A stretch of 64,000 bases of DNA. Source: Leucoraja ocellata (lineage: Eukaryota). This document shows, piece after piece, positions 1-64,000 of the stretch. The notes beneath the pieces are model-generated. The model was not told where the DNA came from and searched no databases. It was given only the letters and a program-made list of their open reading frames with translations. The translations under genes were made by a program, and so were the position numbers. The stretch's first letter is position 1, and each line of letters opens with the position of its first letter. The DNA is taken from positions 9,052,001 through 9,116,000 of the forward strand of contig JAWMAR010000061.1 in assembly GCA_036785375.1 (NCBI GenBank), read 5' to 3'.

Positions 1-1129
1 CACATAAGGACACACTCACAGACACACACACACACTCACAAACACAGCCACACAGGGGTTACTTTCAGCTGACCTACTGTAGTGACATGACAAGGCAGTT
101 GTCAGTGCAATGACCGCCGCACACTTCTCTCTGCTCCCACTCCTAACGTAGAGACTGCGGGCTCTGGGACAAGAGCCAACAGGAATCATTTACCTTGAAC
201 ACAAGTCCACCAGTGACTTCACTGCAGCTTATCTGGATAACACTACCAACCTTGACCTTGACCAGCTCACCTCCATCCCTGCCACCCTACACACTATGCA
301 ACTGTGAAACAGCACTCATGAGAAGTTGCACGGGGCCTGATCCACTGCAGGACGTCACTTGGCAGAAACTGCAGCTTGGATATATGGAGATGAGAATCAC
401 TGACAACCACCCATCAGAGACAAGGGTTTGGCTTGTTCTCTGTTCCCCTGATGTCCCAAACAAAGTCAGTGAGGGATTTTCATCCGTCAAACCGTCTTTG
501 CTGTTCCAATCGTTCTCCAAATGAGGCTCCTGCTCTTGAATATTTTTCTACAAAACCGCTACCCATGAGACTTCCATTCATAGTTCCAATATTGGTTGGC
601 ATGGTAACTTTCCTCAGGGAGAAAGAATGTTCTCCTTCTGAACGATTGTCATGAATCCTCTCACTCAACAGACTGATCTTCAACCACTCCACCTTCTCAA
701 ACCTTGGATCTGTCTCCCAAAGCTCAACGTCTCTCCAAAAATATGCATCTCATTCCCTACTGAATCTCTTCAATCCCCGCCACATCAAAACAATCCCCAC
801 TGTTCTCTTCACTCAAACTCTCCATAAGATGAGGTCCTATATAGACCATCCCCATCACATTGCTCCTGCACTGACAGCCGTGGCTGAGCTACCAGTTCTG
901 AAACTTCCTCTTCCTTGATATAACCAGCCTGCAACCCTAATAAATACTGACTTTGGGCATAATTAACACCCCTTATGGAGATTTTTAATCTGCATTTTCT
1001 ATCCCATGCTGGTTTATGTTCTATGTTAATGTAGTTATTTGTACCAAAGGTATGTTAATTCTAAATATAAAATTTAAATGCATACTTTCCACATCAGTTG
1101 AGACATAATCTGAGCTGCATTAGTTATAG

Positions 1130-1495
1130 AGTTCAGACTCAGCTCTTCGGCCCAACTTGCCATGCCGACACTAGTCGCATTTGGCCCATAGTCCTCTAAA
1201 CCTTTCCTGTCCAAATGTGCTCAATGTTGTTACAGTACTTGCCTCAACTACCTCCTCTGGCAGCTTATTCCATACACCCACCGCAGTCTGTGTGAAAACG
1301 TTGCCTTTCCGGTTCCTATTAAATCCTTCCCCTCTCATCTTAAACCTGTGTCCACTGATTGTTGATTCACCTGGATAAAATACTGTGCATCTAACCTGTC
1401 TATTTCCCTTGTGATCTTATACACCTGCCCAGCCTCATCCTATCGTCCTGGCAAAGTTCTTGAAAATTGTCTTTGCACTCTTTCCAGCTTAACAA
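1130..1495 (-). mobile_element. Degenerate CR1/HER1-type LINE 3' fragment
   Basis: Antisense of the vertebrate CR1 3' region (tcaactacctcctctggcagcttattccatacacccacc...ttaaacctgtgtcc), homologous to the intact plus copy at 13286-13860; boundaries approximate. Confidence 0.7.
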
Positions 1496-1599
1496 CACTC
1501 ACATTGTACTCGTAATACAATGGAAATGTCACATTATCAGGGGCCCAGTGAACAGGGAGCACCATCTTATCAGAAGGGAAATGTTGAGGGAGTTCTGTG

Positions 1600-1716
1600 C
1601 TAGTGACGGGTCAGTGCTGAGAAAGTGTTGCACTATTGAAGGGCAATACTGAAGGAACACCACACTGTTGGAGGGGCAATACTGAGGGAACACCACACTG
1701 TTAGAGGGGCAGTGCA
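1600..1716 (+). repeat. Short degenerate tandem repeat (~33 bp, ggggcaatactgagggaacaccacactgttgga), resembling the Deu-SINE segment cagtactgagggagtgctgcactgt
   Basis: About three imperfect copies visible; similarity to the Deu domain is from recall. Confidence 0.55.
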
Positions 1717-3145
1717 TTGGAAACAATCTGAAGAACTTCACATTAATACACAGGGAGAACAGAGTAAAAACAGATCCAAAAGTGAGATAAATAAACTTGG
1801 AGGAGCTAGGGCTAGGTTTTGGACATGGGGGAATGCAGGGCAGACGATGGGCAGCTGGTAAGGAGGACCCTGAACAAACCAAGTGATAATACCAATGTGA
1901 AAGGCTGTGAGAGGGAGTTTCAAGTAGTGATTATACAATCTGGACTCATACATTGAAGGTCACAAGTGGTTTTGTTGACATTTTTAATTTATTAAGAGGA
2001 AAGATGATCTATTTCTATGACCGGGGAGTTTAGAACCAGGCAGCAAAATTGGAACAGAATCAGCTCTTGCAGGAGTACGGAAAGGAAACATCCCACACTC
2101 AGGGTGGCATGTCTAGTACTCACTATGCATCAGTAATTAATGCTAGGACAACTAGTAGATTTGTATCTGAGACTGATGGATTGTTGTTAACCAAAGTTGT
2201 TAAGAGATATGAGAAAATGCAGCAATGCGGTGTCACCAATCAGCAATCACGGCAAAGTGGCCTCCTCCTGTTTGTACTTGGCCATGTTGTAGAAATGAAG
2301 CAGGCAGTTGTTGAGAAACAAAGTGGAGGAGAGAGAGGAGATCCGCTGCTATTCTAATATGTACCTTGGTTTTATATTTCCATTTATCATAGTGACAGAT
2401 ACTAGTGGAGAACTTGGATAGTTGACCTCAATCAGCTGTTACAGCACAATATTAGCACTCCCTTTACTCTGCATTGACAATACTCCCCAACTAAAACCAA
2501 TGAAGACATCCCAGTGTCCAAATCATTTAATATCAGAAACATAAAATGACCCATCGCTGATCCTTGCAGAATACTGCTGGTCAGGCTTCCAGTCAGAGTA
2601 ACACCTCCCCACCACTGCTCTGTCTGTGTCTACCATGGGCACACCTACTTTGAATCCAATCTACAAAATTCCATGGATCCCATGTGTTTTATCTTCTGGA
2701 TCAGCATACCACGAGGAAGTTTGGCAAGAGCTTCACGAAAGTCTGATTATACAACATCCACTCCCGTCCCCTCATCAATCATCTTTGTCACCTCCTCAAA
2801 AAAGACTTGACTAACCACACACAACGCCATGCTGACTATCCCTAATGTCTATTCTTTTCCAAATATGAGTGCATCCTACCACTTCAAACTTTCTCCAATA
2901 ATCTCTCTTCCACTGATGCAAGGCTCACCAGCCTACAGCTTTCTGGGATGTCTCTACAGTCCTCCTTAAACGGAGGAACAACATTGCCATCATTCATCCT
3001 CTGGGATCTTGCCTGTGGCTAATGTAAAGATCTCTGGCAAGGCCCACCTCCCTCAATAACCTGAGATAAATACCATCAGGACCATGGGACTTCTCCACCT
3101 TAATGCTCTTTGTGACCCAACACCTCCTGCTTCTTGATATCAACG

Positions 3146-3893
3146 TCTTGGTTCTTGGTTTCTTGGTCCTCCAAAATATTCCAAATGCAATTTAAACTGG
3201 AGGTGGTGAAGGCAGGGCTTAAGCCAGAAAGGGTTATTGGGAAGAAAGAGCTACTTTAAATTTAGTTGGGTTGGGTAACTATAGTAGGGTGGAGATTATT
3301 CCATGCTTTAATTGTGCGGGGGAAGACCAAATTGCTGTACACATCTGTCTTTGTAGCTGAGATCACAAATTGGATCGAATGCCTTCGTCTGCTCCTAATT
3401 GGTTTGGGTTTGGTGTAGGTCTTGTAATCTATGTCGAGCTGACCATTTAACATTTTGTAAAAACAGGTCAAACAGTGAGCTTCACGTCTGTCTTGGAGAG
3501 GGTTCCACCCCAGAGAATTCAGAAGTTTGGTGACACTCGCTTCTCTCTCATAGGTGTTAGTAACAAATCGAGCTGCCTGTCTTTGGACACGTTCGATGGA
3601 AGAGATGTTTTTATTTGTGTATGGGTCCCATGCTGCAACTGCATAGTCCAAATGAGGTCTCACGAGGGTGAAGTAAAGCTTCTCCTTGACAGAAGTTGAA
3701 TGGTAAAAGTTGCGCCTCAGAAAGTTTAGGACACCTGTTGCTTTCACCGTTGCATGATGAGTCTGACCATTCCAACGCAGATCATTCTGCAATTTGATGC
3801 CAAGATACTTGGTTTGTTTGGATTCTTCAAAGGTGGCACCAAGTATATTGTAAGATGTTTTGCCTGGATTCCTCTTTCTGGTGACACGCATGG
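3146..3893 (-). mobile_element. Young 5'-truncated non-LTR retrotransposon (CR1 clade, invertebrate-like ORF2 C-terminus) with (AACCAAG)n-type tail
   Basis: Open 209-aa ORF 3262-3891 with KYLG, LVRPHLDY..WDPY, IERVQRQAARFV and FPRTIKAWNNL motifs; tail tcttggttcttggtttcttgg starts at 3146. Confidence 0.85.
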
Positions 3894-4287
3894 TCAGACT
3901 ACATCAGCATATTCCTGATCCACTGAGTTACTCCAGCATTGTGTTTTTAATAAACCAGCACCTGCAGTTCTTTATTGTCTACATGTGCCTGATGTCACTG
4001 TTGTTCACGTCCTTCTCCTTAGTGAATACCGAAGCAAAGTACATGTTTTATAACTCACCCAGTCCCTCTGCCTCCAGCTATAATTCCTCCCTTTACCCTT
4101 CAGCAGTCCTACCTTCTCCCTAGTTACACACATGTTTTTAATGTAGGTATAAAACGCTTTGGGATTCTCATTAATTGTACCCACCTTGGATATTTCCTCG
4201 ACCTGTTTAGGCCTAATTCCCTGTTTGAGTTCCCTCCCACTTTTTTTGTAAGGTCAGTCCGATTTTAGTTTACTAATCCTTGCGTGG

Positions 4288-4417
4288 ACTGAAGGGTCCT
4301 GACTCTGAAACGTCACCTATTCCTTTTCTCCAGAGATGCTGTCTCCAGTCGCTGAGTTATTCCAGCTTTTTGTGTCGATCTTTGGTTTAAACCAGCATCT
4401 GCAGTTCCTTCCTGTAC
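4288..4417 (+). mobile_element. Short insertion derived from a Penelope-like element end
   Basis: ctgaagggtcctgactctgaaacgtcacc...gctgagttattccagc...accagcatctgcagttcc; flanked by an 11-bp near-direct repeat atccttgc(g/a)tg (4276-4286 / 4418-4428). Confidence 0.75.
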
Positions 4418-6044
4418 ATCCTTGCATGTGCTTTCTTTTTCTTTTTGACTAAATTTGCAACATCACTTGTCACCCAGGGTTCCTGATCTTTATCATCACT
4501 GCATCGTAATGACCTCAGCATCAGAATTGCTTTGTAGAATGTTTTTCATTACGCTATTTTTGCTGCAATTCCAGTTCCAGATAAGACATTCTCCACTCCG
4601 CGTCTTCCCTGATACAATACCAACCCCAAGCTGACAGTATCCATGACAGATTTCCCCAGGGCACCTCCACCACTGCGGGCCACAGTAAACCTCTCCTATC
4701 TGGGAACTGCTCTGCCTTTCGTCTTTCAGTAGCAGTGACATTGCATCGTGTGGAGAAATCCACTCCGCATATTCCCGGCAACCCTTAGAAAACAGACCAG
4801 GCGAGGCGAGAGGTAGTTTCATGTCTGCACACAAATTACTTCTAAAAGACACACTCCAGGATTTGAATGTTTCTGCGCTGGGAGCTCCGGGGGGAATTAA
4901 TCAGCAACATATTAGACACCTTGTGGAGCCTGGCACCGAACGGAAATCCTTCAGTGTGAGTGAGATGAGGCTGCTTCCCCAAGTGGGCTCCTGACAAGGC
5001 ACATTTCCCCGGGACCTGTTACACCCAATACCCCGGGGACTCCACTTCCCACTGGCCTGCCCACTACAGCCCAGGTTGCAATGGAGCCGGCAATGCAGGA
5101 AACAGAGGCTCCGCATTTACAGTGGGGGTTACTGTGTGTGGGTGTGTGGCAGGAGCCCCTCTCACTCCTAACCCCTTCCCACTCTCATCCCCACTCACAC
5201 CTACCCCTTACTCACTCTCCCCCCTCCCATCCCCTTCTCCCTCTCACCCCCATTCCCTCTCCCTCTTACCCCTCTCTCCCTTTCACTTCTACCCCTGCTG
5301 AGTTCATCCAGCACTTTGTCTTTTTTAGTAAACAAGCATCTGCGGTTCCTTGTGTCTACCAATAATAAACTGACTCTGTGAGTCCAGCAGCATCTATGGA
5401 GGCATGGGGATAGTTGACATTTTGAGCTGAGTCCTTGCATCAGGACACCAAATATTGATTATCTAGTAATTTGACAAATTAACAAAATGTCTTTGTTTTA
5501 TTGTGGGAGAACAGAATACAAAAGTACAGGAAGTTCTGCTACCTTGCCCATTTCCAGAGTCAAAGAAGAGTCTTGACCTGTCCGTTCCCTCCACAGATGG
5601 TGCCTGTCCTGAGTTACTTCAGCACTTTGTGTTTTACTTAGACAGGTTGTGGAAGATGGGAAGGCCAGGCAGGGCCAGAGGGGTGGGGCGGCACGCTGCT
5701 GCTGCTGCTAATTCAGGTGCTTGGTCACATGTATTTTTAATGGCAGAAGCGTGTGTTGGATGTTGTTTATGAGTATGTGACTCTTTTGTGTGTTCTTTCT
5801 TCTCACCCTTTCCCAGCCTCTGTACTCGCTTAAAACCTGCTAAACCTGTTACTTCTCTAAACATTTCCCATTCTGTTGGAAACTCATGGAAGAGGAATGC
5901 TTTTCTCATCAGAGACAGTACCTGATGTACTGGGTATTTCCAATGTTTTTTATTCCATATTTCCAGCATCCACTGGATTTTTACTTTATTTTTGTTTATT
6001 GTTCTGACACTGACCTCACCCACTCTGTGATGCACCGTACATTT

Positions 6045-6069
6045 GGGTTAGGGTTAGGGTTAGGGTTAG
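6045..6069 (+). repeat. Interstitial telomeric repeat (GGGTTA)4
   Basis: gggttagggttagggttagggttag read directly. Confidence 0.9.
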
Positions 6070-6499
6070 TCATAGTCCACTCCTGCAACTGTGGCTGCCG
6101 CAATCCCACAGGATTTCACCCCCTCCAACATTCAGAAAGCACATTAAACAGGCAGTGATTAAAGTACACCCGACTAATTGTCGGGAAGCTGATCCAAGAG
6201 TGTAAAACAATCTCATCTAGGCTACCAGATTATGTATTTCTGATGCTGGAGCTTTTCACAGTTCACAGTTGAAAGGAAATGGATGGAAACGTTTCACTGT
6301 TCCACTGCTGTGAAATGTGACTGGCTGCAATCCTCTTTCCAAGTTGAGAGAATGACCTCAGATGGTCGTCTCGTCTGTGTATCTCAAACTGTGCGAGGTG
6401 TTGAACTCAACTTGTTCCTACTCACGCTCATACTATGCTCAGCAATGGTTCAATGATGCTTGCACAATGGCACATGTGCACACACGCATACATGCATGG

Positions 6500-6624
6500 A
6501 CCTCATGGTGGCACAGTGGCACAACTGGTAGAGCTGCTGCTCCCAGCACAAGACCGCCGTTAAATTCTGACCTGGGGGCTGGCAACATGCTTTGCATATT
6601 TTCCCTGAGGTCTCATGGGTTTCC
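6500..6624 (+). mobile_element. Truncated, degenerate tRNA-derived V-SINE (HE1-like) 5' part
   Basis: ggcacagtggcacaactggtagagctgctgc (A-box-like head) followed by tttgcatattttccctg...atgggtttcct; similar to the copy at 10860. Confidence 0.6.
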
Positions 6625-6631
6625 TCACCAA

Positions 6632-7363
6632 GGTCTCACCAAGACCCTGTACAACTGCAGTAGAACTTCCCTGCTCCTATACTCAAATCCTTTTGCTATG
6701 AATGCTAACATACCATTCGCCTTCTTCACTGCCTGCTGCACCTGCATGCCTACTTTTAATGACTGGTGTACCATGACACCCAGGTCTCGTTGCATCTCCC
6801 CCTTTCCTAATCGGCCACCATTCAGATAATAGTCTACTTTCCTGTTTTTGCCACCAAAGTGGATAACCTCACATTTATCCACATTATACTGCATCTGCCA
6901 TGCATTTGCCCACTCACCCAACCTATCCAAGTCACCTTGCAGCCTCCTAGCATCCTCCTCACAGCTAACACTGCCCCCCAGCTTCGTGTCATCCGCAAAC
7001 TTGGAGATGTTGCATTCAATTCCCTCGTCCAAATCATTAATATATATCGTAAATAGCTGGGGTCCCAGAACTGAGCCTTGCGGTACCCCACTAGTCACTG
7101 CCTGCCATTCTGAAAAGGACCCGTTTACTCCTACTCTTTGTTTCCTGTCTGCCAGCCAGTTCTCTATCCACATCAATACTGAACCCCCAATACCGCGTGC
7201 TTTAAGTTTGTATACTAATCTCTTATGTGGGACCTTGTCGAAAGCCTTCTGAAAGTCCAGATATACCACTTCCACTGGTTCTCCCTTATCCACACGACTA
7301 GTTACATCCTCGAAAAATTCTATAAGATTTGTCAGACATGATTTACCTTTCATAAATCCATGC
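6632..7363 (-). mobile_element. Young CR1/HER1 LINE internal fragment (reverse transcriptase domain)
   Basis: 242-aa ORF with YLDFQKAFDKVPH, SGVPQGSVLGPQLF and KFADDTKL RT motifs; truncated at both ends. Confidence 0.95.
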
Positions 7364-8053
7364 TAGAGGCTGATTGTTGGCATTGAGGCATCTGAAAGAA
7401 GTGGAGTTCAGCACACATACATCTCACCAGCAACTCTACCACTCACCACTCTCACTCACTCATGCACAAATGCACTCTGCAGACTGCCGAGTGAGGACGT
7501 AAACAAACACACAAAACATCACCACACAAGCAGCTCAAATGTATATGCGTAAATCCATACATATCATACTCAATATCATACACGACTGCACTGCACTTGG
7601 CAGTAAAAATGTACTAATTCCATTATTCAACAACAGAAAGAGACAAATGACAGGAGTGGTTCATAATTGCATCATTAAGAATGCCACTAACATGCTGAAG
7701 GGTCACCAAGAGCTTGACAGTTTATAGGTAATCACTGGGAGAATTTACTGTTCAAATGTAAGAGCTTGTGTTAGCAATGTGTGACTAAGCCATTCACAGC
7801 ATAAATCCCTGATCCAATTCCCAGTCATGCTTATTATGTGATCCATAGTGGGGTACAATTAAACATGCTACAATTTGTGGGCACAGGAGACTGTAGATGC
7901 TGGAACATGGAGCAAAAAGCAAACTGCTGGAGGAACTCAGGGGGTTAGGGGAGGGATAGTTGGTGTGTGTGTGTTTGTAGATGGTGTGTGAGATTGAGTG
8001 TGTGCAGGTGGACGTTTGCATAGATGTGCGTTTGTAGATAGTGTGTATAGGTG

Positions 8054-8408
8054 NNNNNNNNNNNNNNNNNNNNNNNNNNNNNNNNNNNNNNNNNNNNNNN
8101 NNNNNNNNNNNNNNNNNNNNNNNNNNNNNNNNNNNNNNNNNNNNNNNNNNNNNNNNNNNNNNNNNNNNNNNNNNNNNNNNNNNNNNNNNNNNNNNNNNNN
8201 NNNNNNNNNNNNNNNNNNNNNNNNNNNNNNNNNNNNNNNNNNNNNNNNNNNNNNNNNNNNNNNNNNNNNNNNNNNNNNNNNNNNNNNNNNNNNNNNNNNN
8301 NNNNNNNNNNNNNNNNNNNNNNNNNNNNNNNNNNNNNNNNNNNNNNNNNNNNNNNNNNNNNNNNNNNNNNNNNNNNNNNNNNNNNNNNNNNNNNNNNNNN
8401 NNNNNNNN
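8054..8408. other. Assembly gap (N run) flanked by GT-rich simple repeat
   Basis: Run of n. Confidence 1.
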
Positions 8409-8999
8409 GGTAGTGTGTATTGTTAATGAATAAACATGAGGTATCGCCCGGCTGCTACTTCACAAGGCATTAATTCAATCTAGCCATTGGGACAACATCG
8501 CAAACTGCAGGAGTTGTAGCAGAGATTGAATTATAGTTTCTGCATATACTTTGCTTTATACACAAAATAATGGGCAGCTAGCTGTATAAAGATCATTTCA
8601 TTCGCTTAAACAATTATTCTGGCTGACATTTTGAGATTATAGTACAGGATGGAAATGTTAGATAAAGGTCTGGACTCTAACAATACAGATTCAATTACTT
8701 TTGCCCCAACGGCTCCATCTGTGAAACCTCCACGACGGGACAGAGGTTATGCTGGTCAAGAAGGTGATACATGTCACAGCACACTAATGTTTCTGTATGA
8801 AGGTAGGGATATGGTCACTCTATGTAACACTAATTCCCATCTTACAATAACTGAGAGAAGGTTTAGCAACTGGGACTTTGACAATATGCCCAGTGATACA
8901 GTTGTAGGCTATTGCTTCCCAAACATGTTGTGCAGAGGTATAGGTATGTATTTGCACTGCAGACAGCAGTTTCAGTTATAATAATCTCAATACAACATT

Positions 9000-10290
9000 T
9001 AAGAAATTAAACAAAATTATTGGTGATCAATCTTTAAGTTTAATTAAACACCATTCAGCATGACTGTTCCGCCCTTAGTTGTTGGGAAGATGAGTTGCTA
9101 ACTGTCGGAGGGGAATTTTGGAACATGATATTAAAGATTTTAAAGCAAAAAAATCACGTTTGACTAGTTTATGGAGTTCTTGGTGTAGTGAATAAAGGGA
9201 AACTAGTGAATGTACTCGACTTAGATTTCCGGAAGCCATTTGTCCAGGTGTTGCATTAAAGCTTGTTGCAGATAATAAAACCTAAGGAACAATATGCTGG
9301 CATGAAGAAAACAGATGGGCATAAATGGCCCTTTTCTGGTCACCATGGTGCAGTGAAAGTGCTGGGGCCTCAACACTTCACAACATATAAAGGCACCAAC
9401 GGTATGGTTGATCAATCTGTTCTTGATACAAAAAAAACGTTATGATGAGGAAATAAGGAGGCTATAAAAATATATAGAGCGGTAAGTGTATGGTTAAAAC
9501 AACTTGCAATGGAGCATAATATGCAAAAATGTGAAATTTGTCATAAAACAAAATTAAAAAGCATATTTTCCAAATGACATGGGATTACTGAGTTCTGATG
9601 CAAATGGGAACTGGGTGTCTGCATGATCTGCAAAAGGTTATCGAGCAAGTAAAGCAAGTAATTAGGAAATCTAACAGCATGTTATCATTTATTGCCAGGA
9701 GAATTGAATTCAAAAGTGAGCAGGTATGGCTTTCGTTATAGAGGGCATTGGTGAACCCACATCTAGAGTTGTATGCAGAGGGTTGGTCTCTTCATTCAAG
9801 GAAGAATGTTAATATGTTGGAAGCAGTTCAGAGAAGGTAACTGGGAGAATAGATAAGGAAAAACAGTCAATGTGGCCCGCTTACATTTACAGAAAGCATT
9901 TGATAAGCAGCCACATGAAAGATTAGTGTGTGAAATTAAAATGCTCAGCACTGAGTGATTCACTGGTGTGGACTGTCTACTGGGTGGCAGGCAGGGAACA
10001 GAGGAGGAGGAAATGGATGTTTGAGAGAGGACATCACTAGTGGGTGGAGTGCTGCACGGATGCCCCAGCTATTCATAACGTACAATAATTAGGATGAAGG
10101 AAAAGGCCACAAGTTTATCAATGACATGAAACGGGTGGGATTGTGAAATGAGCGGTGAAAACAGGCTTCAGGGCAGCAGACATTGAGGGAGAGGGCAAAA
10201 GTTTAGTGCGTTCAGTATACATGTGAAGATATCCCCTCTGGGACGGAGCAGAGAAAGCCAATAGTTGGATTGGAATAAGGTGTTGTTCAA
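9000..10290 (+). mobile_element. Old decayed CR1 LINE RT fragments (two adjacent relics)
   Basis: Frameshifted remnants of CLTNL.EFFE, LDF.KAF.KV and ALV.PHLE..VQ motifs (ggcattggtgaacccacatctagag, gcagttcagagaagg). Confidence 0.65.
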
Positions 10291-10859
10291 AACACACTGC
10301 AATATCAGGATATCTCAAAGTCCTTTACAGCCAGTGAGGTACTTATTAAAGTACCGGCACAGTTATAATATAACAACCATACTTGGACCATGCTAATATG
10401 CCAAGTGCAGATTTCTGAGAGTATTTTTGATTCTCCATTCTGAATACCCAGAGGCACAGAGACCCAGTACTTTAGATAAGGCTCCCAGTTGGATTGCATG
10501 CTGAATGGGTGCTGAGAACCTGGAACAGTGCCCATTGCTCCCTGTTGCTGCACACTGCTGTACCAGGCATCTAGCACCAGAAACCTCCTGCAAATACCCC
10601 CCACCAATGCTCCCCCGATAACAAACTACCCACGGCTGCCTGCGACAGCTCCACGGGCAATTCACTGCTAGTTCATGCCAGGTCCCAGAACAGCAGTGCT
10701 GTCAGTAACACGTTTCTCTGTGTATTCCACCTTGTGTTGATTCCATTAGCCCTCTTGTTCCTGGCAATACATCCTGTGCACGAAGTGAGGTATTAGTGTG
10801 CAGTAACGTAGCAATCAGTTTAATACAGAATTACTGTAATGTTAGTGCATAAAAGCAAA

Positions 10860-11150
10860 GGCAGAGCGGTAGAGTTACTGCCTTATAGCACCAGAGACCC
10901 AGGTTCGATCCCGACTATGGGTGCTGGCTGTAGAGTTTGTATGTTCTCCCTGTGACCATGTGGGCTTTCTCCAGGTGCTCTGGTTTCTTCCACAATCCAA
11001 AGACGTACAGGTTTATAGATTAATTGGCTTTGGTAAAATTGTAAATTGTCCATAGTGGTAGGGTAGTGTTAGTGTATGGTGTGATCGCTAGTCTGCACAG
11101 ACTCGATGGGCCGAAGGGCCTGTTTCCACTCTGTATCTCTAAAGTCTAAA
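10860..11150 (+). mobile_element. HE1-type tRNA-derived V-SINE, near full length
   Basis: A-box-like gcggtagag and B-box ggttcgatccc; V-domain-like core gagtttgtatgttctccctgtgacc...ggtttcttccaca; LINE-like tail gggccgaagggcctgtttccactctgtatctctaaagtctaaa. Confidence 0.85.
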
Positions 11151-11589
11151 GCAACCAGTATTACTATAAGGATTACTGAAATGTAGGAGCTAATGTAGCA
11201 AAGTAATTTAAGGTGGATCATTGTAACGCAGTTGTAGTAAGAATTACATTAATGTCATGCAGAATTATTGTGAGAATTTCTGTCATTTAGAAGCCAACAT
11301 AAGGGATGCTGTAATGCAAGAACCAGAGTGAGCTGTCACATGTAATGGCAGAGCCAGCCAGTGTAAAGCAGAGTTCACTAATGTAGGAACAGGTGGACAG
11401 TTACTGGGATACCTCATCTTTAGCGCTCGTTCATTCTTTATCTCTTTGGTTACCAGGCAACAGAACATCATGTCCCATTGACACAGTGGAAGCAGCGCTG
11501 TCAGTAATTAAGATACACTGTGGGTGATAGGTTGTTTGAAGAGCTGATGGGTCAGTGACTCTGGGCTCATCAACATTCTGGCAGGACCA

Positions 11590-12175
11590 TCGCACGACAC
11601 TAAGGCCAAGAAAACACACCAACACTTCGACTTCCTCCGAAGACTAAGGAAGTTTGTCCAGTCTCACTCTTACCAACTTCTACTGATGCATCTTATCAGT
11701 TTGCATCACAACCTGGTTTGGCAACAGCTCTGCTCAAGACCACAAGAAAATGGACGCAGCCCAGTACCTCAACCCCCACCATCGACTCCATCTACACCAC
11801 GCTGCCTTGGGAAAGCAGCCAACATAATCAAAGACCACTCACACCCAGGTCATTACCTCTTCTCCCCTCCCATGTCAGGCAGAAGATACAACAGCTTGAA
11901 AGATTCAAAAACAGCTTTTTTCCACACACTTCAATATCCCTCTCTCAAGCAAAGCATTTATTCCCCTCTCCCCGCATCCTCCAAGCTACCCCATTGTCAT
12001 CCTTGCACTTTCTAATCAGCATTTTATCTGCAGCTGTAACACTGTATTATGCACTTTGTTTACTTTCTCTTGGCATTACCTGATGGGCTCCTGTTTCATG
12101 TTGATTCTAATCATACACGGATTTTTTTTACCAGAATAATATACAAAATATCTCAGTGTAAGACAATAAGTCAAT
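11590..12175 (+). mobile_element. Degenerate Rex1/Babar LINE 3' part
   Basis: Remnants of FLRRLRKF, RCLGKAANIIKDHSHPGH.LFS..SGRRY and RFKNSFFP in ORFs 11686-12015 and 11718-12083. Confidence 0.75.
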
Positions 12176-12659
12176 GATATTGATCACAAACAGCCACACC
12201 AATAGCAAGCATTTGCACAACACTTTCCTTGTTTCCCTTCACCTTCCCAACCTGCTAGCTCTCGCTGGCGAGCTCTGCTCAAGAGGTCCACCTTCAGGTG
12301 TGTGATCCAGGTGGCTGCTCTTCATTGTGGCATGTGGACTGGCAGCAGGTTATTCAAGCTTACAGTATCACAGCTGACCAGAGAACGGGGAGCAGCCGTT
12401 CTGCCCTCAAGCCTGTTTTGCCCTTCAATCTGGATCGCAGCTGATCTGTGTCTTAACTTCATCCACGTCCTGGTTTCTATAATCCTGCATACTGTTATCC
12501 AACAACACTCGATCAAATATACAATTTACTGCAAACAGTGGCTCTGGGCTCTGACGGCCTGGATTCACACGGAGTATTTCTACACAGCCTAGTTCTAATT
12601 TCTGGCTCTCTCCTCAGTGGAGGAGATGTGTTTTCTACCCATTCAATCTACTCCTTTAG

Positions 12660-13049
12660 GTACACAAAAATGCTGGAGAAACTCAGCGGGTGCAGCAGCA
12701 TCTATGGAGCGAAGGAAATAGGCAACGTTTCGGGCCGAAACCCTTCTTCAGACTGATGGGGGGTGGGGGGGAGAAGGAAGGAAAAGGGGAGGGGGAGGAG
12801 CCCGAGGGCGGGAGAAGGGGAGGAGACAGCAAGGGCTAGCAAAACTGGGAGAATTCAACGTTCATGCCATCCGGACGCAAGCAACCCAGGCGGAATATGA
12901 GGTGCTGTACCTCCAATTTCCGGTGTTGCTCACTCTGGCAATGGAGGAGACCCAGGACAGAGAGGTCGGATTGAGAATGGGAGGGGGAGTTGAAGTGCTG
13001 AGCCACCGGGAGTTCAGGTAGGTTATTGCGGACTGAGCGGAGAGAACTA
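12660..13049 (-). mobile_element. 5'-truncated Penelope-like element (GIY-YIG endonuclease C-terminus plus terminal repeat) with 15-bp TSD
   Basis: Minus strand translates LRSVRNNLPELPVAQHFNSPSHSQSDLSVLGLLHCQSEQHRKLEVQHLIFRLGCLRPDGMNVEFSQFC*; TSD aatctactcctttag at 12645-12659 and 13050-13064. Confidence 0.9.
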
Positions 13050-13285
13050 AATCTACTCCTTTAGTTGTCTTCAAAACCTCAATTAGATATCCCCTACTTC
13101 TCTACATTCAAAGGAACAAATTTGTAGGATGCACAACTTCTCCACTAAGCATGACCCTTTCAGTACTGATATGATGAGCTGAATCTCTGCTACATATATC
13201 CAGGCTGATTTGTTCTTCCTTTGGTCCATCAGCCAGATCTGAACATAGTTACTCTAAATGGAGCCTGATTGTAGATCAACTGTAG

Positions 13286-13860
13286 ATGGTGAGACCACAC
13301 CTGGAGTATTGCGTACAGTTTTGGTCTCCTAATCTGAGGAAAGACATTCTTGCCATAGAGGGAGTACAGAGAACGTTCACCAGACTGATTCCTGGGATAG
13401 CAGGACTTTCATATGAAGAAAGACTGGATAGACTCGACTTGTACTCGCTAGAATTTAGAAGATTGAGGGGGGATCTTATAGAAACTTACAAAATTCTTAA
13501 GGGGTTGGACAGGCTAGATGCAGGAAGATTATTCCTGATGTTGGGGAAGTCCAGAACAAGGGGATACAGTTTAAGGATAAGAGGGAAGTCTTTTAGGACC
13601 GAGATGCGAAAATCATTTTTTACACAGAGAGTGGTGAATCTGTGGAATTCTCAGCCACTGAAGGTAGTTGAGGCTAGTTTGTTGGCTATATTTAAGAGGG
13701 AGTTAGATGTGGCCCTTGTGGCTAAAGGGGTCAGGGGGTATGGAGAGAAGGCAGGTATGGGATATTGATTTGGATGATCAGCCATGATCATATTGAATAG
13801 CGGTGCAGGCTCGAAGGGCCGAATGGCCTACTCCTGCACCTATTTTCTATGTTTCTATGT
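13286..13860 (+). mobile_element. Young CR1/HER1 LINE 3' end
   Basis: 160-aa ORF2 C-terminus (VRPHLEYCVQFWSP...FFTQRVVNLWNS), then 3' UTR gggccgaatggcctactcctgcacc and a (ttctatgt)n tail. Confidence 0.95.
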
Positions 13861-14759
13861 AACTGAACCCAATCATGTCTATCCATGTTGTGCAATTTTC
13901 CTGCAAGAGACTTAAGGATTGTGCTCAGGATCAGGCAACATATACATTCAGCTTTCACCCAGGGCCGGTGAAACTCATTACAGCTGAAATCAGATCAGCA
14001 AGCCCAGAGCAGGGACTGCAACCATGACCTGCACTGTATGGCTTAGAGTCTTACTTGGTATTCTGTGTGGTGGTTTTTCATACAGATCCTCCACACAATA
14101 ACAACCTGCAACCTTTTTCTGAATTAAATATGACAAAAGTTGTGCACCAATTATTATTCTGCACCATTAAAGAAATGTATAGCAAGAATGCAGATATTTC
14201 TGTGTGAAACCAAAGCAGTGCCGGATTGTGGGAAACCAGTTGTTTGCTCTTCTGTTTTAGTTAGATATGAAAAAAATCTGTGGTAGTAGAACAGAGAATT
14301 CTTCAGGCAGGCCGGTCGGTCAACATCTCTAATGACAAACACAGCACCCTTTATCTCACTTTTATTTGTGGTATCCTGTGTGTAAAATGGCTCCTCATTT
14401 GCCTGCATGACATTAATTGTACTTTGCAGCATTTGTTGTATACAAGTTCCTTTGAGGCACGGTAAACTACGGTAAATATTTACAGACATGTTTCGTATGC
14501 AGTCCTTAATACACTGGTTATCAAACACAAGTGGGCCATACTTGAGTATACCAACAATGGCCAACACAGACACTTAATTGCAACATGAAACCACTGCAAC
14601 ACTTTAATAAACTGAATAGAATCAGGTTTACCTTACACATTGTGCCAAACTTAATCTCCTCCGAATAACATACACTCCTATCAAATTTGGCACTGGAAAA
14701 ATGAATTGATCATTAGTGAAGGTAATAATAAAACCTACATTTCCACAGCACTTTTTACA

Positions 14760-14990
14760 ACTGCATCAGGAGACATTTCACAACTAGTCAAATAATTTTT
14801 ATAAGCAGTCACTCTTGTAATCTGGAAAAACAATTTGGGCACAACTATCTCGGAGAAACTATGAAATAATAACTGGGTAAAGTGATCTCCTTTGAGGAAT
14901 AAATATCGAACTGGGACAACCTGAACTCCTCTGTTCTTCAAATTGTTAATGGATCTTCTACACACACAAGAGGACAAATGAAGAATCTTA
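14760..14990 (-). mobile_element. Deu-domain SINE relic (SacSINE1/AmnSINE1-like), highly decayed
   Basis: Antisense similarity to recalled Deu-domain segments (gaggaataaatatcgaactgggacaacc, ctgttcttcaaattgttaatggatctt). Confidence 0.45.
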
Positions 14991-15983
14991 TCTGATCTAT
15001 TTGAATCCTCAACTTACTGCCGTATATGAATCCTCAACTTACTTATATAGGCATAAGCATATATTCATTAATGTAGGGCATAGAACACTTTAAAATCTGA
15101 ATTCAGTAACCATAAAGGTTGTGCTTTCATAATGATACACTGGATGTAACACTTTCACTGAGGTTAGCAGGACAACTAATTCCACCAGTTTTTACTGCTT
15201 AAGGTTTAGAAGAATGAATGCTTTCTCCCTGGAGCCCTGGACTAATGTTCTTCAATGAAAATCTCCATATTAGAGATCTTCGCCTGTACATGCTACTGGA
15301 CTCGAGGAAAGTATTCTTTTGGTTTGGGCCTAAACTGTGTGCTCCAAGGGATGCAAGCATCCACCAACAGCATGCATGGTCAGCCCTAAGCAACAGAACG
15401 AGGCAACACGATGTGAGCGACCAGTACCTGTCGGCACGTGAGCCAGCGTGAGGGGGTTGTCAGGGATGGGGGAGATGTGTAGTGAAAGTGCACGGTGCTG
15501 GGTGGAGTGTGTACAATCCACAAACCATAACCCTGATGGACACATAGCCATTATTTCATTCAGTATCATGACTCTTACAGTGCCGTGCCTGCAACACTGG
15601 TTAATTTAATACTGATGAATACCACACACAATTTCAAATTCCATCAGGTTTTCACAGCTCTCCCATGTATGACAGGAGGAAAGACCAAGCTCGACAGTCT
15701 GATCAGCAGCTCGCCAGATATGGTGTGAAACTCATTTAAACACTGCTTAAATTAAATGGAAAATTGAAGGTACAATTACAGAGAAAACACAGGGCACTCA
15801 CAGCCTGCCTCCCAATATAATTGTTCAATTTACAAAACCCAGAGTCAAGTTTCTCACGTTAAAGGGAGAAGATTCAATATTTCTGCACAGTTCACATTTA
15901 ATCTGGAATCAGGTATCCTTATCAATAAATAAAACTTATGAAAGATCTGAATTATCCAACCAGCAACGATAATGCTGTCAAGA

Positions 15984-16038
15984 GAGTCTACACATACCCA
16001 CGCATGCACATACACAGAGTGAGAATGGTCTACACGCG

Positions 16039-16069
<31 letters not shown>

Positions 16070-16192
16070 GAGAATGGTCTACACACAACACACAGTCAGG
16101 TGGGTCTACACAAGAGAGAGAGACACACACAGAGTGAGAATGGTCTACACACGACACACTGTCAGGTGGGTCTACACAAGAGAGACAGACAG

Positions 16193-16223
<31 letters not shown>

Positions 16224-16258
16224 GAGAATGGTCTACACACGACAGTCAGTCAGGAGGG

Positions 16259-16292
<34 letters not shown>

Positions 16293-16348
16293 GAGAATGG
16301 TCTACACACGACAGTCAGTCAGGTGGGTCTACACAAGAGAGACAGACA

Positions 16349-16386
<38 letters not shown>

Positions 16387-16430
16387 GAGAATGGTCTACA
16401 CACGACACACAGTCAGGAGGGTCTACACAC
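15984..16430. repeat. Compound minisatellite: alternating gtgagaatggtctacacacgaca and gtcaggtgggtctacacaagagaga units interspersed with (CA)n
   Basis: Repeated units read directly; explains the spurious HTHT/CVCV ORFs. Confidence 0.95.
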
Positions 16431-17314
16431 CGCAGAACTCACTTGGTGAATTTGCCATCCCGTGTGACAGTGATCTGCACAGACCATGAGGTCGTGAGTT
16501 AAATCTCTTCACTCAGTTTCACAAGTATATCACAGCCAAGGCAGCAGCTGAGGCATTACAACCTATTCCATCAACCCTGACCTATGAGCAAGACAGGTTT
16601 CAGTCACACATCCAGCTCCTGATCACCATCTAACATGCCTGTGGACAGAATTCAACTTAGCTGTGATGGGTCACGAGTGATGAACCTCCCCACACAAACT
16701 ATCCAGGTTCACATTTTCACCCATGGTGAAGCTTAACGTAGACTTGCTCTCCCACCGGTACGTTGCAATCCTGGGACTAATAAACAGCCTGACCTGTTTA
16801 CAACCTCATAGGTGTGCCTGGTTCCAATGAAGTCATCAACCTGTGGTAGCTTGCACACTGAGCTCCACTTTTAGGTAATTTACCATACATCACCATGTTT
16901 TACCTCAATGCCTGTTTCTTGCGTTATTCCCATATCCCTTACTTCACTAAACATCCTGAAATCTAGTCAGCTCGGTTCTGAATGAACTCAGTGACTAGGT
17001 CTCCACAGTTCAGAATTCCAAGGATTCACTGCACTCTGTGTGAAGAGAATTTTCATCTCAGTCCGAAAGTACCAATTCCTGTGAGGTTGTGATCTCTAGT
17101 TCCAGTCTCTTCAGCCAAAGTAAACATTTTCCCCGTTGAACCCTGTAAGAATTTAGTAACTTCCAGACAGATCTTCTCCCAACAATTTGCTGGAAACACT
17201 CCGCAGCCCAGGCAACATTTGTGGAAATGGAAACAGAGTTAATAGGTCAGAGACTCTGTCAGAAAATCTACATTAGATAAATAAAAGCAGATGAAGCGAC
17301 TGCTTTGAGGAGTC

Positions 17315-17850
17315 ATGATCACATTGAATGGCGGTGCTGGCTCAAGGGGCCGAATGGCCTATTCCTGCACCTATTGTCTATTGTTCAGAGGTGACTTTGA
17401 GCTTCCAGTTGCTTGTTGCTTTGATTCACTAAACTGTTCCCACCCTGGCCTCAAGCTTCTGCTGGGCCTCCTGCATGTCCCACACTCACTCCGCAAAATT
17501 AGGGCACATGGTATTGGGGGTAGAGTGCTGACATGGATAGAGAAGTGGTTGGCAGACAGGAAACAAAGAGTAGGGATTAACGGGTTCCTTTCAGAATGGC
17601 AGGCAGTAACTAGTGGGGTACCGCAAGGCTTGGTGCTGGGACCGCAGCTATTTACAATATACATCAATGATTTGGATAAAGGGATTCAATGTAACATTAG
17701 CAAATTTGCAGATGACACAAATGGGTGGCAATGTGAACTGTGAGGAGGATGCTATGAGAATGCAGGGTGACTTGGACAGGTTTGGGGAGTGGGCAGATGC
17801 ATGGCAGGTGCAGTTTAATGTGGGTAAATGTGATGTTATCCACTTTGGCC
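17315..17850 (+). mobile_element. Composite: CR1 3' tail (17315-17385), Penelope GIY-YIG relic (~17390-17485) and CR1 RT fragment (17490-17850)
   Basis: ORF 17315-17743 joins [26 protein letters not shown] (Penelope-like) to KIRAHGIGG...[14 protein letters not shown]...KFADDT (CR1 RT). Confidence 0.8.
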
Positions 17851-19667
17851 ATCAAGAGGATAAACATACAAGGAGAAAAATTCAGACCTATTGAAAAGCG
17901 GCTGGTGGGTGGTCTGGTTAGTGACATGAACATTGGTCGAATTGTTAAGGAGGAAGGTTGTCAAAGAATAAAAAAGGATATAGATAGTCCCGATCTCCCA
18001 ATCTACCTCATTGTAGACCTTGCACTTTTTTATCTGCACTTTCTCTGCATTGTAATATATTTTGCACTCTAGATATTTTTTTTCTTTGATTGTACTCATG
18101 TAATCTAGGATTTGCTTGGATTGCACGCAAAATAGGCGTCACAGACATTTGTATTGAAATCTATTTGTGATATTGTGCTAAATTCCAACATACCATTTGC
18201 CCCCTAATTGCCTGCTCCAAAGGCACAGTCGCATTCGCAGCCACCTGCGCACCTCATGGGTACTTTCAGCATTCCGTGCTTTCTTGAATTACTGAGCTCT
18301 TAAAGAAAGTAGCTTTTGACAATCTCAACGTGTGGTGACTGGAGCGGAGTCTGAAAGCCCCACAAATGGGGGCAGGATTCGCAAAACTGAATGGAGCCAA
18401 TGCAAGTAAAGCATCAATATATGACTGTCTGCTTCTCTTGAATGACTGTAGTGTGCTGCAAGTGTGAGCAGCACTTTCTGTGGTGAGAAACTTCTGCAAG
18501 GAGTTTTTAATTGAAAGTTAGCACCCAGTAACGTCATCAGCACCTCTTAACGAAGAAAGACTATGCCAGTTTAGATTTGGTAAGATTTCAGTGAGGAGGC
18601 TCACAGTGATACACAGGCACCACAGAGGTTTAGGTACACAAATTACTCCTGGAGCAGCTAGTGGGATACAGTTGTCTGCTGAGTAACCTTCCCCTCCCTG
18701 CATTCCCTCAGCTCATTCTCCCACTTGCAAGGAGAATGGCTACTGGTGCAGTGTGTGTAGAACAGCACTGGCCCTGCTGTTCCCCATGGACCTCTGAAAC
18801 CTGAATAACCCAAGGAGACATCAAATAGGAATTAACCGCAACTAACCTGTGTTCGGTAGTGCTTGCTAAAATGTTGTTCGCTGCACAATATCATAAATGG
18901 TCCGCCTTAAGTGCAAGCTCTCATTGTCTTCCACAGGCGCTGCCTGACTAGCTGAGCATTTCCAGCCTTTGCTGTTTTATTTAATATCTAACATCTGCAG
19001 AGTTTTATTTCTGGATCAAGTCTGCTTTACGCACCCTGACCAACACAGCATTCGGTGCTACCCCCATGTGTGGATACATTGGGGATCTAAAGAAATAACA
19101 TGTGGCTCCGACATATTCCTTCCCACTCCCACTCCAGACTTTGGCCTCAGTTACTGCACTGTGCATGTTGCAGCCGGTTTCAGATGCAGGGAGCAGATTA
19201 GATTCTTCAACAATTGACAAATGCACAATATCAGTTTGCATTGGTAGAGTCCAGTGAAACCTGGCACATTTGTAAATATGTATGGGCCAAAGGGAACAGA
19301 TAGATAGATACAGTGGCGGACTGGGTCTAAATATATTGGTTGCCAGGAGACAAAGGGGGTCTACTTCATCAGGGGCCCACTTGCCATCGGGCAAGCTGAC
19401 ACCCTGGCCAGTCCGTCACTGGATAGATACAGTCAAATCCACACAACTGAATTACAAATGTGGAGGGACTAAAGGAGGCAACATGCATTGTGATACTGAA
19501 GGGGTAGTACAGTCATCAGGTTTGGAGTGGGGCTCAGAAACTAAATCTGCAGTTAGCATAGCACAAAGATTCAAAGTGAGAGAGGTGGTTCCAACCTACA
19601 TTGCCCTCAGCTATGTTCATGCTGGTGAAGGATACAACCAAAGATAACACTTCACAATAGCACCCAC

Positions 19668-19979
19668 CTGCTACTGTCATCCGTGCAGTCCTGCTCACGA
19701 TTGTGCCCAGGTTGTCGATGGTGGCCACACACTGATAAAATCCCTCGTCAGGTTTGTGGTGCTTCGAATGTACCACACTGTGTATCAACAGTGAACCTTC
19801 TGGAAGCATCTGTCTGCGTTCATCTGAAATTAGATGAATTCCATCTTTTCTCCATTCAATTCTGGCCTTGGGTTCAGCGAAGACTGAACAGTTCAGTATA
19901 ACTGATGCTCCTCGTATCGCGAGCGTGTCTGCTGGCTCCACCGTGAAGTAGAAAAGTGTGAATCTTCGGCCGACAGTTT
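19668..19979 (-). CDS. NEO1: Neogenin coding exon 2 (first Ig domain), 312 bp, phase 1-1
   Basis: Encodes (E)[31 protein letters not shown]...WRKDG...[34 protein letters not shown](G); acceptor ttcattttttggtag, donor G|gtgggtg; FYFxVEP and YQCVAT match NEO1 rather than DCC; ADPGK is the neighbour, as recalled for human. Confidence 0.95.
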
Positions 19980-20117
19980 CTACCAAAAAATGAAGAAGAG
20001 AAGTCACCACATAATCTTGTAAAATACACACTATTGTCTGGAAATTCAGACCCCAGTCAATGTAGTTAGATTAAAGCATTGTACTCATCTCAAAAATTCA
20101 TCAATGCATTGCATGTC

Positions 20118-20210
20118 ATAGAAACATAGAAAATAGGTGCAGGAGTAGGCCATTCGGCCCTTCGAGCCTGCACCGCCATTCAATATGATCATGGCTGGTC
20201 ATCCAACTCA
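20118..20210 (-). mobile_element. CR1/HER1 3' tail fragment
   Basis: catagaaacatagaaaataggtgcaggagtaggccattcggccc is the reverse complement of the tail at 13800-13860. Confidence 0.85.
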
Positions 20211-20495
20211 TGTCATAGGCAGATTGCAATGTGTTAATGCAAGTATCTAACTGCAATTGCGGAAGCACACAGTATCATCACACGATCCCCAGGGTGAGAC
20301 TGAACATTCAGGGTCTGCCAGGGGAGGTAAATCACATCCCCACTCGTTGTGAAGGATGGATACTAGAAGTGCACAAGATGGAGTTAGATACATTGTGAAC
20401 GATTGGGCCAAGGAAAACTAACACTGAAGAGGATTTGCAATAGAACAGACCAGCCATGATCATTATGAATCGTGGGGGCAGATTCGAGTGGCCAA

Positions 20496-20715
20496 AGACA
20501 CTAAGTGCCGGAGTAACTCAGTGGGTCAGGCAGCAACCCTGGAGAACATGGATAGGTGACATTTCAGGTTGGCACGCTTTTTCAGACTGATCAGTCTGAA
20601 GAAAGGTCCTGACCTGAAACATCACCTATCCATGTTCTCCAAGGATGCTGCCTGACCTGCTGAGTCACTCCAGCACTTTGTCTTTTTTTGTAAACCAACA
20701 TCTGCAGTTCGTTGT
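20496..20715. mobile_element. Palindromic (inverted dimer) element derived from Penelope ends
   Basis: Two ~90-bp inverted arms around the perfect palindrome ttcagactgatcagtctgaa (20581-20600). Confidence 0.85.
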
Positions 20716-20795
20716 TTTTATATTTTGCCTGCTTTAACTTTTAGGTTCTTGTGTTATATTCAGGAACGATACCCCAGGAAGAGTCAATACCCCAT

Positions 20796-21335
20796 GTATT
20801 GTATTGTATTGTATTGTATTCAAATTTATTGTCATTGTCCCAATTTGGGACAACGAAATGAATTTCCCTTACAGGCAGTATCATAAAAAAATCACAAAGA
20901 AATAATAAAAATAAATAATAAATAAATAATAAAACATTAAAAATAAAATTGAAATTGAATTAAAATGTAAAAAAAAGCACAAATACAGAAGTCCACGACA
21001 CAACATAACATAAATGGCACCAAGGTGAGGATGGCACCATAGTCCAGCCAGCCTCCCCTCCATGTTCATCCGTGGTCGGGGCCTTCCGAGCACCCGCAGT
21101 CGCCGCCCCGTGTGGCCCGATGTTCAGGCCCTCACGCCGGGCTGGTGGAACGCCGACGCCGAACCCCGACGGTGAGCATCTTCCTCCTCAGCGGCCCGGA
21201 CCTCCTGATCAGCCGCCTCCCGCTGCCAGAGTCTGCAGCTCCTGAGTCCACAGGCCGAGCCGGGCAGAGTCACAGGACCCCGCGTTGTTAGTCAGCGCCG
21301 CCCGCGTTGGGAGCTCCGCAAACCGCAGACCATGG
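20796..21335 (-). mobile_element. Young unclassified retro-insertion with CpG-rich body, AATAAA and (AATAC)n tail
   Basis: (tattg)5 at 20796-20820 followed by tttatt (minus-strand AATAAA), an A/T-rich segment and an unmutated CpG-rich body; agagtcaata repeated at 20780-20789 and 21336-21345. Confidence 0.65.
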
Positions 21336-21384
21336 AGAGTCAATAACATCTTCATGTAAAGAATAACCCAATGGAGAAGGGACT

Positions 21385-22060
21385 AAAATTCCTAGGGGTA
21401 CCAACTGGCACATAGTTTCCTGAAAATGGCAACACAGGGAGACAGGGGGGTGAAGGTGGCATTTAGCGTTCTTGCTTTCATCGGTCAGGGCATCAGTAGA
21501 GGATGTGGAACATGGTGTTGGAACCAAACAAAACGTTTGTGAGCATCGTTCACAGTTCTGGTCCCCCAGACTTAAGAAGGACGGCATTGAGCTGGAAAGG
21601 GAGCGGAAAATATTGATGAGGATGCTACCAAGACTGGAGGGTTTGAATTATAAGGAGAGGTTGGATAGACTGGGACTTTTTTCCCTAGAGCGTAGGAGGC
21701 TGAGGGGTAACCTTATAAGATGATGAGGGGTGTAGATAATGTGGATGGTCATAGTCTTTTTCCCAGGGCAAGGGAGTCAATAATTAGGTATAGATTTAAA
21801 GTGAGAGAGGAAAGAATTATAAGGGACCTGAGGGGCAACTATATCATAGTGTGGAGTGGGTAAATGGAATGAGCTGCCAGAGGAAGCCGGAGAAACAGGT
21901 ACAATTACAACATTTAAAAGATATTTGGACAGATGCAAGGATAGAAAAGGATTAGAGATACGACTCAAATCCAGGCAAATGGGACAAGCTGAGATAGACT
22001 TTGGTCAGCATGGAGGAGCTGGGCCGAATGGTCTGTATTTGTGCTGTCTGCCTCTACAAA
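21385..22060 (+). mobile_element. Degenerate CR1 LINE 3' part
   Basis: QFWSPRLKKD..ELER...LEGLNYKERLDRLGLFSLERRRLRG and WNELPEE..E.GTITTFKRYLDR remnants plus gggccgaatggtctg tail. Confidence 0.85.
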
Positions 22061-24324
22061 TTTAAGAGGGAGGCAAGGATGCAGAAACTGATTATGAAGG
22101 AATTTTAAAAATAATGAAGGAGACAAAGAGGTGGGATTCAAAGCTGGTTCACAGTGAAAGAGAGAATGAGTGGTTTAATAATCTGGAACAGAAGCAAGAT
22201 ATCTAAGCAGCCCATTAAATCAGAGCAAATGGTTTCTTCACACAAGCTCACATCTCCTCCCACTGACCTGCACTGTAAATTAACAACTCTAACTTCAATG
22301 TCTCTGACATATCATTGTTTCTCGCTGCTTGTCTTTGCCAGCACTCTTCAGGGAAATCTACCTGGGAATAAGCAACATCCACAATTCCTTCTCGGAAATT
22401 GCAAGCATTAGAAAATGACAAAGACTCTGACAAACCCCACTGTACAAGGAACATGGGATATTTTTCCCTTTCCTTGCTTTCATGCCAAATGGATGCCATT
22501 TCATCAAAATCATCTATATCGAACCACTGGAGATGAATATTCAGCCCAGTATTGCAATGTGCCGCATGTTTCTAATCTACAAGCTGAGGCCGCATGTCTT
22601 TAATCTACAAGCTGCCACTGTGATGTGAACTGCTACATTTGCAGCTTGTCGTAGCACAGGGCCTGTAGGGATGGATCCAAACATCAGGTAGAGAGGAGCA
22701 AGGTGACAGGAGCTAGGTTTAAAGGAGACATGCAGGGCCTGGAACGTGCTGCTGGGGTTGGTGGTGAACGCAGATATGATAGTGGCGTTTAAGAGACTAT
22801 GAGATTGGCACATAGATATACATAGAGTGGAGCGATATAGATCATGTCAGGCAGAGCAGACTTGTTTTACTTGGCATCATGTCGGCATGGCCACTGTGGG
22901 CCAAAGGTCCTATTTCTGTGCTTTTCTATGTTATATGTTCCAGCAACCCTGGTGTGGTGGAAAATATACATTCAGAATGGACCAAACTCAGCCACTGCTG
23001 ACCACAGCATCACACGAGAAACTGACACAGAGCTGTGGTGTTCAAAGGCTAGTTGAGTAGAAACCGAACAGTTCATCATCCATGTGATCAGAGTGCTCCG
23101 ATCCAGACACATGGACCCTGGGCTGAAACCAACAATATCACACCCACTGCCACTCCACCCATTCCAGCCAGGAACTGTGTAACTCCCCAGATGCCACAGC
23201 AACTTCCTAATACCCCAAAAGATGCTACACAAATGTATAGCTCTCCTTTGCCAAAAATTGTTCTTTTGACAGGCAATAAACAGGCATTTCAGTCAGGAAA
23301 CAGCGATCTGCTTAACTGCACCCCTCAGATTCTATCTCTATCCTTCATAAGGACTTGTGACGTCTGCTATTGTCTAAGTTTTATCACAGGGGCCAGATCT
23401 ACTGCAGGAGAGACAGACATTCCAGCCAGCCCTATGGTTTCCAAAACATTACAGATCTAATTGCAGGAAAATAGCAAGTTTTATCACACACACAAAAACA
23501 AATTAATTAGAAATCAAATAGTTATGCAGGAAGGCTGCAGCAAGCCCTGGAAATCCCTGATGCCAAGATCAGCTTCCACCCATTCCTGCCCCTTGCCCTG
23601 GACCTTCACCGCACAGCTCTCTGTCATTGGCCCCCTCCCTGCCTGTGCAATCCAGCTCCACCTTATGCCTTTGCCAAGCTTGGTCTTGTGGGGTGCAATG
23701 ACAGGCTGGTGCCAAGAGCCATGGATGCAGTGATTGACTGGGACTGATAGCCAGGGGTTAGCCATGGGCTGAGACCAAGGAGGAGAGCATGGATGAGCCA
23801 AGTGAGCTGTGAGGTGCCAGGAACAAGAACTTGGGGATATGAGAAAGGCTGTGGACAGTGCACTCAGCCCAGAGGAAAGGACGGAGGGCAATGATTTCTG
23901 TCCAAAATAGCACTAATTGGAAGAGGGTGGCTGTATTGATGCAGCTGCTGACATTGGCCATTGCTGATAGGATCTCTCCAGGACGTGACATGCAGTGAAT
24001 AGGGCTGAGTGTCTGTCACAGCAGAGCTCAACAATGCTGGAACACACAGAGTGACTTCCGCTGGCCACACTCTATTAGACTTGTGCTGATGTTTGTTTTC
24101 AATACACATTTCCTCTCCACGTGCATATGCCATTGAAATTGGTGAGTTATTGCATGGGAAACAGGAAATATTCCATTAATATTTCCTTCCACACCTCTTA
24201 GCAATCTAAACGAGTGTAAAGTCCTGTCAAAACACACACAGCCCTTCCGAACATTCACCAATAATCTAAAAGCATTGCATTTAGCAACCAGAGCTTCACA
24301 CACACACACACAATCCACAGGTCA

Positions 24325-25285
24325 GCCTTGATCCATTGCTGTTTGTCTACTGTCACAACAGGTCCATGGCAGATGCCATCTCCCGGACTCTACACTCTTC
24401 CTTGGATCTTGTGGATTACAAAGATATCTATGTTAAGATTCCTATTTATTGACTGTTTCTCTGCCTTAACATAATAGTCCCAACCAAACCCATCTCCAAA
24501 CTCCTGAACTTAGGTCAGCTCTCCCCTTTGCAACTTGATCCTCAACTCGGTAGTCATGAAATGCTTTGCGAGGCTGGTGAAGAAACACATCTGCGCCTTC
24601 CTCCCTCGGAACATGGACCCGTTGCAGTTCGCATACCGTCCGAACAGATCCAGGGAAATTCAGAGTGTCTCTGAGGATCCTACAGTGCTTCTACGCAGCG
24701 GCGGTGGAAAGCATCTTGTCCGGGAACATTACCATCTGGTTTGGGAATTGCTCTGCCAAGGACAAGAAGGCTCTGCAGAGAGTAGTGCGTTCGGCCGAAC
24801 GCACTATGGGAACTTCACTCGCCCCCCTGCAGGAACTATACATCAGGAGGTGCAACTCCAGAGACAACAATATCATGAGAGACCTCTTCCACCCATGCAA
24901 CGGACTGTTCCAACTGCTACGGTCAGGCAAACGCCTCCGTTGCCATGCGGTGAGAACGCAGAGGTTGAGAAGGAGTTTCTTCCCAGAGGCCATTCGGTCT
25001 GTAAACGCCTATCTCACCAGGGACTAACTTTACTGAACGTTTTTCCTTCCATTATTTATTATGTAAAAGAATATGTGTGTTTATGATTGTGTTTATAGTT
25101 TGTTTGGTTGTTTGGTTGTTTGTCTTTTTGCATAAAAGTCCGCAAGCATTGCCACTTTCATTTCACTGCACATCTCGTATGTGTATGTGACAAATAAACT
25201 TGACTTGACTTGAACTTCCTGGCCCCTCGACCACAATCAGTGAATACAGGTGACAAAACATTGTCCATGTAATTCTCACCTCCGC
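24325..25285 (+). mobile_element. Old Rex1/Babar RT relic, host of the nested insertion 24548-25212
   Basis: Decayed LDPL.F.Y.HNRS.ADAIS...KL.SKLL.LG..S.LCN.ILN resumes after the insert as NFL..RPQSV..GDKT. Confidence 0.7.
24548..25212 (+). mobile_element. Young Rex1/Babar LINE, internally deleted, with (CTTGA)n tail
   Basis: VVMKCFARLVKKHI...DPLQFAYRPNRS fused directly to C-terminal FY.AAVESILSGNITIWFGNC...RSFFPEAIR; tail aataaacttgacttgacttg. Confidence 0.9.
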
Positions 25286-25494
25286 TGCTATGGTATAATG
25301 GGCAAGATCTATGTTGGCACTCCTGTGATCCACACTACACGCACATCCCCTTACATAGAGAGAGATGTAAGCAACTACAAAGCTGCGTTATTCAGACACA
25401 TGACTTACTACTGAGCTCTTCACTAACAAAGAAGTGTGTCCCTCCTCAAACTGGAAAGTGTACATTGTGTCTAGAAGGTGAACGAGGATGCAAG

Positions 25495-25580
25495 GATACA
25501 CACACAAAGCTGGAGTAACTCAGCGGGACAGGCAGCATCTCTGGAGAGAAGGAATGGGTGACATTTCGGGTCGACAACAG
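25495..25580 (-). mobile_element. Monomer derived from a Penelope end
   Basis: acacaaagctggagtaactcagcgggacaggcagcatctctggagagaaggaatgggtgacatttcgggtcga. Confidence 0.8.
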
Positions 25581-26257
25581 CTTCTGCATGCGATTCCCCC
25601 GTGTGCAGACATTCTGCAAATATGTCCCACCTGAGATGGCACAGGGGGAACGGCTACTTGGGTTGAGTTCCAGGCAGGGATCAGTGCATAGAACCCCACT
25701 AAAGATGTTATCAGGGGGCTAAGGAATGAGACCACAAGAGAAAATATCTGAATGTAAAACGAGTAACATTTCTCCTCCCCAAAGATCAGTGGAAGACAAA
25801 CCTGACCTCCCTCTATTGAATATTCATTGCAGTTTGATCACAGCTCCCTGCAGCAAACGGTGGCGATGAGGAAGGAGACAGAGACAAATGGCACACTTGT
25901 ACGGCGACAACCACATTGAAACCGTGCTTAGCCTGGAGCAGTCACACTGCCCAACACCAGCCAAAGCATGTATACTAATTAGCAGACAGAGCTGACAAGC
26001 TAATTCCCCTCAACATGACACTGTATGGGCAGAGAGTGAGACACACAGTTTATTGGGACAATTAGATCAGCAACTCTTCAAGCAGCAGAAGCAAATCCAA
26101 AAAGACTGCCCTTTGAGAGCAATTTTGTGAAACTGATTATTGTCCCCAAATCAATGCGGACAGTTCATGAGTTTCACTTTGAGGAAAATGAAGATTGAGA
26201 AGCAGATGATGCAGTGGGCTGGTCTCACACTGTGATGCTTGGACAGGTAAAATAATG

Positions 26258-26356
26258 AGGAAGGGTCTCGACCCGATACCTCACCCATTCCTTCTCTCCA
26301 GAGATGCTGCCTGTCCTGTCCCGCTGAGTTACTCCAGATTTTTGTGTCTACCTTCA
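26258..26356 (+). mobile_element. Monomer derived from a Penelope end, with 11-bp TSD
   Basis: TSD gtaaaataatg at 26247-26257 and 26357-26367. Confidence 0.85.
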
Positions 26357-28494
26357 GTAAAATAATGGAACAGGAGAACAGCTCTTCATGCCTTGTAAGG
26401 TTAATCAGCATCAGTAGTTCCCTCCATTCACACATGTAGACTTCAATGAGGCGTTGGAGCTGAGCGGATTCTCTGGCGGTGAGGGGTCCCAGAGACGGTC
26501 AGGTGGATTACTTGGTCCAGGAGAGCCGGAGTGTTGATGTGCTGTGCGTATGATAATCACTGGCATTTAGGATCAAAGTATCAAACATATTCTGGGACAG
26601 CTGGTAAATGTCGACAGGAGTATACAATAAAAATAAATCATTTGGGAGCCTCTGCCCTGGGGGACTGGGATAATCTGCTTTAGATTTTGTTTTTTACTGT
26701 GTAAGCAAAGATTTCAAGAGATGCATCAGAATTCGCAAAATGGGCTGATCATGGAATGAGTCACTGAAGCCCACACACCCAGGCAGAGCCATCCAATGAG
26801 CCCTTTCCTCTGCTCCCTCGCCGTGAGCCTGCAGTCTTATCCTCAGCGTTTCTCCATTCGCCTCAGGAGCGGCACGCTGGCCTCTACCTCAGTTGTTCCA
26901 CGTTCAAACTCGAGAGCAAAATGTAATCTATTGCTCCACTGATAAAAATGACATCACTCAACTTTTGATCTTTCCTCCCATTTACCTATTTAAAACCTGT
27001 TGTATCTCTAACATGTCTCAGTTCTGATCCAAGATCAATGCCCTGAACCAGTAACTCTATTTTTCTTTCTGCAAATATCACATGACCTGCTGAATATTTC
27101 CAGCGTGCATTTTATTTAATTAACAAAGGGCTCCCGCTTGTCTCAAGTTAATGGAACGATCCTAGTGCATTACTCCCCGGAACAGCAGGGAAGAACCCTC
27201 GTTTATGTTGCTGATAAAAGTTTCACTGTACCTCGGTACACATTTCACTGTGCCAACTGGCACATGTGACAAATAAATGTATCTTGTATCTTGTACACAA
27301 TATAACCAAGCTGATTAACTGCCATGGAACCGCAACCTCTGCTTGCCGATCCACATGCCGTGGAAATAGTTCCTCACCAATCCTTAATTAAAACCTTTCA
27401 CAATGTTAACAATTATTTGACATAATGTGATTTTAAAAGCAGAATGTGAGTGATGTACGTACGGTGTGGATGGTAACAGTCCCTGCATCACGTGATGCCA
27501 ATAAGGTTTGGCTGAGGCAACATTAAGTCCAAAACATTGGTTTCCTAAAAGTCTCTCTCCCTCCCTCCCTCCTTAAGATGTTCCAGAAAATCTCATTCTC
27601 TGTTCCAATCTACTCACACCATCCATCCTCAGCCTTGTCCACTATTTAAGGAATAGTACATCTTTCACTTCACAGACCAAGTTCAATACTCAGAAAATAA
27701 CAAATAAAGCAAATCCTTCAAACACCAGGAGCAGGTATTGATTCCATGTCCCCCCTCCTCCAGGCCCATCATTTGTTCCATTTAATACTGCCTTCTACCA
27801 ACATCTCTTTTGTCATTTAATGTGCCTTGCCTTCTAATCTATCACAACCTATCCCTTTTGTTCTCTCGTCCCCTTCATTCTTTCTCTACTTAAAATGTTG
27901 ATTTCTAAGCTTTTTCTGTTCTGGTTAAAGATGAATGAATGCTGGACATTTAATTTTCTCTTCTTAATTGCTGCCTGACCACTGAGTATATTGTACATTG
28001 AAAATATACCCTTTGACATCAACATTTGTTTGATAATTTTGTCCACTGTACCTTTAACACTGTTTCACGATATCTAAAAGTACTTTACAACTTTGAAGAT
28101 GTAATCAGTGGTATGTGTGGTGTAGGCACGGTTGTGATATTGGAACCGCAGCTGCCTTGGGATGTTTCACTATATGTGAGGTGTGAAGAAATATACGCTG
28201 CTGTCAATGCTGTAGATTTAAGCCAGCCGATAAGGTTGTTAATATATTGCTGAAATGAATAAATAAAAGATTACTGAGGAATGTGAGATAAAGCCAGCCA
28301 GAAATATAAAAACAGATGGTACGAATCCTATAGATATTTATAAATGAGCTAACGGATCGTTGATCCTATAGAAAACGAATATGGGGAATTAATTAACCAA
28401 TCTTCATTATGGAAGATACAGGTAATATATCAGAAACAGCTCTACATCAAGAATTGGCGAGCAGAGAGAAACTCAGGAAAATAACAATTACATT

Positions 28495-28625
28495 AGTTCG
28501 TAGGTTCTAGGAGCAGAATAAGGCCATTCGGTCCATCAAGTCTACTCCGCCATTCAATCATGGCTGATCCGTCTTTCCCTCTCAACGCCATTCTCCTACC
28601 TTCGCCCCATAACCCCTGACACCCA
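28495..28625 (-). mobile_element. CR1/HER1 3' tail fragment
   Basis: ggagcagaataaggccattcggtccatcaagtctactccgccattcaatcatggctgatc. Confidence 0.8.
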
Positions 28626-29061
28626 ATTACAAGGGTAGGTGGACTGAACAAATGGCCAGAGGTGTGGGCTGACAGGTTTTCAGGACTTATGTACTTCATC
28701 CAAGGGTCTTGAAAGGAGTGGCCAATGAGAACGTTGATGCATGGTTTTCATTTTCCCTAGAATTCCCTAGAATTGTGAAAACTTACGTTTAATATTTTAC
28801 AATTTAGTAGTACTCCATTATTCAAAAAGGAAGGATAAAAAGCATGAACGTGCAGGCCAGTTGGATTAACATCAATCAAAGAAAAAAATTACAAGCTGTT
28901 ATTATTGATGTTAAAACAGTACACTATGAAAATTAATCAGGCAAACACCATAGGGCTTTGGGAAAGCTTTCTAGTTAAATCAAATTATTGGATTTCTCTG
29001 AAGAAGTAACGTTCTCTGAATTGGGGGAAGGGGGTGGTGCGCGGGTGGTATTATAAACTTT

Positions 29062-29460
29062 TGGGAGATACAGCGCAGAAACAGCCTACCAACGGTCACC
29101 GCATACACTTGCACTATCCTACACACTAAGGACAATTTATCTTTTTTTTACCAAAGTCGATTAACATCCAATCCTGTACGTTTTTGTAGTGTGGGAGGAA
29201 ACCAGTGGGGTGGGAGATTGCAACCTCACGTGGTCCACCCTGTTTCGCCTAATGCAATCAACCCGACGTGCACAAACAAGATCAAATAGAACAAGTTGAC
29301 CTACAACTTTAGGCTGTGCACGGCATACGCAAGAAGAGAAAACCCACGCAGTCACATAGAGAACACACAAACTCCGTACAGACAGCACCTGTCGTCAGGA
29401 TTGAAACCAGGTCTCTAGATCTGTAAGGCTGCATTTCTTCGGTTGCACCACTATGCTGCC
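29062..29460 (-). mobile_element. HE1-type V-SINE interrupted by an unrelated ~130-bp segment (~29205-29337)
   Basis: Reverse complement of the SINE at 10860 (gagaacacacaaactccgtacagacagcacc...caggattgaaaccaggtctct), split between ggaggaaacc and gagaaaacccacgcagtcac. Confidence 0.75.
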
Positions 29461-30614
29461 TTAATTTATACTTAGTTATACTTATAATTTATTTCAAAAA
29501 AAATCTTAATAAAGTGTTTTAGCTCAAGGTCATGGAACTAACATGATGGCATTAGGAGGTTTTTGCTTGGAACACAGGAAGGCTCAAATGGGTTCCAAAA
29601 TATAATGAACTTGTTAAGCAAGGAGATGAAAGGCTGCTACAGGTTAGGGTTAGGGTTGGAGATGAGATTTTCAACCAGATCAGCCATGATCTTATTGAAC
29701 GGCAGAGCAGGCTTCAAGGGCCGAGGGCTGGTCCTGCTCTTCATCTGAAGGCTCAAATGTTCATGTGTAGCTAAAAGCTCACACCTCAATCTCCCACACT
29801 CTACAGCTCAAACCATGCACTTCACACGCTGCCCACATCCGCAACATCAGATTCACACTTTCATCAGACAATAGGCAGCAGATTAAAGCTTACAAGAAGC
29901 ACTGCTTTTTTCTGCCATTCCCGTGAAGGAAATACCTCCACTCTGAGATAAACTGTAGCCACGACTTCTTTGTATCTATCATGTCTGCAGATTGTGGATA
30001 TACCCTAGTCCTCCAGGGACACCTTCCCTCTGCTCACTGCTTCTCCCAGGCACTCTGCCTTTCTGCACACGTCTCCTTGTCTTTCTCTTCTCACGAAGGC
30101 AACATGCTGTATTGCATGTTTCATGAATCTAAGGAACTCATATCCACAGGCTAATGGAAGAGAATGAAGCTACACTTGCCAACGGTTTCCATGGTAACCT
30201 TCAGTCAGTGAGGGAACTCAAATAGGGGGTGGGGTGGAGCCTGTCAAATCCTGCCAACTGATATTGCTCTTCTTTTGTTTAAGCAAGGAGACAGCTCATG
30301 TAGAATTGCCTCTGCAACAGCTGGAAAACAGCACAGTTTACATACACATCTACCCACAAACCACCCTTCCCCAGTCCCACACCCTCCTCTATCCTCATCC
30401 CCACATCCTGCACCCTTCTCCACTGCATCTGAGGCATGATAATATAGTCGTTCAATCACTGGTATAGGAGCCAGAGTTCTGGATCCAAAAAAACATGGGC
30501 ACCGGATTGAAACCCACCTTGGCCATCAGGACATTTACATTCAAATAAAATGCAACCAAATAGAAAATTCTAAAATGTAAAATTACTTAATCTCAGTGAA
30601 ATAAGAAAAATAGA

Positions 30615-30860
30615 NNNNNNNNNNNNNNNNNNNNNNNNNNNNNNNNNNNNNNNNNNNNNNNNNNNNNNNNNNNNNNNNNNNNNNNNNNNNNNNNNNNNNN
30701 NNNNNNNNNNNNNNNNNNNNNNNNNNNNNNNNNNNNNNNNNNNNNNNNNNNNNNNNNNNNNNNNNNNNNNNNNNNNNNNNNNNNNNNNNNNNNNNNNNNN
30801 NNNNNNNNNNNNNNNNNNNNNNNNNNNNNNNNNNNNNNNNNNNNNNNNNNNNNNNNNNNN
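30615..30860. other. Assembly gap (N run)
   Basis: Run of n. Confidence 1.
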
Positions 30861-31189
30861 AAAGAGAGAAAGTGTGGAAGCAGGCCCTTTGGTCCACTGA
30901 GTCTGCAGCAACCAGAAACCTCATTACACTAATCCAACATTAACATGATTTTTTTTATTTTCCCTACATTCTCATCGATTCCCTCAGAATCTGCAGGTCA
31001 CCTGCAATTTATAATGGCCAATAAATCTGCTAATTCATGCGTCTTTAGGGTGTGGGTTTTCTCCGAGTCTGCTGGTTTCCTCCCACGCCCCAAAGACTTG
31101 TGGGTTGTAAGATAATTAGCAACTGTGGATTATGGAAAACAAATCTGGTGGTTCACTTACACAGGAAAGGTGCAATAACGGGTGCCCTT

Positions 31190-31900
31190 ACCAACAGTGC
31201 CACATCCTCCAGCTCCATTCTCCCCTCACAGCCCTATGACACCTCCACACCAACCCCAGAGACCACAAGCATCACGACCTGCCCACACATTGCAGCAAAA
31301 ACCAGCACGTTTTTTCCCTTAAATATTGGGAGACTGAGCCATTCCTCTTTGGAACCTTCAACCATCACTGTTCCGGTTCTCACCAACATCATCTCCTTCT
31401 CTGAGATCCCCCAGTAACCGATTCTCAACCAAAGTGTTTGCCACCAGATATCATTCCAGAACAACACCAAAACACCTTTCATGGTCACCAATACAACCAC
31501 TCGCTTCCACCCCAGTGTTGCTGCCAGACTCCATTGCTGATGAAACTCTCTCCCATGCCTTTATCTAAACTTTGTTCACCCATCACACGTGCTATGTGTC
31601 TAAAGTACAATAATTCTCATCTTTGTTTTATAATCGTTTCGTTGTATCACCTCTGCAGCCCAAAAACTGCAAAATCTCCTTGCTCTTCTAATTTGGGTTT
31701 GCTCACCCCACGACAGCTATGTTCTCAGTTGCCAAGGCAGTAAGGTATGGAATTCCTCTCTGCCTTCCCCCTCCTTTAAAATGCTACAAACAAACCTGCT
31801 TCTGTTCTGTCCTAGCAATCCTTTATATGACTGCATCGATTTTCCTTTGCTAAAACACTTTGGAAACATTTCAATTGTTTTAATGTACCAAAGTACACTC
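31190..31900 (+). mobile_element. Ancient L2-like LINE relic
   Basis: C-rich decayed sequence with an L2-like 3' end (ctcctttaaaatgctacaaacaaacc...taaaacactttggaaacatt); no intact ORF. Confidence 0.4.
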
Positions 31901-32829
31901 TTTTAATTCATCTCGTGAGATGCTGGGTTGCTGGGAAGGCCATGATTTATTGCTTATCCTTAATGCCTGTTCAGCTGCCTTCTTGTATAAGCAGTCCCAT
32001 AGCAATCTAGGGCAGGGAGTTGCAGGACTTACACCCTGGGACAGTGCAAACAAGTCTGATGAATGATGCTGTGTGACTTGGAGGAGGTGATGCTCCATTA
32101 CACCTGCAGTCTTTGACCGTCTAGTTGGTGGAGGCTGGGGGAATATTGTTGGAGAAACACAAGTCGGTTGTTCATTTTGAAAATAAATTGGTCGGGCTTG
32201 AAGACAATAATGTCTGGCCCAGGACTCAGCTCAGAACGAAAAGCAGATGAATTGAACATAACAAACTCATCAAGTATAAAAGGCTAAATACTGCAAGAAA
32301 GAAAACTGCGTGATCATTTTCCCAGCAGTGTCAATACGAAGGATCTTGGGTATAACTTTGATATGATCAGTCATTTGAAGCAGTCAAAGTAAACTGGAGA
32401 ATGCATTAACTTTTTAATATTGTAAACTGAGTACTGTGTTGGATCTGTATACATAATGGCCACACTCCAACTTGAGTATTGTGCCAAGCTGCAAGCACTG
32501 GAGGCAAATCCCCAGAGCAGTGCTTACGGCTGTTCCCAGAGGATCAGTTCTGGTTAGACAACCGTACCTCCCCAATAGAAGGCAGGAGAGTGACAGGACC
32601 CCATACATAGTGCGTGAAAGTAGGACAAGAGGAACTGGGTGAAACCAGACAGGGGCCAACAGGTCAGATGGCTCCGTTTCACAAGGAATGGGTACTATTA
32701 AACTGCATCTTGAAACCACACGAAAATTAGATCAATTTAATTGCCTCCTGCAGAAACCTATTACATTGTCTTGGAGTCCCTTTAGCTCACCAGAATACAC
32801 TAACTACACCTCTATTTACATTAATTCCT

Positions 32830-33000
32830 TTTTATTCTTCCCACATTCACATCGTATTCTTCAAAATGGTCAATTAATCTAGCATGTTGAAAGAAACCAG
32901 AGCACCCAAAGGAAACCCACAGTGTCACAGGGCCAATGTGTAAATTCCACACAGACAGCACCAGAGATCAGAAATGAGCCAAGAGTTGGAAGAACTGAGT
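32830..33000 (-). mobile_element. Degenerate V-SINE
   Basis: aaaccagagcacccaaaggaaacccacagtgtcacaggg...aaattccacacagacagcaccagagatcag. Confidence 0.7.
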
Positions 33001-33679
33001 CACCCCCAATACCTGACTAACTGTTCTTCATTCAAGTCAAAGTACAATTATGCCCGGAAAAATTGCGGAGGCTAGATATACAATCAAATACTTTTTAAAC
33101 AATAGCCAGAACTTATGCTATACTAATCTGTTCCAAATGTAAAGGTTTATTTATAATTTTTGCTTTATCTAATCTGTCGTAAAAAAAATTGAAGAACAAA
33201 ATAAGCACACAACTTACAAAGGATAATGCAAATTCATCTAATTCGTCATTAATACACAAGTCTACCAAGGATGCAAAACTTTGTAAAGTTCCCCTGTTAA
33301 GAACATCTGAAATGAAATGGCCCTCTTGCTAGCATTCTTATTCTGCAAAGTGTTTCTTTTTCAGATCAATTTAAATTCTTCTTTTCCGGCACTTTCTTTG
33401 TATTCTTTGTTTCCGTCAGCGTGGAGAACAGAGCGGGTTGCATTGCTCGCTGCTTGCCTGCCTGCCTGCCTGCCTGCCTGCCGGGAATGCACACTATTTG
33501 GCAGAACCACGCTCAATACCTGAATGTGCTGCTCTACACTGCAATCACCTGACTATCTGCCCACAAGTCCATCAAGTCTATGACTACCCTACCCACTTGC
33601 AGGAGGGGTAATTACAGCAACCAGAACATAGAGGACATTCACCACCACGTCCCCTTGATTAGAAGACTTTAGTTGTGAG

Positions 33680-34070
33680 GAGAGTTAGTAGGCTGGGTTT
33701 GTTTTCCCTGGAGCTGAGGCCGAGGGGTGACCTGATAGAGGTCTTTAAAATTATAAGACATAGATAATCTATTTTGCACAAGAAACATATCAATAACAAA
33801 ACGGCATAGGTTTAAGGTGAGAAGAAGGAGTTTTCAGGGAATTTTAGGTAAGTTTTTTCCCCCCCACAGAGTCATTGATATCTGGAACCCATTGCCAGAA
33901 GAGGTGGTGGAATTAGATATTATCGCTATGTTTAATATACATCTAGACGGCCACTTATATCCATAGTATGGTGCAGACCTAATGTGGGCAGATGGGATTA
34001 GAGAAGTTGGCATGGTCTTGACGAGCTGAGCTGAAGAGCATGTTTCTGTGCAGCTTGACTCAATGACTCC
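33680..34070 (+). mobile_element. Degenerate CR1 LINE 3' fragment
   Basis: ctgaggccgaggggtgacctgatagaggtctttaaaattat...tggaacccattgccagaagaggtggtgga. Confidence 0.75.
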
Positions 34071-35858
34071 CTGACTGATGTTAACTTCACCCATGATATG
34101 TCCATGCAGAATCACAGCATGATTGCAGCATACAGGAGAACACTGACCCAGAGAATTCACACCTGCTCTTTGCCTGAGCAACTCTCTTGTTCCACACACC
34201 TCCCTTCTCACTAGGCAGATATTTATCCACCACATTTTATCTGATCTCGCTTGAAGTCCCACTCAAACCTACGGTGCAATTTCAACCATACGTCACATAA
34301 AAAGGTTTTTCACTATGTAATTCTTAATTCTTTCTTTCTCCCTAATGAACAGCCACTATCCACTATGTCCAAACCCCTCATCATTTTATGTATTCCCATT
34401 AGATCTCCTTTCAGCCTTCTCTTTTCTAAAGAAAGCAGCGTCTTTAACCTAATATAACTGCAGCCCCTCATCCTAGTAACTATCCTCACAAGATCTTTTC
34501 TGAATCCTCCCTCATGCCTTCACAATCTTCCCAAAAATCTACCAGAATATTCCATTTCATCTGGACCAGTGTTTAATAAAGGTTCATATTTGTGAGTAAG
34601 ACTCCTGAGATATTCAGGGTAGTTATACCACAGTAACACGTTATCTCAATGTCTGACCTTCAGGGGAACCAATGGATTTGATTTCAGTTCTGACAGTGGT
34701 TCACTTTTACTCTTCCAAACACTCTGGTACAGTTCTCAAATCTTTCCTATTTCAAACCTTCCAGTCCAGCAGGCATGTCTAATCCCATTACTAAATCCTC
34801 AGTGGACATCTACAGAGCTAATTACACAGAATACCCAGCACACACATTCAACCCGACCAGCCTATGCCAATGTTTATGCTCCACTGAAGATTCCTCCCCT
34901 CCAATACTATCAGCATCACTCTTTATCCCCTTAGCCATGCGTTTCCTATCTTGGTTAACTCTAAGGGTGAGGAAGATTGAGAAGATTGTTAGGGTGCTGA
35001 CACAGCCGAGCTTGCCACCTGTCTACACTGAGCCCAGGGTCTGTTGTGCACCTGTTCAGTAAGATCTGGGCTGCGTGCCATCATGAAACAAATGTAGGAT
35101 GGAGTTGAATTTCTGCAGAAGGCCAAATTTGGGAAGGATACCCCATTGTACATTGGAGTCAAAGAGTTTTACAAATAAAAAAACATCTTTAATAGTAATT
35201 GATGCTGCTCCATTTATTTCTCTTAATCAATGGCATGGTGAAAGTGCGTGTTGGTAAATGGAGGGAATGTTTACCACAATTTGGGGAGCAACTCTTCAGC
35301 CATTGGAGGAGGTGTAGTGTTCTACTGGGGAGCAGTGGTCCCTTGCTTGTGTGTGCTCCTGAGATATGGTCTAACTGCAGCAGGCACATCAAAGCACCAG
35401 AGAAATAACACCAACGCAGTCTGCACAAAATTCTCTCTATTCCAGGCCTGATAAGTGCACCAGCATCACCTTCCTCTCCCAGGTTAACACTCTCAGCACT
35501 GAGATCTTAGTGACAGTCAGCTCTGATAGGCAGATCATGTTGTTTGTATACCTCACACTAGGCTCCTGAAGTAAGATACCTTATCACACCAACCAATTAT
35601 CTATGGACAGTTGAAAATATCAAATAATGCTCACAAAGCAGTTGCTACCCCAGCCATAATATAGTCTGTGGTTTTATCAGCCATCAGAATATGGAGTGGA
35701 TATACACTATCCTTCATCAGAGGACCAGGGATGCAGAGGGAGGAGACAGAGGAAGAATGCTGGGCTGGGCAAAGCTGTGGGAGGTCATGAGAGCAAGAGA
35801 AGCGATGAGCTAAGGAATGCATGAGGGAACTGTCTGAGAGACGATAAAAAGATGCAAG

Positions 35859-36058
35859 GTAGACACAAAATGCTGGAGTAACTCAGGCAGCATCTCTGGG
35901 GAGAAGGAATGGGTGACGTTTCGGGACAAGACCATTCTTCAAACTGAAGAAACGTCACCCATTCCTTCTCTCCAGAGATACTGCCTGTCCCCCTGAGTTA
36001 CTCCAGCATTTTGTGTCTACCTTCGATTTAAACCAGCATCTGCAGTTCTTTCTTACAC
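35859..36058. mobile_element. Palindromic element derived from Penelope ends (200 bp) with 15-bp TSD
   Basis: Inverted arms gtagacacaaaatgctggagtaactca... / ...tgagttactccagcattttgtgtctac; TSD ataaaaagatgcaag at 35844-35858 and 36059-36073. Confidence 0.9.
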
Positions 36059-37859
36059 ATAAAAAGATGCAAGTTCACATTTAACCAACTGAACTTCCCG
36101 AAAAAGGTAAAAGGTATTTTGACATTTAATGCAAGAATAAAAGATGGTACTGCAATTACTGCATGAGGCCGTGAGGAGACAGCAGCTGAAATATTGGCTG
36201 GTCTCCACAACTAAGGAAAGATGTGCTTCCAACTGAGGGAATGCAGTGAGGGTTATCAGGTTGATTTCGGGGTTGGGCATGGGGTTGGGCAGTTAGTTGT
36301 CCCACATGGAGAGACTAATCAGGCCGGGCCTGCGCTCTCCCGAGTATCAAAGTTTGACGTATCATCTCATTGAAACATACAAAGTGCTTGAGTTGTGTGA
36401 CAGATCAGACGCTGAATATGTTTCTCCTGTCTATGGTGCTGAAACCAGAAATCATTGTCACAAAATAACCATTCAGGATTGAGATGGGATGTCTTTGCCC
36501 AATGGTGGTGAGTCTTTGAAATTCTCTGCCCCCAAAACTGTAGAGGTGAATTCACAGAGTAAATTCAAGAGAGATTGACAGATACTTAGATATTAAGGGA
36601 TTCAGAGGTATGCAATTAGTGTAGGTAAGTGGCACTGTCTAACTACGATCTAACTCATAATTGAGATCGCCAGTCCATATGCAAGGCTCAAGATTATCCT
36701 TCAAACCATGAGAGGAGGAACCAAGTGGGCACTGGAGTCAGAAACTGTAGCGCAGCAGTCACACAGAAGAGAATCCAAAGGGGTATCGACACTGCGGTCT
36801 GCTCCAGCTAACTGCTGATCAACAGAGCTTAATTACACCAATGATCTCTTATCAGGCAGGAGTTAAAATAGAGCTCAGTAATCATAGCCCAGAGTTAACC
36901 AACAGAGCTGGGAAGCTGCCAGTGGAATTGAGAGGAAATGCATTTCATTTTAATTAAAAACGAAATCACAGGGCGGAGAGCCTGAATACATTGTCCCAGC
37001 TGCTGCGTGCAGCTTAATCACAGTCGCAAAGGAATCTGACAGCAGAAGCATTTCTCCAGTCTCAGATGGGATACAGAATATATCAGAGCATAGAACAGGT
37101 TAGCATAGGAACAGGTTCCTGTGGCACATAATGGCCATGCTGAACATGATGCCAGGTTAAACTTGTCTCCTGTGCCTGCATCTAATCCATATTCCTTCAC
37201 CCCTGCATACCCCAAAGGCTCATAGACACCTAGACATCATCTGCAAACTTACTAACCAACCCATCTACATTGTCATCCAAGTCATTTCTATATATCACAA
37301 ATAAAATAGATTCTAGTACCAGTACATGTAAAAAGACACTGCTGGAGGAACTCCATGAGTCAATCAGCATCTGTGGAGGGAATTCAACAGACAACGTTTC
37401 ATCAGGGCCTTGACCTGAAATGCTGCATCAGGATCTGTGGATAACACTAACTTATTACAATAAGACAAGGCATGCAGGTTAAAACATGTATGTGAACCAC
37501 AGCACATGGAGCTCTGGGAATATAAAAGTGGAATATCTTCTTAATGGTAAAAAATATATATGCGTATTAAGACTAATTGTCTTAAATTGTAATCCTTTAA
37601 ATGTCAGAGTTTGAAAGGTGACTTGATCAAGGTGGTGAAAAGTTAAAACAATTTACAGGGCAAATACACATAAATCACCCCCCCTGGCAGGGAACTCAGG
37701 AATTAGGGGACAATCATTTGAAGCTTATTATTTGGCCATTCAGAAGGATATCTTGAAGCAGTTTTATGATTGGACAGAAGTTTGGAATTCTCTCCAAAAG
37801 GCTGTGGACCCTCAGACAAATATGGCAGCTAAGGGAACCAAGGGATATGAGATGGAGGA

Positions 37860-37950
37860 GAGACAAAAAAAAGCTGGAGAAACTCAGCGGGACAGGCAGC
37901 ATCTCTAGAGGGAAGGAATAGGTGACATATCGGGTCGAGACCCTTCTTCA
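37860..37950 (-). mobile_element. Monomer derived from a Penelope end, with 11-bp TSD, inserted into a CR1 relic (~37580-38060)
   Basis: TSD gagatggagga at 37849-37859 and 37951-37961. Confidence 0.85.
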
Positions 37951-38699
37951 GAGATGGAGGATTTAGGAAGATAAATGGAGCTGAAATATAGATCTGCATG
38001 ATCTAATTGAATGGTGGGGCAGTGTAAAAGGGCTGAATGGGTTATTTATGTTCCTGTATCAGCAACATCCAACTTTAGTGAAGTCACAGATAGGAATCAC
38101 TGTGTAGGAAAGGACTGCAGATGCTGGTTTAAATCAAAGGTTAGACAGAGATGCTGCCTGCCCCGCTGAGTTACTCCAGCATTTTGTATCTACCTTCGGA
38201 AGAAACCACTGCCTTCCTGTCACACTACGAAAGGGCAGCTTTGTGAACAGAAAGTGGCCCTTTGGACAAGTTCCATCATTTAATCAGACTATGGCTGATT
38301 CTTATCTTAACTGCATTACTCACTATGGTTCTAAAACCCCTAATATATCCTTAGTACATGTTCATAACCCAATTTCTTTATCTTAGATATATCATTGCAT
38401 TCCTGTTGGGAAACATACATGCATGATACCTACTAGAGTTTCTGGGGATTTTGCACTCCTCATCCCCAATACTCTGGCCCTCACATTAAATGTTGTGCTG
38501 TCTTGCTCTGGACTCTCCCACAGGTTCTGCACATCCTATTAACATTTGCATCTTAATGTTATTTTCAGATATTTCTTTACAACAGAGAAAGAAGCCAATC
38601 GGCTCACTGAATTTCCGTAGCTCTTGAAGCAACCAAACAACCCTGTTCCATTATCTAGTTCCTCGTCACCTATTGTTATCCACATGCCTATTAACTCCC

Positions 38700-38910
38700 G
38701 TGATTTTCCCACTCCCCATCGACAGTTGTGGTAATTTACAATGGCCAATTGCCTCATCAGCCAGCCCATCTTTGGAATACAAGAAGTCGGAGCACATGGG
38801 GATACCCACAAGATCACAGGAAAATTGTGCAAACTCCACACAGGCAGCATCCGAGGTCAGAAATTGATCTGGGCCCCTAAAGCTTTGTAACAGCTACACT
38901 ACCTACCACC
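38700..38910 (-). mobile_element. Degenerate V-SINE
   Basis: caatggccaattgcctc...atctttggaatac...cacaggaaaattgtgcaaactccacacaggcagcatccgaggtcagaaattga. Confidence 0.7.
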
Positions 38911-40289
38911 AACCTTAACCCTGATCACCTCCTTGTCACCAATAACTACGGTCATACTATTCCCTGCTATATATCAACCCCCTCTGCCCTGGTAAAAAAT
39001 CACCCAGCAAACAAGACCCCAACGCCATGAACAACATTACCAGTTTACAACTTAAATCATAACAGTCCTTGCACTTTTCAAATATCCACAACCTACATGC
39101 TGGAGGCTAAACAGCTCCAGAGACCAGAGTTCTCAGAATTATTAATAATGTATGACGTTCTGCTGTGCAGCACTGAAGAAAACACTAAATTAACCAAAGC
39201 TTTGCCAGCGCAACCCTTCCCCCAGCAACAGTTCCTGGTGATCTGCGCCTCTCACTGGCTCCGTACTTCCATTAATGAGGAAGAGGCACAGAATTGTTAA
39301 TCTCGCCCCTTCTCATACCCTCCTCCAGAAAAGGGGGTCAAATGGCAAACACATTCCGAAACCCCACCGCCTCTGCACAAACATCCACACCACACAAATG
39401 AGCAATGAACACAGGACGTCCACATCCGTCATGATCCAATAATGCAGGCACAGTGGGAAACGAGAGGGAGAAAGAAAAACAAAGACAGAGAGAGAACACT
39501 CTCAGAATTTCATGGCTCTTTCCTCTTCAGTTTCAGACGTTAGCTCTAATTCTTTACACGTGATCGTGAGAGGCAGGCAGGGGAGGAAGAGGGTATTTGG
39601 GGGAAAACTGCAGTCCCCAAACAATGCTCACTTGTTCTGAACTGATTGAGATTAGTAGGAACTCTTTTCCCCTCACTAACCCTGGGCTGCAGGAGCCGAT
39701 GGGCTTTAATCCAACTGCAGGAATATCTACTTTGACCCTTACCTCAAACACGAAGAAAGGTTAAAAAAAAAAATGTTAAAACTGCAAATGCTGGAAATCT
39801 GAAATTAAAAACATAATATTCATAATATGCTACAGGTCAGACAGCCTCTGTGAAGAGAGAATGCAGGTCAGAAGAAAGATCTCCAACCAGAAATATTACT
39901 ACCTCTGGCCTGCTGAGTACCTCCAGTTAGATACACACATTCCAATAGAGGGAGCGGTGCATAAAGAGGCAGAGGGCTGATGCCCAGTGTCACAGCATCA
40001 TGTGTCAGGGGGGTTGCCCAGAAAGATGCACTCCAGCACTGAGACGGCACATGCAGTAGGATCTTACAAAGATAAGTAAGATATAAACAGGATATAAAAG
40101 CTGAACTGGAATCAATTCAAATTAAACTGGCAATAAAAGGACAGGGGGGGGAAATGAGTTCAATGTGTGTGAAGGAGTGCTATCAGGAAGTAGTTCAGTA
40201 ATTAAAACAAGCACATAGACTCCGAATGGAACAATGGAATTGAAAGCATTTGATTAACCCTTGGCACTGAAACAAGAATATCCCCAGTA

Positions 40290-40680
40290 GATTGCCATGG
40301 GCTTAGATCTATATTCTTTAAGTTTAGAACAGTGATAGTATTGAAACATGAGGTCCTGAGTGATCGTAACAGGGTGGATGTTGAGATGTTGCCACTGGCG
40401 AGAGGCTTAAACAAGGAAACACGGTTACAAGGAGGGCGGTTCCTTTAAACTGTGGTGTGAATGATTTTCTTCCTGCATCCCCTGAATTCCAGAGGGTTGT
40501 GGAGAATACGCCACTGGTGGCATTTAATGAGGAGATACATAAACATTTGAAAGATGAGAAAATAAAGAGTAATGGGGAGCCGGTACAACAAAGTTTTGGT
40601 CTGAGGTGGATCAGCCACGATCAGATTAAATGGTGGGCCAGGTAGTTCAGGGGCCAAGTAGCTTACTTGTATTCTTACGT
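40290..40680 (+). mobile_element. Degenerate CR1 LINE 3' fragment
   Basis: cagagggttgtggag...gcatttaatgaggagatacataaacatttg...gatcagccacgatcagattaaatggtggg tail. Confidence 0.65.
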
Positions 40681-43232
40681 GTTAAACATGAGGAAGGAGA
40701 GGCAACAGTCGACCCTGACAAACAGTCATGACAGTCAGACTACCAATACATTGGCAACAACAGTCCAGAGGCAAATACAAGCGATCACAACACATTGTGC
40801 TGTCAGCTTACCAACAGGCACTGTTCAGTCTCGTAAATGGACATGTCTTCTTGTGTGTGATACGAAGAGCTGCACTCACAGAAGGGGAAAACCATTAAAA
40901 GGTGAGGTTGGAAGGCGGGTGGTGGGGACAAGTGGAGATGGCAGATGGAGGGAACTAAAGTATGCCAGTTTAAGAGTTAGGGAAAATCAATTTAGCTACA
41001 AAATGTTGTTATAGTACCTGACTCAACTACCTCCTCTGGCAGCCGTTCCATATACCCACTACCTATTTAGTTAAGAAATTAGGAGCAAGGTAAGGTAACT
41101 GGACACACAGATCCTAATGAGAAGTACCTTCCTTCATGCTGAAATAAATGTTGCTCCTTCCCCCAAAGATGAAACTTTTTCCCTCAAATAATTTAAGCCG
41201 ACCTTCAAAGTTGTAATCAATTCCCATAACGTTGTCACTTTTTTACCATTGATATAACCAATTCCAGTAACGCTGGGCCCCATTCCCTTATACTGTAACC
41301 AAATCCTCTAGTAATGTAGTTCCCTCCCCTCTGGTGAAAACTATTTCCTCAATCATCCATCCATTCCCATCAAACGTGTATCCCCCCCCCCCCCCCCCCC
41401 CCCCAGGAGTGTAACCAACTCCTTTAATGACGCAACTCCTTTCCCTTAACGAGTTAACCCCTTCTGTCAATAATGAAATCATTCCATGCAATCAATTCAG
41501 CAAAACAGTCTTAAAAATACAAGTAATGCAAATAAAGGAAAGATGTTCCACACAAGGCCTGCTCCAGACTAGAGGTCAGTGGGAGAGAGTTGCTATGGGG
41601 CACTTTCTGGATCCCATCCTGCTCTTTCTCATATTACAAATGTGCTCTGCTTCAGTTGAAAGGGCAAGGTTCATGGTTCACAGAGGTTATATCACTTGAG
41701 TTCTGTTCCTGTCTCTCTCTAATAGATGACAAGCCAGCTATAAACTCAAGGACCACTAGATATTCCCAGGATACCAGGTCAAAGGTTAGGTCTGTCAGCT
41801 CATTAATGGATGTAGTTACTAGGTTACGACGATCGGATTCTCTGCATTTGTCAGCTGGGAATCTATCATCCAAGAAGCCAGCAGAGCAACAAGGCTGCAG
41901 GCTCCTTTTAATCCCAGGGTGAACAGCGGGTATGGCTCAGATGTGTGAACGATAAGTAGCAGAACAGGTGGCTATTGCAGGACTGCAGGGCTGCAGGGCA
42001 GTGGCTAGTGTGTGCCTTTCACAATGGTGCACAAAGGAAGAGGTTCTCAAACAAGCAGCTGCCATCATGAAAATTGTGCAACTGGTGAATGTAGAATCTC
42101 AATCAGTTTATTACTCAATTGGTAAATGCATTTCCCAGAGTGAGCCAACACTTGCACAACTGGGCTAGATGCAGGAGCTCGTGCTGTGCATGGAAATGCA
42201 TCACTGCAGCACCCTGCTCACAGAGGAGGCACCCTTGTTTACATGCAAGATCCACCCTTTTGTTACCGTCATTGAATACACTGATTTGAGTGGTAAGCAA
42301 ACTGTAATTCACACATATACAATTACATTTTTTTCATCAAACAAATCAAGAGCAGACTATGAGCTATAAACCTTCACCCAACCAGCTAACTGGTCTTTTC
42401 CAAATGTATTCTATCCTGTAAGGCACTTTGCTTCCAATGGTCTAATGTTCCTCAGACTGACATGCTGTTGGGCCAGACCTTGTTTTGTTCTTCTGCCTTG
42501 GCATATGCAAATGACATTTACCCTATTTCATATAGCAACAGAGATATAGCACAATTTCCCACCACCACCCACAATATTTCACATCTCCTCCCTCTGGGTT
42601 CAATCAACTGAAATGGGATCACTGTAGAGACTTGGTAATGTTCACAATGCGTGAATTTAAGTGTAAGAAATGAATACCCTGATGGAGAATGGCAACTATA
42701 CACCATGCCACACACAATCCCACAACACTAGCACACCTATTAATGCTGCAGAACACCTTTAACATTAGTCCGACCGACTTTACAAAATCCAGCACACCAG
42801 ATACATTCTCCATTCAAACCAATCCCTTAGTGCTGAACAAAGCTGCATACACCATGTTACCAGCACAGCTAACCTCCGCAAAACCGTCAGCAATTAACAT
42901 ACACCATGTGCTCATCTCTCCCTGCACCAGCCCACACCCAATGCCATGAAACAAAGGGGCTGAGAACCCTCACCCAGCTGAACAAACAGGCTGCACACCA
43001 GGATTCTCCTTCCAATTCAATCTCTGCAGTCTATGGAATGACACCACTGAGAAAAGTCAATAACTCCAAAATGATAAGAGAGTATTGGGGAAGGAGGAGA
43101 TAACTGCTTATACGTTGTTTTTAACTACCTGCTCTGGAAGTTATACACCAACTTGTTTTAAACACATGAGGCTAGCTTTTCATGTTGTGATGTTGATAAC
43201 AAACTGAACAATCTAAACTGGTATAGGCAATA

Positions 43233-43427
43233 GACGCAAAAATGCAGGAGTAACTCAGCGAGACAGACAGCATCTCCGAAGAGAACGAATGGGCGACGTT
43301 TTGGCAGACGCTTGACCTGAAACAATACCCATTTCTTCTCTCCAGAGATGCTGACTGTCCCAGAGTTATTCTAGCACTTTGTGTTTATCTTCGGTGTAAA
43401 CCAGCATCTGCAGTTCCCTCCTACACA
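43233..43427. mobile_element. Palindromic element derived from Penelope ends, with TSD of at least 9 bp
   Basis: Inverted arms; taggcaata at 43224-43232 and 43431-43439. Confidence 0.8.
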
Positions 43428-44647
43428 CTGTAGGCAATAATGCAAGTGGAAAATCTATGATATTATTTACTCTAAAATCAGATAAATACCAGCTACTGTG
43501 CTGAGCTGATTCGGAGGTCCGCTGAAAAGTGTCCAAAAAGGTTTGGGTTAATTCCCGCGCGCTGCCCAGGAGCATCGCTGCCCAGAACCAATGGTTTCTT
43601 GGCGCCTCACCAAACTGCTATTCATCAGTACCGGTCATTCGATCATTGAGGCCATCACAGCTGAGACTGCTGCTGTCCTCGGCAACCATCCAACAACTCT
43701 TTCCAAGTACTCAGAGCAAGAACTCTGGATGAATCCCCGGTCTTATAATGCCATCAGCTAACTCAGCACACATCTCCAAAACTATTTTTTAATTACAGTG
43801 CAAGTAATGAGTTGCTTCAGATCTGCATCGATTGAAAATGCTTTTTGGGAAGATTCCAATTGACAAACAGTTGTACAGTGTAAGCAAAGCTCCACAGACC
43901 AACCATGGTTTATCCTTCCATCGGCTAGAGCCTGCCCACACATTCCTCCCTCACATGCAACATTCTGAGGGCCCCGCTTGTTTCCATGGTCATGAACAAG
44001 TCGTCCCTCTCACCTATCGAAAGCACAGAGACGGGTGCTTGCCTGGTTAAGTGCTTTATTAAAGTACAGAAGGTCATTTGCATTGGCCAATCTCAAACAA
44101 ATAGCACTTTACTACTTCACTAACACCCAACATTTAAAAAGAACTCAAAACGCAATTTTTTCCATACTGGTTTCTAAGGGGGCATTTCATTAGCTGCATG
44201 CACACAGAGTCTTGTGTGTCCAAGCTGTAAGCTTACAGCCTGTAGCTCTTGGCATCGTTCAACAGGCATGTATGTGTTTCCAAAGAAAACAAGAGCTAAT
44301 GCTGGATGAATGAGTGAGTTCTAGAGGGGCCTATAACTGACTCTGAACAAACAACACTGAAAAGAAAAGCAGATTTTCAGACATGCACCCCAACTTCAGG
44401 CTCTCTCTCACACTCATTCATTACTTTGGTGCCGATGTATTCGACAGCTTCATGTTGGCAGCCTTACCATAGTTCCCTACAGACAAGAAAACCCACCAAA
44501 AATCTGGTGGTGACAACAACTACAAATCTCAAGGTACAGTTTTGACGCATCCCTTCCACCCCTTTCAGTCAATGTCCCTCAGCCCCAATCAGAATGACTA
44601 ATCTCTCCGTAAACCACAAACACACAGGCCCTAGCCTCACAACACAA

Positions 44648-44812
44648 TACATAGAAACATAGAAAATACTGCAGGAGTAGGCCATTCGGCCCTTTGAGCC
44701 ATTCAATATGATCCTGGCTGATCATCCAAAATCAGTACCCCATTCTGGCTTTTTCACCATATCCCTTGATTCCATTAGCCCTAAGAGCTAAAACTAATTC
44801 TGTCTTGAAAAC
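44648..44812 (-). mobile_element. CR1/HER1 3' tail fragment
   Basis: acatagaaacatagaaaatactgcaggagtaggccattcggccc. Confidence 0.8.
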
Positions 44813-44849
44813 ATGCAAAAAACATAGAACCTTCCAATCTTGGGAAGAG

Positions 44850-45091
44850 TAAAAATGCTGGAGTAACTCAGCGAGTCAGGCAGTATCCCCGGAGTACATG
44901 GATAGATGACGCTTTGGATGAGGACACTTCTTTTTTTGTTTTGGGTAGGAGCCCTTCTTCAGACTCTGTAGAAGTGTCTGACCCAAAACGTCACCTATCC
45001 ATGTTCTTCAGGGATGCTGCCTGACCCACTGAGTTACTCCAGCATTTTGTGCCTTTCCTTACTAAACGAGCATCTGCAGTTCCTTGTTCCT
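44850..45091. mobile_element. Palindromic element derived from Penelope ends
   Basis: aaaatgctggagtaactcagcgagtcaggcag ... ctgcctgacccactgagttactccagcatttt; accttccaat repeated at 44829-44838 and 45092-45101. Confidence 0.8.
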
Positions 45092-45379
45092 ACCTTCCAA
45101 TGTCGATGTGGTTCCAAAACTGTGCAGGATATTAACCCAATTATGGGACAGTAAGCATTGCTCTAACTATAACTGGCTGCAATTTATATTCTAGTCTAAA
45201 TTCCTAACCAAATTACAAAAGCCATCAAATACGGTCATAGTTTATTTAAAATAAGTGCTCGTTTATTTAGAAAGGTTGATGGGATAAATGGATCTATTTG
45301 TGGGTAAAGATGCTAAACACAACATACTACTGTGTAATAAATGACTGGATAACTTAGCAGGCCAAGGAGGAAATATTAA

Positions 45380-45843
45380 AGGGGCTGTCCCACTGCGGCT
45401 ACCTAATTGACTAGTTTAGAAGAGTTTGCCCTCGACTCATACTCGCAGCGTGGTCTACACAAGGTCCGAGGAGGTCTTTGTAAATCTCCTTCATGCTCGA
45501 GAGTAGCCCCCGCGTACTCGAGGCCTCAGCTAGGTCGCGGCGTATTTTTCAACATGTTGCAAAATGCCCACGAGTAAAGAAAAGTCGCCATGGAAAAAAT
45601 CGTTGTTTTTTTTTACTCGCAGGTTTAGTCGAAGTAGGTCGTAGTAGGTCAGCATGTTATTCGTAGGTAATCGAGGGTAGTCGAAGATAATCAAAGGTAG
45701 TCGAAGGTAGTCGTAGATAGTCTTCTACATAGTCAAAGGAGGTCTTCTACATAGTCGAAGGAGGTCTTCAACATGACACTTCTTCAAACTCTCCTAAACT
45801 CTTCTAAACTCGCCAATTAGGTCGCCACAGTGGGACAGCCCTA
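45380..45843. mobile_element. Non-autonomous PIF/Harbinger-type DNA transposon (MITE)
   Basis: Terminal inverted repeats gggctgtcccactg.ggc.acctaattg...tagtttagaagagttt / aaactcttctaaactcgccaattaggtcgccacagtgggacagccc; TAA TSD at 45377-45379 and 45844-45846; internal gtagtcgaag repeats. Confidence 0.9.
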
Positions 45844-48829
45844 TAAGGGAGGAATCTACAAGCTTGGTCAATGAGGATGGTGTTAAGGAAAATTCTCAAG
45901 GACTGCACCTCCAGGGAGCTAACTAAATTCAACACAGGGGACTGCAGATGCTGTAATCGGGGGTAAAGTACTAATCACTGGAAAAACTCCCTGGGTTAGG
46001 CAGCATTTGTGTAGGCAGAGGGAAGGTCGACATTTTGGGTTGAGATCATGCATATGAGAAAATGGGGTGAGTATTTAAAAAAATAACTGTTTAAAACGAT
46101 GAATGGTTTATTTATGAGCCATGTTGCAGCCAGAGATTTACCTGACAGTAAGGGTTTTGGTAAAATGTCACTTACTAAACATGCTGGTGCATCTTTATTA
46201 CATGTGCACAACAAGGCAAGCCTGAAAACTGTCTCTCAATCTTTCAATTTATTGCATTATATTCATAGGATGCCATCGACAACACTTTATTCCTCACTGG
46301 CTCCCCCTCTCTCAGCCATGAGCACTTTAAGAGTATATTTTGGCCTCCTATTCCCAGGGCTCCCAGTTTCCTGATTCCCTTTTGGGTGCCTCATGCATTC
46401 CTCTGCTTCATCATGCAGCAAACAATGTCAGTCATAGGATCAAAGCGACCTTTCAGGCAGGCTCCCTTACTACCCCCATAGGGATTCTGAGTCTGAACAG
46501 CAACTTGCAACAGCCACAGCCACTAGCAAAGCAGACCTACTCTAAGGCTTGGGATTTTGCCGGACTCTTCCTGTGCCAAAGGCTGCACATATTTTACTCT
46601 CCCACTTAGCAATTCAAAGGAGGGAGGCACAAGATTGTTAATAGCTGCTACAATACTCAAAATCCTCACATTGTTCCACACACACTTTTACAGATGATGC
46701 AACCAGATCTAACAGCGCAGATACTGGAATATGTGCCATAACCTGCAAGAAGTATAGTTCCTAGGCTACCTCATCCAATTCCAAGTATAGTAACAAGGCA
46801 TCGGGTGGAAGCTATTTAACTCCTCAATCTTGTCTGACTGATCTGTGACCCAACTCCATAAACCTAATTATGGTATGTAACAGAAGAAACCAGTTAGTCT
46901 TCAGCCAGTCAAATTTCTCCCCTCCTTCCTTGCTGGGGTGGTTTCCAAGGATGCCCAGTTTCTCTGCAACATCTTGTCAAAGTCATCTTGTCAAAGTGCA
47001 GTGTGTGAATCAGACAGTCAGCTCAGGCAGAAAATGTATCCACAACAACCATTACAAAAAGGTCCAACTCTTGCTTTACCCAGCCTACAGAGACCCGAGA
47101 CATACATGTTCACACATACATCTACACCGCTCCATTTGCAGAGACCAACGGAGAGCATTTCACACAAGAATTCATAAATCTATTCCTGACACATACTCTC
47201 AATACAGTGATTAAATAAAAAGGCCACAACCTCCCCCTCTCCTCAGTAATAAATGCTTGTTAAAGACTTATTTTCATGGTGATAGTGCCCCTTTAAACAG
47301 CTTCAAATGCACAGCCGATGCTTTGTTCAGAATCAATATTGTTGCTGCACAAATACTCTCCCTCAATCTGTTTGAAGGCAGTGGTACAATCACACACCAC
47401 CATTCCGATCCGCATAAGCTGATAAGATGCACACTAATTACTGTTTTTAATAATATTCTATTAAATTGAATAAATTAAATCAAAACAATGTTTTAATGAC
47501 ACCAGTATTGTGCCTCAGGTTAGGGCTCGATGTGCATTCCAATCCACTCGCAATCCCCTGCTTTTCCCCAATGTAAGCCTGACTGATAAAAACACAGGGT
47601 TGGCAGTAATTAACGTAACTACGTGAGAGAAGTGTGGGTGGCCAGGAAAAAGAGAGAATGGGAGGAAAAAGAGGTGGAGAGAAGACTGACATTAGGAGGG
47701 AGGAGCAGAAGGGAGTGGAGGAGGGAGGAAAGAGAGGAGAGAAGAAGGATTAGGAAATCACTTTGAACAGAAATATATTGATGCACCAATGAATTATCAA
47801 AAGTGCACAGATCACCATTTGCCAAGTCCCTTGAAAGACCAGAAAGGTAGTTCCATATCCCTTTGCCAATGTAAAGCATGAGTTATTGCCAGGATTTGGA
47901 GCCTGACACATGTGCCACACTCTATCCTGGGCTCAATACGTATCAAATGATTTGGAGGTTCAAGATGATGGATCTGAAGCTAGAATAGGCAATGTGTTGC
48001 TTCACAATCTTTACAAGTCACCATGAGGACCTTGGTCTGTAGACTTTAATCCCTTCTTGTGGCTAAACCTAATGCTGCTTTGCATTCTGCAACAAGAGGT
48101 CTGGTGTAAAAACAGCTGAAATATATTCAATGTGGAGGGAGCGAGCTTGAACTTCAGACAGGGGAAACTAATATCCTCAGGGCAGCAGGGTTTCTGGACC
48201 AAGACTCAGAATATGAAATTATTTTATTACAACAAGCCAAAGACATTTGGAAAAATTAGCTTTATTCTACGAACTTGGGCATGTGACTCTTCCCTGAGCG
48301 CAGTTTCAGTCAAATCTGACTGAGAATTCCATCATTTGATACCAGTTCTAGACTTGCGGTTTATTAAGATTTATCATGAAGACTCAGGTACCTACCTAAT
48401 GGTTCTTCAGAATGCCATATCCAGAATGTGAGCCTCGGGGAAGAGCAGTGTAATGAAATGCAGTGCCATTGATGTATGATATTTGGTTGAAGGCAGTGCT
48501 GTCACAAGCATATTATAGTTACGGATACAAATACTCGATGATAATGCTGTGCATTCTTCTTCTGATGTAATGCTCATCATTGCCCCCCCCCTCCTCGCTC
48601 ACCTTATGCGACTGAAAACATTCTCCAAGCACAGTTCAAATGAAAAACAACATCTATTGTTCCACTGCTGCTGGTCTTCACAGTTCAGATAGTTCATGCA
48701 AAAACTCCAGGTAACAAAGTGACATAGATACAAACCATGGATCAGAGATACCAGCATGAACTTGTTGGAATTGGGAATTATTTCTGCTTAAGAAATGAAG
48801 TAGAAGGCAAAACAAAGGCAACTGATTGT

Positions 48830-48870
48830 TATCAGAAACGTGAGTGTGTGAGTGTGAGTGTGAGTGTGAG

Positions 48871-48904
<34 letters not shown>

Positions 48905-49074
48905 TTGTGATCAGAAACATGAGTGTGGGTGTGTGTGTGGGGTGGGTGTGTGATCAGAAACATGAGGGTAGGGGTCTGGGTGTGAGTGTGGGGTGGGTGT
49001 GTGTGAGTGTAAGGAGTGGGTGTGTGTGTGTGTGATTGTGATCAGATACATGAGTGTGTGTGTGTGAGTGTGAG

Positions 49075-49109
<35 letters not shown>

Positions 49110-49165
49110 TGTGATTGTGATCCGAAACATGAGTGTGGGGGTGTGGGTGTGTGATCAGAAACATG
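48830..49165. repeat. Compound minisatellite: gtgatcagaaacatgag core repeated within (GT)n
   Basis: About six copies of the atc(a/c)ga(a/t)ac(a/g)tg core read directly. Confidence 0.9.
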
Positions 49166-49214
49166 TATTTGCATTGATACTTTTGACAATTGGAAGTGAA
49201 CACAAGCACCAGCG

Positions 49215-49550
49215 GTAATCGAGGCAACATGGTAAACAGCCAGAACCTTTTTGCCAGAGTGAAAATCTCAAATACTAGAGAACAAAGGTTAAAGATGAGA
49301 GGGGGAATGGTTCAAATGTGACGTGCAAGGCATGTTTTTTGACACAGAGTGCTAGGTGCCTGGAACGTGCTGCCACAGTAGGTAGTAAAGCAGTTCTGAT
49401 AACACTGTTTAAGAGACATTCAGGCAATGATGTAAACAGGGAGGGGGTAGTGACCATGTGCAGGCAGATGGGATGAGTTAGATTGGCATCATGATCACCA
49501 CCAGCATGGTAGCCAAAGAGCCTGTTTCTGTGCTGTGCTTGTTCTACGCT
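49215..49550 (+). mobile_element. Degenerate CR1 LINE 3' fragment
   Basis: tttttgacacagagtgctaggtgcctggaacgtgctgcc...gccaaagagcctgtttctgtgctgt tail. Confidence 0.75.
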
Positions 49551-50269
49551 CCAATAGTGAATGGTGAACAGTAAACTGGAACTGTTCATCTCCTAAGGAA
49601 CATATACTTGAAGAATTTAAGGGATATGTGAGTAAAACCCTTCTGTCGGAGATTAGTCACCCACACTAGGAGAAAGTGATGGCTCGTCAACATCTGAACA
49701 ACAGTCAACAAGCCAGGCCAGAATCTAGCCAGGGGCACACTACCTGCGTAATTTATAATAACTCCATTTTTGTGTGGGGGGGTTTGCATTTTTGGTATTT
49801 CTAGTATATATATATTTTTTTTTACAAATAAAATGTACTTTGAAATAAGAAACGTAATTCCGGCTGCCAATGCAACAGAATCTACAGAAACTGAAGCCCC
49901 AAATGTTTGTGTAATGCAAATTCACAATCCTCGATCTGCTCCCAACCAGCACAGCCATCCATCTCCCAAATCTTAGATCCCAAATTCAGGAAAATAATAA
50001 CATGAGACAGAAGTAGGTGAATCGCCCAGCCCGCCTGTCATGCCATTCAGTACAATCACTGCAGATCCAATCTTACCGTCAACATCATGTTAGTGCTCTG
50101 TACTCACAACCCTTGAGTCCCTCATGGTTTAAAGATTTGCCAGTCTTATGCTTAAATATATCCAATGATTCAGCCTCCATAGCTGCCTGGGGTAGAGGAT
50201 TCCGCAGATTCACTTCTTCTGATGGACAAAGTGCCTCCACAACACTATGAAATGGGTGACCCTTTAGTC

Positions 50270-50444
50270 CAGGGGTCTCCAAACTATGGCCCACGGGCCA
50301 CATACGGCCCGCCACGAGATTTTATCCGGCCCACAGCAAACTCTTAACACGTTATATGCGGCGGGCGATTTAGCAGGTTCTGTGGTAGCGTCAATGGCCC
50401 CAGGGAGACCGTGAGGATCGGTGATAGCGGCGGCTGTGGCCCCA
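50270..50444 (+). mobile_element. hAT (Charlie-like) DNA transposon left end, running into the gap
   Basis: caggggtctccaaactatggcccacgggccacatacggcccgcc terminus, preceded by a hAT-like 8-bp target ctttagtc; the right end is lost in the gap. Confidence 0.8.
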
Positions 50445-50585
50445 NNNNNNNNNNNNNNNNNNNNNNNNNNNNNNNNNNNNNNNNNNNNNNNNNNNNNNNN
50501 NNNNNNNNNNNNNNNNNNNNNNNNNNNNNNNNNNNNNNNNNNNNNNNNNNNNNNNNNNNNNNNNNNNNNNNNNNNNNNNNNNNNN
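50445..50585. other. Assembly gap (N run)
   Basis: Run of n. Confidence 1.
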
Positions 50586-51196
50586 ACCCTCTCCACCACC
50601 CTATCAATCCCCTCAGAATCTGATGTCTGAGGAATATCACCTCATTGTTCCAATCCCCAGTGAGCTCGTCAACCTCAACCTCTTTGTCCCAAGTATCAAC
50701 TGATGATCTTTCTCTCCACTGCCTACAATGCAAGTATAACATTCCTTAAATATAGAGACCAAAATTGTGCAGTGTTGAGGTTTCACCAACTCCCTGTAAA
50801 ACTGCATTATAGATTCTCCAGACCAGGAAATTGAAAAAGGCAAAACATAACCATAATATTATTGCTTTTGTTGAACAGTACATATCCAGCACCAAATGTG
50901 AACATTAATATGGGTTGCCCCTCCAGTACACTAGTCAAACCAACATCACATTTTCCAGCTTCAACTCAATGAGTCACAAAGTAGTTGATGACAGGCTTTC
51001 CCAATGCTCAAATTATCTAATCTCGGGCACATAACCTAACCATAGGAAGAGGATGATTAGTATTTTTAAACGGAGCTCAAACATTTGGAACCAATTCCAC
51101 GAAACACTCAACATTTCTGAGTGGTGCTGGAGTTCCTGGACAAGTGCAGCTCCAACACTGTCGATGCTCAATGCAATCGATGATAAAAAACAACCT

Positions 51197-51294
51197 AAGA
51201 TGGACACAAAAAGCTGGAGTAACTCAGCGGGACAGGCAGCATCTCTGGACAGAAGGAATGGGTGACGTTTCGGGTCGAGACCCTTCTTCAGACT
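51197..51294 (-). mobile_element. Monomer derived from a Penelope end, with intact hammerhead-like motif on the NEO1 sense strand
   Basis: Minus strand 51291-51262 reads CTGAAGAAGGGTCTCGACCCGAAACGTCAC. Confidence 0.85.
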
Positions 51295-51789
51295 ACTTGA
51301 TTGACACTACATCCACCATCTCAAATATCCAATCCTTCCACCCTCAGTGTGTCTACCATTTACTGTCCCCTGCAGTTTTTGCAAGAGCAATTAACATCTC
51401 CAAAATCCTTAATTCTTATATGACAGGAGCAGCAAGTGCACATGAATTCCAACAGCTACAACTTTCTTTCTGAGTCACTGAAATCTGGAAATATGGGGCC
51501 ATTCCTCTATTGGCCCTTGGTCTAAATCATAGAAGATTATCCATAACAGCTTGGGGGAATTGCTATAGCAGGAGGTTTGCAGCAGAGGGCTACTCGCCAC
51601 CACTGTCCAGATTGGGCAATAAATGTTGGTCTTGGCATAAATGATAAACAAAACCCTGAAGGATGCAGGTCTAGTGACAGCACAAGAGAAAGAGTTTGGG
51701 ACAGAGAGACTCGTATCTCAACCAATCTCAAGGCTGCTAAAGTAGGTCACTCGTGTGCATCAGTCGACTTCCAGACTCAGTAGGCAGCA

Positions 51790-52030
51790 CGGGGTCCAGT
51801 GCATTACTGAGTGGGTGTTGCATTGTTGAAGGATGAAGCATTAAACAGAGGTCCATCTGATGCTCAGCTAAACACAGGACACTTCTGCTCATTGATTTGA
51901 AAATATTTAGCGATCAATTAAAATGAGACAAGACAATGTCACCATAATATTGCAGTTTCAGGATCATATCGTGTGCACTGGCCGCCAAATTTCCTAATTT
52001 ATGACAATAACAGTGACTTTAAATTAATGC
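51790..52030 (+). mobile_element. Deu-domain SINE relic (SacSINE1/AmnSINE1-like)
   Basis: tccagtgcattactgagtgggtgttgcattgttgaaggatgaagcattaaacagaggtccatctg...ggccgccaaatttccta...aacagtgact resembles the recalled Deu-domain consensus. Confidence 0.55.
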
Positions 52031-55000
52031 TATGGCCTAATTCTGCTCCTATCATTTATGACCTTATGAAAGCTCCTGGTGACAGGTTATAAAGATTTAC
52101 TCACAACCGATCGCAACCTGTTCCCAACCCAAAACGTCGCCATCTCCACCCTTCCCTCACCACCTAACTCCATCTGCCAATCAACCCCTCCTTGCCTTGA
52201 TGCACCTGTCACTTCTGGACCAGCCATCCCAGTCAGCTCTTTATACTGGCTATCTCCCCTCTACTCTTTCCGTGCAGATGAGGTGTCTAGACCCAAACTG
52301 TCACCTGTCTCTTTCCCCCACAGCTGAGTTCCTCCACCATTATTTTTTGCTGCAGATTCCAGCATCTGCAGTGTCTGTTCCTGTCTGACTGGACAGTGAT
52401 GGGCAGCAGGAACACTGGCTGGTACTTTCACTACTACCTATGCCAGCTGAAGAAGACTCCGGTGCCAACCTGAACAAGATCAGTGTTTCTCCTCACTGAA
52501 CATAATAGCAGGCTGCACTTCATCCACTCAGCCAGCAATTATGCTCAGAGGTTTCTTTACAAATTAATTTGAAACACATGTTTTAGCCAGGATTCCTGAG
52601 AGGTGGGAATATGAAGCAGATTTTTTAATCAGTAATAGGACCTAAAACCCACCAGTGCTCGTGTCACTCAGCAATCCTGTTAATATTCCATCCCCAGCTC
52701 TCCTCTTCTGCCAGGTAGTTATTGTGAGCGTCGACACCTTGGAATGGAACAGCTGCAGCTTTACATACAATTGCTTGAGGTGTGTGCTTCTGCCCTGTCA
52801 TCAGGTCCCAGTAACAGTACACACTGGGAAGCTTCCACCACAATTCCCACACTCCCCTTCACCCAGATACATTCAGTCTGTACCTTACAGTGGACACAGC
52901 AGCACAACCAGTAAACTGGTGAAGTATTCTGCTGGCATATGGAGGATTTAAACAGCATCACCATACCGTGACAATAAAGGGGATGTAATTAGTCACAGTA
53001 GTTAGCGATGGGGAAGAAATGTCAGCCAGGAACTGGTCCTATTGCTGTTTGCTGCCCACAACATTGAGCTAAGCCGTGTAGATGCCACTCAAACACCTGA
53101 TGTTTATATCGTCCCGGGCGGCCACAGGAATGGCAATGGTTCTCTGCACACAGAATGCGGTAACACCAAAAATGCATAGAACCAATAGCACTATAAATGA
53201 TGAGACTAAACAACACCATGAATGTAAAGAAAGACATGCACTGTTATTTTATGTTTCTTATGTATATTTTTATGAATAAAGTTTATTTTTGAAATCAAAA
53301 TAAGTTTCTCGAAGTCATCTGAGGAAAGGATCAAACTCAGTGATGCCTATTTAGATAACCAACCAATACTTATACATAAGGAACAACCACCTGGGTAAAG
53401 TAGGAGCACCTTGCAATCACATCCTTGTCAGAATCAGCAAAACAACAGACAAATAGGGTATAAGTGAATTCAAAAACTCACAATTATACTTTCATGACTT
53501 CAGGACATTCCAAAGTGTTTAAATACCAATGGGATTTTGTTCCACATCCCTTTATCACCAAGAAAAGCCAGAGCAACTTTCAGTTCATGGCTACCAAAGA
53601 TGATCAGTGAGGTCTCACACCACAAGTACTGTCTGATAGGTAACTGGTCTCAGAAACTGCTGTCACAATTCAAACAACTGGCACGGTAAGCGAACAATGA
53701 GCCAGTCTACTAAGACATTTCTCCGAGCATCAATATTTCCACAACAAAAGCAATGATTCTATTCCATGCTTATTCCATGCTATTCCAAAAAGCTCTTGGC
53801 TTATGACTGGTGAAAAGTAACCACTAACCCAGGAATTCCAATTCCTGCTGTTTCTGATTATTACAAATATGAAACCTCTAATTAAGCTTGCTTTCATATT
53901 ATGTGTGACTCTAAAAATGTTTAATACAAAGTACTCCCACTGCCAGTACTTCTGCTCGGTTACAATTGCAGTTTGTATGGAGACAAGTTGCCATTATGTT
54001 TTGGAGTTTGGAGTATTTCACTGGTTGGAATTAATAACCCAATCTCCACTCATGAACTTAACTGCAACCTGATAATTCTGGATATTCCAAGACTTCACAT
54101 CCATTGCCAGAATTACTATATACTTCTAAAGGGCCAGAGACACAATGATAACTAGGCTCACAAATATCACAAGAGCTCCTACTCTTCATTGCAATCTGCT
54201 GGGGTTATGGACACAGAGTGTATAAAGATCAGATTCAGCAAATATGTACCCCATGGTCACCCTCCTGCTCCACACACCATCTACATTGACACCTTTGGGC
54301 ATGGTGTTACAGCACAGCATCGCTACTGAGTAAAACCCTCTGCTCTCGGAAGAAAGATAACTGAACAGAGAAATATGAAGCATTTGATTTTTTTTACAGA
54401 GGTGTAAACGAGAGATGACGGAAAGGTCATCAATCCTGATTCTATCGAAAAGATACTCTTCAGAATTTGTACTTTTTTTTTACTTAGCAAGTTTTCAATA
54501 CCTTGAAATAGAAAACCCATCAAACACTTTACAACAAGTCATTTCATCAAATGCTCACAGAGAAATTTCTGAACAAGTTAAGTTTAACAAATTCCACGAC
54601 TATTACTATTTTGATCCACATTTGTCTTTTTCTTATTCCCTTCATTCCAATTTTTTCCAATGTTTAAAAAGACTTTTAATCTCATTCTTCCTTCAGCTTT
54701 CAAGATTTCCAACCTATTCCTTCCAATTCCCAATTCCTCCCATTCATACACACTGGTCCTTCCGCAATCTTCCCCACAGTATCTCCATCATTCTCTGCAC
54801 AGTCACAATGTCTCTCTCCATCTTTTGCTATCCTGTTATTCCCACACGGTCTTTAACATTATCCCAGAACCCGTTCCACTCGTTCAATGTTCCTGCTCAT
54901 CCAGCATGCTGGCATTGCCTCACGTTCATCCTTCGCTGACCAATATCCCGGTCACCTGGAAGTACAGAGTAATCACTCTATCCTGGTATCCACTTCAAAT

Positions 55001-55562
55001 CCTTCTTTAGCACTATTCCCAGTCTCCCCACATTTGCTATTCCCAGTCTCCTTGCATTCCCATATCTACCTTACCCAGGACTTCCACTCCAGTTACTCCT
55101 CATTATAGGTAACCCCTCTATCCCCATTCTCTCCATCACTAGCATTTCCCATTTTCCAGTCTCCCTCCTCGAATTCCACAATCTCCCCTCACTATCGCAG
55201 ACTTCCCAATTTCCACATTGTTATTTTTCAATTTCTTTCCCTTTCTCTCCCTGTCAGAATGTAGTTTCCCCTCACTCTAACTGGCCCTCATCTCTCCTCA
55301 TTTTTGGCATCTCTCTAAATCCCAACGTTACTTTCCACGGCTTCCTCATCTCAGAACCACGGAACAGTGTCCGCCAGGGAAGAAGGCCATTGGGCCCATC
55401 AAACACATACTAGCTCGAATCAAGAGAGGAATCCCCGCAGCCCTATCAGTCCTTTCCCACTCAGACTGCGACCCTCAGCTGCCGGCCCGAGTGTCGCCGC
55501 GGGAACTTTCCCCTGGAGACAGGAGACTGCAGATGCTGGAATGTGGAGCAAGAAACCTGCGG

Positions 55563-55710
55563 CGGGGGTCGGTGTGAGGGGGTCGGGGGTCGGTGTGAGG
55601 GGGTCGGTGTGAGGGGGTCGGGGGTCGGTGTGAGGGGGTCGGGGCTCGGTGTGAGGGGGTCGGTGTGAGGGGGTCGGGGGTCGGTGTGAGGGGCTCGGTG
55701 TGAGGGGGGG
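55563..55710. repeat. G-rich minisatellite (ggggtcggtgtgagg / ggggtc units)
   Basis: Seven tcggtgtgaggggg units read directly. Confidence 0.95.
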
Positions 55711-55902
55711 AGGGGAGATGGACAGACGGCGGCCCGGTCCCGGTCCCCACATCAGCAGTTTGTTCAGCAAGTGTCCGCTGTCAGTCCCCGGGCCCCAACC
55801 CCCTCCCCTGCACCGGGCCGGCCCACCCCGCCTCCTGGCCCGGGACCCTCGAGTGTCCCGCCCGCCCGCCGGCCCGCGACCCTCCCCTCACGGCGCCTGT
55901 AC

Positions 55903-55969
55903 CTGAGCTCCGGGCCGCGCTCACAGCCGCCAGCGCCAGCAACAGGAGCCGCAGTGGGCGCTCCGCCAT
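55903..55969 (-). CDS. NEO1: Neogenin coding exon 1 (signal peptide MAERPLRLLLLALAAVSAARSS), 67 bp
   Basis: Strong Kozak context gcgATGG; n-region/hydrophobic core/small-residue signal-peptide pattern; phase-1 donor CAG|gtacag in frame with exon 2; inside the CpG island. Confidence 0.85.
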
Positions 55970-56280
55970 CGCCTGCCTGGGCCTGGGCCTGGGGCGCCCG
56001 CCAACGCCGCCGCCGCCGCCTGGCCGCCGTGGGTCGGGGAGAAGTCGGTGGACGAGTCGAGCGGAGCCGAGAGACGAGACGAGTCGCCGCCACTCGCGGA
56101 CAATACCCAGCATGGACGGGGTTGGCCGCAAAACCCGGCCTGGAGCACAGCGGCCGCCGCACCGGAATCCCCAGTGTGGATCGGATGGGAAACCTACACC
56201 AAAACCCGGCCTGGAGCACCAGTCACCACAGCAACTGGACCGGAATCGCCTCAACAAAATCAGGAGCAGGGTCCTGGAGT

Positions 56281-56507
56281 GAATTGAATTGAATATTAGC
56301 CAAGTATGTGTATACATATATACAAGGCATTTGCCTTGGTGCTTTGCTCGCGAGGATAACACGATAGACACTAGACAATTAAAATTAAAACATGTGAAGA
56401 ATAATATAAAATACCAGAGCAAAAGGAGGCTACAGACGAGGAGAGCTACTGCTCGAGGAGAAAAGCTGCTTTTATGTCTGGCTGTGGCGACTTTGACAGT
56501 CCGGAGT
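56281..56507 (-). mobile_element. Rex1/Babar-type LINE 3' end immediately upstream of the NEO1 CpG island
   Basis: Minus strand translates LRTVKVATARHKSSFSPRAVALL, followed by a T-rich 3' UTR and (caatt)n tail. Confidence 0.7.
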
Positions 56508-56534
56508 TACTTCAAAGAGTACTTCAGCTGTTAG

Positions 56535-56810
56535 AACAAAAACAAAGTGTGAGAGGAACTCAGAGGGTCAGGCAACATCTGAGGAAGAGACTACAAATCC
56601 AAAATACAAATATTCTGAAGAAGGGTCTCGACCCGAAACGTCACCCATACCTTCTCTCCAGAGATGCTGCCTGTCCTGCTGAGTTACTCCAGCTTTTTGT
56701 GTCCATCTTCCAAAATACAAATATTCTGAAGTGTCTCGACCCGAAACGTTACCCATTCCTTCTATCCAGATACTGCCCGCTGAGTCACTCCAACATCTGG
56801 CATCTATACA
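56535..56810 (+). mobile_element. Cluster of Penelope ends with two tandem units of 111-bp period
   Basis: ccaaaatacaaatattctgaag at 56599-56620 and 56710-56731, each followed by tctcgacccgaaacgt. Confidence 0.8.
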
Positions 56811-58625
56811 AATAGGATATGTTGGTAGTAGTCTGCAGGCCAGGCAGTATCTAGAAGACTTGACCTGAAACGTTAACTTTATTCGTCTTTCCAGATTCTG
56901 TCAGTGTCATTGAACACAGAATTCTCCAATTTTAGGTAAACATTGTCCCTCCCCCTCCCCACCTTGTTCTACAGATCTACCCATATCCTTTCATGCACAC
57001 CTTGTTCTTGTGCCATTCAGTTCCTTTCCCCTCCTCCACCCTTACCCCCTCCCCAACCCTCCATCTGGTTCTACTTTTCACACCTCACTTTCCGCTTATC
57101 AGATTCCACCATTTGTCTTCTCCACTCTTCATCACAATCTTCACCCATTTCTCCCCCTTCTGACTCGCCTGGATCCACCTATCACTTGCCAGCTCTTGCT
57201 CCACGCATTTCCCTCGACTCTTACTACCAGCTATTACGCCTCTTTCCCAGTCTTGAAGGATCCTGATCCCTCAAACAAGGAAAGGGATATCACACCAGGG
57301 GCCACATGCATGACAAGGGTGTCTGGTATAATGAGTTTTGTGAACACTACCAAATATAACGCTAAGTGTGTGTACATCCGCTGAGAATATCGGAAAAGTC
57401 TATGCATTATTCTTGTTTTGTATACATTTCTTTATTATTGTGAATAAAGTTTAATTTTGGAAAACAAATTCCCACCAGACAACCTCAGACCCGCTAAATT
57501 CCACAAACAGGACTGTTTTTCTGCAAACTTTAACAATGTGGAGTTCAGGACTTCCGTTGCAGTGGATTAAATGAAGAAAAATAACCTGGAGCCAAGCGAG
57601 GACAACCACCATTCCGCATATCTAAAAGTCCCACACAGTAAATTAAGTCACTTTGAAATGTTTTTGCTTTTGCACAGGAAGAAATGCAACTGCCAATCTG
57701 TAGCCAGCACTGTCCTACCTTGCAGCAATCTGATATTAGCTGGGGAAGATTGCCTCTGGGATACTATGCAGAACTAAACTGATCTTTCAGTGGCTGCTGC
57801 AGAATATTTTGTATCCATTTGGGAGAAAGACGAGGTTTAATGTTCACATCACATAAATTATAATACGTCTGACACTGCAGCATTCACTCAGCATTGCACT
57901 GGCGTGTTAATCATGTTTGTGTGCCTCAGATGGGATGACATCTTCCAAATAAACTATAGTTATTTATCTAGGTATTCCAATAGCACCTGCTAAATTCACA
58001 GCCTTTACCCTCTAAAGAAGGTAACATGCACAGGGACACCTCCCTTGTAGTTTTCCCCACATGTTACGCATCACGTTGCCATTCCTTACTGGATCTAAAC
58101 CCTAACATTGCCTGCAGTGAGGCTGTGTGAGCATCACATCAGAAGCACTGCCGAGGTTCCAGATATTGCACAAAGCCTTCACATGAATACAAAAAAATGC
58201 CTTAAAACAATAATTACAGGCTCAGAGTTAGAAAGGTAGGTTTTAGATTCCATTTCAAACATTTGCCATCTGGGGCCTCAGTAATGACTGCAGCTGATAT
58301 CTGCAGGTTACGAATATAACCTTCAATTTAAAGACTTCAGTAGAGCTTTTAACATTTGGTCGCATCCACTGGAAGGTAGTTTGAAGATATAGAAACGAAG
58401 GAAATGTGTGTGCATCGCAGCCACTCTAAGTGGCTCCAGAATGTGAAGCAAAGACTTTAATTAGGACCTGCCCTAAGGGCAGAACACAAGAAACACATCC
58501 TCACTGATGCAATCAATGCAGTATTGTACACAAGTAGAGCATGTTTGTATTCATTGCTGCTGAATAAATACGGCATTCCATAAATAGAAAATAACTCACC
58601 TGCTGCAAGTTTTTTTAGAAAAGCA

Positions 58626-58631
58626 TTTATT
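58626..58631 (-). terminator. Candidate ADPGK polyadenylation signal (AATAAA)
   Basis: tttatt on plus; U-rich upstream region and GU/U-rich downstream element on minus (gtgagttattttctatttat); no transcript evidence. Confidence 0.4.
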
Positions 58632-61600
58632 CCAATATCTTGCTTTAAAAAAAAGTAAAATAGTGACTAGATTGATACAGTACTTAAACCACTGACATTT
58701 AACAAAAAACCCTCAAATTTATGTTTGACATTGATATTTTACACGAGAAAAAAAGCATACATTTTCCAACAAACTGTCCATGAGGTATCTCCAGACTTCA
58801 CATAAAAGTAAGAGTAACTGGGGTTAACAAAGATGCAGTCATGTCAAACATTGTTTGGCTAAATTTGTCACAGTTTAAAATATAGATGTCATACTAATGT
58901 TCCCAATGCCAAGATAAATATTGACCTTGAAATCAAATTGTGCATCAGACTGACATGAAACCAGATCCCATTTTTTCAATGATGCTGTTTCAAGTCCCTT
59001 GTCCTCACTAGGTGTATATCTGCAGAAGATCCCAATCCAAAACATTGTCTTTCTATTCCCTACACCGATGCTGCCTGGCCTACTGAGTTCCTCCAGTGCT
59101 TTGTGCTTTGCTAACAATTCCAGCACCTTCATTCCTGGTCTCCTGGTTACACTTTGCTTGGTCAAGATCACAAATAGACAGATAGCAGTCCCCAGCAATG
59201 GTTTGATTCAGTTCGATCTTGCTCAGCAGATTGTGCAGAGTTGTCTCTGATGGCAAACTCACCACCAAACACAACTATGGAGTATAAACAATGTGGTAAT
59301 AGAAATGCTCGGTTTGTCTTGCCTCTCTCTCGCACAGCATGCAGACTCCCCTGTTGAGTTCCTTCAGCAACTTGTTTTTCACTTGAGATTCCAGCATCTG
59401 CAATCACTTGTGCCTCCAGCAGTCAGCCTCTGCTGTGTTGGCCATGTGCAGAGTACATAGTTGTACAATATAGATATTATTCTACACATCTAAAACTAAT
59501 GGACACTTCACTCCAACACAAAACCAATCATATTGCAGAAATCCCATCTTCACTTTGGTTTTGACATGAACACTCCACACTTGGACAGGTTCTTGGTTAG
59601 GCAAGGTTAGAGACATGTGGGAAAATGGGACTAGCTTCAATGGGGCATCTTGATTTTCATGGATGGGTTGGACGAGGGCCTGTTTTTGTGAAGCACGACT
59701 ATGACGTTCCAGCACTATAGTGCCTTCTGTGGAACAAGTCTCTGCAAAGAGGAGCATAACCAGAAACCACTGATACATTTGCAATGTTTTTGCATATACT
59801 GTAGGCAGAAAACACATTTCGAGTCCTCTTTCATCATAAACTGGTTCCATAAGGCATACTCCAGTCTCAAAGATCCCTGGTATGCAGGACCTGTGAGGGG
59901 TTTAGGTTCTAAAGCAAGGCAGTTGACATAACCTCTACCACCAGTTGCGACCTCAAACATCCCTTTCCACCTGAAAATCCAAACAGCACATGCACAACCA
60001 AGGAGGATTTGAAATTAAAAAGAAAATAGAAAATAACCCAGAATGTGCCTTAATATAAAAAAGATTACAGGCTTAAATACCCAAGTTCACCCACCAGTAA
60101 TAATACAACTAAGTTCCAATCAAACTAAAGAATTAACAGAATTTATGCCCCAGTATGTCACAACATTTGGTTCAATGACATTTGAGAGAAGGCTGTTTCC
60201 GAGCAGAGGTGGAAGATTTGAACAGACTCAGTCAGCTGCCTGCTTTAGACTTTGCCCTCACTCAGACGACTCACCCCCAGCGAGAATGAAGGAGAAATAT
60301 CACATTTCCAACATCTTTAAATGCCTGTCTAATTTTCCTACTCGACATTGGGTGGGGATTTCAATGCAAGATATTTCCAACCCTACACACTCCCTCCCAC
60401 CACCGTACAATCCCAAGTGCAACTGTCCATTCTCTACATGGCAGCCCCAACAGTAGGCTCAGGAAACTACTCAGTATTGCTGCCTCACAAGGCTGTAGAT
60501 TTTGCACCAAGGGCTCTTGAGTGTGCAGTGGAGCCCTCACAGCATCCTCTCAATCTTCCCAGCCATTGATCCAACTAATGTTGCATCTCTTGTCAGCAAA
60601 CTCAGCAAAGATTAGGTCATGCACAAGCCTCTAACTACTAGCGGAGTTTTACTTTGCAGAACTACATTTTGTTATATCGTGCAAACCAGAGAGCTAAATC
60701 AGAATCATGATCACAAACAGCTCCTTACACCTGCCTTCATGAAAAAGCTGCAAATTAGCACCTAACCTCCCTTCCCTTCAAGCATTCTTTATACACCCAG
60801 TCCTCTTGAAATAAATAGGAATTTTGGGAGAATGCTATTTCAAAATGTGGCTGTCGCTCTGAATTAATAATTTGATGTAATAGAAAAATCCATTCTGTTT
60901 GAAGTTATTAACCCACCGAACTGAACAAAACGCACTAAAGCATAACTGATCAGTATCTAAAGAGAGGTGACAGGTGGGACTAGGGACCAGTGACAGTAAA
61001 TTGAATGTTTCAAATTGTAAGCGTGGTACCATTCCAAATCCATGCCTTCCCCATTCAGCCTGGGAGAAGGGAGAAAGCAATGTCTGGAAACACGTCTGAC
61101 ACTTACTGCAGCAGAGTCGGTGCCTCTGTTTCTCTTGATTAATAGCAGTAGCAATATTGGTGTAGTAAATAAGTGAGGCAATTACTGTTCACCTGGCCCT
61201 CGATAGCAACAATGCAGGAATTCCCCTCCCACCACGGTTTTACAATTCTCACATACTGCATTTTGCGATTGATATTGAATTAGGCAAGCTTTGGTATGTA
61301 AATTCCTGCAGACAAGGAATAGATTTTAAACCGCAACCTTTTTGCATGTGAAACACTGCCCAGAGGAAATGATCCAAAATATGGAGATGGATAAAAATCC
61401 AGTTGCAGTGTAATAATGACCAGTCTGCCACTCTGCATCCTCACATACCCAGACACAGTATTGAATACGTCAACCACAAACATCAAAAAAAAAAGCATAC
61501 ATATTCCCCTGACAGAAAAGATTTGATATTCAGAATACAGCAAGGTATAAGACATTGTGTAAATAAAAACAGCGTTATTTTGTTTTGCTGGCTTTTACAC

Positions 61601-61784
61601 ACTACACCAGGATTAAAAAGAGCAAGCACCCCACACTAATATCTGCCACCCCTTCTCTCTGCTCTAACCCGTGACCATTTATCACAACTGTCCCCAATCA
61701 AAGACCCATTCCTACACAGAGTTTGACATTAATACACAGTCAAGTTTGACTCTGTCTTGTTGAACATAGACGTTCAGAATCAAG

Positions 61785-62399
<615 letters not shown>

Positions 62400-63011
62400 T
62401 TAGATGATTACAACCCTTGGTAAAGGGGCGGACAGCAAACCAGCTGCCTGTCACACTGCTTCTAAATAAACCAATGGCCCAACTCACACGCCTTTGCATC
62501 AACTTGCAGCTGAGAACAGTATGCTAAATAGTATTCAAGACGACATCTTCCAGTCCTGGACTCATCACAGAGTCCAAGGGCAGTGACACAATGGCCTGAG
62601 GTAAGCGGCATAGACTGACCATGTCAGAGAGTGTGAGTTGGTGCCAGATGTGGGCAGCTCCACAGATGGGTCAGAGAGACACTGGAGGCCTATAGGATGG
62701 TCAATCATGTCCATAGTTGGGAAGCACGAGAGACTGCACACAATGGTCTCTCATAGGTGCCAGTGGTTGACCAGATAAAAGGTAGCACCATAAACCTGCC
62801 TGGATTCAGTAGGGGAACGGGATCCTAACCCTCTCCCCTCATTACCTGTAAGGCAACAAGGAAACAGTTATTGTTCCACTTCTAATCTTCGAGAAATGGA
62901 GACCAATTTTACTTTCCCACATTCTGCAAACTCAGCAAAGTTGAGACATTCCACCTCCGAGGAGTTCAGGGCACCATCGACCTTCTCAGCACCTACCCCC
63001 AAAATAATTAC

Positions 63012-63110
63012 CTGTTCCACAATCGCGTTCATGTAGTCTGTGTCTGTCATGCTGGCCAACTCCAGGTGCACGGAGATTTCATTGGGGATCTCCGAGATTA
63101 ACTCAGTAAC
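63012..63110 (-). CDS. ADPGK: ADP-dependent glucokinase, penultimate coding exon (99 bp, phase 0-0)
   Basis: VTELISEIPNEISVHLELASMTDTDYMNAIVEQ containing the conserved HLELAS motif; acceptor ccacag|, donor CAG|gtaatt; in frame with the last exon. Confidence 0.95.
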
Positions 63111-63799
63111 CTGTGGTTTGGATTAATGGGGGAGTGGGAGGGACAAACAGAAGTCATTATGTTCAAAATGAAATGAGTTGCAGTTCAGGGAAGCATAGTC
63201 CTGCTTTAAGAAACTAAGATATTATACAACAAATTCCAACACTTCTAAAAGCAGGGAACTATGCACCCTCAACAAATTATTATTGATTCTTTGCCCAACA
63301 TATGAAAAACCTTTTTTTTCTGCCCAGCATTTCCTTGATGGCATCAGTTCTTGCTAGGCTGGAGTGCAGCTCGCCATTTAAGACCAAGTTGCCTCCACCT
63401 CCCACCCCAAGTTGTTCATTTTCAGTAGTGCAGCCAATCCTACAAGCATCTGATGCCCTAATACAACATATCACTGGACAGAACAACACACTGTGGAGAG
63501 CAGTCCAACACCTCCACATAGAAGAGCTGATGCACAATGAGATTAACTCTGGAGCACATCAGGAAGACCTGCCAGAAAAATATGAAGGAATTACTGGATA
63601 ATTTCCGTCTTGTGTCTGAAGTGGAAGAGGAGCAAGAATTAGAAATGGAATGGAATTATTTGAGGTAATTTGCAAAACTCCTTAAACAGCAACTCTTCAG
63701 CCCAAGGAGCAGCAGGTAAGTTCCAAATAGTTGTGGAAAGTAGTGCAGCAACAAGCCCAATCCATCCTTTACAGAATTACATTTATATTTAAGTTTGAG

Positions 63800-64000
63800 A
63801 GGCATAAAGAGGATGAACAGCCAGTCTTTTTCCGCCAGAGCGGAAATGTCCAATACTAGAATGTATGACTGAAGGTGGGAGGGGAAAAGTTTAAAGTTTA
63901 CACACACAGAAACGTTAGGTCCTTAGATGCACTGTCAAGGGTGATGGTAAAAGAGGTATGGCAGCTACATTTAAGAGACATTTAGACAGCCACACAAACA
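63800..64000 (+). mobile_element. Degenerate CR1 LINE 3' fragment in an ADPGK intron
   Basis: gaaatgtccaatactaga...aaggtgggaggggaaaagtttaaag...acatttaagagacatttagacag. Confidence 0.7.

Follow-up and report, generated by a model that had tools for sequence, protein, structure and literature searches.

How do hairpins of about 200 bp, each made of two inverted Penelope-like arms, come to be scattered through a skate genome? The window analysed here is a 64,000-nucleotide stretch of Leucoraja ocellata DNA in which the initial annotation had recognised four such hairpins and a deleted one, and had proposed a non-autonomous, retrozyme-like family. We consider it probable that the hairpins are instead the shortest insertions of a Penelope-like retrotransposon carrying RT and GIY-YIG domains, each likely formed de novo on insertion. 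The element itself is ordinary, and its insertion layout has already been published for Penelope elements; its value is as a large natural record of the Penelope insertion mechanism. All five elements are present at the positions reported, and the features of the window are as follows.

5330..5641, minus strand: additional head-to-head pair, strongly decayed, with a spacer of 114 nt
about 19660..19970, minus strand: host exon, first Ig domain (Ig1) of a DCC/neogenin-family receptor
20494..20716, plus strand: old hairpin with an inverted short arm (20494-20586; arm positions 1-93), then the centre CAGACTGATCAGTCTG and a tailed arm (20595-20716; positions 1-127)
35844..35858, plus strand: left copy of a 15-bp target-site duplication, with the right copy at 36059-36073
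35859..36058, plus strand: younger hairpin; inverted short arm to about 35941, tail to 36058
38102..38198, minus strand: centre-less pair, its tailed arm (38102-38156) spanning about 45-55 nt and joined to an inverted short arm (38146-38198)
43224..43439, plus strand: hairpin 43233-43427, whose arms meet at arm positions about 12/14, and its 9-bp duplication (43224-43232 and 43431-43439)
44829..45101, plus strand: hairpin 44850-45091, whose centre holds an extra inverted arm piece, with its 10-bp duplication (44829-44838 and 45092-45101)
56519..56710, minus strand: additional head-to-head pair, absent from the initial annotation

Paired complementary arms were found in all four named hairpins, i.e. 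at 20494-20591/20590-20687 (98 nt, 83% complementary), 35856-35922/35949-36023, 43262-43293/43328-43359 (best core) and 44852-44922/44978-45048, and each hairpin has an extension of ~35 nt on a single side, here called the tail. Three of them are flanked by target duplications, ATAAAAAGATGCAAG at 35844/36059, TAGGCAATA at 43224/43431 (identified by eye, the script giving only a 6-mer there) and ACCTTCCAAT at 44829/45092, where 11 extra bases precede the left arm; a scripted search of the flanks gave no target duplication for the 20496 element. The two arms of the old hairpin differ by 11%, and those of the younger hairpin, which overlap on a TCAG-N-CTGA palindrome, are 3% apart and differ by 4-6% from arms found downstream of the C-terminal coding end of a Penelope. 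The filler of the pair at 56519..56710 equals adjacent sequence over 14 nt.

The named hairpins likely sit in intron 1 of a DCC/neogenin-family host gene, with approximate coordinates: they lie 5' of the Ig1 exon on the strand of that gene, and the strand of Ig1 also carries Neogenin_C exons, some 35 kb to the left of the window. The host-exon scan covered 150 of the 170 minus-strand frames of the window. The elements are predicted to give a stable RNA hairpin, as had been suggested. Such predicted dsRNA stems are not peculiar to one gene but burden the genome as a whole, at about 115 per Mb in our sample for counts, which comprised 1.2 Mb of the genome outside the window.

Judged by sequence, the arm represents the terminal repeat, hammerhead included, of a Penelope-like element with RT and GIY-YIG, and the earlier identification of the arms as Penelope ends stands. 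The parent frame is a single ORF of 1201 codons with RT and C-terminal GIY-YIG matches (RVT_1 E 1e-5, GIY-YIG E 0.009, both under Pfam's cut-offs) and with the motifs DKG, YIDD, YIGET and CX4CxxC. The last of these, CNRKRCNTC, fits the CX2-5CxxC pattern of an RT-EN linker, which is common to the Neptune clade and Nematis (PMC8557442). The frame starts after the tail and has a copy of the arm at both ends, i.e. tandem pseudo-LTRs. An inverted 5'-truncated copy, a one-sided tail and a target duplication, the marks of EN+ Penelope-like elements, were all found.

In the 1.2 Mb sample, 138 of 197 adjacent arm pairs are head-to-head (p 4e-40 against 0.25), which by extrapolation gives about 4x10^5 such pairs genome-wide, and a flanking repeat of at least 8 bases accompanies 36/88 short+tail pairs vs 4/176 shuffled flank pairs. 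The hairpin layout is therefore not due to chance, and the reading of the flanking repeats as retrotransposition-type target duplications is borne out in the sample as in the three window hairpins. At the 3' side, arm ends fall into two preferred zones, about 92-103 and about 126-131; at the 5' side a single preferred end lies immediately ahead of the hammerhead core. One tail and one short end were combined in 91 of the 107 classifiable pairs (p 6e-14), with single arms numbering 157 tailed and 150 short; the other 16 pairs, short+short or tail+tail, run counter to a pattern of one start per arm. Among solo arms with a duplication of at least 9 bases, 17/22 begin 0-6 nt before TCTGAAG, and only 60 of the 193 single arms that reach the 5' boundary pass beyond it.

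We looked for signs that hairpins are copied as units by the Penelope enzyme, possibly via hammerhead-processed or circular RNA. Their very high copy number and near-constant ends would fit such a family, as would the commonest young junction, whose 2104 exact matches are what a propagating unit could give, and two hairpins that are each present twice with identical filler. However, these two have 590-876 bp of flank in common and therefore moved inside larger duplicated segments, and arm-specific variants are absent, the best arm-biased column having p 0.006 among 95 tested in 91 pairs. Both arms of one hairpin belong to one subfamily: arm distance is 0.14 within hairpins vs 0.23 between, alike for short-short, tail-tail and short-tail comparisons (77 pairs), and the partner arm has the same non-majority base in 343/723 cases vs 16% in shuffles. 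There are 126 different junction geometries among 138 hairpins, and recurrent junctions are symmetric with respect to the tail. The junction of the 35859 element recurs in 37 exact matches; its deletion affects the tailed arm at 8 of 26 non-duplicate loci and the short arm at 11 (7 are unclassified), and both centre bases occur on both sides. Of 15 loci with the 2104-copy junction, all on one contig, 8 take the centre base from the tailed arm and 6 from the short arm. Centre orientation is thus random, although later deletion between palindromic words could be an alternative source of this. Of 34 centre fillers, most could not be traced to a source, and copying from local flanks was rejected as an explanation, only 2/34 exceeding their random maximum.

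The suggestion of a minimal hammerhead holds for the parent sequence, where it is intact in 47/50 young coding copies, but not for the named window elements, in which an intact minimal core was found in 0/5 on either strand and the motif is decayed or cut in every arm (e.g. helix II is lost from the tailed arm of the 35859 element, and CTGAAGA from both arms of the 43233 element). The centre-less pair has no hammerhead sequence, and the Rfam scan of the window gave no hammerhead match; its best match, MIR2118 (44 bits vs a gathering score of 85), was rejected as a generic hairpin. No hairpin has two intact ribozyme cores (0/138) and 119 have none, and the 2104-copy junction is entirely without the CUGAAGA core. 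The 5' ends at arm positions 28-32 (4/276 paired and 6/341 single arms) show no excess over neighbouring bins, and there is no peak of copies starting, or of junctions lying, at the cleavage site. The hammerhead would be a passenger in these short insertions (hereafter stubs). Animal retrozymes, moreover, are head-to-tail tandems (bioRxiv 10.64898/2026.07.22.740005), and we regard a unit-copied hairpin family as very improbable. Copying as units is not supported in this sample, and what was found on the sequence side, varied junctions and no arm-specific variants, is what the initial annotation had associated with ordinary truncated Penelope insertions.

In the mechanism that we propose, the element protein would introduce nicks in the two target strands, offset by about 10-17 nt, and each 3' end would serve as primer for reverse transcription within a shared RNA, at the end of the tail in one case and about 35 nt deeper inside in the other. 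When made on the front repeat of the transcript, both copies would run off the RNA 5' end after about 95 and 130 nt, and the copy ends would be joined head-to-head, often at self-complementary words (TCAG-T-CTGA, TTTCGG-C-CCGAAA). A single primed strand would give a solo arm, and priming on the downstream repeat would give long inverted insertions. In vitro, the anole Penelope protein cleaves and extends both strands and starts at two internal sites bounding the tail, with hammerhead cleavage dispensable (PMC11167929). The stubs may be integrated 'strong-stop' products of Penelope: two enzyme molecules, spaced ~35 nt along a single RNA and each using one target strand as primer, would run off the transcript start at TCAGTCT before the hammerhead; we give this specific form about an even chance. 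That both enzymes used one RNA molecule is suggested only by the subfamily concordance of the arms.

The long coding loci (n=64, about 25 of them with only 1.5 kb upstream of the match) bear on this mechanism and on its two remaining rivals. They belong to a younger subfamily than the window elements. In 9/64 the layout is that of the hairpins, with an inverted arm within a shared 13-16 bp duplication, and the tail is on the long arm in 4, on the shorter inverted arm in 4 and on both in 1, which argues for two independent reverse transcriptions over fold-back, i.e. self-priming by one cDNA that turns at a palindrome and copies itself, as proposed for Adineta Penelope (PMC3846280). That the arms are of one subfamily and that 21/138 junctions lie on the two palindromes would agree with fold-back; however, in the four insertions with the tail on the shorter arm the tail-less arm is 2.2-3.8 kb, and therefore neither arm was copied from the other. 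Fold-back is thus contradicted for long insertions, many hairpin centres contain filler or upstream sequence contributed by both arms, and we consider it highly unlikely overall. A rather unlikely but more serious rival keeps the same de novo two-ended insertion and ascribes the fixed centre to a reverse transcriptase block (the edge of a pyrimidine/poly-C tract, a bound 3' splice site or a G-rich cDNA structure) rather than to the RNA start. In all long subfamilies the boundary is closely preceded by a pyrimidine tract that ends in CAG, in several the stop codon overlaps a donor-like GT, and a Drosophila Penelope intron ends at hammerhead helix I (PMC4209133). A leaky block should nevertheless hit the arms independently, yet all nine inverted arms of the long insertions extend past the 5' boundary, by 41-1016 nt (0.31^9 = 3e-5), and no GT..AG joint across the boundary stretch was listed at >1000-fold read depth in two runs.

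Under the mechanism of two primed strands, the stop 0-6 nt before the ribozyme is likely the RNA 5' end, which the RNA reads did not show. We aligned raw reads (three runs) and contigs (three further runs) to a young coding copy, rather than to the window; the libraries were poly(A) and single-cell only, which are ill-suited to mapping molecule ends. The arm is read on both strands, and 74-94% of raw reads continue into unlike sequence. No pile-up of RNA starts or ends was seen in the three raw-read runs, in which most reads come from copies within host transcripts, and these libraries give no evidence on starts, cleavage or editing. Among the sequencing runs listed as containing the sequence, none is on record as RNA. 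As for a cap-derived G, the frequency of G across positions -3 to -6 of 133 solo arms was 0.13-0.21, no higher than background; such a G would be hidden if the RNA began at +1.

How inverted, tailed Penelope-like insertions are made is a question still open in the field, and the skate genome offers a very large natural sample. If the 'strong-stop' reading is true, ~4x10^5 stubs would record in vivo a coupled two-site priming that published in vitro work did not separate out, and would argue against self-priming. Predictions for the in vitro system of PMC11167929 are that each arm uses one start site, that in long insertions the tail can be on either arm, and that the boundary is either passed by both arms or stops both. 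For annotation, the stubs should not be filed as MITEs, miRNA hairpins or ribozyme families.

A literature search restricted to the papers themselves found none on the stub class in cartilaginous fish. MITEs are short, inverted-repeat and high-copy, and the stubs resemble them in all three respects, but differ in their variable 8-17 bp duplications, asymmetric ends and sequence continuous with an RT element. The inverted-pLTR layout is known from Adineta Pen2/Pen2a (PMC3846280), from D. virilis (PMC2377424) and, as a general layout, from PMC8557442. Endonuclease-bearing Penelope-like elements share with the skate a head-to-head inverted repeat, a 30-40 bp tail at one end, a 9-17 bp target duplication, a palindrome or overlap at the junction and a hammerhead in the repeat. 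Unlike the published insertions, the commonest skate product is wholly non-coding, about 200 bp and extremely abundant, and its two arms usually share a stopping point immediately ahead of the hammerhead. The two internal start sites bounding the tail, extension of both target strands and no need for hammerhead cleavage are as in Anolis Poseidon in vitro (PMC11167929), where no difference in start site was found between strands and single insertions were not followed, whereas the skate pairs use each of the two sites once in 91/107; the skate frame also begins after the tail, unlike that of Poseidon, and encodes a CX4CxxC linker of Neptune/Nematis type. The parent hammerhead is like the minimal type I hammerheads of PLEs (PMC4209133) in its CUGAAGA, one extra base, helix II, GAAA, palindromic helix III stub and 2-bp helix I, being intact in most young coding copies but in none of the five named window elements, and opposite-strand pairs of minimal hammerheads 100-700 bp apart had already been noted there. 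Like non-LTR retrozymes (bioRxiv 10.64898/2026.07.22.740005; PMC7229834), the stubs are non-coding, Penelope-related and hammerhead-bearing; however, those retrozymes have intact ribozymes in consecutive units (bioRxiv 10.64898/2026.07.22.740005), whereas the skate pairs are head-to-head, with at most one ribozyme per strand and with ends away from the cleavage site.

All five elements that the initial annotation described in the window (20496, 35859, 38102, 43233 and 44850, named by start position; 38102 is the deleted one) were found where it placed them, and its one-sided extension was confirmed: in each, a short arm in inverted orientation is followed by a centre and then by a forward arm running ∼35 nt further (the tailed arm). 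Target duplications of 15, 9 and 10 bp surround 35859, 43233 and 44850, but none was found at 20496. The predicted fold of 35859 had −118.5 kcal/mol (z −14), and the window holds two more head-to-head pairs, i.e. inverted arm pairs, and many single arms. The host gene had been named as NEO1; exons of the DCC/neogenin family were indeed present, with the C-terminal exons ∼35 kb left of the window and one exon inside it, and the gene may be NEO1 or DCC.

Near 19660-19970, minus strand: Ig1 exon, DCC/neogenin family

From the placement of these exons the named hairpins are likely to lie in intron 1 of this gene. Other features of the window were a head-to-head pair followed by a partial copy in tandem, with the filler repeated (56519-56796), further inverted pairs spaced 240-370 nt apart (45382-45841, 37868-38185 and 20173-20475), of which 45382-45427/45796-45841 (46 nt, 91%) shows no relation to the arm and could be the ends of a DNA transposon, and a LINE-type fragment with a strong RVT_1 match in a 245-codon frame (6628-7362, minus strand).

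We sampled the 3.44-Gb genome with 120 stretches of 10 kb, at sites picked blind to content on contigs C1-C285, and a profile of the 132-nt arm gave 617 matches. Among 197 adjacent arm pairs (≤150 bp apart) 138 were head-to-head, a count that retains two hairpins duplicating two others within larger shared segments; if the sample, drawn from large contigs only, is typical, this corresponds to ∼115 per Mb or 4x10^5 genome-wide. Flanking repeats of at least 8 bases, with lengths up to 17, were found for 36/88 pairs of a short and a tailed arm vs 4/176 shuffled pairs. Solo arms of 95 or 130 nt that are flanked by target duplications and share the 5' boundary of the hairpin arms, SINE-like in appearance, were about as common as hairpins. 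At two sampled loci (L031:3092-3933 and 5496-6085; L105:6807-7682 and 6291-6831) two hairpins with identical fillers lie in shared segments of 876 bp (93%) and 590 bp (87%) whose spacing differs, and are passengers of some larger repeat.

Some arms extend upstream into a pyrimidine tract and then a coding end. In L181, a natural copy, an open frame of 1201 codons matches RT and, at its C-terminus, GIY-YIG (both below Pfam cut-offs), and carries DKG, YIDD and CX4CxxC motifs. Since this Penelope C-terminus lies upstream of 16/356 arms in the blind sample, the arm flanks the L181 frame at both ends, and the arms of 35859 are 4-6% from arms that follow the C-terminus, the arm is a Penelope pseudo-LTR; the CX4CxxC linker motif suggests Neptune or Nematis. 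The repeat would point to a cartilaginous fish as host. The young family of L181:2906-6508 has long open frames, with best matches of up to ∼1200 codons that are 88-89% identical to the query protein, and was probably active recently. A gap of 100-260 nt between the Penelope stop codon and the hammerhead (L181:2609-2727, with equivalents in L065, L068, L069, L090 and L139) opens with a donor-like GT that shares bases with the stop (CAG/GTAGTC, CAG/GTAATC, TTT/GTTAGT) and closes with a pyrimidine tract followed by CAG; it is a possible retained intron, and no spliced reads or spliced copies of it were seen.

Propagation of the hairpins as units, raised in the initial annotation, was not borne out. 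Arm distance was 0.14 within hairpins vs 0.23 between elements (77 hairpins), whichever arms were compared (short-short, tail-tail or short-tail). In 40 cases a short arm was closest to the tailed arm of another element, in 25 to a short arm and in 10 to its own partner (2 tied). The shared left/right differences that unit copying had been expected to leave were absent, with none of 95 columns arm-biased after correction. The 138 hairpins had 126 junction geometries, with junction overlaps on TCAG-N-CTGA in 14 and on TTTCGG-N-CCGAAA in 7, both self-complementary words within the arm. We examined the two strongest unit candidates. For the junction of 35859 (37 exact matches; 30 loci examined, 4 duplicates removed) the deletion was in the tailed arm in 8 cases, the short arm in 11 and unclassified in 7, and both centre bases occurred on both sides; for a young palindromic junction (2104 exact matches, 15 loci examined) the tailed arm supplied the centre base in 8 cases and the short arm in 6, with 1 unclassified. 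Propagation as a unit would keep these orientations constant, and the mixture therefore argues strongly, though not finally, against unit copying, as later deletion could also randomise orientation.

The suggested hammerhead-like cores hold for the parent, whose minimal core is intact in 47/50 young coding copies, but none of the window elements keeps an intact one (0/5). One arm carries an intact core in 19 hairpins, and both arms do so in 0/138. The cleavage site (arm positions 28-32) coincides with the 5' end of only 4/276 paired and 6/341 single arms, no excess over neighbouring 5-nt bins (5 and 7). The layout places at most one sense ribozyme on each strand, paired to its own complement, and the 2104-copy junction lacks CUGAAGA. 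Retrozymes, as defined in bioRxiv 10.64898/2026.07.22.740005, are tandems with intact cores, and a retrozyme-like nature therefore fails for these hairpins.

The 3' ends of the arms were bimodal (∼92-103 and 126-131). Because single arms were almost evenly tailed and short (157 and 150), yet 91/107 classifiable pairs had one of each, the two start sites are coupled within one insertion. Among 64 long coding loci, i.e. insertions reaching into the coding part, which belong to a younger subfamily than the window elements, 9 shared a single 13-16 bp duplication with an inverted arm. Self-priming, proposed for Adineta (PMC3846280), would make such an arm as a copy of the other; however, four of the 9 had the tail on the long arm, four on the shorter inverted one and one on both, and where it is on the shorter arm neither can be the other's copy, which argues against self-priming and for two reverse transcriptions. 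In young hairpins (L233-L247) the duplication often extends 1-4 bases into the element at each end (not counted), as if the target ends paired with RNA at both start sites.

The nearly fixed centre could reflect an RNA 5' end or a splice site. Solo arms with a clear duplication start 0-6 nt before TCTGAAG in 17/22 cases, solo and hairpin arms end at the same boundary, and conservation has faded by −6 (133 solo arms). The boundary was passed by 9/9 inverted arms of long insertions vs 60/193 single arms reaching it; the two cDNAs made at one insertion thus appear either to halt there jointly or to read through jointly, which would be expected if one template site were at the RNA 5' end, with the second placed downstream of the frame. 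TCAGTCT matches an initiator consensus, and we infer that the centre is probably the transcript 5' end. The boundary before the hammerhead also resembles a 3' splice site, as at the equivalent place in Drosophila Penelope (PMC4209133; PMC2377424). RNA reads showed no accumulation of starts and no splice joint there, and no cap-type G was seen at the 5' boundary of solo arms.

The hairpins do exist, occur in large numbers and represent a known kind of Penelope insertion, and do not support a distinct family. Among the papers searched, none was found that describes such stubs or a coupling of the two start sites. The usual form of a Penelope insertion has an inverted copy and a 30-40 bp tail at one end only (PMC8557442; PMC3846280), and opposite-strand pairs of minimal hammerheads were noted in 2014 (PMC4209133). 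In the anole element (PMC11167929), the protein cleaves and extends both strands with ribozyme cleavage not needed, and two internal start sites bound the tail; the two arm 3' ends found here match those start sites.
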